Source of the DNA: Candidatus Bathyarchaeota archaeon
GTDB lineage: Archaea; Thermoproteota; Bathyarchaeia; Bathyarchaeales; DTEX01
NCBI GenBank assembly: GCA_963714275.1
Contig: CAVQNT010000001.1
Span: forward strand, 98,098 to 162,097
Direction: 5' to 3'
DNA: 64,000 bases
Positions 1 through 64,000 of the stretch are shown here, one piece after another. Below the pieces are notes generated by a model that was not told the origin of the DNA, did not search any database, and saw only the letters and a list, made by a program, of their open reading frames with translations. Position numbers and translations under genes: made by a program. Positions within the stretch are counted from its first letter, which is position 1. Each line of letters opens with the position of its first letter.

Positions 1-87
1 TGATATGAGAAACAAACTATTTGAAGGGCGATTTAACATATTTACTAATCATGTTAGTATCGTGATCAATATACATGATGAAACCTA

Positions 88-105
88 AGAAAGGGTTTAA
101 ATATA
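88..105 (+). promoter_or_regulatory. Archaeal BRE/TATA promoter of the tusA-iscS operon
   Basis: Purine-rich AGAAAGGG followed by TTTAAATATA, about 20-30 nt upstream of the ORF start; GGTGA RBS at 126-130. Confidence 0.5.
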
Positions 106-123
106 ACGACGTTATATTTATTT

Positions 124-378
124 ATGGTGACTAATCTGTCTCCAAATATTAATCCCGATAGGACTTTAGATTGTTTCGGGCTTTATTGCCCAGAGCCTGT
201 ATTTAGAACGCGCGTGGAACTGGACAGAATGAGAGTAGGAGAGGTTTTAGAAGTAGTAACTGATGATCCTGCAGCTGAGGAGGATATAAAGAGTCTTATT
301 AAGCGGACTGAACATGAGCTACTAAAAATAAGTAAAGAAGGCGACGTCGTGCATTTTCTTATTAGAAAAGTAAAATGA
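124..378 (+). CDS. tusA: Sulfurtransferase TusA/SirA family
   Basis: LDCFGLYCPEP (CPxP) motif, DDPAA, 84 aa; true start may be CTG at 136. Confidence 0.9.
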   Translation: MVTNLSPNINPDRTLDCFGLYCPEPVFRTRVELDRMRVGEVLEVVTDDPAAEEDIKSLIKRTEHELLKISKEGDVVHFLIRKVK

Positions 379-390
379 AGGTGAAAGTAA

Positions 391-760
391 TTGAGCGAGA
401 AAAAGAAGATATTATACGTCGTAACGAGTGGTGTAGACACTCCTGAACGTACTTATGCTCCATTTATCCTTGCAACTACAGACTGTTGCAATGGGAATAG
501 ACGCCACAATATACTACCTAATAAAAGGAGTTACAGTTGTTAAGCAAGGAGAAGCGGAGAAAATTAAGCTGGGAAATTTTCCATCTTTAAAGCAGATAAT
601 GGATCAAGCAATAAAGGCTGGAGTAAAAATTGAGGTCTGTGAACAGAGTTGCATGCTTCTTGGGTTTGAAAGAGGAGATTTCGTGAAAGGTGCTGAAATA
701 GTAGGTGCAGCAACACTTAACGACCGAATTTTGGACGCGGATGCCGTCCTAAGTTTTTGA
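391..760 (+). CDS. DsrE/DsrF-like sulfur relay protein (one apparent frameshift)
   Basis: TTG at 391 gives MSEKKKILYVVTSGVDTPERTYAPFILATT; +1 shift at AGACT 480-484 joins ORF 455-760 (GVKIEVCEQS, GAATL). Confidence 0.85.
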
Positions 761-779
761 CCTTGAAAGGAGTTATACT

Positions 780-1957
780 GTGATGCGAAAAGTTTACATG
801 GATCACGCAGCTGGAAAGCCCGTTGATGAGCGTGTTCTTGAATCTATGAAGCCATATTTCAATCGAAACTATGGCAATCCCTCATCTATTCATTCTTTCG
901 GTAATGAAGCGAGAAATGCAATTAATGAAGCTCGTGGTAAGGTTGCAGGGTTTATTGGAGATGAGAAAGATGAAGAGGTTATATTCACTTCTGGTGGCAC
1001 GGAGAGCAATAATTTAGCCATAAAAGGCTTAGCTTACGCAAACAAGTCCAAAGGAAACCACATCATCGTCAGTTCAATTGAGCATATGTCCGTGATAAAC
1101 ACATGCAAATATCTCAGCAAGCAAGGTTTCGAGGTTACATTTCTTCCAGTTGATGAATATGGAATCTTAGACATTCAAGCCTTGCAAAGGGAGATCAAGG
1201 AGAAGACGATTCTAGTTTCAATAATGTATGCGAATGGTGAGATTGGAACGATAGAACCAATAAAAGAAATTGGGGAAATAGTTCATGATAAAGGCGCATA
1301 TTTTCATGTAGATGCCGTTGCTGCTGCAGGCCAGATGCCGATTAATGTCCAAGAAGAGAACATAGATTTACTTTCTCTTTCCTCAAATGATATTTACGGT
1401 CCTAGGGGAGTTGGTGCATTATATATTAAGGCTGGAACTCGAATTCAACCAATAATCCATGGCGGCGGACAAGAACGGGGGTTGCAGTCTGGAACCGAGA
1501 ACCTCCGGGAATAGTAGGTATGGGTGAGGCAGCGAAAATTGTTGGATCTGAAATGAAGATTGAGGCAGAAAGATTAATGAAGTTAAGAGATGGCTTTATC
1601 AAAGGAGTTTTAGAGAGTTCACCAGAATCCTATTTAAATGGTCATCCAACTAAAAGGTTGCCAAATAATGTCAATGTTAGATTTAGTGATATTGAAGGCG
1701 AATCTTTAGTATTAAGTCTGGACATGGAAGGCGTCGCCTGTTCTTCCGGATCGGCATGCACCTCTAAAACATTAGAACCTTCCCACGTTCTATTGGCAAT
1801 AGGTTTAAAACATGAGGAAGCGCATGGTTCGCTTCTCTTCACTCTGGGAAAGCAAAACACTGAGGAAGACGTAAACTACGTGTGCGGATTGCTACCAGGA
1901 ATAGTAAAAAGGTTGAGGAAGATGTCACCCTTGACCCCTAAGGAGTTGATAATGTAA
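780..1957 (+). CDS. iscS: Cysteine desulfurase IscS/NifS (frameshift near 1503)
   Basis: [42 protein letters not shown] catalytic Cys loop; two ORFs join. Confidence 0.95.
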
Positions 1958-2337
1958 TGTATAGCGAGAAGGTTTTGGATCACTTCCGGAATCCACGTAA
2001 CATGGGTGAAATTATAGATGCGGATGGCATTGGAACCGTTGGTAACCCAGTTTGTGGAGACTTAATGACTATCTACATAAAGGTGAAAGACGATCGAATT
2101 CAGGATGTTAAGTTTAAAACTTTTGGTTGTGGGGCAGCTATAGCAACAAGCAGCATGATAACGGAGTTGGCAAAAGGTAAAACGCTTGAAGAATCCATGA
2201 GAATAACAAGGGCTGACGTAGCCAATAACTTGGGAGGATTACCTCCTATAAAGATGCACTGCTCAAACTTAGCTGCTGATGGTTTACATGAAGCCATAAA
2301 GGATTACCTCAAAAGGAAAGAGGAGGTTAAAAAATGA
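1957..2337 (+). CDS. iscU: Fe-S cluster scaffold IscU/NifU
   Basis: HFRNPRNMG, NPVCGD, FGCGAAIA, LPPIKMHCS. Confidence 0.95.
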   Translation: MYSEKVLDHFRNPRNMGEIIDADGIGTVGNPVCGDLMTIYIKVKDDRIQDVKFKTFGCGAAIATSSMITELAKGKTLEESMRITRADVANNLGGLPPIKMHCSNLAADGLHEAIKDYLKRKEEVKK

Positions 2338-2492
2338 GGTTTATAAAATGCGAAGAATGCAACGCTGAAATCTCTGACGAGAAATGTTTGTTCGCTGAGT
2401 GTAAGAGAGTAATCAACGGGGAAGAATACTACTTCTGCTGTAAACATCATGCTGACCAGTTTGTCAGAAAGATTCAGAAAAAAACATTTTAA
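2334..2492 (+). CDS. 52-aa TRASH/YHS-like metal-binding peptide (absent from ORF track)
   Basis: ATGA overlap with the iscU stop; MRFIKCEECNAEISDEKCLFAECKRVINGEEYYFCCKHHADQFVRKIQKKTF; CxxC...YYFCC motif. Confidence 0.8.
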   Translation: MRFIKCEECNAEISDEKCLFAECKRVINGEEYYFCCKHHADQFVRKIQKKTF

Positions 2493-2548
2493 AAACACCT
2501 CTTTGAAATCTTTCTCAAGTGTATGTTGAATATTGGGGAGTTTAGCAT

Positions 2549-3470
2549 TTGGAGAACTTAAAAACCATCTCACTAGAAAGTAAAATCAGAGAGCTTAAGG
2601 AACAGAAAAATGCGATTATCTTGGCTCACAATTACCAAATAGGTGAAGTCCAAGAAATAGTCTGACTATGTCGGTGATTCCCTTGGTTTAAGTCAAAATG
2701 CTGCTAAAAGCGATGCAGAAGTGATAGTGTTCTGCGGTGTACACTTCATGGCTGAGACAGACTTCTATCCTATGTCCAGACAAAATTGTGTTGATGCCAG
2801 AAATAAGAGTCTGGATGTCCAATGGCTAACATGATCACGGCAGAAGCTCTCAGGGCTTTGAAGGATAAACATCCAGAAGCAACAGTAGTTTGCTACATTA
2901 ACACATCAGCAAAGGTTAAAGCAGAAAGTGACATCTGCTGCACCTCATCCAACGCGGTTAAGGTGGTAGAGTCACTATGTGCACCTGAAGTCATCTTCGT
3001 TCCAGATAAATATCTGGCACATTATGTTTCCACTAGAACTGAAAAGAAAATCATTCCTTGGAATGGTTTCTGCCCTACGCATGTAAAGATACTGCCAGAG
3101 CACATTCTAGAACAAAAAAGCTGACATCCAGAAGCAGAAGTAATTGTTCATCCAGAATGTATACCATCAGTTATTGCCTTGGCAGATGATGTGCTTTCAA
3201 CTGGAGGAATGTGCAGTTATGCACGAGTATCAAAGGCCTCTGAAATAATTGTAGGTACAGAAGTCGGAATACTACACAAGTTGCGAAAGGAGAACCCAAA
3301 TAAAAAATTTTATCCTGCTTCTGAGTCAGCAATTTGCCCAAATATGAAGTTAACAACATTAGAAAAAGTATTGTGGTCACTTCAAGACATGAAACATGAA
3401 ATTATTGTACCTCAAGAAACTCGACTTAAAGCTGAAAAAAACTGTTGAAAAAATGTTAGAAATTGGTTAG
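2549..3470 (+). CDS. nadA: Quinolinate synthase NadA (several apparent frameshifts and one in-frame stop)
   Basis: [47 protein letters not shown]; breaks at 2659, 2759, 2808, ~3120, ~3440. Confidence 0.92.
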
Positions 3471-3746
3471 TCAGAAGCAATCGATAGGCCATACCTGAAT
3501 CTATCTGTCCACATGCAAAAATGTTTCTTCGCCCCCATAATGACTGACAATATATTTCGGTGGACACTTCGGGTTAAAGACCTAGTTTGTATATCAGGTC
3601 CTAAGGATTATTTGTTTTATAATAGTCCTTTATGGGTAGGATAAAGCGCATCATCATATGGATTTCTTAAGAAGATATGAACACTGACTGCTTAACAGCA
3701 ATGAAAATATATGTAAAGTTCTCTGAAGACTAAGTTGAGTGTTAGA

Positions 3747-4697
3747 ATGAACGCCAAAGAGAATCCCCTCAGAGCGATTTACTACAACGAGCCAATGTAC
3801 GTTCCGAGGATGATTGAAGACGTTATAGTGAGCTTTCAGTTTGAGGGAAACTGTATGATGGAAGACTGGAAGGACAAATGGGGGGTTCAGTGGAAGATTG
3901 CACGTGAAGACATGGTTCCATTTCCCAAAGGTAATCCGTTACCAAACCTGGAGCACTTGGACGAATACGGTTCTCCTGATCCTGACGATTTAGAATTTAC
4001 AAATGCGAATAGGAAATTTTTGCTTAAAGTCGACAGAGACAGCCATCTGATTTATGGAACATTAACTTACTTCATGTTTGAAAGGGCTTGGGCTCTAATG
4101 GGCATGGATAATTTTCTGAAATCCTTCTTCACTCACCCAAAAGAAATGAAGATATTGCTGCATAGAATTGCTGATTTCAACATGCGTGTCTTTGAGCGCT
4201 ATCTTGAAGTCGGAGTAGACGGCTTCACTTTCTCTGAGGATTTGGGTCACCAACAAGGGCTGATGATCTCGCCTAAGCTTTTCAGAGAGTTTTTTGCCCC
4301 CGAATACAAACGGTGTTTCCAACAACTAGCAAAAGAGGGAAAAATCATTGACTTCCATTCCTGTGGCCGTGTTCAAGACATAGTCGAGGATCTAATCGAC
4401 GTCGGCGTGACTATTCTGAATCCGGTTCAAGCAAGAGCCAACAATTTAACCCTAGTGAAACAGAAATGCATGGGCAAAATGGCACTCAAGGGGGGAGTAG
4501 ACTCTCACCTTTTGATGTTGGGACCTATCCGGAATATCCGAGCAGAAGTCAAGAGGGTGATAAGAATACTTGCTCCCGGTGGAGGTTACATAATCGGTCC
4601 AGATCAATTCATGCCTTTCCCCCTAGAATATATTAAGGCTTTATGGACAACCGCTGAACAATATGGGAGGTATCCCTTAAAAATTGTCAATAATTAA
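3747..4697 (+). CDS. Uroporphyrinogen decarboxylase / MtaA-CmuA methyltransferase-like TIM barrel
   Basis: D.WGV.W, FERAWALMGMDNF, EDLG.Q.GLMISP, FHSCG, LNPVQ, APGGGYI. Confidence 0.85.
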   Translation: MNAKENPLRAIYYNEPMYVPRMIEDVIVSFQFEGNCMMEDWKDKWGVQWKIAREDMVPFPKGNPLPNLEHLDEYGSPDPDDLEFTNANRKFLLKVDRDSHLIYGTLTYFMFERAWALMGMDNFLKSFFTHPKEMKILLHRIADFNMRVFERYLEVGVDGFTFSEDLGHQQGLMISPKLFREFFAPEYKRCFQQLAKEGKIIDFHSCGRVQDIVEDLIDVGVTILNPVQARANNLTLVKQKCMGKMALKGGVDSHLLMLGPIRNIRAEVKRVIRILAPGGGYIIGPDQFMPFPLEYIKALWTTAEQYGRYPLKIVNN

Positions 4698-5044
4698 CAG
4701 ATAGATTCACTTAAACAGTCTATGAAATTAAAGTTATGAGGGATTTCTCTATCCATAATATAAACCATAGAATACCGTTGGGATTCTCATGATGTTTTTT
4801 TTTAGGTAATGATCCAGTTTCTGTTTTAGGCTAGCTGAGTTAAAATTGTTGAATACTAATTGTTCCAAGTCTTTAGATAGAGTAAATGTTTATATTAATT
4901 TTTTAAGCCTTAACATATAGCGACCATAGTAATTTATTCCCTACAGTTGTTGACTAGTTTTGTATTTTATCAAAATAGAGTAATAATAAGAAAAAGATTA
5001 TATTTTCATCCTTCGAACCTAATCTTTTACTCTTGGATTTGGGT

Positions 5045-5293
5045 TTATTTTTTAACTTTTTTAAATAGTTCTTTTAAGCCAGTCACCTTAAAAGCTAAAA
5101 CTCCAAGTATAAAAGTTACAACTGCTCCAATGAATAGAATAGCTAAGAAGAAATATCCCAGTATGCCGCCAGCTATGACCATCAGCCAGTTTTGTGTAAG
5201 AACCCCGGTCCATATGGCATTAAGTATCCACCAGAAGCAATAAACAAAAAAGTCTGTGCATACCCATAAGGCCAAACCTACAATTTTAGACAT
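5045..5293 (-). CDS. Small hypothetical membrane protein
   Basis: 82 aa, two hydrophobic segments, Lys-rich C-terminus, GGAAG RBS-like site. Confidence 0.55.
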   Translation of the reverse strand: MSKIVGLALWVCTDFFVYCFWWILNAIWTGVLTQNWLMVIAGGILGYFFLAILFIGAVVTFILGVLAFKVTGLKELFKKVKK

Positions 5294-5551
5294 CTACTAA
5301 CTTCCTTTCATCATCATTCTTAGCACCCTTATTACTGGAACGAGGTATAAATCAATGTATAGATGGATATGCAATAACTGATATAAGTCTGTTTGATTGA
5401 ACATACGCCTATAACTGTGGTCATTGGAAATATGCTTTTCTTCTAATAGGTTTCAAATTTGTGTTTACTATTCATAATTTTTATATTAATGAAGAACTAT
5501 CGGAAATCGAAAAATTACCGCGCGAACAATTTTATTATGTAGGTTAAAAAA

Positions 5552-6481
5552 GTGGCAGCTTTGACTGGACGTAAAAAAAATCTGGGTATAATTTCGTTAT
5601 TTTTCCTCATCACCTTGTTTTCACTTACAACCATATCGGTTTATGAATCACGTGCTTCCATCTCTCCCGCGTTAATTGATGTGGAAGGATTCCGCTGGAC
5701 TAAATTTCCCTTGAAAATTTTAGTAGACATGAATCAGTGGAGTACTCCTAATTATGCATATGCAGTGCATGAAGCAGTTGACATGTGGTTGATGAGCATC
5801 CGAACCTACAGCAGTTCATATAACGACACGACATTGATAATTATGGATTTTACATTTTACGTTAGTAACATCAATGCAACAACCGATTATGACATATTCA
5901 TAACTTTCACTGCAAATGAGATTTCTCACGAAGTGATTGGTCAAACATCCTATCAATGGAACCCTATTTCTCACGAAACTCGGTTGCCAGTAATCATCAA
6001 CTTAACAACATATTCACAGACCGCAAATTACCTATTCATAAAGAATGTGGCAATGCATGAATTTGGTCATGCGCTAGGATTAGGACATACATCTTCCCAA
6101 GTCACGGAGAATGGACCTGAACTAATGTATTTCACAACATATATTGACCGTGTAATTTACCCGTCAACCCTAGACCTGTATGGGCTAATCATGGTTTATA
6201 AGGGCAATTTCGAACAGTCCGTACAATTGCCAGCTAACATTCCCTACAAGATGGTGCAACCTGCAGTAGATGTTCCAAGCAATCCGATACCTTTTCCCAC
6301 GCAATCTATCCCAGGCGACCTTTTTGTTTCAACAATCAATGAAATTTTTATGGTCATAGAACAAGCTTGGCAAACTAAAGGAACAACCCTAATCATTTTA
6401 ATCGTTTATTTGTGTTTATTCATCATTGTGAAAACAATAGACAGAAAAATTCAGCCTTCAGATAAAACAATCACATATTAA
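5552..6481 (+). CDS. Matrixin (M10-like metzincin) metalloprotease, secreted and membrane-anchored
   Basis: HEFGHALGLGH zinc motif, Met-turn ELMY, N-terminal signal peptide, C-terminal TM helix. Confidence 0.88.
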   Translation: MAALTGRKKNLGIISLFFLITLFSLTTISVYESRASISPALIDVEGFRWTKFPLKILVDMNQWSTPNYAYAVHEAVDMWLMSIRTYSSSYNDTTLIIMDFTFYVSNINATTDYDIFITFTANEISHEVIGQTSYQWNPISHETRLPVIINLTTYSQTANYLFIKNVAMHEFGHALGLGHTSSQVTENGPELMYFTTYIDRVIYPSTLDLYGLIMVYKGNFEQSVQLPANIPYKMVQPAVDVPSNPIPFPTQSIPGDLFVSTINEIFMVIEQAWQTKGTTLIILIVYLCLFIIVKTIDRKIQPSDKTITY

Positions 6482-6761
6482 CAAGGTTTCAAGTGTCTAG
6501 TTATCTAATTCTCAATAAATTAATCCTTACCCACATAAACTTTGCAATAGATTAATCGATGTTAACCTTGAGCCCTTTGAAATTCCAAATCAAAACATTC
6601 ACAGCTAATTAACATGGTATCTGAAGTGAACGGTGTTGATTCAAAGACTAATAGGCTTCCGTTCAAACTTATTCCATAAAGATCATGATTGCTATTTAAT
6701 ATTGCTCCCATTATCCTTACATCTCCATTTACAGTGCAGCTACTACAACGGATCTTAAGTT

Positions 6762-7605
6762 TCAAGGTCCTTGATAATCCTGCTTCTTCAAGAAATCTCC
6801 ATATTCTGTTCCTTTGACATTCCTAGGCTTAGCTTGGAGTTCAATTGTGATTAGTGCTTCTGCATCGTGTCCGTAGGGTCCTCTGGCTAATACTTTTCCG
6901 TAAGGGTCTACTGTAAGTGAACATCCGATAACTTTCCTTCCCTTCCAAGGACCAGCTTCTATCCATCCAACATTACTTACACCGACAAGTAGTGATCCCA
7001 TATAGTTTGCATAAAACTGAGTAGGCTGTTTCCCATTCTTTTCCGTAAGGATCTTTCAAGTCATCGTGGTCAGCGTCAACAGCCCACGCTGAAGGAGAGA
7101 AAATGAAGTGTGCCCCCATTCTGGCTTGAACATGACCGATGGTAAGTGAACTTTTAAAGTTATCAGCGCAGATGTTGACGCCTATTGTTCCCAGCTCCGT
7201 CTCAACTACGGAGAGAACATTACCTATACTGTAAAGGTCATGAGCTATGCTTAATTCATTTATCTTTCTGTGTTTAAGGAGGATCCTTCCAGACTTGTCT
7301 ATTAAGATGGCTGAGTTGTATACACGGTTCCCTTCACGTTCTGTTATCCCCGCCACAACCATTATCCCATTACTCTTCGCAGCTTCACAAAGCCGATCAG
7401 AAGTTTCGCCGGGAATCTCTTTGGCTAATTGCCGTGCACTTGGATGAGTCCATCCTAGGTCTAGGCATTCAGGTAAAACAACAACTTGACATCTCTCGTG
7501 AGACGCTCCGGTAATCATGTCCTCTGCACGTTTCAGATTAGCCTCTACCTTGCCTCCTTCAACAAGCATCTGACCCATTGCAAGCTTAAATTTTGGGAAA
7601 GACAA
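6762..7605 (-). CDS. Carbon-nitrogen hydrolase (nitrilase family), frameshift near 6990
   Basis: LPEC (Glu), HRKINE (Lys), NICAD (Cys) triad; C-terminus continues in ORF 6762-7001. Confidence 0.9.
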
Positions 7606-7821
7606 GATGAAACTTCCCTAGCATAAATGCTTAAAGTTAACGAGAACTGACCACGGATTACGTTTAAGAAACATTTTTGTATATAAATCTTGATGGATGG
7701 AGCCAGTTTAATTAAAATGTCTCATTTAGAGCTTATTAGAAGTGCAGGAACATGTATCCTCAAAATGAAACTAGGAAGCTGATTTTAGTGAGTCTTATGA
7801 TGATTGCTTGTCGAAAGTATT

Positions 7822-8295
7822 TTATTTTTTTTCCATGTAGGAGGTTGTTTTCTGATATAGTTTCTGGAAGTGTTCGCCAAATGTCTTATCGCTTCTTTCT
7901 TTCCTCATATCAAGTATCCATGGTTCTAGCTTTTTCCAGTCTGAGATTATGTATGCGCCCAAACGATCAGTTATTACATCGATATCAACAAAATTCTTGT
8001 TCACCATAAAGCCAACCTCCTCGAAGAAGGCTTCGACCTGAAATAAATAATCGCTTACTTCGGAATCCTTTTCCAATGCAACTTTTTTACTTTTGTAATT
8101 TTCAAACTGAAATTCGTTTTCAACCCATTTTAAGGCTTTTCGAAGCCTATCTGTCTCTGCCCATTCAAACAGCTTCATCGTAATCTCAAGGTCTTTATGC
8201 TTATCCATGCGTCTAAGCTCTAGAAGAACAAGAATCGCAGCTAAGACACCTGCTAACGAGGTGAGAACAGCTGACCATTCGATCAAAGCTACCAT
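7822..8295 (-). CDS. DUF4760-like protein with N-terminal TM helix
   Basis: TM helix then FFEEVGFMV...WKKLEPWI..R....FGEHFQKL pattern. Confidence 0.65.
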   Translation of the reverse strand: MVALIEWSAVLTSLAGVLAAILVLLELRRMDKHKDLEITMKLFEWAETDRLRKALKWVENEFQFENYKSKKVALEKDSEVSDYLFQVEAFFEEVGFMVNKNFVDIDVITDRLGAYIISDWKKLEPWILDMRKERSDKTFGEHFQKLYQKTTSYMEKK

Positions 8296-8322
8296 AATGA
8301 TCTACAACTAAAACCTGCCAAT

Positions 8323-9123
8323 TTATTGTTTCTCTATTAAGTTCTTGAAGCCAACTAGCTGTATACCTTTTTGTTTTATCATTTCTTTGACTTCTGGGTT
8401 TGTTAAGGCATCTGTGTTTCCTTGCCTTTGACTCGCTACCGGTGAAAAGTCCATGGCTCTCATTTCTGATGTGTCTAAACCCGGATGTAAGATCGTCATC
8501 CATAATCCTGGCTTTAAACCTTTAACGACGTCAAGTAAAGCCTTCGGTCTATCATTAGGGTCTCTCTGCCGTGTCCAGTCTTCACTCACAGACTCTATTG
8601 AACCAGCCCATTGAATCCCGAACTTTTTACCCAAATCACCAGACAGCGGTATCTTGAACTCTCTTGAAATCTTTTCAACTGCCTTTTTCATTTCAAGCAT
8701 GATGCTGGCTGTGCCCATGTGGGTGTCCAGGTATGTCACGTTAATTCCTTTATCAAGGGCAAGCTGAACCTGAGCCCTTAACTCCTTTTCCGCTTCATCC
8801 ACCTTTGGCTTAACTTCTAGAAACTCTTGGTTTGTCCTGTAGAAGTACCCATCTCGGTCTACAAGGGTAGGAACCTTCGATATTGGCAATACAGGTCTCC
8901 AACGATAAGGGTACCATTCAGCGCAGAGGTCCAAGTGAACCCCGACCTGCATCTCTGGGTTTTCTTTGCAGAGGTGGGCAGACTCTGTGAACCATGGTGG
9001 GGGAACAAGGAGAGAGGTTTGGGTCATAATGCCTTCTTTAAAACATTTTATAACAGCTTCGTTCACAGCGTGGCACATGCCAAAATCGTCTCCCTCCACG
9101 ATCAGCCTAATCTCTTCAGACAA
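8323..9123 (-). CDS. YdjC/ChbG family carbohydrate deacetylase
   Basis: LIVEGDDFG, VGVHLDL, YLDTHMG, HPG motifs. Confidence 0.9.
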   Translation of the reverse strand: MSEEIRLIVEGDDFGMCHAVNEAVIKCFKEGIMTQTSLLVPPPWFTESAHLCKENPEMQVGVHLDLCAEWYPYRWRPVLPISKVPTLVDRDGYFYRTNQEFLEVKPKVDEAEKELRAQVQLALDKGINVTYLDTHMGTASIMLEMKKAVEKISREFKIPLSGDLGKKFGIQWAGSIESVSEDWTRQRDPNDRPKALLDVVKGLKPGLWMTILHPGLDTSEMRAMDFSPVASQRQGNTDALTNPEVKEMIKQKGIQLVGFKNLIEKQ

Positions 9124-9198
9124 AGCCGTTCACCATCCACACTTTAAGTTGGTTAACATTTAAGCCTTCTATAAACTTGATGAACTTGTAAACGCAAT

Positions 9199-9765
9199 CT
9201 ATTTTTGAAGTTGTTTCTGTATTTGCCAAGATTTTAAATAATCTGAGGGGTCAAATCGGCACATTCTGATTATTTTTGTATCTTTGTCAAGTTCTACCCG
9301 AAAATCTGGTTCTATGAAGAGGGCACCTATCTCGTTGTCCTCAAGTGTTTCATCTATTCGTTTTGAGATGTACCTAATGCGGTCTTCAAGATTTTGCTGA
9401 AAAAGTTCATAAACAACAGTGTTCGATTGTTGACTTTTAAGCATTTTAGCCCAAGATTCAGATTCGCCTACTAATAATGGCTCTTCTGTGGCTATGAAAT
9501 TTGCTCCGTTCTCAACAAGAACTTTAACAATCTTGTAGTTTTCGCTGTCCATTAAGTGGAGTTGGTACAATGCTTCTTCTCCCGCTTTACAAACGCGGTC
9601 TCTGTAGATTCTATTTATCTTTCCACTAAACATTGTAAGCCTTTCATTTACGTAAACCCAAAATTCATCAGTTTTCTGCTTGAAATCGCTAGGAAGAGAA
9701 GCAGAGAGATTCTTGAATTCGGTTTCAGTGTACATTCTAGGTACTAAGAAAAGCGTTTTTGCCAT
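9199..9765 (-). CDS. Conserved hypothetical protein
   Basis: 188-aa ORF with ATG start; TEEP.L and R..YI.KRIDETL...E.G.LFI pattern. Confidence 0.7.
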   Translation of the reverse strand: MAKTLFLVPRMYTETEFKNLSASLPSDFKQKTDEFWVYVNERLTMFSGKINRIYRDRVCKAGEEALYQLHLMDSENYKIVKVLVENGANFIATEEPLLVGESESWAKMLKSQQSNTVVYELFQQNLEDRIRYISKRIDETLEDNEIGALFIEPDFRVELDKDTKIIRMCRFDPSDYLKSWQIQKQLQK

Positions 9766-9982
9766 GATATCATTCTTTAACTAATTTAGAAAGATAAAAT
9801 TAAACATTATGTTGCGGGGACGGATGGTATTTAGTAGTAAACAAACCAGCTTGACCCAATAACTTCTCAACTGGAAAATTTAAGTCGCAATTCGACTACA
9901 ATTTATTAAATAGAGGTATTTACCATATTGTTTCGTCATTGCAGATTTAAACTTAAAAAAATGCTTACCAGATGTAAATGCT

Positions 9983-10624
9983 TTGGCTGAAGGCTGTAGA
10001 CCCTCTAAGAAGATCACTGGCAGATCCGGTCCTCCTCCGGGATATCCTAAGGATCAGAACAAGTATGCTGACCCAGAAAATTGGAAGTATCCAGTACATA
10101 CGCCACATCATGCAGTAGCAGCAAGAAGATACTTCAATAAAGAACGCAATAGAGATGCATACGAACCTGAAGAGCAGTTTTATATTGATTCAAGAATAAA
10201 CGAAGCTTTAAAAACGTTCGGAATAGAACCAAAATTCATTTCTAGTACACGAAATGCGATTGCTGCTCGCGGGTTAACCGAGGAGAAGCCTCCGTCAGAT
10301 GTTCAGACTGCATCACTTGAGGAGTACCTTGAGTTCCTTCTCGGAAAGCCTCGACTAAAAAGGGCTAGAGCCATAAAGGACAATGAGCTGACCATCCATA
10401 AGAATGATGATGAACAGCTTGTGGCAAGAGTCCGAGACTACTCAGTAACTATAGACTTCAGGAACAAAGTAGTAGCTCATGACTGTGCGGACTGGAACAG
10501 AAGAAAAACTGGTAAGAAACTTTGCAAACACCTTGGTAAAATTATGCTTACGATGGAGGAGGATAAAGCTGCACTTTTCCTTAGAAATCTAATTGTGAAC
10601 CTTGACTCGTGGCGTTTTACTTAA
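9983..10624 (+). CDS. DUF6582-like domain fused to a SWIM-type zinc finger
   Basis: YADPENWKYPVHTPHHAVAARRYF N-domain; C-terminal HDC.DW......LCKH. Confidence 0.7.
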   Translation: MAEGCRPSKKITGRSGPPPGYPKDQNKYADPENWKYPVHTPHHAVAARRYFNKERNRDAYEPEEQFYIDSRINEALKTFGIEPKFISSTRNAIAARGLTEEKPPSDVQTASLEEYLEFLLGKPRLKRARAIKDNELTIHKNDDEQLVARVRDYSVTIDFRNKVVAHDCADWNRRKTGKKLCKHLGKIMLTMEEDKAALFLRNLIVNLDSWRFT

Positions 10625-10841
10625 CCTTAACTGCTATTTAGTTTAATGTTTTTGATGTCTTTAATGAAATTATGATTTCGTTTTCAGGTTGAATACTCCA
10701 TCTGAAAAAACAATATTCTGCTTATTATAAAGCAAAGCATTACGGAAAATATATGTAAAAAGGCTGTTTTTTTGGTTTTTTGCCTTTATATTATAAATTT
10801 GGTTATGCGTTTGTTATAAATAAGTGAAACGATGGAGTTAA

Positions 10842-12321
10842 GTGCCAATGTCAAGAGGACAGACGATTCCTGCGGTTATCTTCTTACTTTTATTAGGCAG
10901 CAGTATGCCATTTAACGCCTTATCTCAAAATTCCGAAACTGAAAATCTTCAATGGTTGAAAGTAAAGGGCAGGTGGATTGTCGATGAAGACGGAAACTCT
11001 GTGCTCCTTAGGGGTGCAGACTACATGGGGATGGAGTTCGGTTGGTTTTACCATTCTGAGGAAGACTTTTCTAGGATGAAGAGTGGGGTTTCAATGTTGT
11101 TAGACTTCCAATAGCGTGGAGTGACATTGAGCCAAGAGAAGGTTATTATGATGACAGCTACTTAGCAATACTTGACAGGGTGATTTCATGGTGCAGGAAG
11201 TATGGTCTCTACATTATCCTTGACATGCATCAATGGAACTGGGCACCGAAATTTGAAGGAAACGGGCTTCCGGATTGGGCTGTTGAGCAGTATTCTGACC
11301 AAGACCAAGCTAAAGTCGGATTTTTCAGGAACGAAACCATACAAGACCAGTTTTTCAACATGTGGCGTTATGTAGCCAACAGATACAAAAATGAGTCAAC
11401 GATTTTTGCATATGATATTTTTAACGAACCTAATGTTGACTACAGATTAATGAGCGAGGAATCTTTCTTAGAAAGGCTGTATAACTTCTACCAGAGTGCT
11501 GTAGATCACATTAGGGTGGTGGACATCAGACATGCCGTAATGATTGAGCCACCTTGGGGAGGCGGAATCACTGATTGGTCGATGATTTATGATACTAATT
11601 TAGTGTTGTCCACTCATCTTTACACTGAAGGGACAGGGATGGAGTGACGGGCTACGATGGGAATTCCAGCGAGCTTGAGGCTGACTTCTTAGTGGGTTAT
11701 AATTTCTCTTTGATTTGGAATTTACCTTTAGTCATCGGTGAATTTGGCGTAGGCTCTGCAGCAACCAAAGCGCATGAGTGGACAAGAGATTTCATGAACA
11801 TCTTTGACAAATACATGGTGAGTGCTTGTTGGTGGTCGTATTGGAGAGATGACGACTCGATGGGGTTGCTCACGTCGAATGGTGAAGAAAAAGAGAACCT
11901 GCTTTCAGCCCTGGTCAGAATTTATCCTTGCAGGTTCAACTATGCCCCTACAAGAATTGAGTGACGATATCGACATGAATGTATCGGAGACAGAGTGGTA
12001 CTTGGACAAAGAGGACAATATTGTAGTACATTTAAAATGCCATCTAGAATAGGTGGCAACCTCTCGAAATCCACCAATTTTGACTCAGCGTTCTTTTCCT
12101 TCATTAAAGATACTTCCGAATTGAGGGTCACACTTCATGGTCAAGGAGGAGGTTACGTTCAAATTGGTCAGAAACCGTCAGAAAATCCATCTAACGAAGA
12201 AAGACCTAAATCGATATTTCGAGATCCGGTCTTCATTTTTTCTTTTACTTTAAACATCATACTATTATTGACTGTCATAGCTCTCCGTCACAGGCGCATG
12301 CGATCTCAGAAATATCCATAA
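10842..12321 (+). CDS. GH5 glycoside hydrolase (cellulase/endoglycoceramidase-like), signal peptide and C-terminal TM anchor; several apparent frameshifts
   Basis: LRG, GFNVVRLP, IILDMHQ, DIFNEP (acid/base), STHLY, IGEFG (nucleophile), WWSY. Confidence 0.88.
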
Positions 12322-12400
12322 ACTTTTACATATTCTATTTTTGTGAATGTTTTCAAAGCTTTCTGCACATGTGTCATTGAAAAGAAACTTTGTTACAATA

Positions 12401-12733
12401 TTAACTGGTTAATTGTTTCACTAGTTCTCCGAAGAATTGGTCAATTCGATGTTTCGCTTGTCCAAAATCAACCAAAGCCGTGATCGTTGTAACCGGTGTT
12501 TCTGCTACAACTGAAACTCTCGTTGTGTTTTTGTTTATAGGCGTCATGTCAATTAAAAGTACTGAACCTAAGAACATGAAGCTTGTTTTCGTCTTTGCTT
12601 TAATGTGATGTGTTTTTTCATCGATTTGTTCTATATTACATTCTAGGCTAAGCACCTTTTGAGTAGCCAGCCAAACTTTGTTCAAGGAATAGGCAATTTC
12701 TACTATTTCCTTCTGTTTCCGTAAATAAGCCAT
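12401..12733 (-). CDS. Hypothetical protein (alpha/beta fold, DUF3568/SRPBCC-like)
   Basis: 110-aa ORF with ATG and GAGG RBS. Confidence 0.65.
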   Translation of the reverse strand: MAYLRKQKEIVEIAYSLNKVWLATQKVLSLECNIEQIDEKTHHIKAKTKTSFMFLGSVLLIDMTPINKNTTRVSVVAETPVTTITALVDFGQAKHRIDQFFGELVKQLTS

Positions 12734-13036
12734 CCTCTAAATCATCTTTTTTATTTTTGACAAAGAGTTCATGATCTAATATGCCTTGCTTCTGTTGACA
12801 CCGTTATTGTTAATGTGATTTTTAGGTAAATTGATTAATATTTTTTACCTTTTTCTCTCAAAAATCTTATTTGTTTTCAGATTCATTCGTATTATTTTTT
12901 TGTTTTTCTCTATAGGTGTAAAAAAATATGGTATTTGTATGGTGTGTGTGAAAAACACAAACAAAAAGAATGTTATACATTTACTTAGAAAATGTTAAAT
13001 ATGGTTGACTTATAGAATTTAACTGGTGAAAATACA

Positions 13037-13222
13037 TTGCCAGAACCAGTTTTTGAATGGTATAAAGACAAGGCTGGAAAGTTTAGGTTCAGGTTAAAAT
13101 CTGCAAACGGAGAAATCATTGCTACCAGCGAAGGTTATAACTCAAAAGATGGATGCGTAAACGGCATAGAATCAGTCAAAAAGAATGCGCCGGTAGCAAA
13201 AGTTGTAGAAGCGAAAAAGTAA
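13037..13222 (+). CDS. YegP/DUF1508 (HVO_2922-like) protein
   Basis: FEWYKDKAGKFRFRLKSANGEIIATSEGY...NGIESVKKNA; GGTGA RBS. Confidence 0.92.
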   Translation: MPEPVFEWYKDKAGKFRFRLKSANGEIIATSEGYNSKDGCVNGIESVKKNAPVAKVVEAKK

Positions 13223-13448
13223 ACACCAGCAGTCTATAACCAATCCCTCCTTTTTTATTATTTATTGTGTCTGTCGAGACCTTATCAAGTTTCCTTGTCT
13301 TTCTGTCTACAGTAAATATTTAAGAAATTTTATTAAAGTTTTTATTAGGATCTTGAGAAAGTCCAGTTTTAGAGTTTTACTATTATCTATTTGTTATTAT
13401 AAATAATTATTATTTGGTTGTGTTTCACAAAAAAAGAAGATGGATGGG

Positions 13449-13842
13449 TTACTTTAATCCCATCTTTCTAGCGTATTTTGCGATCAAGAAGATTACTGCA
13501 GCCACTATTATAAAGTCCAAGATAACGCCAACAAAGTCTCCGAGTGCAAAATTCATGCCATTACCAATAGGCAATGAAACCACAGCTGTGCGCCAGTCTC
13601 CTCCTGACAAGAACGCGCCTGGAATGGGCATTATGATGTCACTGACAAGTGCTGAAACGACTTTACCTATGTAAGTGCCCATTATGAAGCCTATTGCTAG
13701 TCCGATTACTCCAGCCTTACCAATGAAATCCTTGAACTCGTTCAAAAATCCTTTTGGCGGTGGAGGTGGAGGAGGCGCAGGTTTAGGTGTTAGCAGCTCT
13801 GTAATCTTCTTTCAGCTCATTCAAGACTTCTTTCTGAGACAT
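13449..13842 (-). CDS. mscL: Large-conductance mechanosensitive channel with Pro-rich N-terminus (frameshift near 13810)
   Basis: EFKDF...VIGLAIGFIMG, LVSDIIMP, GDFVG.ILDFII.A.VIF; upstream MSQKEVLNELKKITELLTPKPAPPPPPPPKG. Confidence 0.9.
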
Positions 13843-13939
13843 AATTTAACCTCTGAGGTTTTGTTTCCTTTATGTTGAATAAAAATATTTCTTATTGTGT
13901 CAGCAGCTAAACTCAACTCCATCTATTCCCTTAAAGACG

Positions 13940-14263
13940 CTATTTCTGAATCTTTCCCCCACATTTAGTGCAGAACCGGGCGTCGGCAAAGTTCTTTTCA
14001 CCACAATTTGGGCATACAACTGGTTCTGGGCTGGTCGCCTTTCTTATTTCTTCTTTTGCTATTGTGAAGGCTTTCTCAATTTCTTTGCTGGCAACTGCAA
14101 AAGCTTTGTTCAGTTCCTCTCCCATTTCAGCAAAGGTGTCTTTCCAGTCTCCACTTGGCAATGCAACGTTTGCTGCTTTACCTTTACTGGTTCTAGCGCC
14201 ACATTTTGAACAGAAATACGCGTTTTCAGAAAGTTCCATTCCACATTTATTACAGAACGTCAT
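13940..14263 (-). CDS. Double zinc-ribbon protein
   Basis: FCNKCG...FCSKCG and CPNCG...FCTKCG flanking a helical linker. Confidence 0.85.
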   Translation of the reverse strand: MTFCNKCGMELSENAYFCSKCGARTSKGKAANVALPSGDWKDTFAEMGEELNKAFAVASKEIEKAFTIAKEEIRKATSPEPVVCPNCGEKNFADARFCTKCGGKIQK

Positions 14264-14530
14264 GTATTTCACCAATGTTATATTAACAAAAGCATCGTTT
14301 AAAAGTTGTGACAAGCCAGCCAGAGAAGAACTCATGATGCAGGGAATATTATTAGTGAGTTAGTGTGGATACTATAGCACCCAGGTGGTGCGCGCGCGCT
14401 TTGAATATGAAATTATGGTTGTTTTTCTTGGCATAATGATTGTAGAATATTATATAATAATCCTATTTTATAATAATAGTAGGAAAACTTTTTAGGGTAG
14501 TACTTACTTCATTTTCTTAAGGTGAGGCTA

Positions 14531-14760
14531 ATGCGGAATATTGTAAAGGTGACAAGAAGAGGGCAGACCACGATTCCTGCCTTGTTCAGACGGGAATTTG
14601 GGATTAAGGAAGGAGACGAACTGGTTGTTGAGGTCACCAAGGAGGGGTTGCTTTTTAGGGTGATCCCTAAACTTGAGGAATTGGCTGGCGCATATTCGAA
14701 GTATGGTAATGTTGAGGAAATGAAACAGGAGATTGAGAAGCTTAGAGAGGAATACGAGCT
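14531..14760 (+). CDS. vapB: AbrB/MazE-family antitoxin (VapB); stop codon corrupted
   Basis: VKVTRRGQTTIPALFRREFGIKEGDEL; natural end near LREEY. Confidence 0.85.
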
Positions 14761-15158
14761 CGAAAGAAGTATTGGACAGCTGTTTCCTCATTGAACACTT
14801 TTACTCAACCGACACAGAGATGAGGCGGAAGACTTCCCGTAAACTAAGGGAGTGAATAAAGAGTAGGGAGGGTTTGCTCCCGACCATAGTCATTGGCGAG
14901 GTCGTTCGTGTAGTTTGCGAAAAAGTGGGGAAGGAAGAAGCGGAAGCCTGCTATCTATCTCTAATCAGAAGCGGACTACGTATCCAGGACTTGAATCAGG
15001 ATATTGCAAGACAAGCTGGCTTGCTTAAATGCCGATACAGGAACATTTCTATGGGTGACTGCATAATTGCCTCATCAGCCATAATCAACAAAGCAAAAGT
15101 AGTTTCAGACGACACGCATTTTGACTTCATGAAAGAAGTGAAACGTGGATGGATCTGA
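14757..15158 (+). CDS. vapC: PIN-domain toxin VapC (in-frame TGA at 14853, probably a GAG CTG miscall)
   Basis: EVLDSCFLIEH...PTIVIGEV...SMGDCIIA...VVSDDTHF acidic PIN residues. Confidence 0.8.
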
Positions 15159-15217
15159 TGAGGTGATTATAGCTAACCGAAAAGTTAGTGAACTAAAAAG
15201 GTAAGGATGTTGAAATA

Positions 15218-15405
15218 AAAGAGAAGCCTTAGACTGCTGATGAAGAGAAACAGCTTCGAGATTTGATTGCTCAGGACAAGACGATTACTCACATCGCATT
15301 AATAATGCATAAGTCTCATCAAGCGGTTATGCGGAAAATTCAACGACTTTGATTAGAAGAAGAAGGATTCTGCGTACGTGTTTGTCCTTCTTCTTCTAAT
15401 TTAGA
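15218..15405 (+). pseudogene. Decayed Myb/GcrA-like HTH protein of mobile-element type
   Basis: KEKP*TADEEKQLRDLIAQDKTITHIALIMHKSHQAVMRKIQRL*LEEEG; stops at 15230 and 15350 replace the expected W and G. Confidence 0.6.
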
Positions 15406-15746
15406 TAGACTAGGGTTTTTGTGTGATATACGATACACACGATATACCGAGTAAACAGAAGCGGATAAACGTAAATAAGAGAGAGAGAAAAGGGTGGAAT
15501 TTGAACCCAACCATCTGAAGATGTCTCCCACACTCCCTCTTTTTTTCTCTATAAATAAAGTAAAACTAAATATTTTCTAGCAAGCCCAAAACTTCCTCTA
15601 TGTTCCCTTAACCAAGACGACTAAAATATGCCGTCAACTTTTCAGAGCACCTTATGCTTATACTAGCGATGACTTATTAACTGAAATGTATTTAGTGATT
15701 ATGCATATGTAAGTTGAGGAATATAATAGAAATGATGTGATACAAC

Positions 15747-16751
15747 ATGAAGGCTCAACTTTGTACGCGAATAGATGATATTGAAAATAAGCCTCTTTCC
15801 TATGAGATTGTCGATGACCCCAAACTGGAACCCAACCAAGTGTTAATCAGGATCAAGGCATGTGGAGTTTGCCACTCGAACCTTCATATGATAGAAGGTG
15901 AGTTTAAAGAGTTTGGTATACCCACTAAACTACCGATAATACCTGGACATGAGATTACAGGTGTCATAGAGGACCAGGGAAAGGATGTAAAGGGATTTGA
16001 AGTCTGTGAAAGGGTAGGTGTGCAAGTACTATATGAGAGTTGTAGAAGATGCGAATATTGCATTACTGGAAGGGAAAATCTTTGTCTAGATAGGAAGGCT
16101 ACAGGTGAAGTGGTTGACGGAGGGTACGCTGAGTATATAGCTATCCCATATGATTTCATATACAAGCTCCCAAACAACATAGGATTTGAGGAGGGTGCAC
16201 CTCTTTTTTGCCCGGGTGTAACAGCATATCGGGCTGTAAGAAGAGCTGGCGTGAGATTTGGACAGAGAGTTGCTGTAATAGGTATAGGCGGGGTTGGTCA
16301 CATGTCACTACAGTTCGCTAAGGTTGCAGGAGCTGAGACAATGACTATTGATAAGTTTGAAGGGCAACTTAAACTAGCAGAAGATCTTGGGTCAGATCAT
16401 GCATTTCTTGCTGATGATGCTGAGAAATATATATCAAAAACAGGAAAAATGGATGTCGTAATGCTTCATGCGCCATCACAGAAAGCCATTAATCAAGCAA
16501 TTAGGATTGTGAAGCGTGGTGGAGTAATATTGATGGGTGTCCTAGGTGATATAAGAATAATTTTCCCAGAAGAGTACTCCGTTATCAGCAGTGTAATAGG
16601 TTCGAGGCAAGACATGAAAGAAACACTAAATATTGCGTCAATGGGTAAGATCAAAGTCAAATGGGCACCTTACAAGCTCAGCGAGGCAAGCGACATACTC
16701 CTAAAACTGAAGCAAGGGCAAATAATTGGAAGAGCAGTTTTGGTACCTTGA
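15747..16751 (+). CDS. Zn-dependent alcohol dehydrogenase (MDR family)
   Basis: CGVCHS, PGHE, CxxCxxCxxxxxxxC, GIGGVG. Confidence 0.93.
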   Translation: MKAQLCTRIDDIENKPLSYEIVDDPKLEPNQVLIRIKACGVCHSNLHMIEGEFKEFGIPTKLPIIPGHEITGVIEDQGKDVKGFEVCERVGVQVLYESCRRCEYCITGRENLCLDRKATGEVVDGGYAEYIAIPYDFIYKLPNNIGFEEGAPLFCPGVTAYRAVRRAGVRFGQRVAVIGIGGVGHMSLQFAKVAGAETMTIDKFEGQLKLAEDLGSDHAFLADDAEKYISKTGKMDVVMLHAPSQKAINQAIRIVKRGGVILMGVLGDIRIIFPEEYSVISSVIGSRQDMKETLNIASMGKIKVKWAPYKLSEASDILLKLKQGQIIGRAVLVP

Positions 16752-17100
16752 TAGTCAGCTAGGGTACAAACTTTATACTAATGCATTTAATATAATATCA
16801 TTCTCTAAATTGAAAAATTATCCTAAACCAATAACTAGCCTTATTCTTTTCTAATGATAAAAAAACATCCTTCCTTTATTATCAATCCTAATTATCTATT
16901 TTTAATATTTTGAACGTATGTCTCATTTGTCAGAGAGCAGTAAGGATATAACATAAGATAAAAAAAGATAAAAAGAAAATGATGAAGAGAAAAAGATTAA
17001 ATTTTGGCTAGCTAGCTTTGCTTGGTGTTTAATAGTATCGAAAAAGTTAGAAGATAGTATTTCAAGAAAAATGTGAAAAGTAAATGGCGCTGGACTCGAA

Positions 17101-17838
17101 TTGTATGATTTGAATGGACTTGAATGGTTGATAGTTTCGATATGTGCGCTTATGATTGGTCTTACTAAAACAGGAATTCCAGGTTTAGGTATTTTGGTTG
17201 TTTCGTTGATGGCAGGCGTTTTTCCAGCTCGCGCCTCAACCGGCATAGTTCTTCCCATGCTGATGTTTGCAGACATTTTCGCTGTAGGCTACTATCGCCG
17301 TCAAGCGGTATGGTCCCATCTCTTACGTGTGATGCCATGGACTGCTTGCGGCGTTGTTCTAGGCTACCTGTTACTGGGAACGGTTAACGATCAGCAGTTG
17401 AAACCCTTCATAGGAATCATTGTGTTAGTTATGCTTGGAGTAAACTGGTGGTGGGAGCGGAAAAGTGAAAAAGTGTCAATTCCGACACGATGGTGGTTTG
17501 CTGCAGGAATCGGAGTAATCGCCGGCGTAACAACAATGATGGCAAACGCTGCAGGCTCCTTTATTGTGATTTATCTCTTAGCCAACCGTTTGCCCAAAAC
17601 CGAATTCATAGGCACAGGCTCTTGGTATTATCTCATTTTGAATTGGTTTAAGGTTCCGTTCAGCCTAAGTCTCGGGCTCATAGACAGCCAATCATTACAA
17701 TTCGACCTGATTCTTTTTCCAGCAGTCGCCATCGGCGCATTAAGCGGCATAATAATCCTGAAACACATATCAGAAAGGAGATTCAAAGTAATATTAGAAA
17801 TCCTGACTGTGGCTACTGCGGTTAATCTTCTCTTGTAA
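17101..17838 (+). CDS. TauE/SafE sulfite-exporter family membrane protein
   Basis: GLTKTGIPG, STGIVLPML..AD, TTMMANAAG, FIGT..W...N..KVPF; about 8 TM helices. Confidence 0.88.
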   Translation: MYDLNGLEWLIVSICALMIGLTKTGIPGLGILVVSLMAGVFPARASTGIVLPMLMFADIFAVGYYRRQAVWSHLLRVMPWTACGVVLGYLLLGTVNDQQLKPFIGIIVLVMLGVNWWWERKSEKVSIPTRWWFAAGIGVIAGVTTMMANAAGSFIVIYLLANRLPKTEFIGTGSWYYLILNWFKVPFSLSLGLIDSQSLQFDLILFPAVAIGALSGIIILKHISERRFKVILEILTVATAVNLLL

Positions 17839-18026
17839 GATGCATATTATCTCACTATGAGAACCAAGAATTAGCCTCTAGCTATCTATGAATCACCACT
17901 CTCAGTGAATATTAAAAGCTCTGCTTTATGGATAACCTGGCTGATAAAACGTTGAATTTTCGGTTTTAATAATAAATTCGGAAAATTTTAAGAATTAATC
18001 TGCAAAGCAACTCCGAAGCTTGTATC

Positions 18027-18996
18027 TTAACAGGACGGGTCAAGTAAGATTTTTATAGCCTCCTTTTGGCGCAACATCCTAAACGCTTTCTGCCATTCCG
18101 TCATTGGCATCACATCACTGATGATTGCGTCCAGCTTCAAACTCTTTGTGCGAATCATATCTACAACCTCATCCAAATATTCCAAGTTGCCCCCCCATCT
18201 GCCTAGGATGTTAATGTTCTGCTGTGCCACTTTCTTCATATTCACATTCCATGGTCCTACGCCTATGCCAGTTACTGAAATGCGACCATTTCTAGCGATG
18301 CATTCCACAGCTGCCTCGATTGCTGCAGCAGCGCCGGATGTCTCGAACCAGACTGAAGGCGCATCTTCATTCTTTATCTTTTTAATAGTCATTTGGCTGA
18401 ATAGTAAGGCCTCATCAGACTCCCATCTCCAAAGCTTTAGGTAGGCGTACTTTCTCGTCACCCGGTCCACCTAAAACCGTGATGTGGGATGCACCTTCAA
18501 GCCTAGCAAAGTTAGTAACAAGTAGGCCAACTGGTCCCGGACCAGAAATTACGATACGTTCCCCTTTTTGTAGACGGATGATATCCCGCACCCATGATAT
18601 AGGTCCAGTTACTATCTCAAACTGGGCAGCCTCTTTTAGTGTAATGCCCTTCGGCAATTTCCACATGGTATCTGCTGGCACCTGAAAATATTCCGCAAAA
18701 GCACCATCTCTCTCCCTGCCAGGCCATGGAGATGGACCTCTATGGAAGGCGACAGCTTCACCCTCCTCAAATTGGGTCACATTCTTGCCAACTTTAGCTA
18801 CTACACCTGTATACTCATGACCTAAGATAAGTGGTGTTGGAATCTCATCCAATCCGCTCTCTCGGTGTAAGTCACTCCCACAGATTCCACAATAGGTTAC
18901 CTTCAGAAGGATATCATCGTCCCCAATTTTTGGAATAGGGACATCTTGAATCTCAAGGTTACCTTTCCCTGGTGCTGTCTTAACCAAAGCGCGCAT
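18027..18996 (-). CDS. Zn-binding sugar/threonine-dehydrogenase-like MDR (frameshift at 18417)
   Basis: CGICGSD, LGHE, GPGPVG; continues in ORF 18027-18470. Confidence 0.88.
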
Positions 18997-19208
18997 TTTA
19001 CTTTTTTCTCCTACTATTAATGGTTGAAAATTAATAACTTGATTACTTCACTGAGTTATTAAAGTTTATGTAAAAGACAATAAATGTAAAGTAATTTAGT
19101 GGTTCCTTTACCGCACGGTAGGCTTGTAGTACGCATTTTAAAGAATCAACTAGGGCATTACGTATTTAGTTATATTAATGTAGTATGTAAATTGTCATTA
19201 TTTATAGA

Positions 19209-21234
19209 TCAATCGCGTACGCAGAATCGATAGTCTACGCAAAGTTCAGAGTCTATCATCTGGTGTCCTTCCAACTTTGGAAGCGAGAACTCGACGCGAT
19301 CATTTTTCCGGTCAAAGTTTAACGCAACTTGATCTGGCACAGACAAAACCTCTATAATCTTCTTTGGTACTTTCACTGAGACTTTAACATTGAACAGTGG
19401 TATTACATCCTCTATGATATCGAAATCTTGGCACCGTCTTTCAGGCACATAGTGAAGCAAGTGCAATATCCAACGATCTTTGGCAGATTGCTCATTGACC
19501 GTGACCAGTGTCGTTGTGGGAGCTCCTAAACGTACTAAGGGTTCTGGAAGTAAAATTTCCAGAGCGTTTAGGAATAGTTTTTTACACCATCGTGGTGCGT
19601 TCTTGTTGTATTGATGGAAGATGGGATGCATGAAATAGATTGATCTACCATTCTGGATAATGCCAGGGTAGCCTACTTTTCCTGTAGATGGGGTGTGACG
19701 ATGCGAGCAGAAATGCTTGTAAGTTCGGTTGAAATATGGAACAACAGTATCAGCCAATACTTGGCTACCCGGTTCAACCTCTACTTCTAAGCCATTCATA
19801 TACATCACATGTTCAGTCTCTGGCAGTCCTTTACCGATATCTCCCTTAGGAACGACGAAGTCAGGGCTATAAGGTGCTGGTCCTTTCAATCTGACGCCGA
19901 GGTTTTTGAGGGCGAATTCAGTCTTAGAGCTATTCAAACCAGATTCGTAAGAAACAATGATTGAGCCACCTATAGCAACGAACTGTTCTATCTTGTGGGC
20001 TAGATCCGTGGAAACTGGGATGTCATCAGGTAATATGACAACCTTGAAGCCCAATAAGTCGGAAGCAGAATCGATAATCTCGAATTGATGAAAGCCCTCT
20101 TGTAGCATACATGTAACGCCGATTATTGCTGGAGGAATGTTGCCACGGTAAGATGGGCCCTCCACAAATTCTTCGGGTGTAAAGACGCCTATTTCGCTTA
20201 TAGGTCGCGCATTCTTACACCATGGCTCTTTCTTCTCAACTTCTGAATAGACAGCTCCGATCAGGTTATAGGTGACTGGACAGATTTTTCCGGAAGGATG
20301 TAGTTGGTCGCCTATGGAGCATTTCGCAGCCAGAGTGCTAACATCCTGAAGCACTCGAATTCTAGGGCTTGCTTGTTCTTGAATGAATGGAAATCTCCCC
20401 ATGAAGTATGGAACTTGCCGGTCATGCCCATCAGATCTATTCCGAGGTTACGTGCATAGCGCGCGGATATTGGAAAGTGCATGTATCCCCAACCTCCGCT
20501 GGGTAGTGATTCCAGTTCGAAGTGTGTATAAGTGTCCACTGTACTTCTATGCATGGGCCCGATGTGCCCAGAATTGTAGAAGATTGTGCAGTCTTCGTTG
20601 CGCTTGCGTACAAAGTTTGTCATCTCAATCTTAAAGTTATTTATGGTTTTAAGTCCATACTCCCATCGTGCCTGTGAGTCTGAGGGTTCCAGATCTTCTT
20701 CTTCCATTCCTGTTTGGCAATATCTACATGAGCAGTCGCGCGCTTGGACTATATCAAAGAAGATGCCATCTGTAGGTAGTGTTTGGAGAACTTCATTGAG
20801 GTGAGCTTTTAGGAAGTCTCTATATGGCGAGTTTACGCAAAGTGTTCGATAAAAACCAGGTTCATATGGTTTTGTACCGATAGGACACCCGTTTTCATCT
20901 ATCACCAGCCATTCCGGATTTTCGTTGGCAGTATAGTGATCCCATTGCACTGTGGTGTAGATAGGTACTCTGATATTCCGCTTGTGACAAGCCTCGATCT
21001 GTTCCTTCAGAAGATTCCTGGTCAAGTAAGGGTGACGCCTCTCTGGGAAGACCTTAGTATCAAAGTAGATCCAACCATGATGGCATCTCCCAAAGCAGGT
21101 TATTGAGTTGACCCGAGCTTCTCCAAAGTAGACGCAAATTTTTCAGGATCGAATTCTAATCCTACATTGACAATTTGTTCGCTTGTATGAAAATCAAGAT
21201 GGACTTGACGAAATCTCAATTCGATCTTGTTCAC
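19209..21234 (-). CDS. GH151-like alpha-L-fucosidase (GHL6 TIM barrel + trimerisation/Rossmann domain + beta-sandwich); two frameshifts
   Basis: RFRQVHLDFHTSE...VNSITCFGRCHHGW, IRVPIYTTVQWD, DGIFFDIV, ELESLPSGGWGY, GMTGKFHTSWGDF, SIGDQLHP. Confidence 0.85.
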
Positions 21235-21384
21235 TTCCTGAAGTTCCCCCATATTTTCCGCTCATTGTCAACTAATCCGGGATAAGACATAAATCAATAT
21301 CGCTTGTTTAAATTTCTCATCTAGAAAAAGTGATTCCTTGTGTTTTTTTCTGGTTTTTTCGTATGCCTGTCGGTCATAAGTGGG

Positions 21385-22173
21385 CTAGCAAGATTGCCAT
21401 GGGCACTGGTTTGCATAAAACTTGACCGTTATTTGTGGAAACTCATCTTTAAGCATATTAGTGAAATGTTTCAATCCTGGATTCTCTGATATTACATGAC
21501 TGGTCTCAATCATAGGTATTCCACATTCTGAGGAGAAGAGAAAGCCGTATTCATCGCTCTCACCAGCAATAAATACGTCACAGCCTTTCTCTATCAACTG
21601 CTGCTGATATTTAACATTAACAAATAACCCAAGTCCGCCCCAAGGCAGACCAACCCTTCCCACCTTCTGTTCCATACCATTAGGTGCTGATACCCTTACC
21701 TCGTCAATACCGATCCTTTTTTTGACTTTTTCCACCAAATTCTTGAGAGTGCACGTAGGAATCTGATATATTTTTGAAAGATCATCAGCTTTTACAGCTT
21801 CTCCTAGTCCTAGTTCTTTAGCAAAATCATCAAAAATGCAAATTTCATCTAATGAACCGTGTATACGAAGAAACGTAAGATTATACTTCATAAGTAGAGA
21901 AGTGCGTTGAACATTGGTTTGCCACTTTTCCCAGCCTAGAGGGTTGTCCTTTCGTACTATCGCATCATAAGGATAGTACAAGCTCTCATGAGCTATAACA
22001 AGGTCACTTCCAGTTTTTCCAGTTTCTTCAAGAGCACTAGAGGTAGCCATCCAGCAAACTAGGACTTTCTTAATCGGTCTCTCTAAGCTGCCATATTGTA
22101 CGCCTTCATCCACATTTAAGGTGTGTCTGGTGAGAGATTCCACATACTCTATAATGTCTTTTACTCTGATCAT
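21385..22173 (-). CDS. Nif3/DUF34-like dinuclear metal protein
   Basis: DLVIAHESLYY, RIHGSLD, FIAGE, ETSHVISENPG. Confidence 0.8.
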   Translation of the reverse strand: MIRVKDIIEYVESLTRHTLNVDEGVQYGSLERPIKKVLVCWMATSSALEETGKTGSDLVIAHESLYYPYDAIVRKDNPLGWEKWQTNVQRTSLLMKYNLTFLRIHGSLDEICIFDDFAKELGLGEAVKADDLSKIYQIPTCTLKNLVEKVKKRIGIDEVRVSAPNGMEQKVGRVGLPWGGLGLFVNVKYQQQLIEKGCDVFIAGESDEYGFLFSSECGIPMIETSHVISENPGLKHFTNMLKDEFPQITVKFYANQCPWQSC

Positions 22174-22180
22174 AAATCAC

Positions 22181-22625
22181 TCACTTGCATTTACCTTGTT
22201 CGTTTGGAATATAAAGCCTTAGACCTTTTGGATTATTTCCAGAGCTCTTCGAGACCCATATCGACAAGACATAAACGTCACAGCCGGGGTTGTTATGTAC
22301 TAGCACTCGTAATATTCTTATATTGAAAATTCTCGCGGGTTGAGGGGTATAGAATCCAAAGCGGTACCTTAACTTATAAAGCTCGGCTGAACTTCTAACC
22401 GTGCCGATCATATATATCACTCGGTGATCGTAGTTCAGGCTTCTGCAACACTTGCTTCTTTGATAAGACGGATCTCAGGCTTCCATTTTAAATGGGTATC
22501 CGGGAAACTGATGAGTAACTAAAGTTGACCATAGATAAGAGACTGAATCTTCAGTAAGCCGCAAATACCTTTCATCACCTGTCTCTTCATGCAGATTCAA
22601 ACGATAAGTTGTTTACAACTTGGCA
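22181..22625 (-). pseudogene. C-terminal remnant of a possible (alpha/alpha)6-barrel sugar enzyme
   Basis: LHEETGDERYLRLTEDSVSYLWS fragment, no start, internal stops. Confidence 0.3.
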
Positions 22626-22742
22626 AACATTAAAGCTAGTTGTATCAAAAAATTTCAGATAATTTAAAAAGATAAGAACAACAGATCTAGAGTGATGGAA
22701 CCTTCCAAAATATGAATTGGACTGGAGCACGAGGGAACACTT

Positions 22743-23571
22743 ATGAAAATCGCCATATGCAACGAGCTCTTCAAAGGATGGTTATTGAAGGACATTTATG
22801 AGTACGTTTCAAGGCTAGGTTACGAAGGAGTTGAGATAGCTCCTTTTACAATATCAAACGACGTAAGGATGATAGTGCATAAAGAACGAAAAGAAATCAG
22901 TGATCTAGCTTCATCTTACAATCTTGAGATTGTTGGAATTCATTCGCTTTTGGTAGCTCCGAAAGGGCTACATCTGACTCATCCTGATGAAAGCATTAGG
23001 CAACTGACAAATCAGTATCTCTGTGAACTTGTGAAGTTTACAAGTGAGATAGGCGGAAAATTTTTGGTTCTGGGATCCCCGAACCAGAGAAATGTTCTTA
23101 ACGGATTGTCTTATCAGAATGCTTGGGAATATGCTAGGCAAATCCTATATGAGTGCTCTCGATTTGCAGAAAAATATGACGTTATAATTGCACTAGAGCC
23201 ACTAACTAGACAATTTACTAACTTTATAAATACCGCGGAGGAAGCTATAAAACTCATAAGGGAAGTTTCGCACCCAAATCTTATGCTTAACCTGGACATC
23301 TTTAGCATGTTGGATGAAGGGAAACCTATACCGGATATAATAAGGGAAAGTAAGGAGTACCTTATTAATTTCCATGCAAACGATGACAATGGTCTGGGGC
23401 CTGGTTTTGGAAAGATAGATTATGGTCCAATTATTGAGGCACTGAAGGAGATAAAATATGATGGTTTTCTGTCAGTCGAAGTATTTGACGTTTCTCCAGG
23501 TCCAGAGAAAATAGTCATTGCTAGGCTTGAAAAACCTCAAAGAATTATTGCAAAAAACTACAATAGCCTAG
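22743..23571 (+). CDS. Sugar phosphate isomerase/epimerase (xylose-isomerase-like TIM barrel, ketose 3-epimerase type)
   Basis: GYEGVEIAP, ALEPL, LDIFSM, FHAND, GPGFG, SVEVF; shift at 23523 hides the true stop at 23569-23571. Confidence 0.88.
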
Positions 23572-23697
23572 TTTTCTTTGTTTCCTATCCAATTAGTTGG
23601 CTAAACGAAAATGACAAATATAACCTAGCAATAGCATGGAATTACATTTGACTTCGTGTCGATGGCATAAGAACTAAGACTGGATTGTGATTTATTT

Positions 23698-24513
23698 ATG
23701 AAACTTGCCTTTACAACTTTAGGATGCCCCAAATGGACGTTGGAGCAAATCGTTAAGAATGCTGCCCAAATGGGATTTGATGGTGTAGACTTCCGTGGCT
23801 TGTTGGAAGACGTTGACATTAGTAGGCGACCAGAATTTACAACTAGCATCAACAAGACCAAAAAAATGTTCGCTGACTACGGGGTTACTATTTCAGGCAT
23901 ATTAATTTCGGCTAGGTTTGCAGTAGTCGATACAGTCGAGAAGAAGAAGCAATTTGATGAGACACAACACAACATGGAACTCGCTGCAAATCTAGGAGCA
24001 AAAATTGTACGCATACTTTGTGGACGGGTACCTACAGGTTATACTGTTGAAACAATCATGCCAATCTTGGTAGAGAATCTAAGACAAATTGGCGACGAAG
24101 CGGAAAAATATGATGTTACTTTGGCTGTGGAAACACATGATGATTGGACAAATTCCGCAGTCTGTGCCCGAGTGATGTCTCAAGTTGGTCATCCATGTGT
24201 AAAAGTTTTGTGGGATTTGGATAATTCATACCGAACTAGCAGAGAACCGCCTGAAACCACTTATGCTAATCTAGCACCATATATAGTAAATATTCACGTT
24301 AAGGACTCGGTTCTAGACGACAAGGGGCAACCAAGATTTGTCTTACTTGGTAAGGGCGATGTACCCTTGAAAAGGATGCTCGATATGTTGACTCAAGGTG
24401 GCTATAATGGTTATGCTACTTTAGAATGGGAGAAAAGGTGGCATCCTGAGATCCTCGAACCAGAGGTTGTATTCCCTCAATATATCCAGAAAATGCACGA
24501 ATGGCTAGAATAA
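23698..24513 (+). CDS. Sugar phosphate isomerase/epimerase (AP_endonuc_2 TIM barrel)
   Basis: FTTLGCPKW, GFDGVDFRG, VETHDD, LWD, IHVKD, LEWEKRWHP. Confidence 0.9.
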   Translation: MKLAFTTLGCPKWTLEQIVKNAAQMGFDGVDFRGLLEDVDISRRPEFTTSINKTKKMFADYGVTISGILISARFAVVDTVEKKKQFDETQHNMELAANLGAKIVRILCGRVPTGYTVETIMPILVENLRQIGDEAEKYDVTLAVETHDDWTNSAVCARVMSQVGHPCVKVLWDLDNSYRTSREPPETTYANLAPYIVNIHVKDSVLDDKGQPRFVLLGKGDVPLKRMLDMLTQGGYNGYATLEWEKRWHPEILEPEVVFPQYIQKMHEWLE

Positions 24514-24635
24514 CTTTCTAAAAATCCAAGAACCTTGAGAAGGGGCAAGTAACATCATCCCTAAAAATTTTACCTCATATAAAGAAATCGAATTGAAAGG
24601 AAAAATTTATTATCCCAACTAAAGAAGAATCTTCT

Positions 24636-25908
24636 ATGAAGACTGAGAGAAAACTTTTTCTTGACCTCAAAGAATTTGTCGAATCAATCGCAATTGTGGA
24701 CATCCATGCTCACATAGACTGGAACCACCCGCATGCCAGATCTCCCCAAGGCATCCTCTTTTACCATTACATAGCTACAGAGCTTCGATTCAGCAGGCAT
24801 GCCCTTTAAATATATATCTCCAACCCTTCCCGTGGAGGAGTCTGTAAAAAAAGCTCTACCTTACTTTCAATTGATAAAAAACACATCATCCCATTGGTGC
24901 CTTATGAGAATTTTGAAAGAACTTTACAAGTTTGACGATGACGAAATAAACAAAGAGAACTGGAAGGCCCTTATAGAGACTATAAACGAAGGAACAGGGC
25001 AAACTGACAGATACAAATGGATATTGACTGAAAAAGCTAAAATCAAAAAGACTTTCCTAACCCTAAGATACGACGAAAAACTACCTCAATATGACCCTAA
25101 CCTCTTTGTAGGAGCATTAAGACTTGATCCACTCATCAGCCAACTAAATATCGATAACGTCTTGAACCTCGGAAAAGCAATGAGCACATCGATAAACTCA
25201 CTTGAAGATTTCGTGGACTCGCTTTGTAAACTCTTTAAAAAAGTTCCCTGCCTCGCAGCCACGGCAAGCTTCCAGCCAGAAGAAACCTTCACAAAACCAG
25301 GTAAACTTGAAGCAGAGAAACCATTTAAAAAGATATTAAGCAAAACCAACTTAAATTTGAAGGAAAGGCAAATAATTTCATCTTATGTGCTTCATCAGGT
25401 GCTTGGTCTGACTGAAGAGTCAAAGCTCGTATTCCAGATTATGCTTGGTGCAAAAAGACCAGTGCCAGGCGCTGCTCCTCCAGACTATGCTATAACTGGA
25501 TATGAGACGACGACAGTTTCCTCTCTTTGTCCTATCTTCCACGAATTCAAAGATCTGAAATTCGACATTTTCACAGCGAACCCTCTTCTGTCACATGAAA
25601 TTGCTGTTATCTCAAAAAATTATTCCAATGTTCATGTATCGGGATATTGGTGGTACGTTTTCTACCCCACCTTCATAAAGCAGCTCCTTCGTGAAAGACT
25701 TCAGATGTTACCCCGCAATAAGTCAAATGGCTTCTTCAGCGATGCCTTCGTGGTTGAATGGAGTGACGCAAAATCTAAGATGGTGAGATTACAAATAACA
25801 GCTGTCCTAACCGAGATGGTCAATGAAGGATATATAACTGAAGAGTTGGCGAAGGAATTTACTGTAGACCTTTTATTGCGGAATCCTGAGGTCCTCTATA
25901 AATTGTAA
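24636..25908 (+). CDS. Uronate (glucuronate) isomerase-like amidohydrolase-fold enzyme (frameshift near 24790)
   Basis: IVDIHAH, ILFYHY..TEL.SAG, FQIMLG, GYWWY, FFSDA. Confidence 0.75.
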
Positions 25909-26044
25909 TGAGTATAGACATTATTGAGAGTGAAGATTAGGTCGTCATTGTATAAACTTGATTTTAATTCTTAATAGAAGGTTAAAAAAAGTTTGACCTT
26001 GCCTAAAATCAATTTTTATTCTAACCTTTTGGGTAAAGTATCCA

Positions 26045-27095
26045 TTATGATACTTTTTCCCTTCGAGTTCTAATGATATCCAATAAGAAATCCCATCCTT
26101 CAATAAACATACTGCGGAACAGATCCACTGGACCGAAATTTTTGAACTCTTCAACAGTAATCCCATCTTCTAAATATGCTTTACGAAAATCGGGAATCTT
26201 TTCTAATAGTTCATCAACAACATGCCTAGGTACAGGAGTGTCTATTCGAAAAACCACAGGAGGATCGGATATAATCAGTTTGTCAGCTGTTCCTTCCCAA
26301 TTAATAGTAATATGCATATCGGCACCAACATATTCAGTGAAATGATGAAGCCCACGTGCCCCCCCTCCTAGCATAACACCGGGATACCTGCGTTCTTTGA
26401 AGATCCTATACTGCTTTTGGGCAACAATAAATCCAGCTTGCCAAAGTACATCAGGAGATATATCAATGTTATCACGTTTAATGACGTTTCTCAAATATTC
26501 ATCAAAAATACCTGTTATATGCGTTAAGTAAAAAGGCGGATGCTTCCCACTTTCCTTTGAAACGCGTTGGTAGAGTTCACAAGTATAGACTGCCTGTGAG
26601 ATTGCCATAACCTCAGTTGCTATAATCGGAACATCTTTAACAATAAGAGATTCAATAGTCTTCTAAGCCCTCTTTAGTTACCGGAATCTTTGCTATAGCA
26701 TTTTTTCCTAGTTTGCAATATCGTAATGACTCTGTAACAATACGGTTAGGATCGCCGTCGCCATATGGAGACCCCTGTATGGAAACAAATCCTTGCTTGC
26801 CTGGGTTCTTTTTATATAAAGGAAGAAATTTATCCATTATTCGTTTAACAAGACTTTTCTTGGATGAGATCTGCAACTTCATCATCATCTTCGACTCTTT
26901 TGATTACTTCATCCACAACCCTCAAAACATAATCATGCTCTGTCTTAGGCACGATTTTACTTACATATGTTGGGTTAGTCGTGCAACTAATTGCACCTGC
27001 AGCTGATAGCTTTTATTTGTCTCTTTTAAAGTTGGATTATTAACCCAAAACCTAGTGGGTGTCTGCTCGGTGACACGGTGAAAATATCCTTCCAT
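26045..27095 (-). CDS. Transaldolase-family protein, atypical (several frameshifts)
   Basis: MEGYFHRVTEQTPTRFWVNNPT, CTTNPT, GFVSIQG, AIAKIPVTKEGL Schiff-base Lys, GGGARG. Confidence 0.8.
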
Positions 27096-27130
27096 TCATA
27101 ACATCCTCCTAATTAGAATAATATTAGCAA

Positions 27131-27901
27131 TTATAATCTCTTTGAATCAGTTATTTGATAAACTCCCATTCCTGCACAACGTATGACTTGTCCACAAATC
27201 ATTCTGGAATCGTCGGAAGCCAAGAAAACAGCTGCATTAGCAGCATCTCGCGGTGTTGCCCATGTCGCAAGTTCTTCTTTGGTTGGTTCTCTGCCGATTC
27301 TGCTGGAGAAGGATAATTGTCCCATCTCTGTTGGCGTGGTAGGAGGTCTAAGGACATTGACTCTGATGTTTAGGGATTTAAAATCAGCAGCCAATGACAT
27401 GGTTAACCCTTCCACTCCCCACTTCGATGTAACGTAGGCACATCTAAGCCCATGTGATCCTCCGTAACCAGCGCCTCCTGAAGAGAATGTTATGATGTTG
27501 CCTGATTTTTTCGAGACCATGTGTGGGAGAACGGCTTTGGAGCATAGGAATGTTCCTCTCAAGTTAACATTTAAGGTTCGATCCCAGTCCTTGACACTGA
27601 TGTCTACAACGCTGCCGTAGGTCCACACGCCGGCACAGGTAACGAGAATGTCAATGGAGCCTAACTCATCCAAGGTTAGCTGAGCCATAGCATTCACTTG
27701 TGCCTCATCAGAGACATCAACTTCCATGCTTAACGCCCTACGACCGTAGCCACGAACCTCCTCAGCCACTTGCTCCGCGGCTGCTTTATCTTTATCAGCC
27801 ACCGCTACGTCAGCGCCTTCTTCAGCAAAAGCTAAGGCTACGCCTTTTCCAATACCTTTTCCGCCACCAGTTATAATAGCCACTTTGCCCTTCAAACGCA
27901 T
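27131..27901 (-). CDS. Short-chain dehydrogenase/reductase, copy 1
   Basis: TGGGKGIG, CAG, VNLRG, SS, YVTSK. Confidence 0.93.
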   Translation of the reverse strand: MRLKGKVAIITGGGKGIGKGVALAFAEEGADVAVADKDKAAAEQVAEEVRGYGRRALSMEVDVSDEAQVNAMAQLTLDELGSIDILVTCAGVWTYGSVVDISVKDWDRTLNVNLRGTFLCSKAVLPHMVSKKSGNIITFSSGGAGYGGSHGLRCAYVTSKWGVEGLTMSLAADFKSLNIRVNVLRPPTTPTEMGQLSFSSRIGREPTKEELATWATPRDAANAAVFLASDDSRMICGQVIRCAGMGVYQITDSKRL

Positions 27902-27988
27902 ACAACAAACCATCCAAAACTTTTTAGTAAAAACACAGAACTATTAGTACGCACATATATAAAATTATAATCCTTTATGCAAACGTCG
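27197..27988. repeat. 792-bp direct repeat, copy 1 (SDR body plus promoter)
   Basis: Matches 29380-30171 (offset 2183); two mismatches seen by eye. Confidence 0.95.
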
Positions 27989-28075
27989 AAGTTTATATTT
28001 CCTTTTTTATTCTACTCGGTAAAAATGAAAAAACTTAATAATTGAACATAAAGATTATGCTAATTGTGTTTAAAA

Positions 28076-29182
28076 ATGTCTGGTAATAAGCGTCTCAAAT
28101 TTCATCATGTACTCATTGACGACCACACAATAGAAACTGGAATGACTTTATGTTTAATAGCCGACATTAATAGAGATGGCTTCAACGACGTGATAATCGG
28201 CAACAGTTTAAATCCCCCCGAAGAGGCTCACTTAGTCTGGTATGAGTATCCGCACTGGAAAAGGCACATAATTGCAAGGGAAAATCTTGGAGCGGGGGGT
28301 GTTGTTGCTGACATTAATGGTGATGGACGTCCAGATATTGTAATAGGACAATGGGATAGAATCAATGATAATGAGCTTTACTGGTTTGAGAATCCTTCTG
28401 ACCCAACTAAGATGTGGACAAGGCATATTTTAGAGAACAGCCTGAAGGGATATCATGACCAAGTGGTGGGAGATGTTGATGGCGATGGCGAAGATGAGCT
28501 GTTAGTGCCCTCGCAGCAAGCAAAAGTGCTGGTCTATTATGATGTTCCTCCTGATCCGACGGTTTCTCCTTGGCCAAGCAAATATCGTCATCTCATCTGC
28601 GACAATATTGTCATAGAAGGCCTTGCGATTGTTGATCTTGACGGAGACGGAGTAAACGAAGTTGTGGCTGGCCCAAACATCTTCAAGCCGCCAAAAACGC
28701 CAAAAGGAAAATGGTCACGAAAAATCTTGAAAGAGTTTCATGCGAGGGTATGGGAAGGGATAGTATTCTCTAGAACTCGGATTCAGGTGGCTGACATGAA
28801 TGAAGACGGAGTTCTCGACTTGGTGATGAGCGAATGCGAAAGCGACAACGGCAGGTTAGTGTGGTTTGAAGGGTCGGACTGGAAGATGCACATGATCAAA
28901 GACGACCTCTTTCATCCTCACAGCCTAGGTGTGGCAGACTTTGACAAGGATGGACACATGGACATTTATGTGGGAGAAAAAATGCAGAACAACCCCAATG
29001 TTCCTCGCCAGATAATCTACCTTAACGACGGAAAGGGAGACTTCACAGAGCACATCATAGACCTAGGAACCGGAACTCACGAGGCAAAAGTTGCAGACAT
29101 TGGAAACACGGGGAAAATGAGTATAGTCGGCAAAACCAGGGTAAGGCCTCAAGTAGACCTCTGGCAAAACATAACCCCCTAA
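28076..29182 (+). CDS. FG-GAP/VCBS-repeat beta-propeller protein, copy A, no signal peptide
   Basis: Seven D[IVLFM][ND].DG-type repeats. Confidence 0.9.
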   Translation: MSGNKRLKFHHVLIDDHTIETGMTLCLIADINRDGFNDVIIGNSLNPPEEAHLVWYEYPHWKRHIIARENLGAGGVVADINGDGRPDIVIGQWDRINDNELYWFENPSDPTKMWTRHILENSLKGYHDQVVGDVDGDGEDELLVPSQQAKVLVYYDVPPDPTVSPWPSKYRHLICDNIVIEGLAIVDLDGDGVNEVVAGPNIFKPPKTPKGKWSRKILKEFHARVWEGIVFSRTRIQVADMNEDGVLDLVMSECESDNGRLVWFEGSDWKMHMIKDDLFHPHSLGVADFDKDGHMDIYVGEKMQNNPNVPRQIIYLNDGKGDFTEHIIDLGTGTHEAKVADIGNTGKMSIVGKTRVRPQVDLWQNITP

Positions 29183-29216
29183 ACATTAAGCACCAAAAAA
29201 TTCCACCCCAACAAGT
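28465..29216. repeat. 752-bp inverted repeat, copy 1 (FG-GAP 3' two-thirds plus 3' flank)
   Basis: Reverse complement of 44170-44921; no mismatch seen by eye. Confidence 0.95.
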
Positions 29217-29301
29217 GAAGCGGAGGAGACAACACCTTAAACACATTATTGCTTTAAGGGAGGAGATAGCCAGATCTTCAATTTAATACAAATTAATTGA
29301 T

Positions 29302-30084
29302 TTATCTTTTTTTAGACGTGCTTTCAGAGGAATCTATATGATAGACTTCGCATCCATAACAATTTAGCATTTGTCCGGTAATCATTCTGGAATCGTCGGA
29401 AGCCAAGAAAACAACTGCATTAGCAGCATCTCGCGGTGTTGCCCATGTCGCAAGTTCTTCTTTGGTTGGTTCTCTGCCGATTCTGCTGGAGAAGGATAAT
29501 TGTCCCATCTCTGTTGGCGTGGTAGGAGGTCTAAGGACATTGACTCTGATGTTTAGGGATTTAAAATCAGCAGCCAATGACATGGTTAACCCTTCCACTC
29601 CCCACTTCGATGTAACGTAGGCACATCTAAGCCCATGTGATCCTCCGTAACCAGCGCCTCCTGAAGAGAATGTTATGATGTTGCCTGATTTTTTCGAGAC
29701 CATGTGTGGGAGAACGGCTTTGGAGCATAGGAATGTTCCTCTCAAGTTAACATTTAAGGTTCGATCCCAGTCCTTGACACTGATGTCTACAACGCTGCCG
29801 TAGGTCCACACGCCGGCACAGGTAACGAGAATGTCAATGGAGCCTAACTCATCCAAGGTTAACTGAGCCATAGCATTCACTTGTGCCTCATCAGAGACAT
29901 CAACTTCCATGCTTAACGCCCTACGACCGTAGCCACGAACCTCCTCAGCCACTTGCTCCGCGGCTGCTTTATCTTTATCAGCCACCGCTACGTCAGCGCC
30001 TTCTTCAGCAAAAGCTAAGGCTACGCCTTTTCCAATACCTTTTCCGCCACCAGTTATAATAGCCACTTTGCCCTTCAAACGCAT
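29302..30084 (-). CDS. Short-chain dehydrogenase/reductase, copy 2 (different C-terminal tail)
   Basis: Identical to copy 1 up to DDSRMI except one A/V change; tail TGQMLNCYGCEVYHIDSSESTSKKR. Confidence 0.93.
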   Translation of the reverse strand: MRLKGKVAIITGGGKGIGKGVALAFAEEGADVAVADKDKAAAEQVAEEVRGYGRRALSMEVDVSDEAQVNAMAQLTLDELGSIDILVTCAGVWTYGSVVDISVKDWDRTLNVNLRGTFLCSKAVLPHMVSKKSGNIITFSSGGAGYGGSHGLRCAYVTSKWGVEGLTMSLAADFKSLNIRVNVLRPPTTPTEMGQLSFSSRIGREPTKEELATWATPRDAANAVVFLASDDSRMITGQMLNCYGCEVYHIDSSESTSKKR

Positions 30085-30171
30085 ACAACAAACCATCCAA
30101 AACTTTTTAGTAAAAACACAGAACTATTAGTACGCACATATATAAAATTATAATCCTTTATGCAAACGTCG
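29380..30171. repeat. 792-bp direct repeat, copy 2
   Basis: Matches 27197-27988. Confidence 0.95.
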
Positions 30172-30395
30172 CTAAGTTAGCTAGCCAGCTGAGCTTTTTT
30201 CTCCTTTGATTGTCACGCACGAAATCATAATTATTATTTAGCTTATTTTCACTAACTTGATTTTTTTTATCATCAATCGATATTTTACAAGAATAGCGCG
30301 CGCTATAATTCTAAGATTAAGTCAGTTGTTAGATAATATCTATGACTACAAGGTAACTGTAGGCATCATCTTTGATAAATTGTAAAAATTAGGTT

Positions 30396-31169
30396 TCAGT
30401 AAAAGCCCATTGCTTGCAGATTATGGTAACTAATTGCCAGCGACTCAAATGGGTCTCGTCCATAACACTCGTCCTGTTCAACAATGTACCATTCTACGCC
30501 ACTTTCTTTCGCTGCCTGTATGATTGCTGGCCAATTCATGTTACCTTCACCGATCTCGGCAAAACGTTGCTGTCTACCTGAACCTACTGTCATGTCCTTT
30601 AAATGCAATAAAGGTTCTCGTCCCGCACATTTTTTTATCCAAGCCATTGGATCGCCACCTCCAGCCTGTATCCAGTAAACATCAATTTCAGCTTTGAGCA
30701 TTTCAGGAGATGCTTGCTCGTAAAGCATCTCTAGCCAAGTTTTTTTGCCGTGTCGAATCAACTCGTGGTTGTGATTGTGGTAAGAGAAATCGATGCCTTC
30801 CTTTGCCAGTCTCTCAGAGACAGGACCTAGTTCATTCAAGAACTGCTTTAGACCTTTTGAACTGCAGTATTTAGGATCAAAAAGTCCGCCTATGGCTGCG
30901 TGAGAACATCCCCATATTTTATATTCCGTAATTACCTCGTCAAGTTTATTTAAGAAATGATCCCAATCTGTATGAGTACCCACTACTAATAAGCCATTAT
31001 CTTCAACCATTTTGGCTACTTTTTTTAGATCCACGGGACCTAAGGCACTGATTTGAATTGCTTTATAACCAATATCAGCTATCTTCCTCAAAGTTTCAGC
31101 TATATCAGGAATAGTCTGAATAAATTTCCTGACAGTATACAACTGCGCCCCCAACATACTTTCCTTCAT
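30396..31169 (-). CDS. Sugar phosphate isomerase/epimerase (AP_endonuc_2 TIM barrel)
   Basis: GAQLYTVR, SYHNHNHE, EIDVYW, HLKDM, EIGEG, IVEQD. Confidence 0.92.
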   Translation of the reverse strand: MKESMLGAQLYTVRKFIQTIPDIAETLRKIADIGYKAIQISALGPVDLKKVAKMVEDNGLLVVGTHTDWDHFLNKLDEVITEYKIWGCSHAAIGGLFDPKYCSSKGLKQFLNELGPVSERLAKEGIDFSYHNHNHELIRHGKKTWLEMLYEQASPEMLKAEIDVYWIQAGGGDPMAWIKKCAGREPLLHLKDMTVGSGRQQRFAEIGEGNMNWPAIIQAAKESGVEWYIVEQDECYGRDPFESLAISYHNLQAMGFY

Positions 31170-31427
31170 CTTTTACACCTATGATTCAAACTAATCTTTT
31201 TGTCATTAATAACCAATGTTCGAATATAAAAACTATTTCAACTTGTTATAGAGAAAACCTTTTTTTAGAATGAATATTTCATACCGTGATATTTTTCACG
31301 AATAATAATTTTTTAGCTCTATTATCTCGTTATTAAAGAATGGGACTGTGTATTGTATTTAGGCGTTTAAATGGTGTGTATAGAAGAGTCTTATATGCAG
31401 GTCGATCGATAACCTTCATTTTGGCAT

Positions 31428-31602
31428 CTATTTTCTAACGAAGTATATATTTTTTCCTGTTACAGAGAGCGGAATACCGATTATTACATTAGCATCCAGA
31501 AGCTCCAGATCCTTTGCTGCCACATCTAACGTGTACAAAAGTCTGTTATCAATATTCATTATGCTTGCTGTTTTTATTGCAGATTCCAGGGCTATTCCTA
31601 GT
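31428..31602 (-). pseudogene. C-terminal fragment of a DUF2148 (ferredoxin-domain) protein
   Basis: LGIALESAIKTASIMNIDNRLLYT...GIPLSVTGKNIYF. Confidence 0.7.
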
Positions 31603-32000
31603 TGACTCTCTGTCTTGTTTGCCTCCAGAAGCTGCAGAGCTATCTCTTGAACGAAGATGTGTATAGTCCTTTTCGGAACGTGAACACCTGTTGCTGTTTT
31701 GAACTCTAGGCTGGCATCCTAGTAGCTCATCTTGGAGGCAAATTCTGCGAGCTTCATTCTTACATCCCTAGAGTACTTCTGGCGTTTAACGTCTAATGTT
31801 TCAAGAATGGGAGAGCCAATCTTATTGTCTGTTCGCTGTATCACCCTTTTTACTTTGAAACTGACGGCTCCCAACCTAGTGACTAGGTTTTTGATGTAAA
31901 ATCCTCCCCCTCTGTAAGGGTGGTTGCGAGAATATTTTAGGACACAAAGCACCAGTATAAGCTTTTACTGGCGTTCTTCTATCAGTCCCACAGTTTTTTT
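31603..32000 (-). mobile_element. Truncated ISH6/UPF0236-like transposase fragment
   Basis: LC..KYSR...Y.GG...LVTRLG.VSFKV...SPIL..L...KYSRD....ASKMSY*DA......VPKRTIH.FVQE; internal stops; no DDE core. Confidence 0.65.
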
Positions 32001-32058
32001 TGGACCGATGGTAGGCTTATTTAAGAACACGGCAAATATAAAACTGGTGATGAATTGG

Positions 32059-33224
32059 ATGCCAAACAGGATTCCAGACTGGGAATTTAATGAAAGGATA
32101 AAAAGAGTCCAGAATGAATTGAGCGCGAGGGGGTTAGACGCACTTGTCGTACACTCCAATGAGGCAGACTTCGCTAACGTGAGGTATCTCTCTGATTACT
32201 GGCCAGCCTTCGAATCTGCCGGAGTGGTTGTACCCAAAAATGGCGAAGCCATACTTCTGATTGGACCTGAAAGTGAAACATACGCAGAGGACAGAAGCAG
32301 AATAAAAAAGATTATGAAGCTTCTGGAGTACCGTGAATCTGCTGAACCAGAGTATCCCGACATCAAAACGAATACGTATAAAGAAGTCTTTGAAGAGGCG
32401 CTGAGAGGCGAGAAGGTTAAGAACTCGGTATAACTGACTATGCCATTACGCCTATACCTGTATATGAAGGATTAAAGAGATCGTTACCAAAGACCGAGAT
32501 CGTAAAAGCTGACGAGATCTTAAAGGACATGAGATCGATAAAGAGCGAGAACGAAATATCTCTTATGAAGGAGAGTTTTAGTATTGCAGATACAGCAATA
32601 GAAAGGATTCTGGAGAAGATACAGCCGAACATGACAGAACTCCAAGTGGTCGGCATAGCCCAAGGAGCGATGTATGAGAACGGAGCGGAGTATGAAGGAC
32701 ATCCATTATACGTCCTTTCGGGGAAGAACTCTACGCACGCCATCTCCAGACCGACACATAAGAGGCTGAAGGAGAAAGAACTGATTCAGTTGAATATAGG
32801 GGCAAGAGTAGGCGGATACTCCTCCAGTGTAGGAAGACCTATATGTTTGGGAAAGATGCCATCCGACATGAAGAAGCTCGTCGAAACGGGCCTTGAGCTC
32901 CACAAAGAGACCGAAGATTTCATCAAGGCGGGAGTCCCAGCTAAAAACATCGTAAAAGGATTCTTTGAATTCGTAAAGAATAAGGGTTGTCTGCATAACA
33001 TTCTCTACGGTCCATGTCACGGCATAGGGCTTATAGAGGTGGAGCCTCCGTGGATGGAGTCCACATCAGAGTATCTTCTGAAGGAGAACATGACCTTCCA
33101 GGTTGACACCTTCCTTTACACAGAATCCTATGGGCTCAGATGGGAAGACGGCATAAGGGTAACCGAAGGTGGCGTGGAAAGATTCAGCTCCAGATGGCAA
33201 GAGATTTTAGAACTAGCCTGCTAA
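32059..33224 (+). CDS. Xaa-Pro peptidase family M24 (frameshift near 32422)
   Basis: Creatinase N-domain (NVRYLSDYWP), RSIKS.NEI, HGIGLIE.E.P, RWED; GGTGA RBS. Confidence 0.88.
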
Positions 33225-33243
33225 CAGGAAGAAGGGGTCGACA

Positions 33244-34163
33244 ATGAAGAATGAGATTTCAGTCATCCTCGGCTTTGATATGGAGACAGACATAGGAAGC
33301 TGGACTCCTTACTACAAGGGACTCGTTGAAGGTACACCACGGATTCTAGGTCTCCTATCTAAAAAGAAAATCAAGGGAACATTCTTCTTCACAGGCGAAG
33401 CAGCTAAAAAATATCCTGACACAGTTAGAGAGGTTGCGGGGGAAAATCATGAGGTTGGTTGCCATTCTCTCTATCACGAGACAATTGGAGATGAACTTTT
33501 CCCGATTCCAGGTATCAAGCCACTTTTACCTGAAGAGGTACCCTTCCGTTTGGAGAAAGCCACAGAATGGGTAGAAGAGACATTGAGAGATAAAATTGTC
33601 TCCTTCAGAGCACCGAGGCTTTGGGGAAGCACAACCATGGTATGCAGACTGGATAAGCTAGGCTACACATCTGATGCATCTTATCCGCTATACTTTTACG
33701 GGGAACAGCTCGCACCATATCATCCTAGCAGGGACGACTGGACCAAGAAAGGGGAGATTTAAACATCCTGGAGATACCTAACTTTGCAGACATGTCCATA
33801 AAGAGCAAAGACCAATATGGCAGAGACAGAGACCAATGGCCTGTCTTCAGAACAGAAGGAGCAGAAAACCTCATAATTCACATAAAGAATTACATAAAGT
33901 ATCTGAGGGATAGAGAACTTCCCGTGGTGTTGTGTTTCTATTTCCACCCGTGGGAGTTTATAGAGATGCCTAAAGGCCTAATTCAATGCAGCCCAGAAGG
34001 AAAGGTTCTTCCCGACGAATATTTAATCAAAAACTGCGGTGATTACTCTTTAGCACAGCTTGAAAAGATAATTGATGAATTAAAGTCTATAGGCTCAATC
34101 TTCATGGAAGCTGGAGAACTGGCGGAGAGATGGACTGAGATAAACTCGTTAAAAAAAGGTTGA
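33244..34163 (+). CDS. Polysaccharide deacetylase (CE4/NodB-like), frameshift near 33757
   Basis: GFDMETD, TFFFTG, HEVGCHSLYH, FRAP, YFHPWE. Confidence 0.88.
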
Positions 34164-34441
34164 CAGTGAAACAGCTGGCCAACGAAACGGGTTTACCTAC
34201 AAGTTCCACTCATGGATGAATTAAGAAACTTCTGAAAGTCCATGTTTCAAAATCTCAATGAGAAAGATAAAAGGTACAGAACTTAAAGGCATTATGTCTC
34301 AACCTTCCCAGTTCTAAAAAAGCACGCCTGTGTTGTCCTTTAATGTTATCCATCGATATTAGAAAATATTTATATGGGTCACAAAATGAAAAAGCACAAG
34401 GAAATGTTATTTGATATGGAGAGTTTACGTTGACAGATAAA

Positions 34442-36419
34442 ATGCATAACCCCAAGTGGTGTCTCTTCTTTGATTTTCACACAATGCCCGCTTGTCCCGA
34501 TGTTGGAGCAAAATTCGACGTTAATGCGATAGTCGATCACCTGAAAGCCTGCCAAGTAGACTACATCGTGTTCCCAGCACGCTGCAACCTCGGTATGGCT
34601 TACTACAACACCAAGGTGGGCATTCGCCACTACTCCCTCAAATACGATTTGTTCGGCAAGCTCTCCAACGCGTGCGCCGAAGCGGGTATCGCCATATCTG
34701 CCTACATAAACTGTGGTCTCAGCCATGAAGAGGCTCTCTTGCATAGGGACTGGAATGTTCTTTATCCAGAAGGTTATACATATAAACCTGACCGTATGGA
34801 CCATTTCTTCCGCCAGATGTGCTACAACACCGCCTACGCAGAACACCTTCTAGATATGGTGCGAGAAGTTGTTACTCAGTATCCCCTCTCAGGACTCTTC
34901 CTTGATTGCTTCTACACTGGACCTTGCGTCGGAGTCGAATGCATACGTGAGATGAAGAGAGTTGGCTACAACTGGGAAGACCCAATGCAACTGGCTGAGT
35001 ACAACCATATTAAAATCATTAGCATGGCAAAACGAATCGCAGAAGCCGCAAACACGTTAAAACCGAATCTCTTGCTCTATTTCAATGGGCTTCCGTTCGA
35101 AGATCAGCAAGATATCGGGACATATCTTGAATATGAATGTTTGCCGACTGGCGGATGGGGGTATGAATCTCTGCCAGTATACGCCCGTTACGCCCGAAAC
35201 CTCAGCAAACCTGTAATTAACATGACCGGGCGTTTCCATCGGTCGTGGGGCGACTTTGGAGGAATCAGAACTGAAGCCAGACTTGGAATATGATTGTCTA
35301 TACGGTCTGGCAAACGCCATGCGCACAACCATAGGCGACCACATCCACCCCCGTGGAGATATAAACCAAGCTGTTTTTAATCTAGTAAGGAAGGTGTACT
35401 CACGGGTACAGAAATTCGAACCGTGGCTCGATGGAGCCACTGCATTGACTGACATTGCATTAGTGGCGCCTCAGCCTACATTCCGAGTGACTGAAGCCGA
35501 CGCCCACCAACGGAGCATGGAAATCGTAAAAGGCGCGACTCGTATGCTCTGCGAGCTGAAGATGCAGTTCAACGTCGTCTCGCACTCTCGTGACTGGAGT
35601 GGATACCGTCTTTTAATCTTGCCTGATATAGTGTTCTTGGATGATAACGCAGCAAAAAAAGTAAAGGCTCACTTGGATACGGGAGGTCGGGTTCTGGCAT
35701 CCGCATGGTCTGGACTTGACCCTGATCGGAAAGAGTTTGTTTTAGGCGAAGAGTGGGGAGTGACTTTCAAAGGTGATGATTCGTATGATCCTGCATATCT
35801 GCTTCCGTATCCGCAGGTGGCAGACGGTTTGCCCAATATGCCGATGAACTTCTATTCGCATGGTGCTGCTGTTGACACTTTGCCTGGAACTGAGGTGCTT
35901 GGTGAAATCATCGCGCCTTATTACAACCGCTACTGGGATGGTGAGCACGGTTTCCTCTACCTACCTCCTGACATACGCACAGGACAACCAGCGGTGACAA
36001 GGCGAGGACAGGTCGGGTATATCACTCACGCGATCTTCGGTGGTTACTTCCAACATGCCCCTATACACACTCGTCAACTTGTCGCCAATCTATCGAGGCT
36101 TCTGCTTCCCAATCCATTGACATGCGTGCAAGGGCTTCCTTCCTTCGGCAGAGTTACAGTTACGAGCCAGAAAAATCGACGCATGGTCCATTTGCTGTCC
36201 TATGTTCCCGAACGACGTGGCACGAACATAGATATGATTGAAGAACCCATCGAGGTGGGAGACGTGCAAGTGTCGTTACTTATTGACGGGAGAACGCCAA
36301 AAAAGGTCTACTTGGCACCTGAACATAAGGCGCTACCGTTCACCATCGATAATAAATATGTCCACACAACGGTTCCGTCCATACATGGATATGCAATGGT
36401 AGTCTTTGAAGAGGCTTGA
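34442..36419 (+). CDS. Second GH151-like alpha-L-fucosidase (frameshift at 35279)
   Basis: FFDFHT, ARCNLG, GLFLDC, EYECLPTGGWGY, MTGRFHRSWGDFGG, IGDHIHP, HLLSYVPERR. Confidence 0.85.
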
Positions 36420-36490
36420 CGCCCAAATAGGCAGAGCGGAATTACTTGTTAAGAACAAGTAATTAAAAGAGTAGTATTTGTTTTTTTTAC

Positions 36491-37472
36491 TTAATCGTTG
36501 ATGAAACAACGAACCATATGGGTAGGCTCGATTTCTACAAATGGTGGGGTTTTTTCTCTACAAACCGGCTTCGCTTCGTTGCATCTACCATAAAATATGC
36601 AGCCTTGTCCTGTTTGAAATCTGTCAGCAAGGACTACTCCTTGTTCCAGTTTATCTTTCCACTTTTTTCTAGGATCAGGATCAGGTATTGAGTTAATTAA
36701 AATTTTTGTGTAGGGATGGACTGGATTTCTTATCACTAATTTGGCTTTTCCCATCTCTACAATTGTACCAAGGCATAAGACTATGATGTCAGATGAAACA
36801 TAGTTTGCTGTATTGAGGTCATGAGTTATGTAAAGACATGATATATCGAGTTTTTCTTTGAGGTCCAAAAGATTTCTGAGAAATATAGAATCTTAATGAG
36901 ACATCTATCATCGATACTGGTTCATCAGCTAATAATAATTTAGGCTTTATGAGAAGAATTCTGGCCAACATAAGTCTCTGTCTTTCGCCACCACTTCACT
37001 GATGAGGATACCTGCCCAGAACATCTTTAGGTCTTAACCCAATAGCCTCCAAAGATTCAAGAATTAATTTTTGACCCTCCTCTTTTGATGAAGCTAATTT
37101 AAACTTATTGATTGCCATTTTGAAAACGCGATCAACTTTATAAAAGGGATTATACATGCTGTATGGGTCTTGAAATATTGCTTGGACTTCACGACGATAT
37201 GTAGTCTTATCTTTTTTATACCAGAAGCTTATATTCTTTCCTTTATAAGAAATTTCTCCAGATGTTGGGTCAAGCAATCCCAATATCATTTTAAATATTG
37301 TACTCTTTCCACTTCCGCTTTCGCCAACTAGACAAGTTACAGTAGGTTCTCCACCAGGTATAAAAAACGAGGCATTATCAACTGCCTTGATGACTTTTTT
37401 ATTAAGACCTAATACGCCGCCGACTGAATAAGTCTTCGAAACACTTTTCAACTCTAGTATCACTTCTGCCAT
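36491..37472 (-). CDS. Oligopeptide/sugar ABC transporter ATPase (OppF/DppF-like); in-frame stop at 36996 and shift near 36890
   Basis: [12 protein letters not shown][L]SGGE, ADEP, ITHD, C-terminal Cys cluster. Confidence 0.9.
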
Positions 37473-37477
37473 TTTAA

Positions 37478-38418
37478 TCACTCACAAAGATAACATGCGA
37501 CGTATCGTTCTTTACTTACTTCTTTAAAAGAAGGTTCCTTCTCAGAGCATTTTGGCATTGCGTAAGGACATCTGGGATGGAATCTGCAACCTATGGGGTA
37601 GTTTAGTGGACTAGGTGCCAGTCCCGGTATGCCTATAACCGTCTTGTCTTCTAAAGAAGGCACAGCTTTCAATAAAAGCTCGTATATGGATGAAGCGAAT
37701 CCAAGAAAACGTCGTTAGATGAACCTATCTCGACGATCTTTCCTGCATACATTATCGCTATCCTATCAACTATCTCGGCGTGGGCTGCCATGTCGTGAGT
37801 TACAAAAATTATAGAGATTTTTTTACGGTTTCTTAAGTCGACTAAAGTTTCAAGGACGACTCTTTGAACTACTACATCTAATGCAGTAACAGGTTCGTCT
37901 GCAACTACAATACTTGGTTCCAAAAGAGTGGCCATAGCTATTATTGTTCTTTGCTTCATTCCCCCACTAAGTTCATGAGGGTACATCCTAGATACCTCGG
38001 GAGGTAAACCGATTTCTTTAAGCCTAGATATTATCGTATTCCTTGCTTCTTCTTTAGATATTTTGACATGTGAGGTCATAGCATCCATCATTTGTTCATT
38101 AATTCTCAAAACTGGATTTAAAGAGTTCATAGAACCTTGTGGTACATAAGATAAACGCTCCCATCTTAACTTGTTAAGCTCCTCCTTGTTCAAACTTAAC
38201 AAGTCTACACCCTCAAAGATAACTCTTCCACTCTTTACATATGCAGGAGGCTTAACAATTCTTAAGATTCCTCCCACCAGAGTCGACTTTCCACATCCAG
38301 ATTCCCCCGCTATCCCAAAAATTTCATTTTCAAATACCTTAAAAGATACACCATCTACAGCTTTAACATCACCTAGTTTAGTATTATAGTATACATGCAT
38401 ATCTTGAATTTCCAACAT
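37478..38418 (-). CDS. ABC transporter ATPase (OppD/DppD-like), frameshift near 37678
   Basis: GESGCGKS, YPHELSGGMKQR, ADEP, GCRFHPRCP. Confidence 0.92.
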
Positions 38419-38433
38419 ACTATCTGCACCAGA

Positions 38434-39345
38434 TCATATTTTTCTAAGCCTTGGATTGAAGACTTCATCCAAACCAGCATTCATGAGATTTACTGAAACA
38501 AAAATGAATGCCAAACTTAAAATGGGAGGTAAAAGCAAGTTATATGATCTTGTTGAAAAAGCAGAATAGAGAATACTTAGATTAATAATATAACCTATTG
38601 AATTTATTGATGAAGATCCTATGCCTACAAGTCGGATTCCAGTTTCTGTCACAATAGTTACTATTATTGAAGTTGCAAATCCAACAAGTATATAAGGTAC
38701 AAGATTCGGGAGGATCTCCAAAAAAATTATTTCAAGATCTCTCTCATTAGATATTTTCGCAAAATCTATGTAAGCTCTATTCTTCAAACTTAAAGCTTGC
38801 GACCTTATTGTACGAGCAGCCCAAGGCCAGCTGAACAATGCCAAAAGTAAACCAAGTGCAAATATATCAGATATAGTTACGTAGGTAGCAATAACTAACA
38901 ATATTGGTAATGTAGGTAAAACGAGAATCTGGTTAGTTATGAAATTTAGTAGTCCATCTATTAAACCTCCTTTCATTGCACCTACTAGAGCAAATGTTAC
39001 AGCTACAAGTGTTGATATTAATGCTGCTATAAAGCCAATCGAAAGTGAATAATTAAGTGCAATAATATTCAGCATCATTAAATCTCTTCCATACATATCG
39101 GTGCCTAGAGGATGCTGGAGGGATAGACCTAAGTATCTTGCATAAGCCCCTCCTGATATTGGAGTTGCTTCCGGGTATGATGGAGGAGCATTTACTAACA
39201 CAAGGGATTGAATTGCGGATTTTAATAGAGCTATGCATATTATTATCGTGAATATAGAGAACCCTACTGTAAGTTTCTTTGAAGACCTTAATAGGTTTAC
39301 AAACTTTACAAGATTACTTTTAAGCAATACCAAGTTGAACTTCAA
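38434..39345 (-). CDS. ABC transporter permease (OppC/DppC-like)
   Basis: HPLGTD..GRD, WPWAARTIRSQ, NPRLR. Confidence 0.92.
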   Translation of the reverse strand: MKFNLVLLKSNLVKFVNLLRSSKKLTVGFSIFTIIICIALLKSAIQSLVLVNAPPSYPEATPISGGAYARYLGLSLQHPLGTDMYGRDLMMLNIIALNYSLSIGFIAALISTLVAVTFALVGAMKGGLIDGLLNFITNQILVLPTLPILLVIATYVTISDIFALGLLLALFSWPWAARTIRSQALSLKNRAYIDFAKISNERDLEIIFLEILPNLVPYILVGFATSIIVTIVTETGIRLVGIGSSSINSIGYIINLSILYSAFSTRSYNLLLPPILSLAFIFVSVNLMNAGLDEVFNPRLRKI

Positions 39346-40369
39346 GCAGATCGCTTTCCATACGCTATTCTTGGATCAATTAGCGGGTATATTAAATCTA
39401 TTATCAAATTTGACATGAGTACGGTAAACATAGATACAAGAGCCTATGCCTTGAACTAGGTTATAATCTAGCATATGGATTCCCGTAATGAAATAATAAC
39501 CAATTCCCGGATAGGAAAAAATATACTCAAGGAGGAAAGAACCACTCACCGCTCTACCTAAAGAAATTGCAAGACCGGTAACTTGTGGCAAAAGCGAATT
39601 TCTCAGTAGATATCTTGAAATAACGGTCCTATCCTTTAAACCTTTAGCTTCTGCAAGGAGTAGGTAATCTTCTCCCAGAATTGATATTGTCAGAGCCTCT
39701 TGATGTTAATAGCCATTGGCACATGGATATTATTACAAGTGATAAAGAAGGCAGGATTGCATGGTAGATTACATCGGATATAAACGCTAAAGAAAGAGAT
39801 GGAGTAATAATTGGTGAGTAAGCCCCTGATGTAGGGAACAATGCAAGTCCAAATCCTAAAACTATTAAAAGTACAATTCCCAGTAAAAAGAAGGGCATTT
39901 GAGACATAATTAAAGAATAAATCAATAGAATACTATCAATCTTACTTCCAGTCCTTTTCGCAGCGATGGTGCCTAAAATTAGACCTACCACCCATGAAAT
40001 CAATGTAGATATCATCAATAATCCTATAGACCAAGGTAGAGCTCGCCAGATTATGACTTCAGCTGGAGTGGGAAAACTTAGGAATGATGGTCCAAAATTA
40101 AACTTTAGAACTCCGTTTTCTAACCACAATACATACTGTGTAAACAAGTCTTTATCTAATCCAAACATTTGCTTGTACCTTTGAACCAATTCCAGTAGGT
40201 AGTCTTGTTGTATCCAGGTTTGACTAGTCATTTGTGCCACGTATGTTGTTACAGGATCACCTGGAATGAGACGAAGAATCCAGAAGAGCAGACTAAAAGC
40301 TACAAACATCGTAACTAAATAGTATAATATGCGTTTCGCTAGAATGTAAATCAAACTTTTTAATTCCAT
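39342..40369 (-). CDS. ABC transporter permease (OppB/DppB-like), two frameshifts
   Basis: PGDP, FGLDK....QY, GEDYLLLAEAKG, FSYPGIG, DPRI; shifts at 39694 and 39441. Confidence 0.9.
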
Positions 40370-40419
40370 ATTTACATTCCCATACAAATAATTTATTTAC
40401 CTTTAAAAAGAGAACCGTA

Positions 40420-40470
40420 AAAATATAAAGCTTTTGAAGAAATTAATCGTACCAAAAATTATATATCATA
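40420..40470. promoter_or_regulatory. Divergent TATA promoters for oppB and oppA
   Basis: ATATAAAG (TTTATAT on minus strand) near 40423-40430 and AAAAATTATATAT near 40454-40466. Confidence 0.45.
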
Positions 40471-40513
40471 ATCCCGTAATAATTGTTGCTTAGAAAAAAA
40501 AGAAGGAAAAAAA

Positions 40514-42689
40514 ATGAAAGCCAAAATCTCAATGAGTACAACTATTGCTATTATGATAATTCTTTCAACAATAATGGTTTCATTTCAGGTACCAGTAATT
40601 CCAGTGAAAGCTCAACTTCCTGTCCCACGGGAAGAATCATTTATACTAGTGACGAATGTGCGCTTGACCATGTTCAGTAACTTTAATCCATTCATACCAA
40701 ACCAGAATGGTCAAAACATGTTGACTCAGCTATGCTTTGAACCGTTTATGGTCCCGGATGAATTTCCGCCACATGATACAAAATATTGGTTGATAACGGG
40801 ATACAATTATAGCAACAATTACATGACTTTTACTATGCATATCAGAAATGGCGTAAAGTGGAATGATGGAGTGAGTCTCACTTCAGAGGACATAAAGTTC
40901 ACAGTAGAATTAAATGTGAATCGCACTATTGGACCTTATGCCAAATTTAAGAGATATGGTTTGGTTTCTATTGAAACACCCGACCCTCTTACTGTGGTAT
41001 TCAACTTCAATCAATCTAATCCTCGAATAGATGAAGATTTCAGAAACCCGGTTCAACCAACCATCGTCCCGAAACACATATGGAACGATAAAGATCCATT
41101 GACCTTTAATAATACGGTTAATGGGTCCATTGTTACTACTGGACCATATAAATTATACATGACTTTTCCGGATGAAGGAACGGTGATATGGATACGCGAT
41201 GATAACTACTGGGGAAAAACAGTTTTGGGATTTCCAGGACCTAAATATTTCATTGTTGAATCAGTTAAGTCAAATGATATAGTTATTGCTGCATTGGAAA
41301 ACCACGAAATAGACTATATTAATTTGCCTGGTATAGTAGCTATAGAAGCAGCTCACGCTGTAGATCCATATGTATCAACGCATAGATCTATCCATCCAGT
41401 AGCCAATGGCATAATGTTTAACACACTAAAATACCCACTTAGTCTTCCTGAGGTTAGATGGGCGATAGCATATATGGTCAATTTCCCAAAGATGGAACAG
41501 CTCTCAACGCTAGTTGAACATAATATTGCTGCTAGATTACCGTGGCCACAAACTTGGCCTGGTCTTAGAAGATGGACCTACACAGATGTGATTGCCCAAT
41601 ATAGCCCGTATGGTAAATATAATATTACTAAGGCAAATGAAGTATTAGACAACTTGGGCTTCACTAAAGGTAGTGACGGAATCAGGGTAACTCCTAATGG
41701 TACAAGACTGTCCTTTGAAATATTTACCACTGTTGGACTGGAGAATGTATATGATATTCTGTGGATGGACCTTGTTGCGCTAGGACCACAAGTCGGCATA
41801 GAATTCACTACTAAATATGTAGCCTCCACTATTACAGCACAGAAAGTTAAGATGGGAGACTTTGACATATACACTGATTATATAGGCGGAATGTGGGCTG
41901 GAGATATATTTCCCTTCCTAGAAAGACTTCACTAGCACGTTTGCCACACCTGTCGGTACAACACCCGCGGCTCAGACATATATTCCTCGATGGACTGGTG
42001 GACCCGAATATGATGCGATAATTGATCAATTACGGCAAATGACACCTGATGATCCAGCGGCGCAAGCCCTCTACAGGCAAGCAGAAATTATACTTTTACA
42101 AGGGATCCCATTGATGGCAGTCTGGGATGCACGCGCAGTGTATCCTATTTCAACAAAGTACTGGGTAGGTTGGCCCAAATTACCTAGACCTGTTCCTACA
42201 GATCCACCATACTATGGAGAAGCATATCCCACATGGGAAACAGACACATACGACATATGGCTAAACATTAGGCTTATATCTGGTCCACTGCAAATATTAT
42301 ACAACCTTAAGACTGTAAAACCAATACAGAAGGTAATTGTTTGGTTTACCGCAGACGTTCCATTTTTCATGGGTGCTGACGGAAAAACTTATGGTCCATT
42401 TGTAGTTGGGCAATTTAAAGAAATTCCAGAAGACGATGCAAATACACTCACTACAGCTGGAAAAGCATCCTTTAACCCGCCTATTCCAGGATTAGCAGCA
42501 ATGCAAGCCAGACTAGATAGCCTACAAAGCAGTGTCACATCATTAACACAAACTATAGCAACCCTTCAAACTAGTGTGGATTCTATACCTGGAATTGTAA
42601 GTACAGTGAACATGATGACTACACTGGCTGTCGCAGAAGGCGTGATTATAATAATAATAGCATTAGTTCTCTTGATGCGAAAGAAATAA
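40514..42689 (+). CDS. Family-5 (OppA/DppA) solute-binding protein with GINS-B-like module, coiled coil and C-terminal TM anchor (frameshift near 41930)
   Basis: Signal peptide, GVKWNDG...TSEDIKFT, TTGPY, VRWAIA, DGIRVTPNG; C-terminal hydrophobic helix plus RKK. Confidence 0.9.
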
Positions 42690-42703
42690 TACGATAAAGT
42701 ACT

Positions 42704-42720
42704 CCCATTCCCTTTTTTTT
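42704..42720 (+). terminator. Pyrimidine/poly-T archaeal terminator
   Basis: CCCATTCCCTTTTTTTT shortly after the oppA stop. Confidence 0.5.
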
Positions 42721-43201
42721 ACCCTATATAAGCTAGACACTGGCTATTGACCGAGTGATTTTAAAAAATTAAAACATATTCGTAAGCCTATTGAGTATAC
42801 TCCAGAGTCGCCTATAAGCTGCTTAAGGAGTCATATTTCCACGACGTGCTATCTGTTGTTGCAACTATTATCTGGGGTGACTTAAGCGAGTGCTACACAG
42901 ACACGCTCAAGTTTATCCCTGATGAAGCCACTACTACGTTAGCCAGCTACAAACTATGGAACTATGACCTTAACTCATAGATTTAGGGTCTTAGATTCAG
43001 GAAGGTGCTGGGACATGAACCTCCACTTTCCTCTGCACCTTGGGAGTATTAGACCTGTTTCCTACACACCGTCTGTTCATTATTACCTTAGGAGTAAGAT
43101 GGGGTAAACATAATCGCAAAGTATCTTCATCCTCAGGTTATACGGGGAGAGCCACAATGATAAATCCTATTCTAGGATTTTCTTCTCGCCTACTTTCTAA
43201 G

Positions 43202-43948
43202 TTATCCTAGTAGGGATGCAGATTCTTTATCTAAAAAGATATGAGCTTGAGGGTGTTGTTTGAGTATCGATGCTGGATAAAGTGGGGTAATTGGCGCATT
43301 CGAAGATAGACAATCTTGCACTGCTTTCGCTTTACGTTTTTCAGCGCATGTGCAGATAATCACGTTAGATTTCATAATTTGTTTAACTGACATCGTTATT
43401 GCTTTTAAAGGAACCTCCTTTATGGAGTCAAACCATCCTTCACCAACTTGTTGCTGTCTACATTTCTCATCTAAATGAACAATAATATACGGGTCTTCAA
43501 TCTCAAAATCTGCTGGTGGATCATTGAAAGCAATGTGCCCGTTTTCTCCTATTCCGACAAACGTCACATCAATTTTTCCTATTGAAACTAGGTTGCCTAT
43601 CCTTTTACACTCAGACACTGAATCGGGTGCATCTCCTTGAATGAAATGAACAGTGCCTGGATGTACTTTCTCCACAAGCCGTTCTGAAAGATATTTCCGA
43701 AAACTGGCGGGATGGGCTGCGGGTAATCCAATATACTCATCTAGGTGAAACATTTCTGTTCGAGACCAATCAATATTCTCGGATCTACAAAGGCAATCAA
43801 GAAATTCAAAATGAGCTTCTCCCGTTGCAGCAACAAATCTTGCTTTTGGTTTACTGGCTAACGTGCTTCGTAAAATCTGCGATGCTTTTTCTGCAGCATT
43901 CCGACCTGTCTCATCCTTTGTAGAACTAATGTAAAATCTCAAATACAC
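43202..43948 (-). CDS. nagB: Glucosamine-6-phosphate deaminase/isomerase
   Basis: ATG, FHLDEYIG, HPASF, GIGENGHIAFNDP, PASIL. Confidence 0.9.
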   Translation of the reverse strand: MYLRFYISSTKDETGRNAAEKASQILRSTLASKPKARFVAATGEAHFEFLDCLCRSENIDWSRTEMFHLDEYIGLPAAHPASFRKYLSERLVEKVHPGTVHFIQGDAPDSVSECKRIGNLVSIGKIDVTFVGIGENGHIAFNDPPADFEIEDPYIIVHLDEKCRQQQVGEGWFDSIKEVPLKAITMSVKQIMKSNVIICTCAEKRKAKAVQDCLSSNAPITPLYPASILKQHPQAHIFLDKESASLLG

Positions 43949-44169
43949 ACCTCATGCTAAACCACGTAATTCATAATTGAACAATAAATAACTTCTGCCA
44001 GGCTTAGTGTTTTAGAAAATGAATTCAGTCTCTATGCTGCAAATTCCCTTGTATTACTTCGTATAACGTCTTACAGGTGTTAGTTATTTTGTGTGTTATA
44101 GAGATCATATATGAGATAGCACATACAGAAAATCAATTAGATGAAAAAGCGCGCGCTTGTTTTAATCTT

Positions 44170-44921
44170 ACTTGTTGGGGTGGAATTTTTTGGTGCTTAA
44201 TGTTTAGGGGGTTATGTTTTGCCAGAGGTCTACTTGAGGCCTTACCCTGGTTTTGCCGACTATACTCATTTTCCCCGTGTTTCCAATGTCTGCAACTTTT
44301 GCCTCGTGAGTTCCGGTTCCTAGGTCTATGATGTGCTCTGTGAAGTCTCCCTTTCCGTCGTTAAGGTAGATTATCTGGCGAGGAACATTGGGGTTGTTCT
44401 GCATTTTTTCTCCCACATAAATGTCCATGTGTCCATCCTTGTCAAAGTCTGCCACACCTAGGCTGTGAGGATGAAAGAGGTCGTCTTTGATCATGTGCAT
44501 CTTCCAGTCCGACCCTTCAAACCACACTAACCTGCCGTTGTCGCTTTCGCATTCGCTCATCACCAAGTCGAGAACTCCGTCTTCATTCATGTCAGCCACC
44601 TGAATCCGAGTTCTAGAGAATACTATCCCTTCCCATACCCTCGCATGAAACTCTTTCAAGATTTTTCGTGACCATTTTCCTTTTGGCGTTTTTGGCGGCT
44701 TGAAGATGTTTGGGCCAGCCACAACTTCGTTTACTCCGTCTCCGTCAAGATCAACAATCGCAAGGCCTTCTATGACAATATTGTCGCAGATGAGATGACG
44801 ATATTTGCTTGGCCAAGGAGAAACCGTCGGATCAGGAGGAACATCATAATAGACCAGCACTTTTGCTTGCTGCGAGGGCACTAACAGCTCATCTTCGCCA
44901 TCGCCATCAACATCTCCCACC
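44170..44921. repeat. 752-bp inverted repeat, copy 2
   Basis: Reverse complement of 28465-29216. Confidence 0.95.
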
Positions 44922-45292
44922 GCTTGGCTATGGTATTTTTTAAGGCTGTTCTCTAAAATATGCCTTGTCCACTTCTTAGTTGGGTCAGAAGGATTCTCAA
45001 ACCAGTAAAGCTCATTACCGTTATCAGGTTGTCCTGCTACAATGTCCAGATGTCCATCACCATTAATGTCAACAACAACACCACCCGCCTCAAGATTTGC
45101 TCTCGCAATTACATGCCTTTTCCAGTGCGGATACTCATACCAGACTAAGTAACCTTCTTCAGGGGATTTTTCATAATTAGCGATGATTACATCATTGAAG
45201 CCATCGCCATTTATGTCGGCAACCAAACAAAGAGACATTCCGGTTGCAATGGCATGTTCATCGATGATTTTGTGACGAAATTTAGGATTCAT
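44204..45292 (-). CDS. FG-GAP/VCBS-repeat beta-propeller protein, copy B
   Basis: C-terminal ~240 aa identical to copy A; N-terminal ~125 aa divergent. Confidence 0.9.
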   Translation of the reverse strand: MNPKFRHKIIDEHAIATGMSLCLVADINGDGFNDVIIANYEKSPEEGYLVWYEYPHWKRHVIARANLEAGGVVVDINGDGHLDIVAGQPDNGNELYWFENPSDPTKKWTRHILENSLKKYHSQAVGDVDGDGEDELLVPSQQAKVLVYYDVPPDPTVSPWPSKYRHLICDNIVIEGLAIVDLDGDGVNEVVAGPNIFKPPKTPKGKWSRKILKEFHARVWEGIVFSRTRIQVADMNEDGVLDLVMSECESDNGRLVWFEGSDWKMHMIKDDLFHPHSLGVADFDKDGHMDIYVGEKMQNNPNVPRQIIYLNDGKGDFTEHIIDLGTGTHEAKVADIGNTGKMSIVGKTRVRPQVDLWQNITP

Positions 45293-45557
45293 TTTGCATG
45301 ACATTGCCAAACACAACAACCATCGAGCCACGATCTACCTATTTAGACTTTCCATTGATAATGCGTCTCCCCTGTCTGGTGCTCGAAGCCTCATCCGTTA
45401 ATCCCAGACTTTCCCACTTTATGGCTTCATTGTCTATCTACACCGTTTGCTTCCAAAGCTAGTAGACCACTTGCTGACTGTACAACAACATAAAATTTAA
45501 TACACATATGGTCTGTATAATCTCAGGTTAAATATTCCACGAGGAGGACAGCTTGAA

Positions 45558-47749
45558 ATGAATTCTATGATCGATGTAATCTCATCTAGTTTACCTGATG
45601 AGTTGGAGTCTCCAGTAAAAAGTGAAGACCATAGCAACCATGTTGTATACCTTGCCTTGAAAGGACATACAAAACTGGCGTCAGATCACCTTCTACATAG
45701 GGAGATGAAAGGACACTTAGAGGAAACCGTAGGAAACGTAATTCGCCAGCTTAACCTTGCCTTCAATAAAGACTCTACTTGAACAGACATGTAAAGAAAC
45801 ATCAAAAGATAAGGAATCCATTCTTCTGTGCGCAAGGGCATACGATGTTCTCTTGAACTCAGCCCTCAACTTATTCGGCTTAGAAAGAAGGATAGTGGGA
45901 TTCTCCAAGAACGAGGTTGAAAACACGCTCAAGAAGATTGCGATTGCTCTAAGTGACCTGGAAAACCTAGAAAGAAAAGGCGTCTTTTGTGATAGAAACC
46001 AAGAAGCACCGATAGCACGTGCTGTCGTTGACAATATTATAAAAGAAATGAAGAAAGTGATGGCGGTGAATTATAGACTCCAGGTTCAATGGAAGCCTAT
46101 GTTGCCAATGGAATCGAGAAAGATATAGACAAAGATAACATAACAGCGTCATTTTTAAGCTTAGCAAAGCAGCAAATCCAACAAAACATCTACTATAGAA
46201 TAGTCGAAGCCGGAATGTGTAGATTTGGCAACGACTACGCTATAGGGCTTAGATGGCTTAGACATCTGGGATTTGACCAGGTCTCAACGAATCCGTCTCT
46301 AGCAGCAATAGCCTATGACGACGATCCCACTCAATGGGAAGGCTACAGGGGAGAAAACCTATGCCCAGATTTCAAGACCATGGCCAGAAGGCACGCGGAA
46401 TTGCTCAGTGACTTGGAAGCTCATGGAGAGGAGATAACTGCAGCCGGAACTGAGGTAAGCATCTGGCCGAACCTCGCGATATTCAGACCAATAGCCATAG
46501 CCTCAAACATATTTAAGGGCATGGTCAGTCTTCAACTGAACCCAAAAGTCGCAGACAACGTTGAGGAAAGCGTAAGGTACGCCCTTAGGTTCTATATTGA
46601 CGCGGAGGAGTTTCTTAGAAAATATGATGAGTATTTGCTTTGGGGATATTCTGAAAATGTTGAAAGAGGAAGACCAAACATTGTATTCAAAGTAGCAGGA
46701 AGCTCACCGCAGCTATCGAGATAACTAGGAAACTTGAAGCTTTGGGTATTGGTACAAATAATACTTTAACTTCTACCGTCTCCCAGGAAGTAGAGTTGAT
46801 ACTGGCCAAGATGGAAGGAAGGGCAGAAGCCATTAAGAAAGGAATTCCCTTGACGACCGTCTACGAGACAACCATGAGCGGCAGACTAGATGATCACGTA
46901 AGAGAAGTGCAGGCTGAAGAAATGCTGAAGAAAGCCCTGGAAAAGCTGAATGACAAAGAGGTTACTTTAAGGAAACTAGCTGAACGTCTGAAGGCATGGG
47001 ATGACACTAAAGGACAAGATTCTCTCGAAGAGAAGATAAGGACAGTATGCAGTCGTCGATACCTAAGTCCACTAACTAAGGAGCCTTTTGTAGACCTACT
47101 CGCAGAGACAGGAGTTCCCTCCAAATCGAAAGACGAAGTGGCAAAATACCTCGACACTTTAGAGAACGACATAGAATGCTGTGGAATAGCTGTGACAAAA
47201 CAGGTTTATGAGATCTTTTTCACCTCCGAAAACAGACCAAAATGGACAGATTATCTCAAGTCAAAGTACGGTCTAACCCAAGCGCAAGCCATAGAAGTGA
47301 TAAGAGGAATTGATATTCTTCCAGCGGCTAAGAGGAACGCCAAAGATACTCTTTTGACATTGGCGGGAACGAATATGACTAATACGGACTTCCCGAACCA
47401 ACAGATGAATGTACTGACAAAGGGTCATGAGCCGGGCTTCACTCTGGAAGATTACAAAGAGTCAGTTCTTAAAGCCCTTGACCCAATAACATTCCGTAGA
47501 CTAACCAAGGAATGGAGCAGCATCAGCGAGCTCTTCATAAAGTCGTATGAACTGACTCCCAGTCAGCAGAAAGTTTTGAAGGAAGCAAAGATTGCGAATT
47601 CAGGAAAGTATGGCAACCGCGGGCTTCTACCCACCGAATGGCAAAATTTTGGTGTCACAGTGAAGACGATGACAGAGTTTTCAAACAGTTACGAACAATT
47701 CAAGAAAAGATGTCTCGCTTTCGTCCGCAAAATCTCAAAAGAGAAATGA
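45558..47749 (+). CDS. Large (~730 aa) transaldolase-family protein with helical insertions; three frameshifts
   Basis: RFGNDYA, VSTNPSL, GMVSLQLNP, PNIVFKVAG (Schiff-base Lys), GIGTNNT, SGRL. Confidence 0.8.
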
Positions 47750-48049
47750 TACTTTACCACTTTCCGTAGACGCTCTGTTAACATGACTGATGACCATAAT
47801 TTTTTCAATTTGGCATGATATGTCAACAGCAAATAACCTAACTTCTGGGTCTGGAAATAACTATCTAGGAATTATGGCGGAAAGGAGGATCCTACCCGAT
47901 CCTGAAGTTCGAGTTCTTCACTACGCTCGGGCATTCACCTTACAACTGGTCCTTGACCATTCGGTTGATCCCTGTAAAAATCTCAAAGAGCACATGCTCT
48001 TGCAGCCCAAGAATGACGCTGTCTAATCTTCTTTTACGTATCTTTTTCA

Positions 48050-48989
48050 TTAATCCTCAAGGTTAAGCCATCTGATCTCTTTCGCTGTCAATGATAACGA
48101 AGTAGCTTTGACGCATGAAGCCGCCTCTTCCTTGGTATGGGAACCCACAATCGGGACGATTGAGAAGGGCTTGTGTAGTAACCAAGCCAGCGCCACCTCA
48201 ACAGCTGTATATCCATTTCTCTCGCCAATCTCCTTCGCCCGTTTCAGTCGCTCCATGTTATCTTTCGTGCAATAGAGTTTGATCAACCTCTTTGTAAAGG
48301 CATCTAGATCTGACCCTCCGGTGTCAGGCGTATATCTGCCCGGTAAAGAAACCCCTTGCCTGAGACGACCAGGGGATTAGTGGTATCCCGGTCTCTTCGT
48401 GCCAGCGTTCGCCCATTTTGTCCGTTGTCACTGAATAAGGATAGAATCCGGCTGCAGGAACTGCTAGACTAATATTATTGCTGACCATAGCAAATCCCTT
48501 AATACCCTGCTTGCGAGCGTACTCATTCGCCTCAATAATCCGCCGATACTCCCAGTTCGATGCTCCCAGAGCACGTACATGTCCCTCTGTAATCTGGTTG
48601 TTCAATGGATCAAGTATTTCTGCCACAGGTATCATAGGGTTATCGCGGTGAAGCATATACACGTCGACATAATCCGTTCGTAATGCTGCAAGACTTGCTT
48701 TAAGCTCCTCACGCATGACTGTGGCGAAATCCTCCCCAACTCCACATTTGGTAATGATTACGACATGTTCACGCATTGATCGGCTATCCATCCACTGCCC
48801 AACAATGTCTTCACTCGTCCCATAACTTCGTGCTGTATCAATAACAGTCCCACCGAATCCTACATATGTATCCAGTACACCGAACCACGTGTCTATACTA
48901 CTTATGTTGTAGAAGTGGGTCCCCAAAGCCAATTTCGACACTGGCTTACCAACACCCTCTATAAGATACTTCGCAGACATCTTCGTCAT
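48050..48989 (-). CDS. Aldo/keto reductase (frameshift near 48340)
   Basis: LALGT, IDTARSYG, IITK, MLHRD, GASNW, WSSQARG, VALAWLL. Confidence 0.9.
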
Positions 48990-49400
48990 AGTTAGCTTTT
49001 TCTCCTATGTCATCTTTGAGTAGAAGAATATTACTACCATTATTTTAAGTTTAAGGGTTAACTTTGTCAAGTGCCAATTCTTAGAAAAAATACAACTGTA
49101 TTGAAACCCTAGGAAAAACAACACAAAATTATTAAAAAAACACTAGCAATCTGCAACGAACTACTTCGCGTTTCCAATCTAGTCAGGATTTCAATAAACA
49201 TCTCCATTTCGTCATTGTGGCTTTTGGGTAAATCACACATATGACCATTGACCTTCTGAAATATATCAGATATCGTAGTTAGGGAACGAGAAGGAATATT
49301 GATAATCCCAGTATAAGGGAGAAGAGCGTAGTCTCGGGATTTTTTGACAAAACTTTATTATCAGCATAACAGAGAGATTTGTATATCTAGGTGGTAAGAT

Positions 49401-50699
49401 ATGAGAAAAGAGTCACATGCAAAAAAAGAGGTATTGGATGAGGCAGATAGACTCTCTAAGGAAGTGGTTGAACTCTGCCGTCAACTTGTGCGAATTAACA
49501 CTGTAAACCCATATTGCGGTGACGCAACAGCCGGCTTGGAGAAAGAAGGACAACTCTTACTGAAATCGGTATTGGAGGAGATGGGTATGCGAACGAGGTT
49601 ATTCGAACCACCTCTTGACATTTATCAGCGGATGGGCGTCCTAGGACCAAAGAATCGGAGCTTCAAGGACCGACCGAACCTACTTGGGGAAATCAGCTTT
49701 GGAGAAACGGGCAAAAGGATCATTCTCAACGGCCACATGGACACTGTAGGAGCAGCGGATATGGACTTCGACCCCTTCGCTGCCGAAATAAAAGGTGGAA
49801 AGATAATGGGACGGGGAACTAGTGACTGCAAGGGAGGATTAGCCGTCGCCTTAACAGCAATCAAGGCACTACTACCCTTTAGTGATGAACTTCGCGGGTC
49901 GATTGTCTATGAAAGCGTTGTTGACGAAGAGTGCAATGGCAGTGGAGCAGGCACCCTTGCATGCATCGATGCAGGCTACAAGGGAGATGCAGCACTATTC
50001 ACTGACGCTGAGGAAAAAATTACGCTTGGTTGCAATGGAGTCTTGACTGTTGACATACATGTCATTGGTCGCTCAGCCCACTCATCAAGCAGCACGGGGG
50101 TGAGTGCGATTGAGAAGGCACTTGTCGTGAAAAAGGCTATTGATCAACTGAAGGCTGAACGTGAGGGTCTCTACCCTGACGCAAAGTTGAACCTAGGAGT
50201 CTTAACGGGAGGCGTCAGCCCAACTGTTGTTCCCGGCAGCGCATACATGAGCATGAACATCGTCTACAAAATAGGGGAAGCAATAGCCGCTGAAAAGGCA
50301 GGCAAAAAGTACGGAGCTATAGGAATCCAGCGGAGGCTTACAGAATTGGTTAATTATTATGAGAACGAGGACGAGTGGCTTCGGGAAAATAGATCAAGGA
50401 TTGAGTGGATTAAGGATATCATTCCATTTGAGACGCCTCAAGACACTGAGATAGTCCAAAGGCTAGCGGAGGTTTACAGGATGACGCTCAACCAAGATCC
50501 TGTCTTCACCAATATGAAGGGTTGGAGCGATGCGTGCTACTATTCTAGATTTGCCAAGATGCCGACGTTTCTGTTTGGCCCAACAAACGGCGACGCTCCT
50601 CATAGTTCTCATGAGTATGTTGAAATCAAGAATCTAACGACCGCTTGTAAGGTTATTGCCATGTTCCTCTACAATGAACTCAGAAAAACTGATGCGTGA
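49401..50699 (+). CDS. M20 family ArgE/DapE-like deacylase
   Basis: NGHMDTV, GRGTSDCKGG, VDEE, GRSAH, FGP....PH...E. Confidence 0.92.
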   Translation: MRKESHAKKEVLDEADRLSKEVVELCRQLVRINTVNPYCGDATAGLEKEGQLLLKSVLEEMGMRTRLFEPPLDIYQRMGVLGPKNRSFKDRPNLLGEISFGETGKRIILNGHMDTVGAADMDFDPFAAEIKGGKIMGRGTSDCKGGLAVALTAIKALLPFSDELRGSIVYESVVDEECNGSGAGTLACIDAGYKGDAALFTDAEEKITLGCNGVLTVDIHVIGRSAHSSSSTGVSAIEKALVVKKAIDQLKAEREGLYPDAKLNLGVLTGGVSPTVVPGSAYMSMNIVYKIGEAIAAEKAGKKYGAIGIQRRLTELVNYYENEDEWLRENRSRIEWIKDIIPFETPQDTEIVQRLAEVYRMTLNQDPVFTNMKGWSDACYYSRFAKMPTFLFGPTNGDAPHSSHEYVEIKNLTTACKVIAMFLYNELRKTDA

Positions 50700-51239
50700 G
50701 ACTACGCGTTATACAAGGAAGAGCTAGTTAAAGGTGGATAATAGACGAGTTCGATTCAACTGTGGAGCTGAGATCAATTCAGGAATATTCACAAATATCC
50801 TAGGGCTTTCTTTTTCTCACTTGTTCAATTGTGTTTTCCCAATCGTGTATGGAGCAAGAAAGTCTGGGATCAAAAGATGATATTGTTATGAGAAATACCT
50901 CAATTCACCTTAACACACTATCTTCCCGTTGTCAAGACAAGAGGACCTAATCCTGTTAACTCACCTGATCTGAAATCTCAATAGGAACTAGCCTGAAGAT
51001 TCCAGGGAAAGTAAATGCCCCGATTATGTGATGAACAGACATAGTCGTGTGTGATTAAAGTTCCCTTAGGGTGAACCATGACTGAAGTCAATCTTGATAC
51101 ATATGTTCTGCAAGAAGCATTACGAAAGTCTTATATGTTGCAGGTTTTCTTTTTTTTAAAAAAGACTTGTTACAAATAGAGCGTCCTCTATATGTTGACG
51201 GTGCGTAAATAATCTAAGTTAAGGAGAAAATATTGAACC

Positions 51240-52182
51240 ATGAAAATATCCCTGCATTCCGTAAGCTATTCCGGCTTTTTCTATAGTGGTAAATCTTTAT
51301 CTATCGAGGAAATTATAGATAAGGCCTCTAGCTTTGGTTATGATGGCATTGAACTGATGGCGAAAAGGCCGCATGCAATGCCTATGGATTTGGATCAAAA
51401 GGCAAGAAAGAGAATTCGAGAGCTCACTAATTCATATGGTGTTGAACTGGCTGCCTTGGCTTCTTACACTGATTTCAGCGGACCAGAGGTCTTGAAGAGA
51501 GAACTTAACTTGCTTTACATTCACGATGTCCTGAAGATGGCTAGAGACCTGGATGTTAAGATAGTAAGAGTTCTGGCAGCTGGCAGTGGAGATGTAGACT
51601 CCACTTTATCCTACTCGAAGCATTGGGAACTCTGCCGCGAAGGTCTTAAGGAAGCATCTAAGTGGGCTGAGGATTATGATGTCACTTTAGTCCTGCAGAA
51701 TCACCCACCTGTAATGGAATCCTTTAAAGACGTCATGGAAATGATAGAAGAGGTAGGCAGTAATTTTCTCAAGGCCTGTATAGACCCGGAGACTTCTTAC
51801 CTGGACAAGGGAGATAGATCCTTATTCTAAGGAAAAAGGTGACATGCTCTTTGAAACGTACGATAAGTGTAGAAACCTGCTTGCTTTCATCCACATAGGA
51901 GACTACGCCGAGAGACAAGGAAAGATCTTGTGGCTACCTGGAGGTGGCGGATCAAGACTTAGAGCTGATAGGCTAGAAAGAGTCGTTCTGGGAGAAGGGA
52001 CTTTTGGTATGATCGCTGAGTCGTTCATCAAGGCCTTGAAGAAAATCAACTACAACGGATTCATCTCCTATGAGATATGTGAATCTAGGTACACCAAACA
52101 CAAATTAATAGACTTCGAAACAGTTGAGAAAGAAGCAAGTAGAGCAGTCAAATATCTAAAAGAATTAATTGCCAAAGTTTAG
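51240..52182 (+). CDS. Sugar phosphate isomerase/epimerase (TIM barrel), frameshift at 51790
   Basis: LHSVSYSG, GYDGIELMAKRPH, LQNH, HIGD, SYEIC. Confidence 0.88.
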
Positions 52183-52227
52183 CATAATGAAATAAAAAAA
52201 ACTGTAGAGAACGAAAAAATCTACATC

Positions 52228-52280
52228 GCATAAAGAGATAACCTTCTAAACTATACAACATCATGCATAAAGAGATAACC
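52228..52280. repeat. 16-bp direct repeat GCATAAAGAGATAACC x2, upstream of a Gfo/Idh/MocA gene
   Basis: Exact copies at 52228-52243 and 52265-52280. Confidence 0.8.
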
Positions 52281-52369
52281 CCCTTTTTTTGGCTTATGCC
52301 AAAGAAACATTTTTAACCTTCCACCATCATATCCGAAAAGAAATCTATTAGTCTAAGGGTGTAGAAATT

Positions 52370-53392
52370 ATGAAAAAAATTGGCTTGGGTCTGGTGGGAG
52401 CTCGGTTTCTTATCTGATATTTTCGCCCGATGCTACAAAGAGAACCCTCAAGTAGATCTTATTGCTGTATCCTCTCAAACCGAAGCGCATGCCAAGGGAT
52501 TTGCAGAAAAAAACGGGTTAAAGGCTTGGTACACAGACTACGATAAGATGTTTGAACGGGACGATATAGATGCTGTCAACATCTGTGTCCCGAACTATCT
52601 TCATGCTCCGGTAACCGTATCCGCAGCTGAACATGGGAAGCATGTGCTTTGCACAAAGCCTCTCGCGATCTCGGTAGAACAAGCGGATCAGATGACCAAG
52701 GCTTGTAGAACCGCCAGCGTCAAACTAATGTACGGTGAGAACTGGCTTTTTACGCCTGCAGCCGAGAAAATATATGCGATAATTAAGGAGGGTGCTTTGG
52801 GGAGAATCTTAGCTATTGAAGCCCGAGAACAGCACGGAGGAAGCCATTCAATTTACGCAACAAAGAAGGAGTATGCTGGTGGAGGTGTACTCCTTCAAAT
52901 GGGCGTTCACCCCATTGGCTTAATTATGCAAGTGATGAATCAACCGGTTAAACGGGTTTATGCAGAACTGGGAAACCTACTTCACAACCTTAAAACTGAG
53001 GATTATGCTGTGTTATTAATGCGGTTTAACGATGGGAGTCGGGAATGGCGCAATCCAATTACATCACAAAAGGAGGTATGCAAGACAGGATCGAAATCTA
53101 TGGCTCAGAAGGAATGGCTTTCATGAACTTGACTCACGCTAACCCAATACATATCTACAGTGACATTGGATATTCATATGTTGCTGAGAAATCTACAATG
53201 AGTTGCGGGTGGACCTCGCCCATTATTGACGAGAAGGCTCAATTTGGGTTCTGCAACATGCTCAGTCATTTCGTAAAATGTGTCATAGAGGATGAGGATC
53301 CAATTCCAACTGGCGAGTTCGGAAAAGAAATCCTTAAAATAGTATTCGCAGGATACGAATCTTACGAAAAGAAGACCGCTATCACACTCTAA
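52370..53392 (+). CDS. Gfo/Idh/MocA oxidoreductase (two frameshifts)
   Basis: MKKIGLGLVGAG, PNYLH, VLCTKP, GGGVLLQMGVHP, ED.A. Confidence 0.9.
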
Positions 53393-53737
53393 AATGAAAA
53401 AAGCACTTCATAAGAATTAACCAATACAACAAATATCATTGGTATTCAGAATCCTTCTTAATTAACACTTCAGCGTTACAACTCGCTGATTATTCGATGA
53501 TAAGATGAAGAAAGAGTCGACGTGAGCGTCTAACAAAACTCTTCAGTATGATGGCTTGGGCACACCGGGACTAAAACAAGTGGGACGAAGTCCACGAATA
53601 TCTAGGCCAGCTCAGCTTATTCTTGGCAATAGCTCTGGCTTAGTATGCTACGGTTGAGATGAAGCCCTTTGAACTTGTTGCCTTCAGATTTGGGAGATAA
53701 GGGCTAGGGAAACGCTTGGTGCTTGTTCACTTAAAAT

Positions 53738-54505
53738 TTAATCTATTATATTTAGTAATCGAATTATGTTGCCTGCCATCACATTGTATTTATCTTCTTT
53801 AGAAACCTCGCTGTCCAGAAGAGCATTATACCTAGCGACTTCCACATGCATTAACTCAAACGGAGTGTCGCTTCCAAAACATACCCTCGACGAACCAATT
53901 GTTCTTATTGCCTTCAAGATGGGTATTGTTCGAACAGCACTTCCAATTAGTGTTATATTTGAATATTTCTGCGCAATTTCTATGGCAGCATTGGTTATGT
54001 CGTCATGCGCGACACCGCCCATGTGAACCATGAGAATCTGTAGTTCAGGAAAGAGACTTGCTATTTTACCTACCCTAAAAGGGTGTGTCAAGTCATAGGC
54101 ATCTGTTCCAACGTGGAGGGCAAGTATTTTACCAGCCTTCGCGATTTCCTCAATCACTGGAATGGATAACTTTGGATCATCTATGTAGAAGTTGTTCTGA
54201 GCACCGTTTAATTTGACACCGTAAAATCCATATTCATAAAGGCATTTCTTCACTGTAGTTTTTGCTTCTTCAACGCCAAGGTTTGGGTCAACCCACCCGA
54301 AGCCAAGAATCTTATCAGGATATCTTCTCATAGTCTCGTAGACATATTCATTTAAATTTTCAAGCGCACGAGTGTAAGGTGGCTGAAGCCAAACGACAGC
54401 TTTATCAACTCCTGCTTTTTCCATCCTTTTCAGCAATTCTTCAGCTGATATGCCCTTTCCAACTTTAGACATCGACGAAATGTGAACGTCAGCATCAATA
54501 ATCAA
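53738..54505 (-). CDS. Amidohydrolase_2 family metallohydrolase
   Basis: IIDADVH, GVKL, ALHVG, MVHMG, FGSDTPF, GNIIRLL. Confidence 0.9.
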   Translation of the reverse strand: MIIDADVHISSMSKVGKGISAEELLKRMEKAGVDKAVVWLQPPYTRALENLNEYVYETMRRYPDKILGFGWVDPNLGVEEAKTTVKKCLYEYGFYGVKLNGAQNNFYIDDPKLSIPVIEEIAKAGKILALHVGTDAYDLTHPFRVGKIASLFPELQILMVHMGGVAHDDITNAAIEIAQKYSNITLIGSAVRTIPILKAIRTIGSSRVCFGSDTPFELMHVEVARYNALLDSEVSKEDKYNVMAGNIIRLLNIID

Positions 54506-54575
54506 ACATCCCCCTCCTTTACCTTAACCTCAATATCTAGCTCACTGAAAATAATTTTTTTTAAGCCGTCGTCTC

Positions 54576-55598
54576 CTAGATTAGTTCTTTCAGAAATACT
54601 GTCCTGTTCTCACGCATGGAAATGAGACCTGCTTCTAACATGGCTTGTACTTCAACGTTAAATTTTGCTGAAACTGTATCTTCGAAGGATTTGTCCTCCA
54701 AAATGCATCTAACGAAATGTTGTGGACCATTTTGGTTTCCCTCTTTTAATGGCGGCGGATTAATCCCTTTCCAGGAATTTTTTTCTTCTTGGAAGACTTG
54801 GACATCTTGGTTCACAGCGATGGTTCCTTCGCTTCCTCTTATCACGAACTGATACTGAATTGGTCCTCCACTTCCGATTTGAGACCATGTGCCTTCCAGT
54901 ACACCCATGGCTTTTTTATAACCCAAAAGTAGCACAGCGTTGTCATCGACCTTAAGGTAATCTCTGACGTAAGTTCCTCCAAATGCCGTTGCTTTCTCGG
55001 CGATTCCTAATATCGAACGGCAAATATTGACGCCGTAACAGCAAAAATCAATGTAAGCACCAGCACCATTTATTTTTTCATCGAAAAGCCAATTGCAAAA
55101 GTAGGGGGAACATCCGATTTCTTTCGGTCCCTTGTGACCGGTTCTTCTCCAAATCTGATAGATGTGCCCAACGGCTCCTTCTTTAGCCAGTTGAACTGCA
55201 TATTTTATCGCAGGACTCCAGGTTGTCGGATAGTTTACCATTAACCGAATCCCGTTTTTTTCAGCTACTTTGTACATTCTTTGAGCCTGTTCCAGTGTTG
55301 CAGCCATCGGCTTCTCGGTCATGGCATGTAATCCTCGCTCTGCTGCCTTTGCGATTACATCAGCGGCGCGTCCATTTTCCGTGTAGACAAGAACCGCGTC
55401 GAGATCTTCTTTCGACAAAAGATCATCATACGTTTTATAGGTCTTCTTGAAACCCATTTTCCTCGCTTGTTCAAGTAACGGTTCGTTTATGTCAGCAACG
55501 CATGTAACTTGGGCATTTTCTATTGTTTCAAAACTCTTAAGGTTAGCCCAAATATGATCATGGATTAAACCGAGAATTCCGACTTTAAGCTTCCCCAT
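54576..55598 (-). CDS. Gfo/Idh/MocA oxidoreductase
   Basis: GILGLIHDH, TEKPMA, GHKGPKEIGC, GAGAYIDFCCYG, DDNA. Confidence 0.9.
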   Translation of the reverse strand: MGKLKVGILGLIHDHIWANLKSFETIENAQVTCVADINEPLLEQARKMGFKKTYKTYDDLLSKEDLDAVLVYTENGRAADVIAKAAERGLHAMTEKPMAATLEQAQRMYKVAEKNGIRLMVNYPTTWSPAIKYAVQLAKEGAVGHIYQIWRRTGHKGPKEIGCSPYFCNWLFDEKINGAGAYIDFCCYGVNICRSILGIAEKATAFGGTYVRDYLKVDDNAVLLLGYKKAMGVLEGTWSQIGSGGPIQYQFVIRGSEGTIAVNQDVQVFQEEKNSWKGINPPPLKEGNQNGPQHFVRCILEDKSFEDTVSAKFNVEVQAMLEAGLISMRENRTVFLKELI

Positions 55599-55776
55599 TT
55601 TTCTTAACCACCATTTATTTAGTCATCGTTTTATGTCTACATTTATTTTTGTTAGTTTTGCTATCTAGCCAATACGAAGTGAAACCTTCAATATAGTAGT
55701 CTCTGCTAGTTATTCGTTTAATGCATGTGTTTGGCTATTTTACCATTTTGGGATTAGCTAGCTATATCACATAATT

Positions 55777-56818
55777 CTACAGTGCTATTTGGATTTTCAT
55801 GGGGTTTCCGGTTTTGTTGATGTTGGCTTCAAATGCTTCCTTAATTTGTTTAATCGGGAAAACATGTGTAACATATGGTTTCACGATGGCTATGCCTGAG
55901 GATACAGACTTTTATCGCCGCGGGATACACGTTTGCATAACGATGTATGCCTTGGATTCTGAGTTCTCTGGAAATGATCTTGGTGAGAGGCATCTGAACA
56001 TCTCTTGATGGATAGCCGACAAGCACAATTATACCTCCAGGTTTCACAATGTCAATGGCTTGTTGGATTGCTGATGTTGCGCCTGAAGCCTCAATTACGA
56101 CATCGACGCCTTTGCTGTCTGTAAGCTCCACGATTTTTTCAACCATATCTTCTTCAGCTGAGTTGATGACTCCCTTTGCCCCATACTTCTTTGCGTACTC
56201 GAGCCTATAATCGATGATGTCGGTCACAAACGTTTCATGGGCACCATAGGTTTTTGAGGCTTGAAGTGCCATCTGCCCGATTGGTCCTGCGCCTATTACT
56301 GCTACAATATCGTGAACTGTAACCTTGCCCATTTTGGCAGCCATCATGCCAACTGCTAAGGGCTCAATCATAGCACCCTCTTCATATGACATTTCGTCTG
56401 GCATAACGTAAACATTCTGTTCAGGCGCAGAGACATATTCAGCAAAAGTTCCATCGTAAGGTGGAGTACCATAGAATTTGACCTCGCCGCATAAGTTGTA
56501 CCTTCCCTTTCTACAATATTCGCATTTTCCACATGTGAAACCGGGTTCAATAACTACTCTTTGTCCAATCTTGAGATTTTTGACTTTGTTACCTATATTT
56601 GCTATTTCTCCTGCGCATTCATGTCCGAGAATTAACGGTTCCTTAACGATATATGAAGCGACTGAGCCTTCTAAGTAATAATGTACATCGGATCCGCATA
56701 TACCTACTCGCTTCATTTTCACGAGTACTTCATTAGAGCCAATTTGAGGGATGCTTACCTCTTCTACACGTAGATCTAAAGGTTTATGTAATACAACAGC
56801 CTTCATTTTTTCGTTCAC
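55777..56818 (-). CDS. Sorbitol/xylitol (polyol) dehydrogenase, Zn-MDR (frameshift at 55906)
   Basis: GICGSDVHY, LGHE, CGKCEYCRKGRYNLC, TPPYDG, EPLAVG, GAGPIG, HRYANVYP. Confidence 0.92.
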
Positions 56819-56910
56819 GTTATATTTCTCCTTATTAAGATAGTTTCTAATCAGCTTTTCCGTCTCGTAGGATGATTTTTACGGTTAGGTAGTACCTCGA
56901 TCCATACATA

Positions 56911-56965
56911 AGCTAACTAGCTGAGCTTCTGAGCTGGTAGCTGAGCTAGACCGCCAGGAGAAGCT
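56911..56965. promoter_or_regulatory. Dense AGCT cluster in the divergent polyol-DH/glpK intergenic region
   Basis: AGCT at 56911, 56919, 56924, 56932, 56939, 56944 and 56962; function inferred only. Confidence 0.45.
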
Positions 56966-57165
56966 TTCATCTTTCTGAAGTATATGTCTTTGACACTAAT
57001 TGGTTAGATTTAAATAGACTAAAATCCTTTCACATCTGGGCTGATGTGCTCAGTAAGGAGATGAAGAGGATTAAAGCATTATGTCAGAAGCGTATATGCT
57101 CCATTTCAGAGAAGTGGGTTTTTATAAGGTGCGAGAAGATCGAACACGCTCATTGAGGGTCTAAA

Positions 57166-58671
57166 TTGAATGGTGCGAGAGAGTATGTAGCCACGATAGA
57201 TCAGGGTACAACTGGAACAAGAGTTGCAATTATCAATCATGACGGGGTTACAGTCGCGTATGCGTATAAAGAGCATGTGCAGATTTACCCTAAACCCGGA
57301 TGGGTTGAACAAAACCCTATTGAGATATTGGAGAACGTCCGCTCACTGATTAGGCAGGTCCTAGGAACATCAAAAATAAATCCCAGAAAGATTATTGCTT
57401 TAGGCGTCACAAATCAAAGAGAGACCACGATTCTATGGGATAAAAGGACTGGAAATCCCATCTGCAACGCGATTGTCTGGCAGTGCCGAAGAACTGCCTC
57501 TTTGGTAAACCGCTTAAAGGAAGATGGACTAAGCAAAACGATACACGAGAAGACAGGCTTGGTGCCTGATGCTTATTTTTCAGGGACAAAGATTCAATGG
57601 ATTTTAGAAAATGTTCCAGGAGCAAAGCGGAAAGCTGAGAAAGGGGAGATTCTCTTCGGAAATGTTGATACATGGATACTCTGGCAACTCACAGGTGTTC
57701 ACGCGACCGATTACACCAATGCCTCGAGAACCATGCTCTTTAATATTAAACGGCTAGATTGGGACGATGATCTGCTTGAATTCATGGGAGGAATCCCTAG
57801 AGAGATCCTTCCTTCTATAAAGCCATCTGTCAATAAAGAAGTGTTTGGGTTTATTGACAAGGACGAATTTGGTGGGGCAGAGGTTCCCCTAACTGGAGAC
57901 TTAGGAGACCAACAAGCCGCACTTTTTGGTCAAGCTGGTTTTGAGCTAGGAGAGATCAAGACAACTTATGGAACAGGCAACTTCATCCTCATGAATACTG
58001 GACAGAGACCTCTTCTTTCAAAGCATGGGCTTCTCACGACGATAGCTTACGGAATCAACGACATGCCAGTTGTTTACGCTCTTGAGGGAAGTATCTTCAT
58101 TACTGGCGCCGCAGTTCAGTGGTTGAGAGATAACTTAAAAATCATCGATAATGCACAGGAGACCGAGAGGATCGCTGAGACTGTTGAAGACACAAATGGA
58201 GTCTTTTTTGTGCCAGCATTCGTTGGTTTGGGAGCCCCATACTGGAACATGTACGCAAAGGGTTTAATCATCGGCTTAACAAGGGGGACGACAAGAGCCC
58301 ATCTGGTCAGAGCAACATTAGAGTCTGAGTGTTACCAGACAAGAGATGTTATTGAAGTTATGCAGGCTGACTCAGATATGGCGATCAAGTCAATTAAAGT
58401 CGACGGTGGAGGAGCAAGCAATAATTTCACGATGCAATTCCAAGCAGACATCCTTGGCTTACCAGTCATAAGACCGAAAGTGACCGAAACAACCTCGTTG
58501 GGAGCAGCATATGCCGCTGGACTTGCTGTGGGATTCTGGAAAAACTTAGATGAGTTAAAAGAAAAATGGAGAATTGAAAGAATTTTTAAGCCCAAGATGC
58601 AGAAGTCTGAAAGGGAAAAATTATACAGACGCTGGAAACGGGCAATCAAACTGGCGCTGAGATGGCCTTAA
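57166..58671 (+). CDS. glpK: Glycerol kinase
   Basis: IDQGTTGTR, TNQRETT, WQCRRT, YFSGTK, GDQQAALFGQ, TYGTG, ALEGS, VDGG. Confidence 0.97.
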   Translation: MNGAREYVATIDQGTTGTRVAIINHDGVTVAYAYKEHVQIYPKPGWVEQNPIEILENVRSLIRQVLGTSKINPRKIIALGVTNQRETTILWDKRTGNPICNAIVWQCRRTASLVNRLKEDGLSKTIHEKTGLVPDAYFSGTKIQWILENVPGAKRKAEKGEILFGNVDTWILWQLTGVHATDYTNASRTMLFNIKRLDWDDDLLEFMGGIPREILPSIKPSVNKEVFGFIDKDEFGGAEVPLTGDLGDQQAALFGQAGFELGEIKTTYGTGNFILMNTGQRPLLSKHGLLTTIAYGINDMPVVYALEGSIFITGAAVQWLRDNLKIIDNAQETERIAETVEDTNGVFFVPAFVGLGAPYWNMYAKGLIIGLTRGTTRAHLVRATLESECYQTRDVIEVMQADSDMAIKSIKVDGGGASNNFTMQFQADILGLPVIRPKVTETTSLGAAYAAGLAVGFWKNLDELKEKWRIERIFKPKMQKSEREKLYRRWKRAIKLALRWP

Positions 58672-58810
58672 ACGTAGAAAGTGAAACCTAGATGCTCTCC
58701 TATTTAACCAATACACATGTCTATTATAAGTTAGAACCAAGTCTAAACAAAGAACAAAAGACATTATTTGCATGTAAAAGCTTTAATATTGCTCAATTCA
58801 GTGGTTTTTA

Positions 58811-60311
58811 ATGCCCAAGACTGAAAAAGTGGCTATCATAGGCGCAGGGATCATAGGCGCTTGCATAGCCAGAGTACTATCCAAGTATAAGAACTTAGAG
58901 GTTCACCTCATAGAGAAAGAGGTCGATGTCGGTTGGGGATCAAGTAAAGCCAACACAGCGATAATACATGCAGGCTATGATGACGACCCCAAAAAATACC
59001 CTGTTAGAGCTAGGCTATGCATGAAAGGAAACGCCTTATGGAGAGAAAGGTGGTTAAAGAGAGCTAAACATTTCGGCTAATTGGCCAGGAGACCTCGTTA
59101 TTGCGACAGAAGATGACCAAACTAGACTGCTAGAAGAATTGCAGAAAAGAGGTAGAATAAACGGGGTTCCCGACATTAGAATTATTTGGAATAAGAAAGA
59201 GCTGGAGCAAATAGAACCAAACATAACACCTAACGCGATTGCAGCTCTTCACGCTCCCACAGCAGGTCAGTTTAGGCATCCTTCTGAAGTAGTAATTGCT
59301 GTAACCGAGAATGCTGTCGATAACAGCGTCAAACTTCACCTCGCAACTAAGGTGACTGATATCAAAATAAGTCACGGTCATGTTAGGACCGTTAAAACAA
59401 GCATGGGTAGTATTGATGTGGATTGGGTGATTAATGCTGCAGGATTATATGCGGATGCCGTTAGCAATTTGGTCGGTATAGACGGTTTCAGAATCCATCC
59501 GAGAAAGGGAGAATATTTAATCTTCAGTAAGGATGCTTACCCCAAGACAAGAAGAATTTTATTTCCCACGCCATCGCGATGGACCAAGGGCATTGTTGTC
59601 ACTACAACTGTGGACGGGAATCTGATGTTGGGTCCAAACGCTCAGGACTTGCCCAAAGAGGAAAGCGAAGCGACAGACACGACGCCTCAGGGTCTCAATT
59701 TTATATTGAAAGAGGCTATAAAAATTGTGAAGGCGCTTCCCCCAAGAAATAGGGTTATAAGAACTTTCGCTGGGTTGAGGGCTAAACCGGAACCTTCAGC
59801 AGATTTTATGATAAATGCTTATGACGAGGTTGATGGCTTCATTAACGTTGCTGGCATAAGATCGCCGGGTTTTACATCCGCTCCTACAATTGCTTACGAG
59901 ATCGTAGACATAATGAAGGCTAAGGGGGCTAAGTTAATTAAAAAGAAAAAGTGGAATCCATACCGGAAGGCAAGAAAGGCGTTTAGAGAAGCAACGTATC
60001 GAGAGAGGGACAGACTGGCGAAGAATGACCCAACATATACGAAGATAGTTTGTCAATGTGAACTTGTCACCGAAGCCGAGATCATTGAGGCCATAAGAAG
60101 GGGGGCAACAACCCTTGATGGAATCAAGTTTAGGACACAAGCGTTGATGGGTGACTGTCAAGGTGCTTTCTGCGAATTCAAAATTGCGCGGATTCTAGCA
60201 AGAGAATTAGGGATACCGGTGTGGATGGTTACAAAGAACGGCTCAGGATCAGAGATTGGAATAGGAGATATCACCGTTCTCTTTGAAGGAGGAAAGGCGC
60301 AAAACAGATGA
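58811..60311 (+). CDS. glpA: FAD-dependent glycerol-3-phosphate dehydrogenase large subunit with BFD-like [2Fe-2S] domain (frameshift near 59060)
   Basis: GAGIIG, SKANTAIIHAG, INAAG, PRKGEY, GIRSPG, CQCE...GDCQGAFC. Confidence 0.88.
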
Positions 60312-61566
60312 AGAAGCATATCTCAGACATTTTAATCATTGGTGCAGGTGCAGCTGGTTTATCAGCAGCATCCAAAGCAAAAGAACTAGGCGTTGAAAGA
60401 GTTGTTCTCTTAGACGAGAAGGAGGAGCCCGGCGGTGTATTGCCGCAATGCATTCACCCCGGATTTGGGCTTCAATATTTTAAGGAGGATTTGACAGGGC
60501 CAGAGTTCGAGCTACAGACTCTATGATAAAATGAAAACTTTCGCGGTGGAAGTCTACAATTCGGCTTATGCAATGGAGACTATGTATAACAAAAAATAAG
60601 AAAAAACTCAAAGCAGTTTCCTCTGAGGGACTCATCGAGTTCAACTCCAAGACAGTAATCATCACTTCAGGTGCACGGGAGAGACATTCCTTTGAGATTG
60701 GCATTGCTGGATATAGACCTGCTGGTATCTACACCGCTGGTCAAACACAGACAATGATGGACCTTTACGGAGTCATGCCAGGGAAAGAAGTTGTGATAAT
60801 AGGTTCGGGTGATGTGGGGTTAATAATGGCTAGGAGGTTTACTTTACAGGGTGCTGAGGTCAAAGCGGTAGTAGAGATTCTCCCTTACCCTGGAGGCTTG
60901 ATTAGAAATGTTCAACAATGCTTATTGGATTTCGATATACCACTTTACCTTAGTCATAAGGCTATAAGAATATTGGGGAAAAATCGGGTCAAAGGCGTAA
61001 CAATAGTCAAAGTAGATGAGAAACTTTCTGAAATACCTGGAACAGAATTTGAGGTTAAGTGCGACACCGTTATCGTCTCTGCGGGGCTGATTCCAAGGGT
61101 TGAACTTTTGGAGCGAGTTGGCGTTGAAATGGATCCTTCAACAAGAAGTGTCGCTGTGAATGAGTTCTTAGAGACTTCGATTCCAGGAGTTTTCGTCGCT
61201 GGAAACGCATTAGTGATAAATGATCTTGTCGATTACGCAGCAATACAGGGCGAAACAGCTGCAAGAAGCGCTGTCGATTACATCCAAGACAATAGAATTT
61301 CTTCGACTCGTTGGAAGCCTGTTATCAAAGGGAGAAACTTAAGGCTCATTGTTCCACAATACATTAGTGGCCAAAGAGATGTAAGCTTCTATGCAAGAGT
61401 CATGGAGCCCGAAGAACGCGTTTACCTTATAATTCCAGAGATTGAGATGAATTTGTATCAGAAAAAAGTGAGCCCCCCAGAGATGCTTAACTTCATAATC
61501 TCAAAAAGAAAATTCGAGATCCTGCAAGATAATAAGCTCGCAGTATCTATTGAAACGAGGAGATAA
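60308..61566 (+). CDS. NAD(P)/FAD-dependent oxidoreductase subunit of the G3PDH complex (two frameshifts)
   Basis: GAGAAG, GGVLPQCIHPGFG, GARER, GSGDVGLIMARR, RNVQQCL. Confidence 0.88.
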
Positions 61567-61575
61567 AACGAAATC

Positions 61576-61971
61576 ATGGACGAAATTACAGAAAAAATAA
61601 AGACGATCTGCATCATTTGTCCTGTTGGTTGCGAGATGGAAGCAAATATACTAAAAGAAAAGAACGAAGTTCTAGAAATTAAAGGCTTTAGATGTCCCAA
61701 AGGCAGAGATTACGCCGAACGTGAAATCGTTGACCCACGTAGAACTCTTATGACAGTCATCAAAGTTAGAAACGGTCACCTACCAGTAGTCTCAGTAAAG
61801 ACTAGTAAACCAATTCCCAAAAATAGACTATTCGACGCCGTCAAAGCCGTTTCAAAGATCGAGGTTGAAGCGCCTGTAAAGATAGGAGATATAATCATCG
61901 ATGATCTTCTTGGCACTGGAGTATCTGTCATCGCTACGAATAACGTAAAGAAGAATTATAATCGAATCTAG
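61576..61971 (+). CDS. DUF1667 small Fe-S subunit
   Basis: CIICPVGC...RCPKG..YA..E..DP.R, VSVKT..PIPK. Confidence 0.9.
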   Translation: MDEITEKIKTICIICPVGCEMEANILKEKNEVLEIKGFRCPKGRDYAEREIVDPRRTLMTVIKVRNGHLPVVSVKTSKPIPKNRLFDAVKAVSKIEVEAPVKIGDIIIDDLLGTGVSVIATNNVKKNYNRI

Positions 61972-62524
61972 ACTATAATATTAGGGTTTTTCGGAAGGAT
62001 TTGTCATTGCGTTTTAGCTCACTAGTGAATTGAAATTCTACGCCTCGTTACTTAGGTAGAGATGTATACTGTTCCTTTTACGCCTATTGCTTAAGTATAA
62101 TATTATGGATTTTTCATAAAATGGAGAAAAAAGGATGTTGAGTTGTGCATTGGTTCAGCACATTGTTAGACTCTTTGTTACTAGGTTTGCGGATATAGAA
62201 ACATATCCTGCATTAACTGTTGTGTCACGGTTAATCGTTACATCTGAGCTGCTACAGGTCAAAGTGCTATCTGGCTGACTAAAATATAGTTTTCACTTTC
62301 CTTTTTATTTTAAAGATCGTTTAGGCGAGTTTTAGTCTGTTAACACCTCATGGGATGACAAATCTTGAGATGTTTTTTGACACTATTTCTTCGTTGTTTG
62401 GTGTCTTCACGTAAGCTAAGACATTCCTCTGTTTGTAGCCTTGTAAGAAATGAATAGCCATTCACTGATATCCAACTCTGTTGTTTTGTCAAGCAGGTCA
62501 TAGCTTAACTAAAGGCATCCGCAA

Positions 62525-62595
62525 TAATCATTAGCTGACTAATCATGGAAACATAGCCTCCTATCCCCGACCCCAATCACAGCAACATCATATTA
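62525..62595 (-). pseudogene. lpdA: N-terminal remnant of dihydrolipoamide dehydrogenase (E3)
   Basis: YDVAVIG.G.GGYVS..I with indels, directly downstream of E2; no continuing ORF. Confidence 0.6.
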
Positions 62596-62654
62596 AGATG
62601 ATCTAGGCACTTCCCAGCCACTTGAAACGTTCTAGGGATGAATAAACTTATCTT

Positions 62655-63846
62655 TTATTGATTCTCGGATATTTCCTCTTCAAGGATCTGTTTCAACCGT
62701 TGCATAAACCTTGCTCCCGGTGCGCCGTTCACAACCCGATGGTCAAAGGACAAAGTTAGACGCATTGAAGGTCGCGCTTCTACCTTTCCTTCGATTATAA
62801 GAGGCTTCTCGATGATAGCGCCTACTCCCAAAATAGCAGTCTCTGGAGGATTAATTATCGGCACAAAAGTCTCCACACCGTACATGCCTAGATTTGTTAT
62901 CGTGAAGGTTCCGCCCGACAAATCATCATACGATGCCTTACCTGCCCTAGCCCGTTTGATGAGGCTTCTAGATTCCTCAGATATCTCGGTCAAAGATTTC
63001 CTATTTGCTTGGTGAACTACAGGAACCAGTAATCCAAGATTCCCTTCGGCCTCAACTTCAACAGCGATCCCAATGTTTACATCTTCGAAGACCTTTAGTT
63101 GATCATTCTCCAGGGTGGAATTGAGAATTGGGTTCACCCTTAGTGCTACGAGCACAGCCTTAACGAGTATATCCGTGAAAGAGACGCCATCTTTTCCCTT
63201 GGATTTCAACTCCGTGGTCACTCTCTCGCGTCGACTCTGTCATCCTTGAGGCATCAACCTCAATCATGATGGAACAGTGGGCAGCTGTCTTAATGCTTCG
63301 GCTCATGCGTTCAGCAATCGTCTTCTGCATGCCTTTGAAGGGCACGATCTTAACAGCCCTTGTGTCTTTGCGGAGCTCAATCAATCGAAGAACATCTTCC
63401 CTTGTGATTCTACATCCTGGACCAGTTCCACGTATCTGAGTTAAATCTATCCTATACTGCTCTGCAAGGCTCCTAGCCAAGGGAGATGCTCGGATTTTCT
63501 CGGCTTCTTCTTCACGTTTGGGCATTCCAGTGGGCAAAAAGACTTCAGCTCTCTCTTTTCGGACTGCCCTTTCTTCGTTAGCTTTTCCAATATTGGGTAA
63601 TGGTTCGCCCAGTTTTCCGATGAAGGCTATGGGTTCGCCGATTAAGACTTCGCTTTCTTCTGGTGCGCAAATCTTAATTAGAATGCCTGAAGCAGGCGAC
63701 TCAAGCTCGGTGGTTACTTTGTCGGCTTCAATCTCGACAAGAGGTTCATCTTTCTCGACAGGTTCTCCCTCCTTTTTCAACCACTTCACAACCGTACCTT
63801 TCTGCATTGTTAGGCTGTACCTTGGCATTACAACATCAGTTACCAT
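62655..63846 (-). CDS. Dihydrolipoamide acyltransferase E2 of a 2-oxoacid/acetoin dehydrogenase (frameshift near 63230)
   Basis: Lipoyl EADKV, PSBD ASPLAR...GTGPG.RIT..DV, TFTITNLG, DHRVVNGA. Confidence 0.92.
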
Positions 63847-63881
63847 TTTGCCCACCTAAATAACTAGATTTTTTTGAATCT

Positions 63882-64000
63882 TTAGCTTCTTAAAAGGTCT
63901 TCAACGCCTCTTTCAATTGCCTTATCGTCGGGAATTACATAATTCTCAAGGACTGGACTGAACGGTATAGGCGTATCAGGTTCAGCGATGCGTTTGATAG
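63882..64000 (-). CDS. C-terminus of E1 beta subunit (runs off the window)
   Basis: IKRIAEPDTPIPFSPVLENYVIPD...*. Confidence 0.85.
   Translation of the reverse strand, partial: IKRIAEPDTPIPFSPVLENYVIPDDKAIERGVEDLLRS

Follow-up and report, generated by a model that had tools for sequence, protein, structure and literature searches.

Why should about 20 genes be split in a single stretch of archaeal DNA, and are those genes really broken? The window, by which we mean the whole 64,000-nucleotide stretch analyzed (G000:C1:98098-162097, Bathyarchaeia), belongs to an assembly of 2.64 Mb in 10 contigs with a genome completeness of 91%, and the genes broken in it include the essential IscS, NadA, and E2 acyltransferase genes as well as ABC ATPases. 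In its consensus, the reading frame is interrupted about once every 2-3 kb of coding sequence; in the coding DNA aligned by homology, 68 frameshifts fall in about 176 kb, or roughly one per 2.6 kb. A search of metagenome contigs for a near-identical match to the window's organism returned none.

An initial annotation had observed that these breaks lie on AGCT sites and had interpreted them as a footprint of AGCT methylation. The observation is partly confirmed and the interpretation supported, with methylation as the cause that we infer. It is very likely that the broken genes are themselves intact and that the breaks are sequencing mistakes, which would pile up on AGCT because the organism probably marks this motif chemically. 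Taken as a whole, we consider it probable that the AGCT errors come from a modified motif, from nanopore-type reads, and from a PF01555 methyltransferase encoded at C5:127528-128244.

Consensus errors concentrate on AGCT

The reference-free test used 926 same-strand junctions between open reading frames (ORFs) from the whole genome, of which 537 are of the extra-base type. At these 537 junctions the two most enriched 5-mers are AGACT (74 observed vs. 26.1 expected) and AGTCT (61 vs. 19.5), both with z 9.6, and AGCT itself was observed 149 times against 90.1 expected. Similarly, comparison with ORFs from 400 kb of a relative (G010) yielded 68 unique frameshift junctions, 51 of them of the extra-base type, so that one-base insertions prevail among the frame breaks. 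AGCT or AGNCT is present in 47 of the 68 (14.9 expected), AG[AT]CT in 16 (3.4 expected), and intact AGCT in 30 (7.8 expected).

Control palindromes remain at chance at the same 68 junctions (GATC 3 vs. 3.2, TGCA 7 vs. 6.3, and CATG 8 vs. 9.0 expected). Homopolymers of at least five bases, the usual weak point on unmodified DNA, are not enriched there either (12 vs. 9.2). Across the genome, the errors are specific to AGCT relative to matched controls. The bases flanking affected sites are mixed, and the motif is therefore 4 bp long.

The claim that the breaks fall on AGCT nevertheless needs trimming, as it holds for about two thirds of them; about a third lack an intact AGCT, 21 of the 68 homology junctions (about 31%) have neither AGCT nor AGNCT, and the original list of sites was incomplete. 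AGGCT and AGCCT, which had been named as further altered forms, are present at all three positions given for them and, as an error class, sit at chance (3 of the 68 homology junctions vs. 5.3 expected). AGTGA stops are weakly enriched genome-wide, with 13 observed against 7.4 expected.

Repeat copies of at least 97% identity tell the same story. Between such copies, 16 of 42 indels overlap AGCT (0.8 expected), as do 25 of 179 substitutions (3.5 expected). AGCT is altered in the other copy at 41 of 129 sites (32%), compared with 2-11% for five control palindromes (TGCA 6/124, ACGT 9/79, TCGA 4/90, CATG 6/124, and AATT 5/261). AACT/AGTT is the second commonest variant among the altered sites (7 of 41), AGCTA versus AGTGA also occurs, and paralogous and repeated copies keep an intact AGCT where the partner has a variant.

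In the window itself, the duplicated SDR gene aligns over 801 bp with five mismatches, three of them at the repeat edge (alignment columns 6-8). The only two internal mismatches are both AGCT versus AACT (27230..27233 vs. 29413 and 27678 vs. 29861), exactly as the initial annotation had described. Changes of AACT/AGTT to AGCT, scored as “repairs” against a relative of about 70% identity, show no excess (37/814, rank 25 of 64 contexts), in a test that has low power because the background divergence is high.

Break sites in the window

All 12 AGACT or AGTCT sites listed by the initial annotation are present, and 11 of them have independent support. For the first, AGACT in a DsrE-like gene (480..484, plus strand), four queries place an extra-base homology junction at 470-495, and there is an indel at 484 relative to an 85%-identical paralogue, C4:82691-86132. 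The same paralogue is one base shorter at 2661, 2759, and 2810, matching three AGTCT/AGACT insertions in the N-terminal part of NadA (2659, 2759, and 2808, within 2659..2812, plus strand), and it has an intact AGCT at window position 2810.

Elsewhere, removing the middle base of AGACT or AGTCT rejoins the fragments as full-length proteins. In a zinc alcohol dehydrogenase (AGACT at 18417..18421, minus strand) this deletion extends the product from 210 to 339 aa, and the ADH_N and ADH_zinc_N domains, which lie on separate fragments, then give a continuous Pfam match. A GHL6/GH42M glycosidase split by AGACT at 35279..35283 (plus strand) grows from 397 to 667 aa on merging; query residues 16-311 of a homologue (L131) end at 35284, and residues 311-678 start at 35283 in a different frame. 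Similarly, a xylose-isomerase-like TIM-barrel gene (AGACT at 51790..51794, plus strand) goes from 197 to 314 aa, its two fragments carrying positions 1-159 and 178-248 of Pfam AP_endonuc_2.

Homology junctions mark the remaining supported sites. AGTCT in a transaldolase-like gene (26657..26661, minus strand) lies within an 11-nt junction interval, tcaatAGTCTt, with the homology junction at 26661-26662; a conserved gene without a family assignment has AGACT (45770..45774, plus strand) within an extra-base junction at 45751-45820 found with 10 queries; and AGACT near the 3' end of another zinc alcohol dehydrogenase (55906..55910, minus strand) falls in a junction at 55901-55923 found with 5. A Pyr_redox_2 gene (60510..60581, plus strand) is shifted twice, at AGCTACAGACT (60510-60520) and at AGACT (60577-60581), and residues 1-128 of a homologue (L173) end at 60517, with residues 149-452 restarting at 60580 in a different frame. 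The site at 26851 is ambiguous, its sole high-scoring segment passing through in one frame where the alignment is poor and contains several stops. AGCCT at 39694..39698 (minus strand) in a permease gene (BPD_transp_1) is a member of the class unenriched genome-wide, and a one-base deletion there lengthens the product from 250 to 339 aa.

Base losses or gains at AGCT had been proposed at nine further places. AGCT is at or touching 21118, 37678, 46710, 52399, 59060, and 60510, but not the other three, where the sequence reads AGTGGG (11082), AACTCG (32422), and GTCGAC (63230). Intact AGCT accompanies missing-base junctions in a second ABC ATPase (37677..37680, minus strand; homology junction 37660-37681, 4 queries) and at 46711..46714 (plus strand; junction 46709, 11 queries). 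In an FAD oxidoreductase (DAO), AGAGCT (AGCT at 59062..59065, plus strand) accompanies an extra-base junction at 59057-59059 with a 23-nt interval.

Apparent false stops form another group. NadA is split (ORFs 2807-3121 and 3125-3445) by the in-frame TGA of AGCTGA at 3119..3124 (plus strand); this AGCT is flanked by two compensating indels relative to the paralogue, and a homologue has Ala at the stop. The two AGTGA stops in the initial annotation are where it put them. One of them, read as TCACT at 36996..37000 (coding-strand AGTGA, minus strand), is verified by homologues, for it places a false TGA in an ABC ATPase where four homologues have L, I, or F, immediately before the SGGQ/ERQR signature. 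The other, at 14851..14855 (plus strand), removes the N-terminus of a PIN-domain gene, whose Pfam PIN match begins at profile position 30; the homologue search gave no high-scoring segments for this gene. Two GH5 fragments that share the same frame, 11629-11961 and 11965-12318, are separated by the in-frame stop of AGTGA at 11960..11964 (plus strand). This last site is absent from the initial annotation's list.

Breaks without AGCT also occur. In the cysteine desulfurase, 6 queries place a junction at AACCTCCGGG (1505..1508, plus strand), and the paralogue shows an indel at 1504; further breaks without an intact AGCT lie at 20312-20447, 36862-36891, 48324-48376, 53036-53039, and 63160-63239.

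That the breaks are artefacts is upheld by frames that rejoin, by homology that continues exactly across the sites, and by copies with an intact AGCT. We infer that a long-read, nanopore-type consensus method errs systematically at chemically modified AGCT, and that these are not mutations. The wrong forms that AGCT takes in the consensus are AGACT/AGTCT, in which a base has been inserted between G and C, an indel in or beside the motif, AGT/ACT, in which a base is missing, AACT/AGTT, and AGTGA.

Methyltransferase candidates and rival explanations

As the initial annotation had noted, the window holds no methyltransferase: none of the 195 ORFs scanned matches a DNA methyltransferase family. 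A six-frame search of the 91%-complete genome for PF00145, the C5-cytosine family of the AluI-type enzymes it had envisaged, gave 0 matches at E≤0.001. Outside the window, the genome does encode an intact orphan PF01555 enzyme (C5:127528-128244), with an open frame of 240 aa, no stops, and a PF01555 match at C5:127618-128208, with scores of 118.9 and 120.8 bits (curated cut-off 26.7). It lies beside genes for a transaldolase, a CDC48 N-domain protein, and an ABC ATPase, and none of its neighbors is a nuclease. The gene is present in 6/6 sampled genomes of the same family and in only 2/144 sampled others of the class.

This beta-class orphan is the most likely modifying enzyme. It carries DPPF as motif IV, of the form (D/S)PP(Y/F), and LGSGTT as the AdoMet motif, both invariant with its ammonia-oxidizer homologues; SPPY/SPPF, in place of which it has DPPF, is the more usual motif of N4-cytosine enzymes. 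Over its whole length it is 41% identical (E 1e-51), a level that does not fix methyltransferase specificity, to the one PF01555 protein common to 5/5 AmoA-positive genomes, in two of which that protein is the only full-length PF01555 match. Each of the five also has a D12-class enzyme. According to the available part of PMC10609329, the Nitrosopumilales have HG11, a beta-class AGCT N4-methylcytosine (m4C) enzyme, in 14/14 cases, GATC is made by the alpha-class HG3, and N. maritimus SCM1 has only HG11 and HG3. By elimination, the shared PF01555 protein would be the AGCT enzyme, presumably HG11. The candidate on contig C5 would then be a homologue of the persistent AGCT m4C orphan methyltransferases of ammonia-oxidizing archaea.

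AGCT might instead be modified by another enzyme, or the mark might not be m4C, and we regard this as rather unlikely. The chief contender is a second PF01555 gene at C2:149557-150354, intact, with a stronger match (166.1 bits) and the SPPY motif typical of N4-cytosine enzymes; it would belong to a mobile restriction-modification pair, and an HNH nuclease gene adjoins it downstream and is kept in 50/80 related loci. Against this, it is merely 25-27% identical to the ammonia-oxidizer PF01555 enzymes, and its close orthologues (≥68% identity) occur in only about 7/150 genomes of the class. In addition, restriction at AGCT should select against the site, yet AGCT is not avoided genome-wide (observed/expected 0.95), whereas GGCC (0.34), CCGG (0.65), and GATC (0.66) are. 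If the system had been acquired only lately, however, such avoidance would still be missing.

Another rival is that the basecaller, the assembler, or the polisher handles particular k-mers poorly, on unmodified DNA as well and with no methylation at all; this strikes us as less probable still. The insertion-type errors do depart from the typical methylation footprint in the portion of PMC11610603 at hand. However, one palindromic tetramer alone is affected, composition-matched controls are at chance, homopolymers are unenriched, the available text of PMC10609329 documents this very tetramer as a persistent methylation target in related archaea, and the genome encodes an intact, homologous methyltransferase.

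Finally, real mutation at an AGCT hotspot, with true pseudogenes, is most improbable: AGCT to AGTT/AACT between paralogues fits deamination of methylated cytosine, but one-base insertions cannot arise in this way, the frameshift rate strikes housekeeping genes (IscS, NadA, E2 acyltransferase, and ABC ATPases), and near-identical repeat copies differ at AGCT well above the control palindromes.

Modified AGCT, marked by the orphan on contig C5, stays our preferred account. Two bolder extensions have a small chance of being right: that the mark is old and vertically inherited, shared by this Bathyarchaeia family and the ammonia-oxidizing Nitrososphaeria, and would serve the cell in replication, repair, or regulation and not in defence, or that it is a cytosine modification other or bulkier than plain m4C, which is conceivable because the error signature is unusually insertion-dominated.

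Comparison with known systems

M.AluI, an AGCT C5-cytosine methyltransferase of family PF00145, has the same 4-bp target as the motif found here, with its family unmatched in this genome.

A closer parallel comes from nanopore-only assemblies, in which DNA modification leads to C>T and G>A errors, for which short-read or duplex polishing is proposed as the remedy (PMC11610603, Genome Res 2024, as far as its available text goes). As in those assemblies, the errors here are consensus errors at what is probably a methyltransferase motif, and AGCT to AACT/AGTT amounts to G>A and C>T. Unlike the mainly C>T/G>A footprint in that text, one-base insertions (AGACT/AGTCT) prevail here among the frame breaks; the motif is AGCT, the host is an uncultured archaeon, and both the technology and the modification are presumed. 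The artefact is of a known kind, in a new lineage.

For the enzyme, the comparison is with the persistent orphan AGCT m4C methyltransferases of archaea, groups HG11, HG16, and HG19 (PMC10609329, available part). Our lineage is a different one, Bathyarchaeia, a word absent from the accessible text of that paper, and for the enzyme on contig C5 both the specificity and the methylated base are predictions. Like them, it is a beta-class PF01555 protein, 41% identical along its full length to the Nitrosopumilaceae enzyme; it has no adjacent nuclease and is conserved in its lineage.

Broken genes in the window

The genome studied (G000), in which the window occupies C1:98098-162097, is an assembly of 2.64 Mb in 10 contigs, with a G+C content of ~43% and no N. 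A Pfam scan of all 195 stop-to-stop ORFs of at least 70 aa in the window found ~20 genes to be split, with consecutive parts of one family on adjacent ORFs. Examples are Aminotran_5, NadA, GH5 (in four pieces), two GHL6/GH42M glycosidases, two ABC ATPases, a permease, AKR, AP_endonuc_2, GFO/IDH/MocA, DAO, Pyr_redox_2, and an E2 acyltransferase. Gins51 is also among the window genes and, with the overall gene content, shows the DNA to be archaeal. An Rfam scan of the whole window gave no matches. By Pfam content, positions 19212-63855 form a carbohydrate/peptide catabolic island, with two GHL6/GH42M glycosidases, GH5, several xylose-isomerase-like TIM barrels, GFO/IDH/MocA oxidoreductases, an Opp/Dpp-type ABC transporter, a glycerol kinase-like FGGY gene, and a set of DAO/BFD, Pyr_redox_2, and DUF1667.

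For one gene of this genome, the best public matches are Bathyarchaeia MAGs at 90-92% amino-acid identity; the relatives used for comparison here share only ~65-79% DNA identity with G000, and none is of the same species. A search of public sequencing runs with window positions 35000-44999 listed none, and the solute-binding protein (40514-41932), used as a query against metagenomes, matched 27 stretches, none of which encodes a relative.

The initial annotation held that the frameshifts fall on corrupted AGCT sites, as a footprint of AGCT methylation, and each string that it quoted is present at its position. AGCT-like words are so common in the window (251 AGCT, 156 AGACT or AGTCT, 142 AGGCT or AGCCT, and 128 AGTGA/TCACT) that nearness to a break says little, and controls were therefore required. 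Eleven of the 12 AGACT/AGTCT sites are independently supported as broken AGCT, the site at 26851 being ambiguous. The support comes from paralogue indels (484, 2661, 2759, and 2810), homology junctions (470-495, 26661, 45751-45820, and 55901-55923), HSPs that abut at 35283/35284 or restart at 60580, and ORF merging with Pfam continuity (18417 and 51790). Among the breaks placed near an AGCT, homology agrees at 37678, 46710, 59060, 60510, 52399, and, loosely, 21118, where the junction falls at 21127. The proposal did not hold at 11082 and 32422, which lack an intact AGCT, or at 63230, where none occurs across an 80-nt interval. Further breaks without an intact AGCT lie at 1505-1508, 20312-20447, 36862-36891, 48324-48376, and 53036-53039.

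Of the two AGTGA words read as false stops, 36996 is convincing, as four homologues carry L, I, or F at this position, right before SGGQ/ERQR; 14851 is plausible only. An AGCTA/AGTGA pair is seen between repeat copies, and AGTGA accounts for 13 of the 390 in-frame stops genome-wide that have an open stretch on each side (7.4 expected), which is a weak excess. A third in-frame AGTGA stop, which the initial annotation did not list, lies between GH5 fragments at 11960-11964.

Motif enrichment at breaks

For a homology-based test, 430 ORFs of at least 150 aa from 400 kb of a relative (G010) were compared with the whole of G000 by tblastn, and 187 matched at ≥45% identity. Adjacent HSPs in different frames defined 68 unique frameshift junctions (51 with an extra base and 17 with a missing base) in ~176 kb of aligned DNA, and expected values were taken from random windows within the same HSPs. 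AGCT or AGNCT was found in 47 of the 68 junction windows against 14.9 expected: AGCT in 30 (7.8 expected) and AG[AT]CT in 16 (3.4 expected). Other palindromes were near chance, namely GATC (3 observed, 3.2 expected), TGCA (7 and 6.3), ACGT (4 and 7.3), CATG (8 and 9.0), TCGA (7 and 9.7), and CTAG (3 and 2.7). Homopolymers of at least 5 nt occurred at 12 junctions against 9.2 expected, and homopolymer errors are rejected as the chief cause. All four bases are found in the flanks of affected sites, which leaves AGCT alone as the motif.

AG[GC]CT, also read initially as broken AGCT, is at chance as a class (3 of 68 against 5.3 expected). Of the individual sites, editing 39694 does merge an ORF, from 250 aa to 339 aa; the edit at 39441 adds only 11 aa, and that at 23523 leaves the ORF shorter. 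CCGG, with 6 observed and 2.4 expected, is perhaps another error motif, less strong than AGCT, and the junctions bearing it include window 1505-1508. The statistics leave out 154 in-frame stops within tblastn HSPs, many HSPs reading on through shifted stretches. "Repair" of AACT/AGTT to AGCT relative to G010 was seen in 37 of 814 cases, which ranks 25th of 64 contexts; with an overall background of 4%, this comparison says nothing either way.

Repeat copies within the genome, drawn from a self-BLAST of G000 and limited to those at least 97% identical, give a further measure. Here, 16 of 42 indels overlap AGCT (0.8 expected), as do 25 of 179 substitutions (3.5 expected); no other palindrome exceeds 3 indels or 12 substitutions. 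This test raises every motif ~1.5- to 2-fold, because a motif may sit in either copy. Substitutions at ACGT (10 of 179, 1.8 expected) and GTAC (8 of 179, 1.2 expected) go beyond this general inflation, in small numbers. Of 129 AGCT sites, 41 read differently in the partner copy, compared with 6/124 for TGCA, 9/79 for ACGT, 4/90 for TCGA, 6/124 for CATG, and 5/261 for AATT. The 41 variants comprise AGT/ACT (8), AACT/AGTT (7), AGTC/GACT (5), AGACT/AGTCT (4), AGTG/CACT (3), and 14 others.

In the window, near-identical SDR genes (27134-27940 and 29305-30123) stand on either side of an FG-GAP repeat protein gene (28064-29179), which has a second copy, 92-94% identical, on the opposite strand at 44207-45334. 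The SDR copies align over 801 bp with five mismatches; three are at the edge, and both internal ones are AGCT versus AACT. The TusA-DsrE-IscS-IscU-NadA cluster is likewise duplicated (window 27-3468 and G000:C4:82691-86132, 85% DNA identity), each copy having indels relative to the other.

A reference-free test took as junctions all pairs of same-strand open stretches of at least 80 aa whose frames differ and whose overlap does not exceed 120 nt; their k-mers were set against those of segments from long ORFs, matched for length. The 926 junctions that it yielded genome-wide include real gene boundaries as well as frameshifts. At the 537 extra-base junctions, where the downstream frame implies one added base, the two most enriched 5-mers are AGACT (74 against 26.1 expected) and AGTCT (61 against 19.5), with z 9.6 each, and AGCT itself is enriched (149 against 90.1). 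Start/stop-overlap and ribosome-binding words predominate at the 389 missing-base junctions. Each of the nine contigs >9 kb has between 28 and 41 junctions per 100 kb, which rules out an error load uneven between contigs.

The breaks are consensus errors, because broken genes rejoin into full-length conserved proteins, the intact motif is present in sister copies, housekeeping genes are struck at a rate unbearable for a living genome, and break density is even over contigs. Most of the broken genes are very likely intact, as had been proposed. Errors that are confined to a single palindromic tetramer and no commoner than chance at homopolymers are what base modification produces in nanopore-type basecalling, and we infer that the assembly is of nanopore type. 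The central observation of the initial annotation was right, and its interpretation is the best supported of those considered.

Candidate methyltransferases

As noted at the outset, the window holds no DNA methyltransferase: no such Pfam family occurs in its 195 ORFs. A six-frame search of the whole genome for a cognate enzyme gave no match to PF00145 (C5 methyltransferase); it did reveal several PF01555 matches, one D12-class enzyme, and Type I/IIG-like N6 enzymes, some of them fragmented. C6:138828-139904 was set aside as a tRNA methyltransferase by the look of its sequence, and C6:356263-357406 because it is in pieces. NCBIfam naming of four candidates gave only matches far under the cut-off.

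Candidate 1 (C2:149557-150354) has an SPPY motif and an HNH nuclease gene (195 aa) directly downstream. Its best match in a PDB sequence search, 2zie, is a "putative modification methylase" and is uninformative on specificity. The gene is sporadic in the class, and the nuclease gene is retained in 50 of 80 related loci across many bacterial and archaeal phyla; the two genes would form a mobile restriction-modification pair. The pair spans G000:C2:148974-150354 (L029:858-2271, minus strand). The methyltransferase shows 69-92% identity over the 80 loci, which include Bathyarchaeia, Chloroflexota, Nitrospirota, Planctomycetota, and Methanoperedens, and nuclease identity is ~65-86% among the matches listed; this predicted module is very mobile and very conserved. 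AGCT is not avoided in G000 (observed/expected 0.95), which favours an orphan enzyme over a restriction system that targets AGCT. GGCC is strongly under-represented (0.34), and CCGG and GATC stand at 0.65 and 0.66.

Candidate 4 (C2:292310-293428), a circularly permuted PF01555 protein with HPPY, directly adjoins the D12-class enzyme (C2:291517-292263). The pair (C2:291517-293428; L177, L032) resembles that of DpnII, with its two methylases for GATC.

Candidate 2 (C5:127528-128244) is a 240-aa open frame with a DPPF motif, between a transaldolase gene and a CDC48 N-domain gene. Among the genomes sampled, 6/6 from the window's family and 2/144 others carry it. It is 41% identical (E 1e-51, 71 invariant columns) to the single PF01555 protein that five AmoA-positive genomes, all from one family, have in common; these are ammonia oxidisers by gene content, and in two of the five this is the only full-length PF01555 match. 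All five also carry a D12-class enzyme, and in each a gap of 230-310 bp separates its (Dam-like) gene from the end of amoA (G165:C1:386925-388457, G171:C1:1309890-1311462, G192:C1:148233-149768, G187:C1:175219-176702, and G177:C1:1345865-1347431). PMC10609329 reports methyltransferase group HG11 (AGCT, m4C) in 14/14 Nitrosopumilales genomes, plus HG3 (GATC, m6A); its Table S3 gives HG3 as alpha-class and HG11 as beta-class and lists N. maritimus SCM1 with only these two. Going by that table, the shared PF01555 protein would by elimination be HG11-like. The best current assignment of candidate 2, from sequence comparison, is a homologue of this HG11-like protein, with putative AGCT specificity.

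Consequences and known counterparts

False frameshifts occur about once every 2.6 kb in the aligned coding DNA; extrapolated from the 68 junctions, the whole assembly probably contains several hundred. Annotating this record is bound to give too many pseudogenes and split proteins and to understate completeness, which is reported as 91%. Much of this is repairable by motif-aware or short-read polishing at AGCT and AG[AT]CT sites, of which G000 has 11,737 and 5,884, respectively. The error pattern is at the same time a free methylome read-out, and it suggests that AGCT modification reaches a Bathyarchaeia family. Of the papers covered by a full-text search, none joined Bathyarchaeia, methylation, and AGCT. 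New here are a probable AGCT m4C mark in a Bathyarchaeia family and a named candidate gene for it.

AGCT m4C is an already known archaeal mark, documented by PMC10609329 as persistent and orphan among Nitrososphaerota and Methanomicrobiales. The phenomenon is also a known kind of artefact: PMC11610603 describes C>T and G>A errors left by DNA modification in nanopore-only assemblies. The AACT/AGTT variants in G000 match this type, whereas the dominant frame breaks in G000 are one-base insertions, a kind apart from the substitutions described there.
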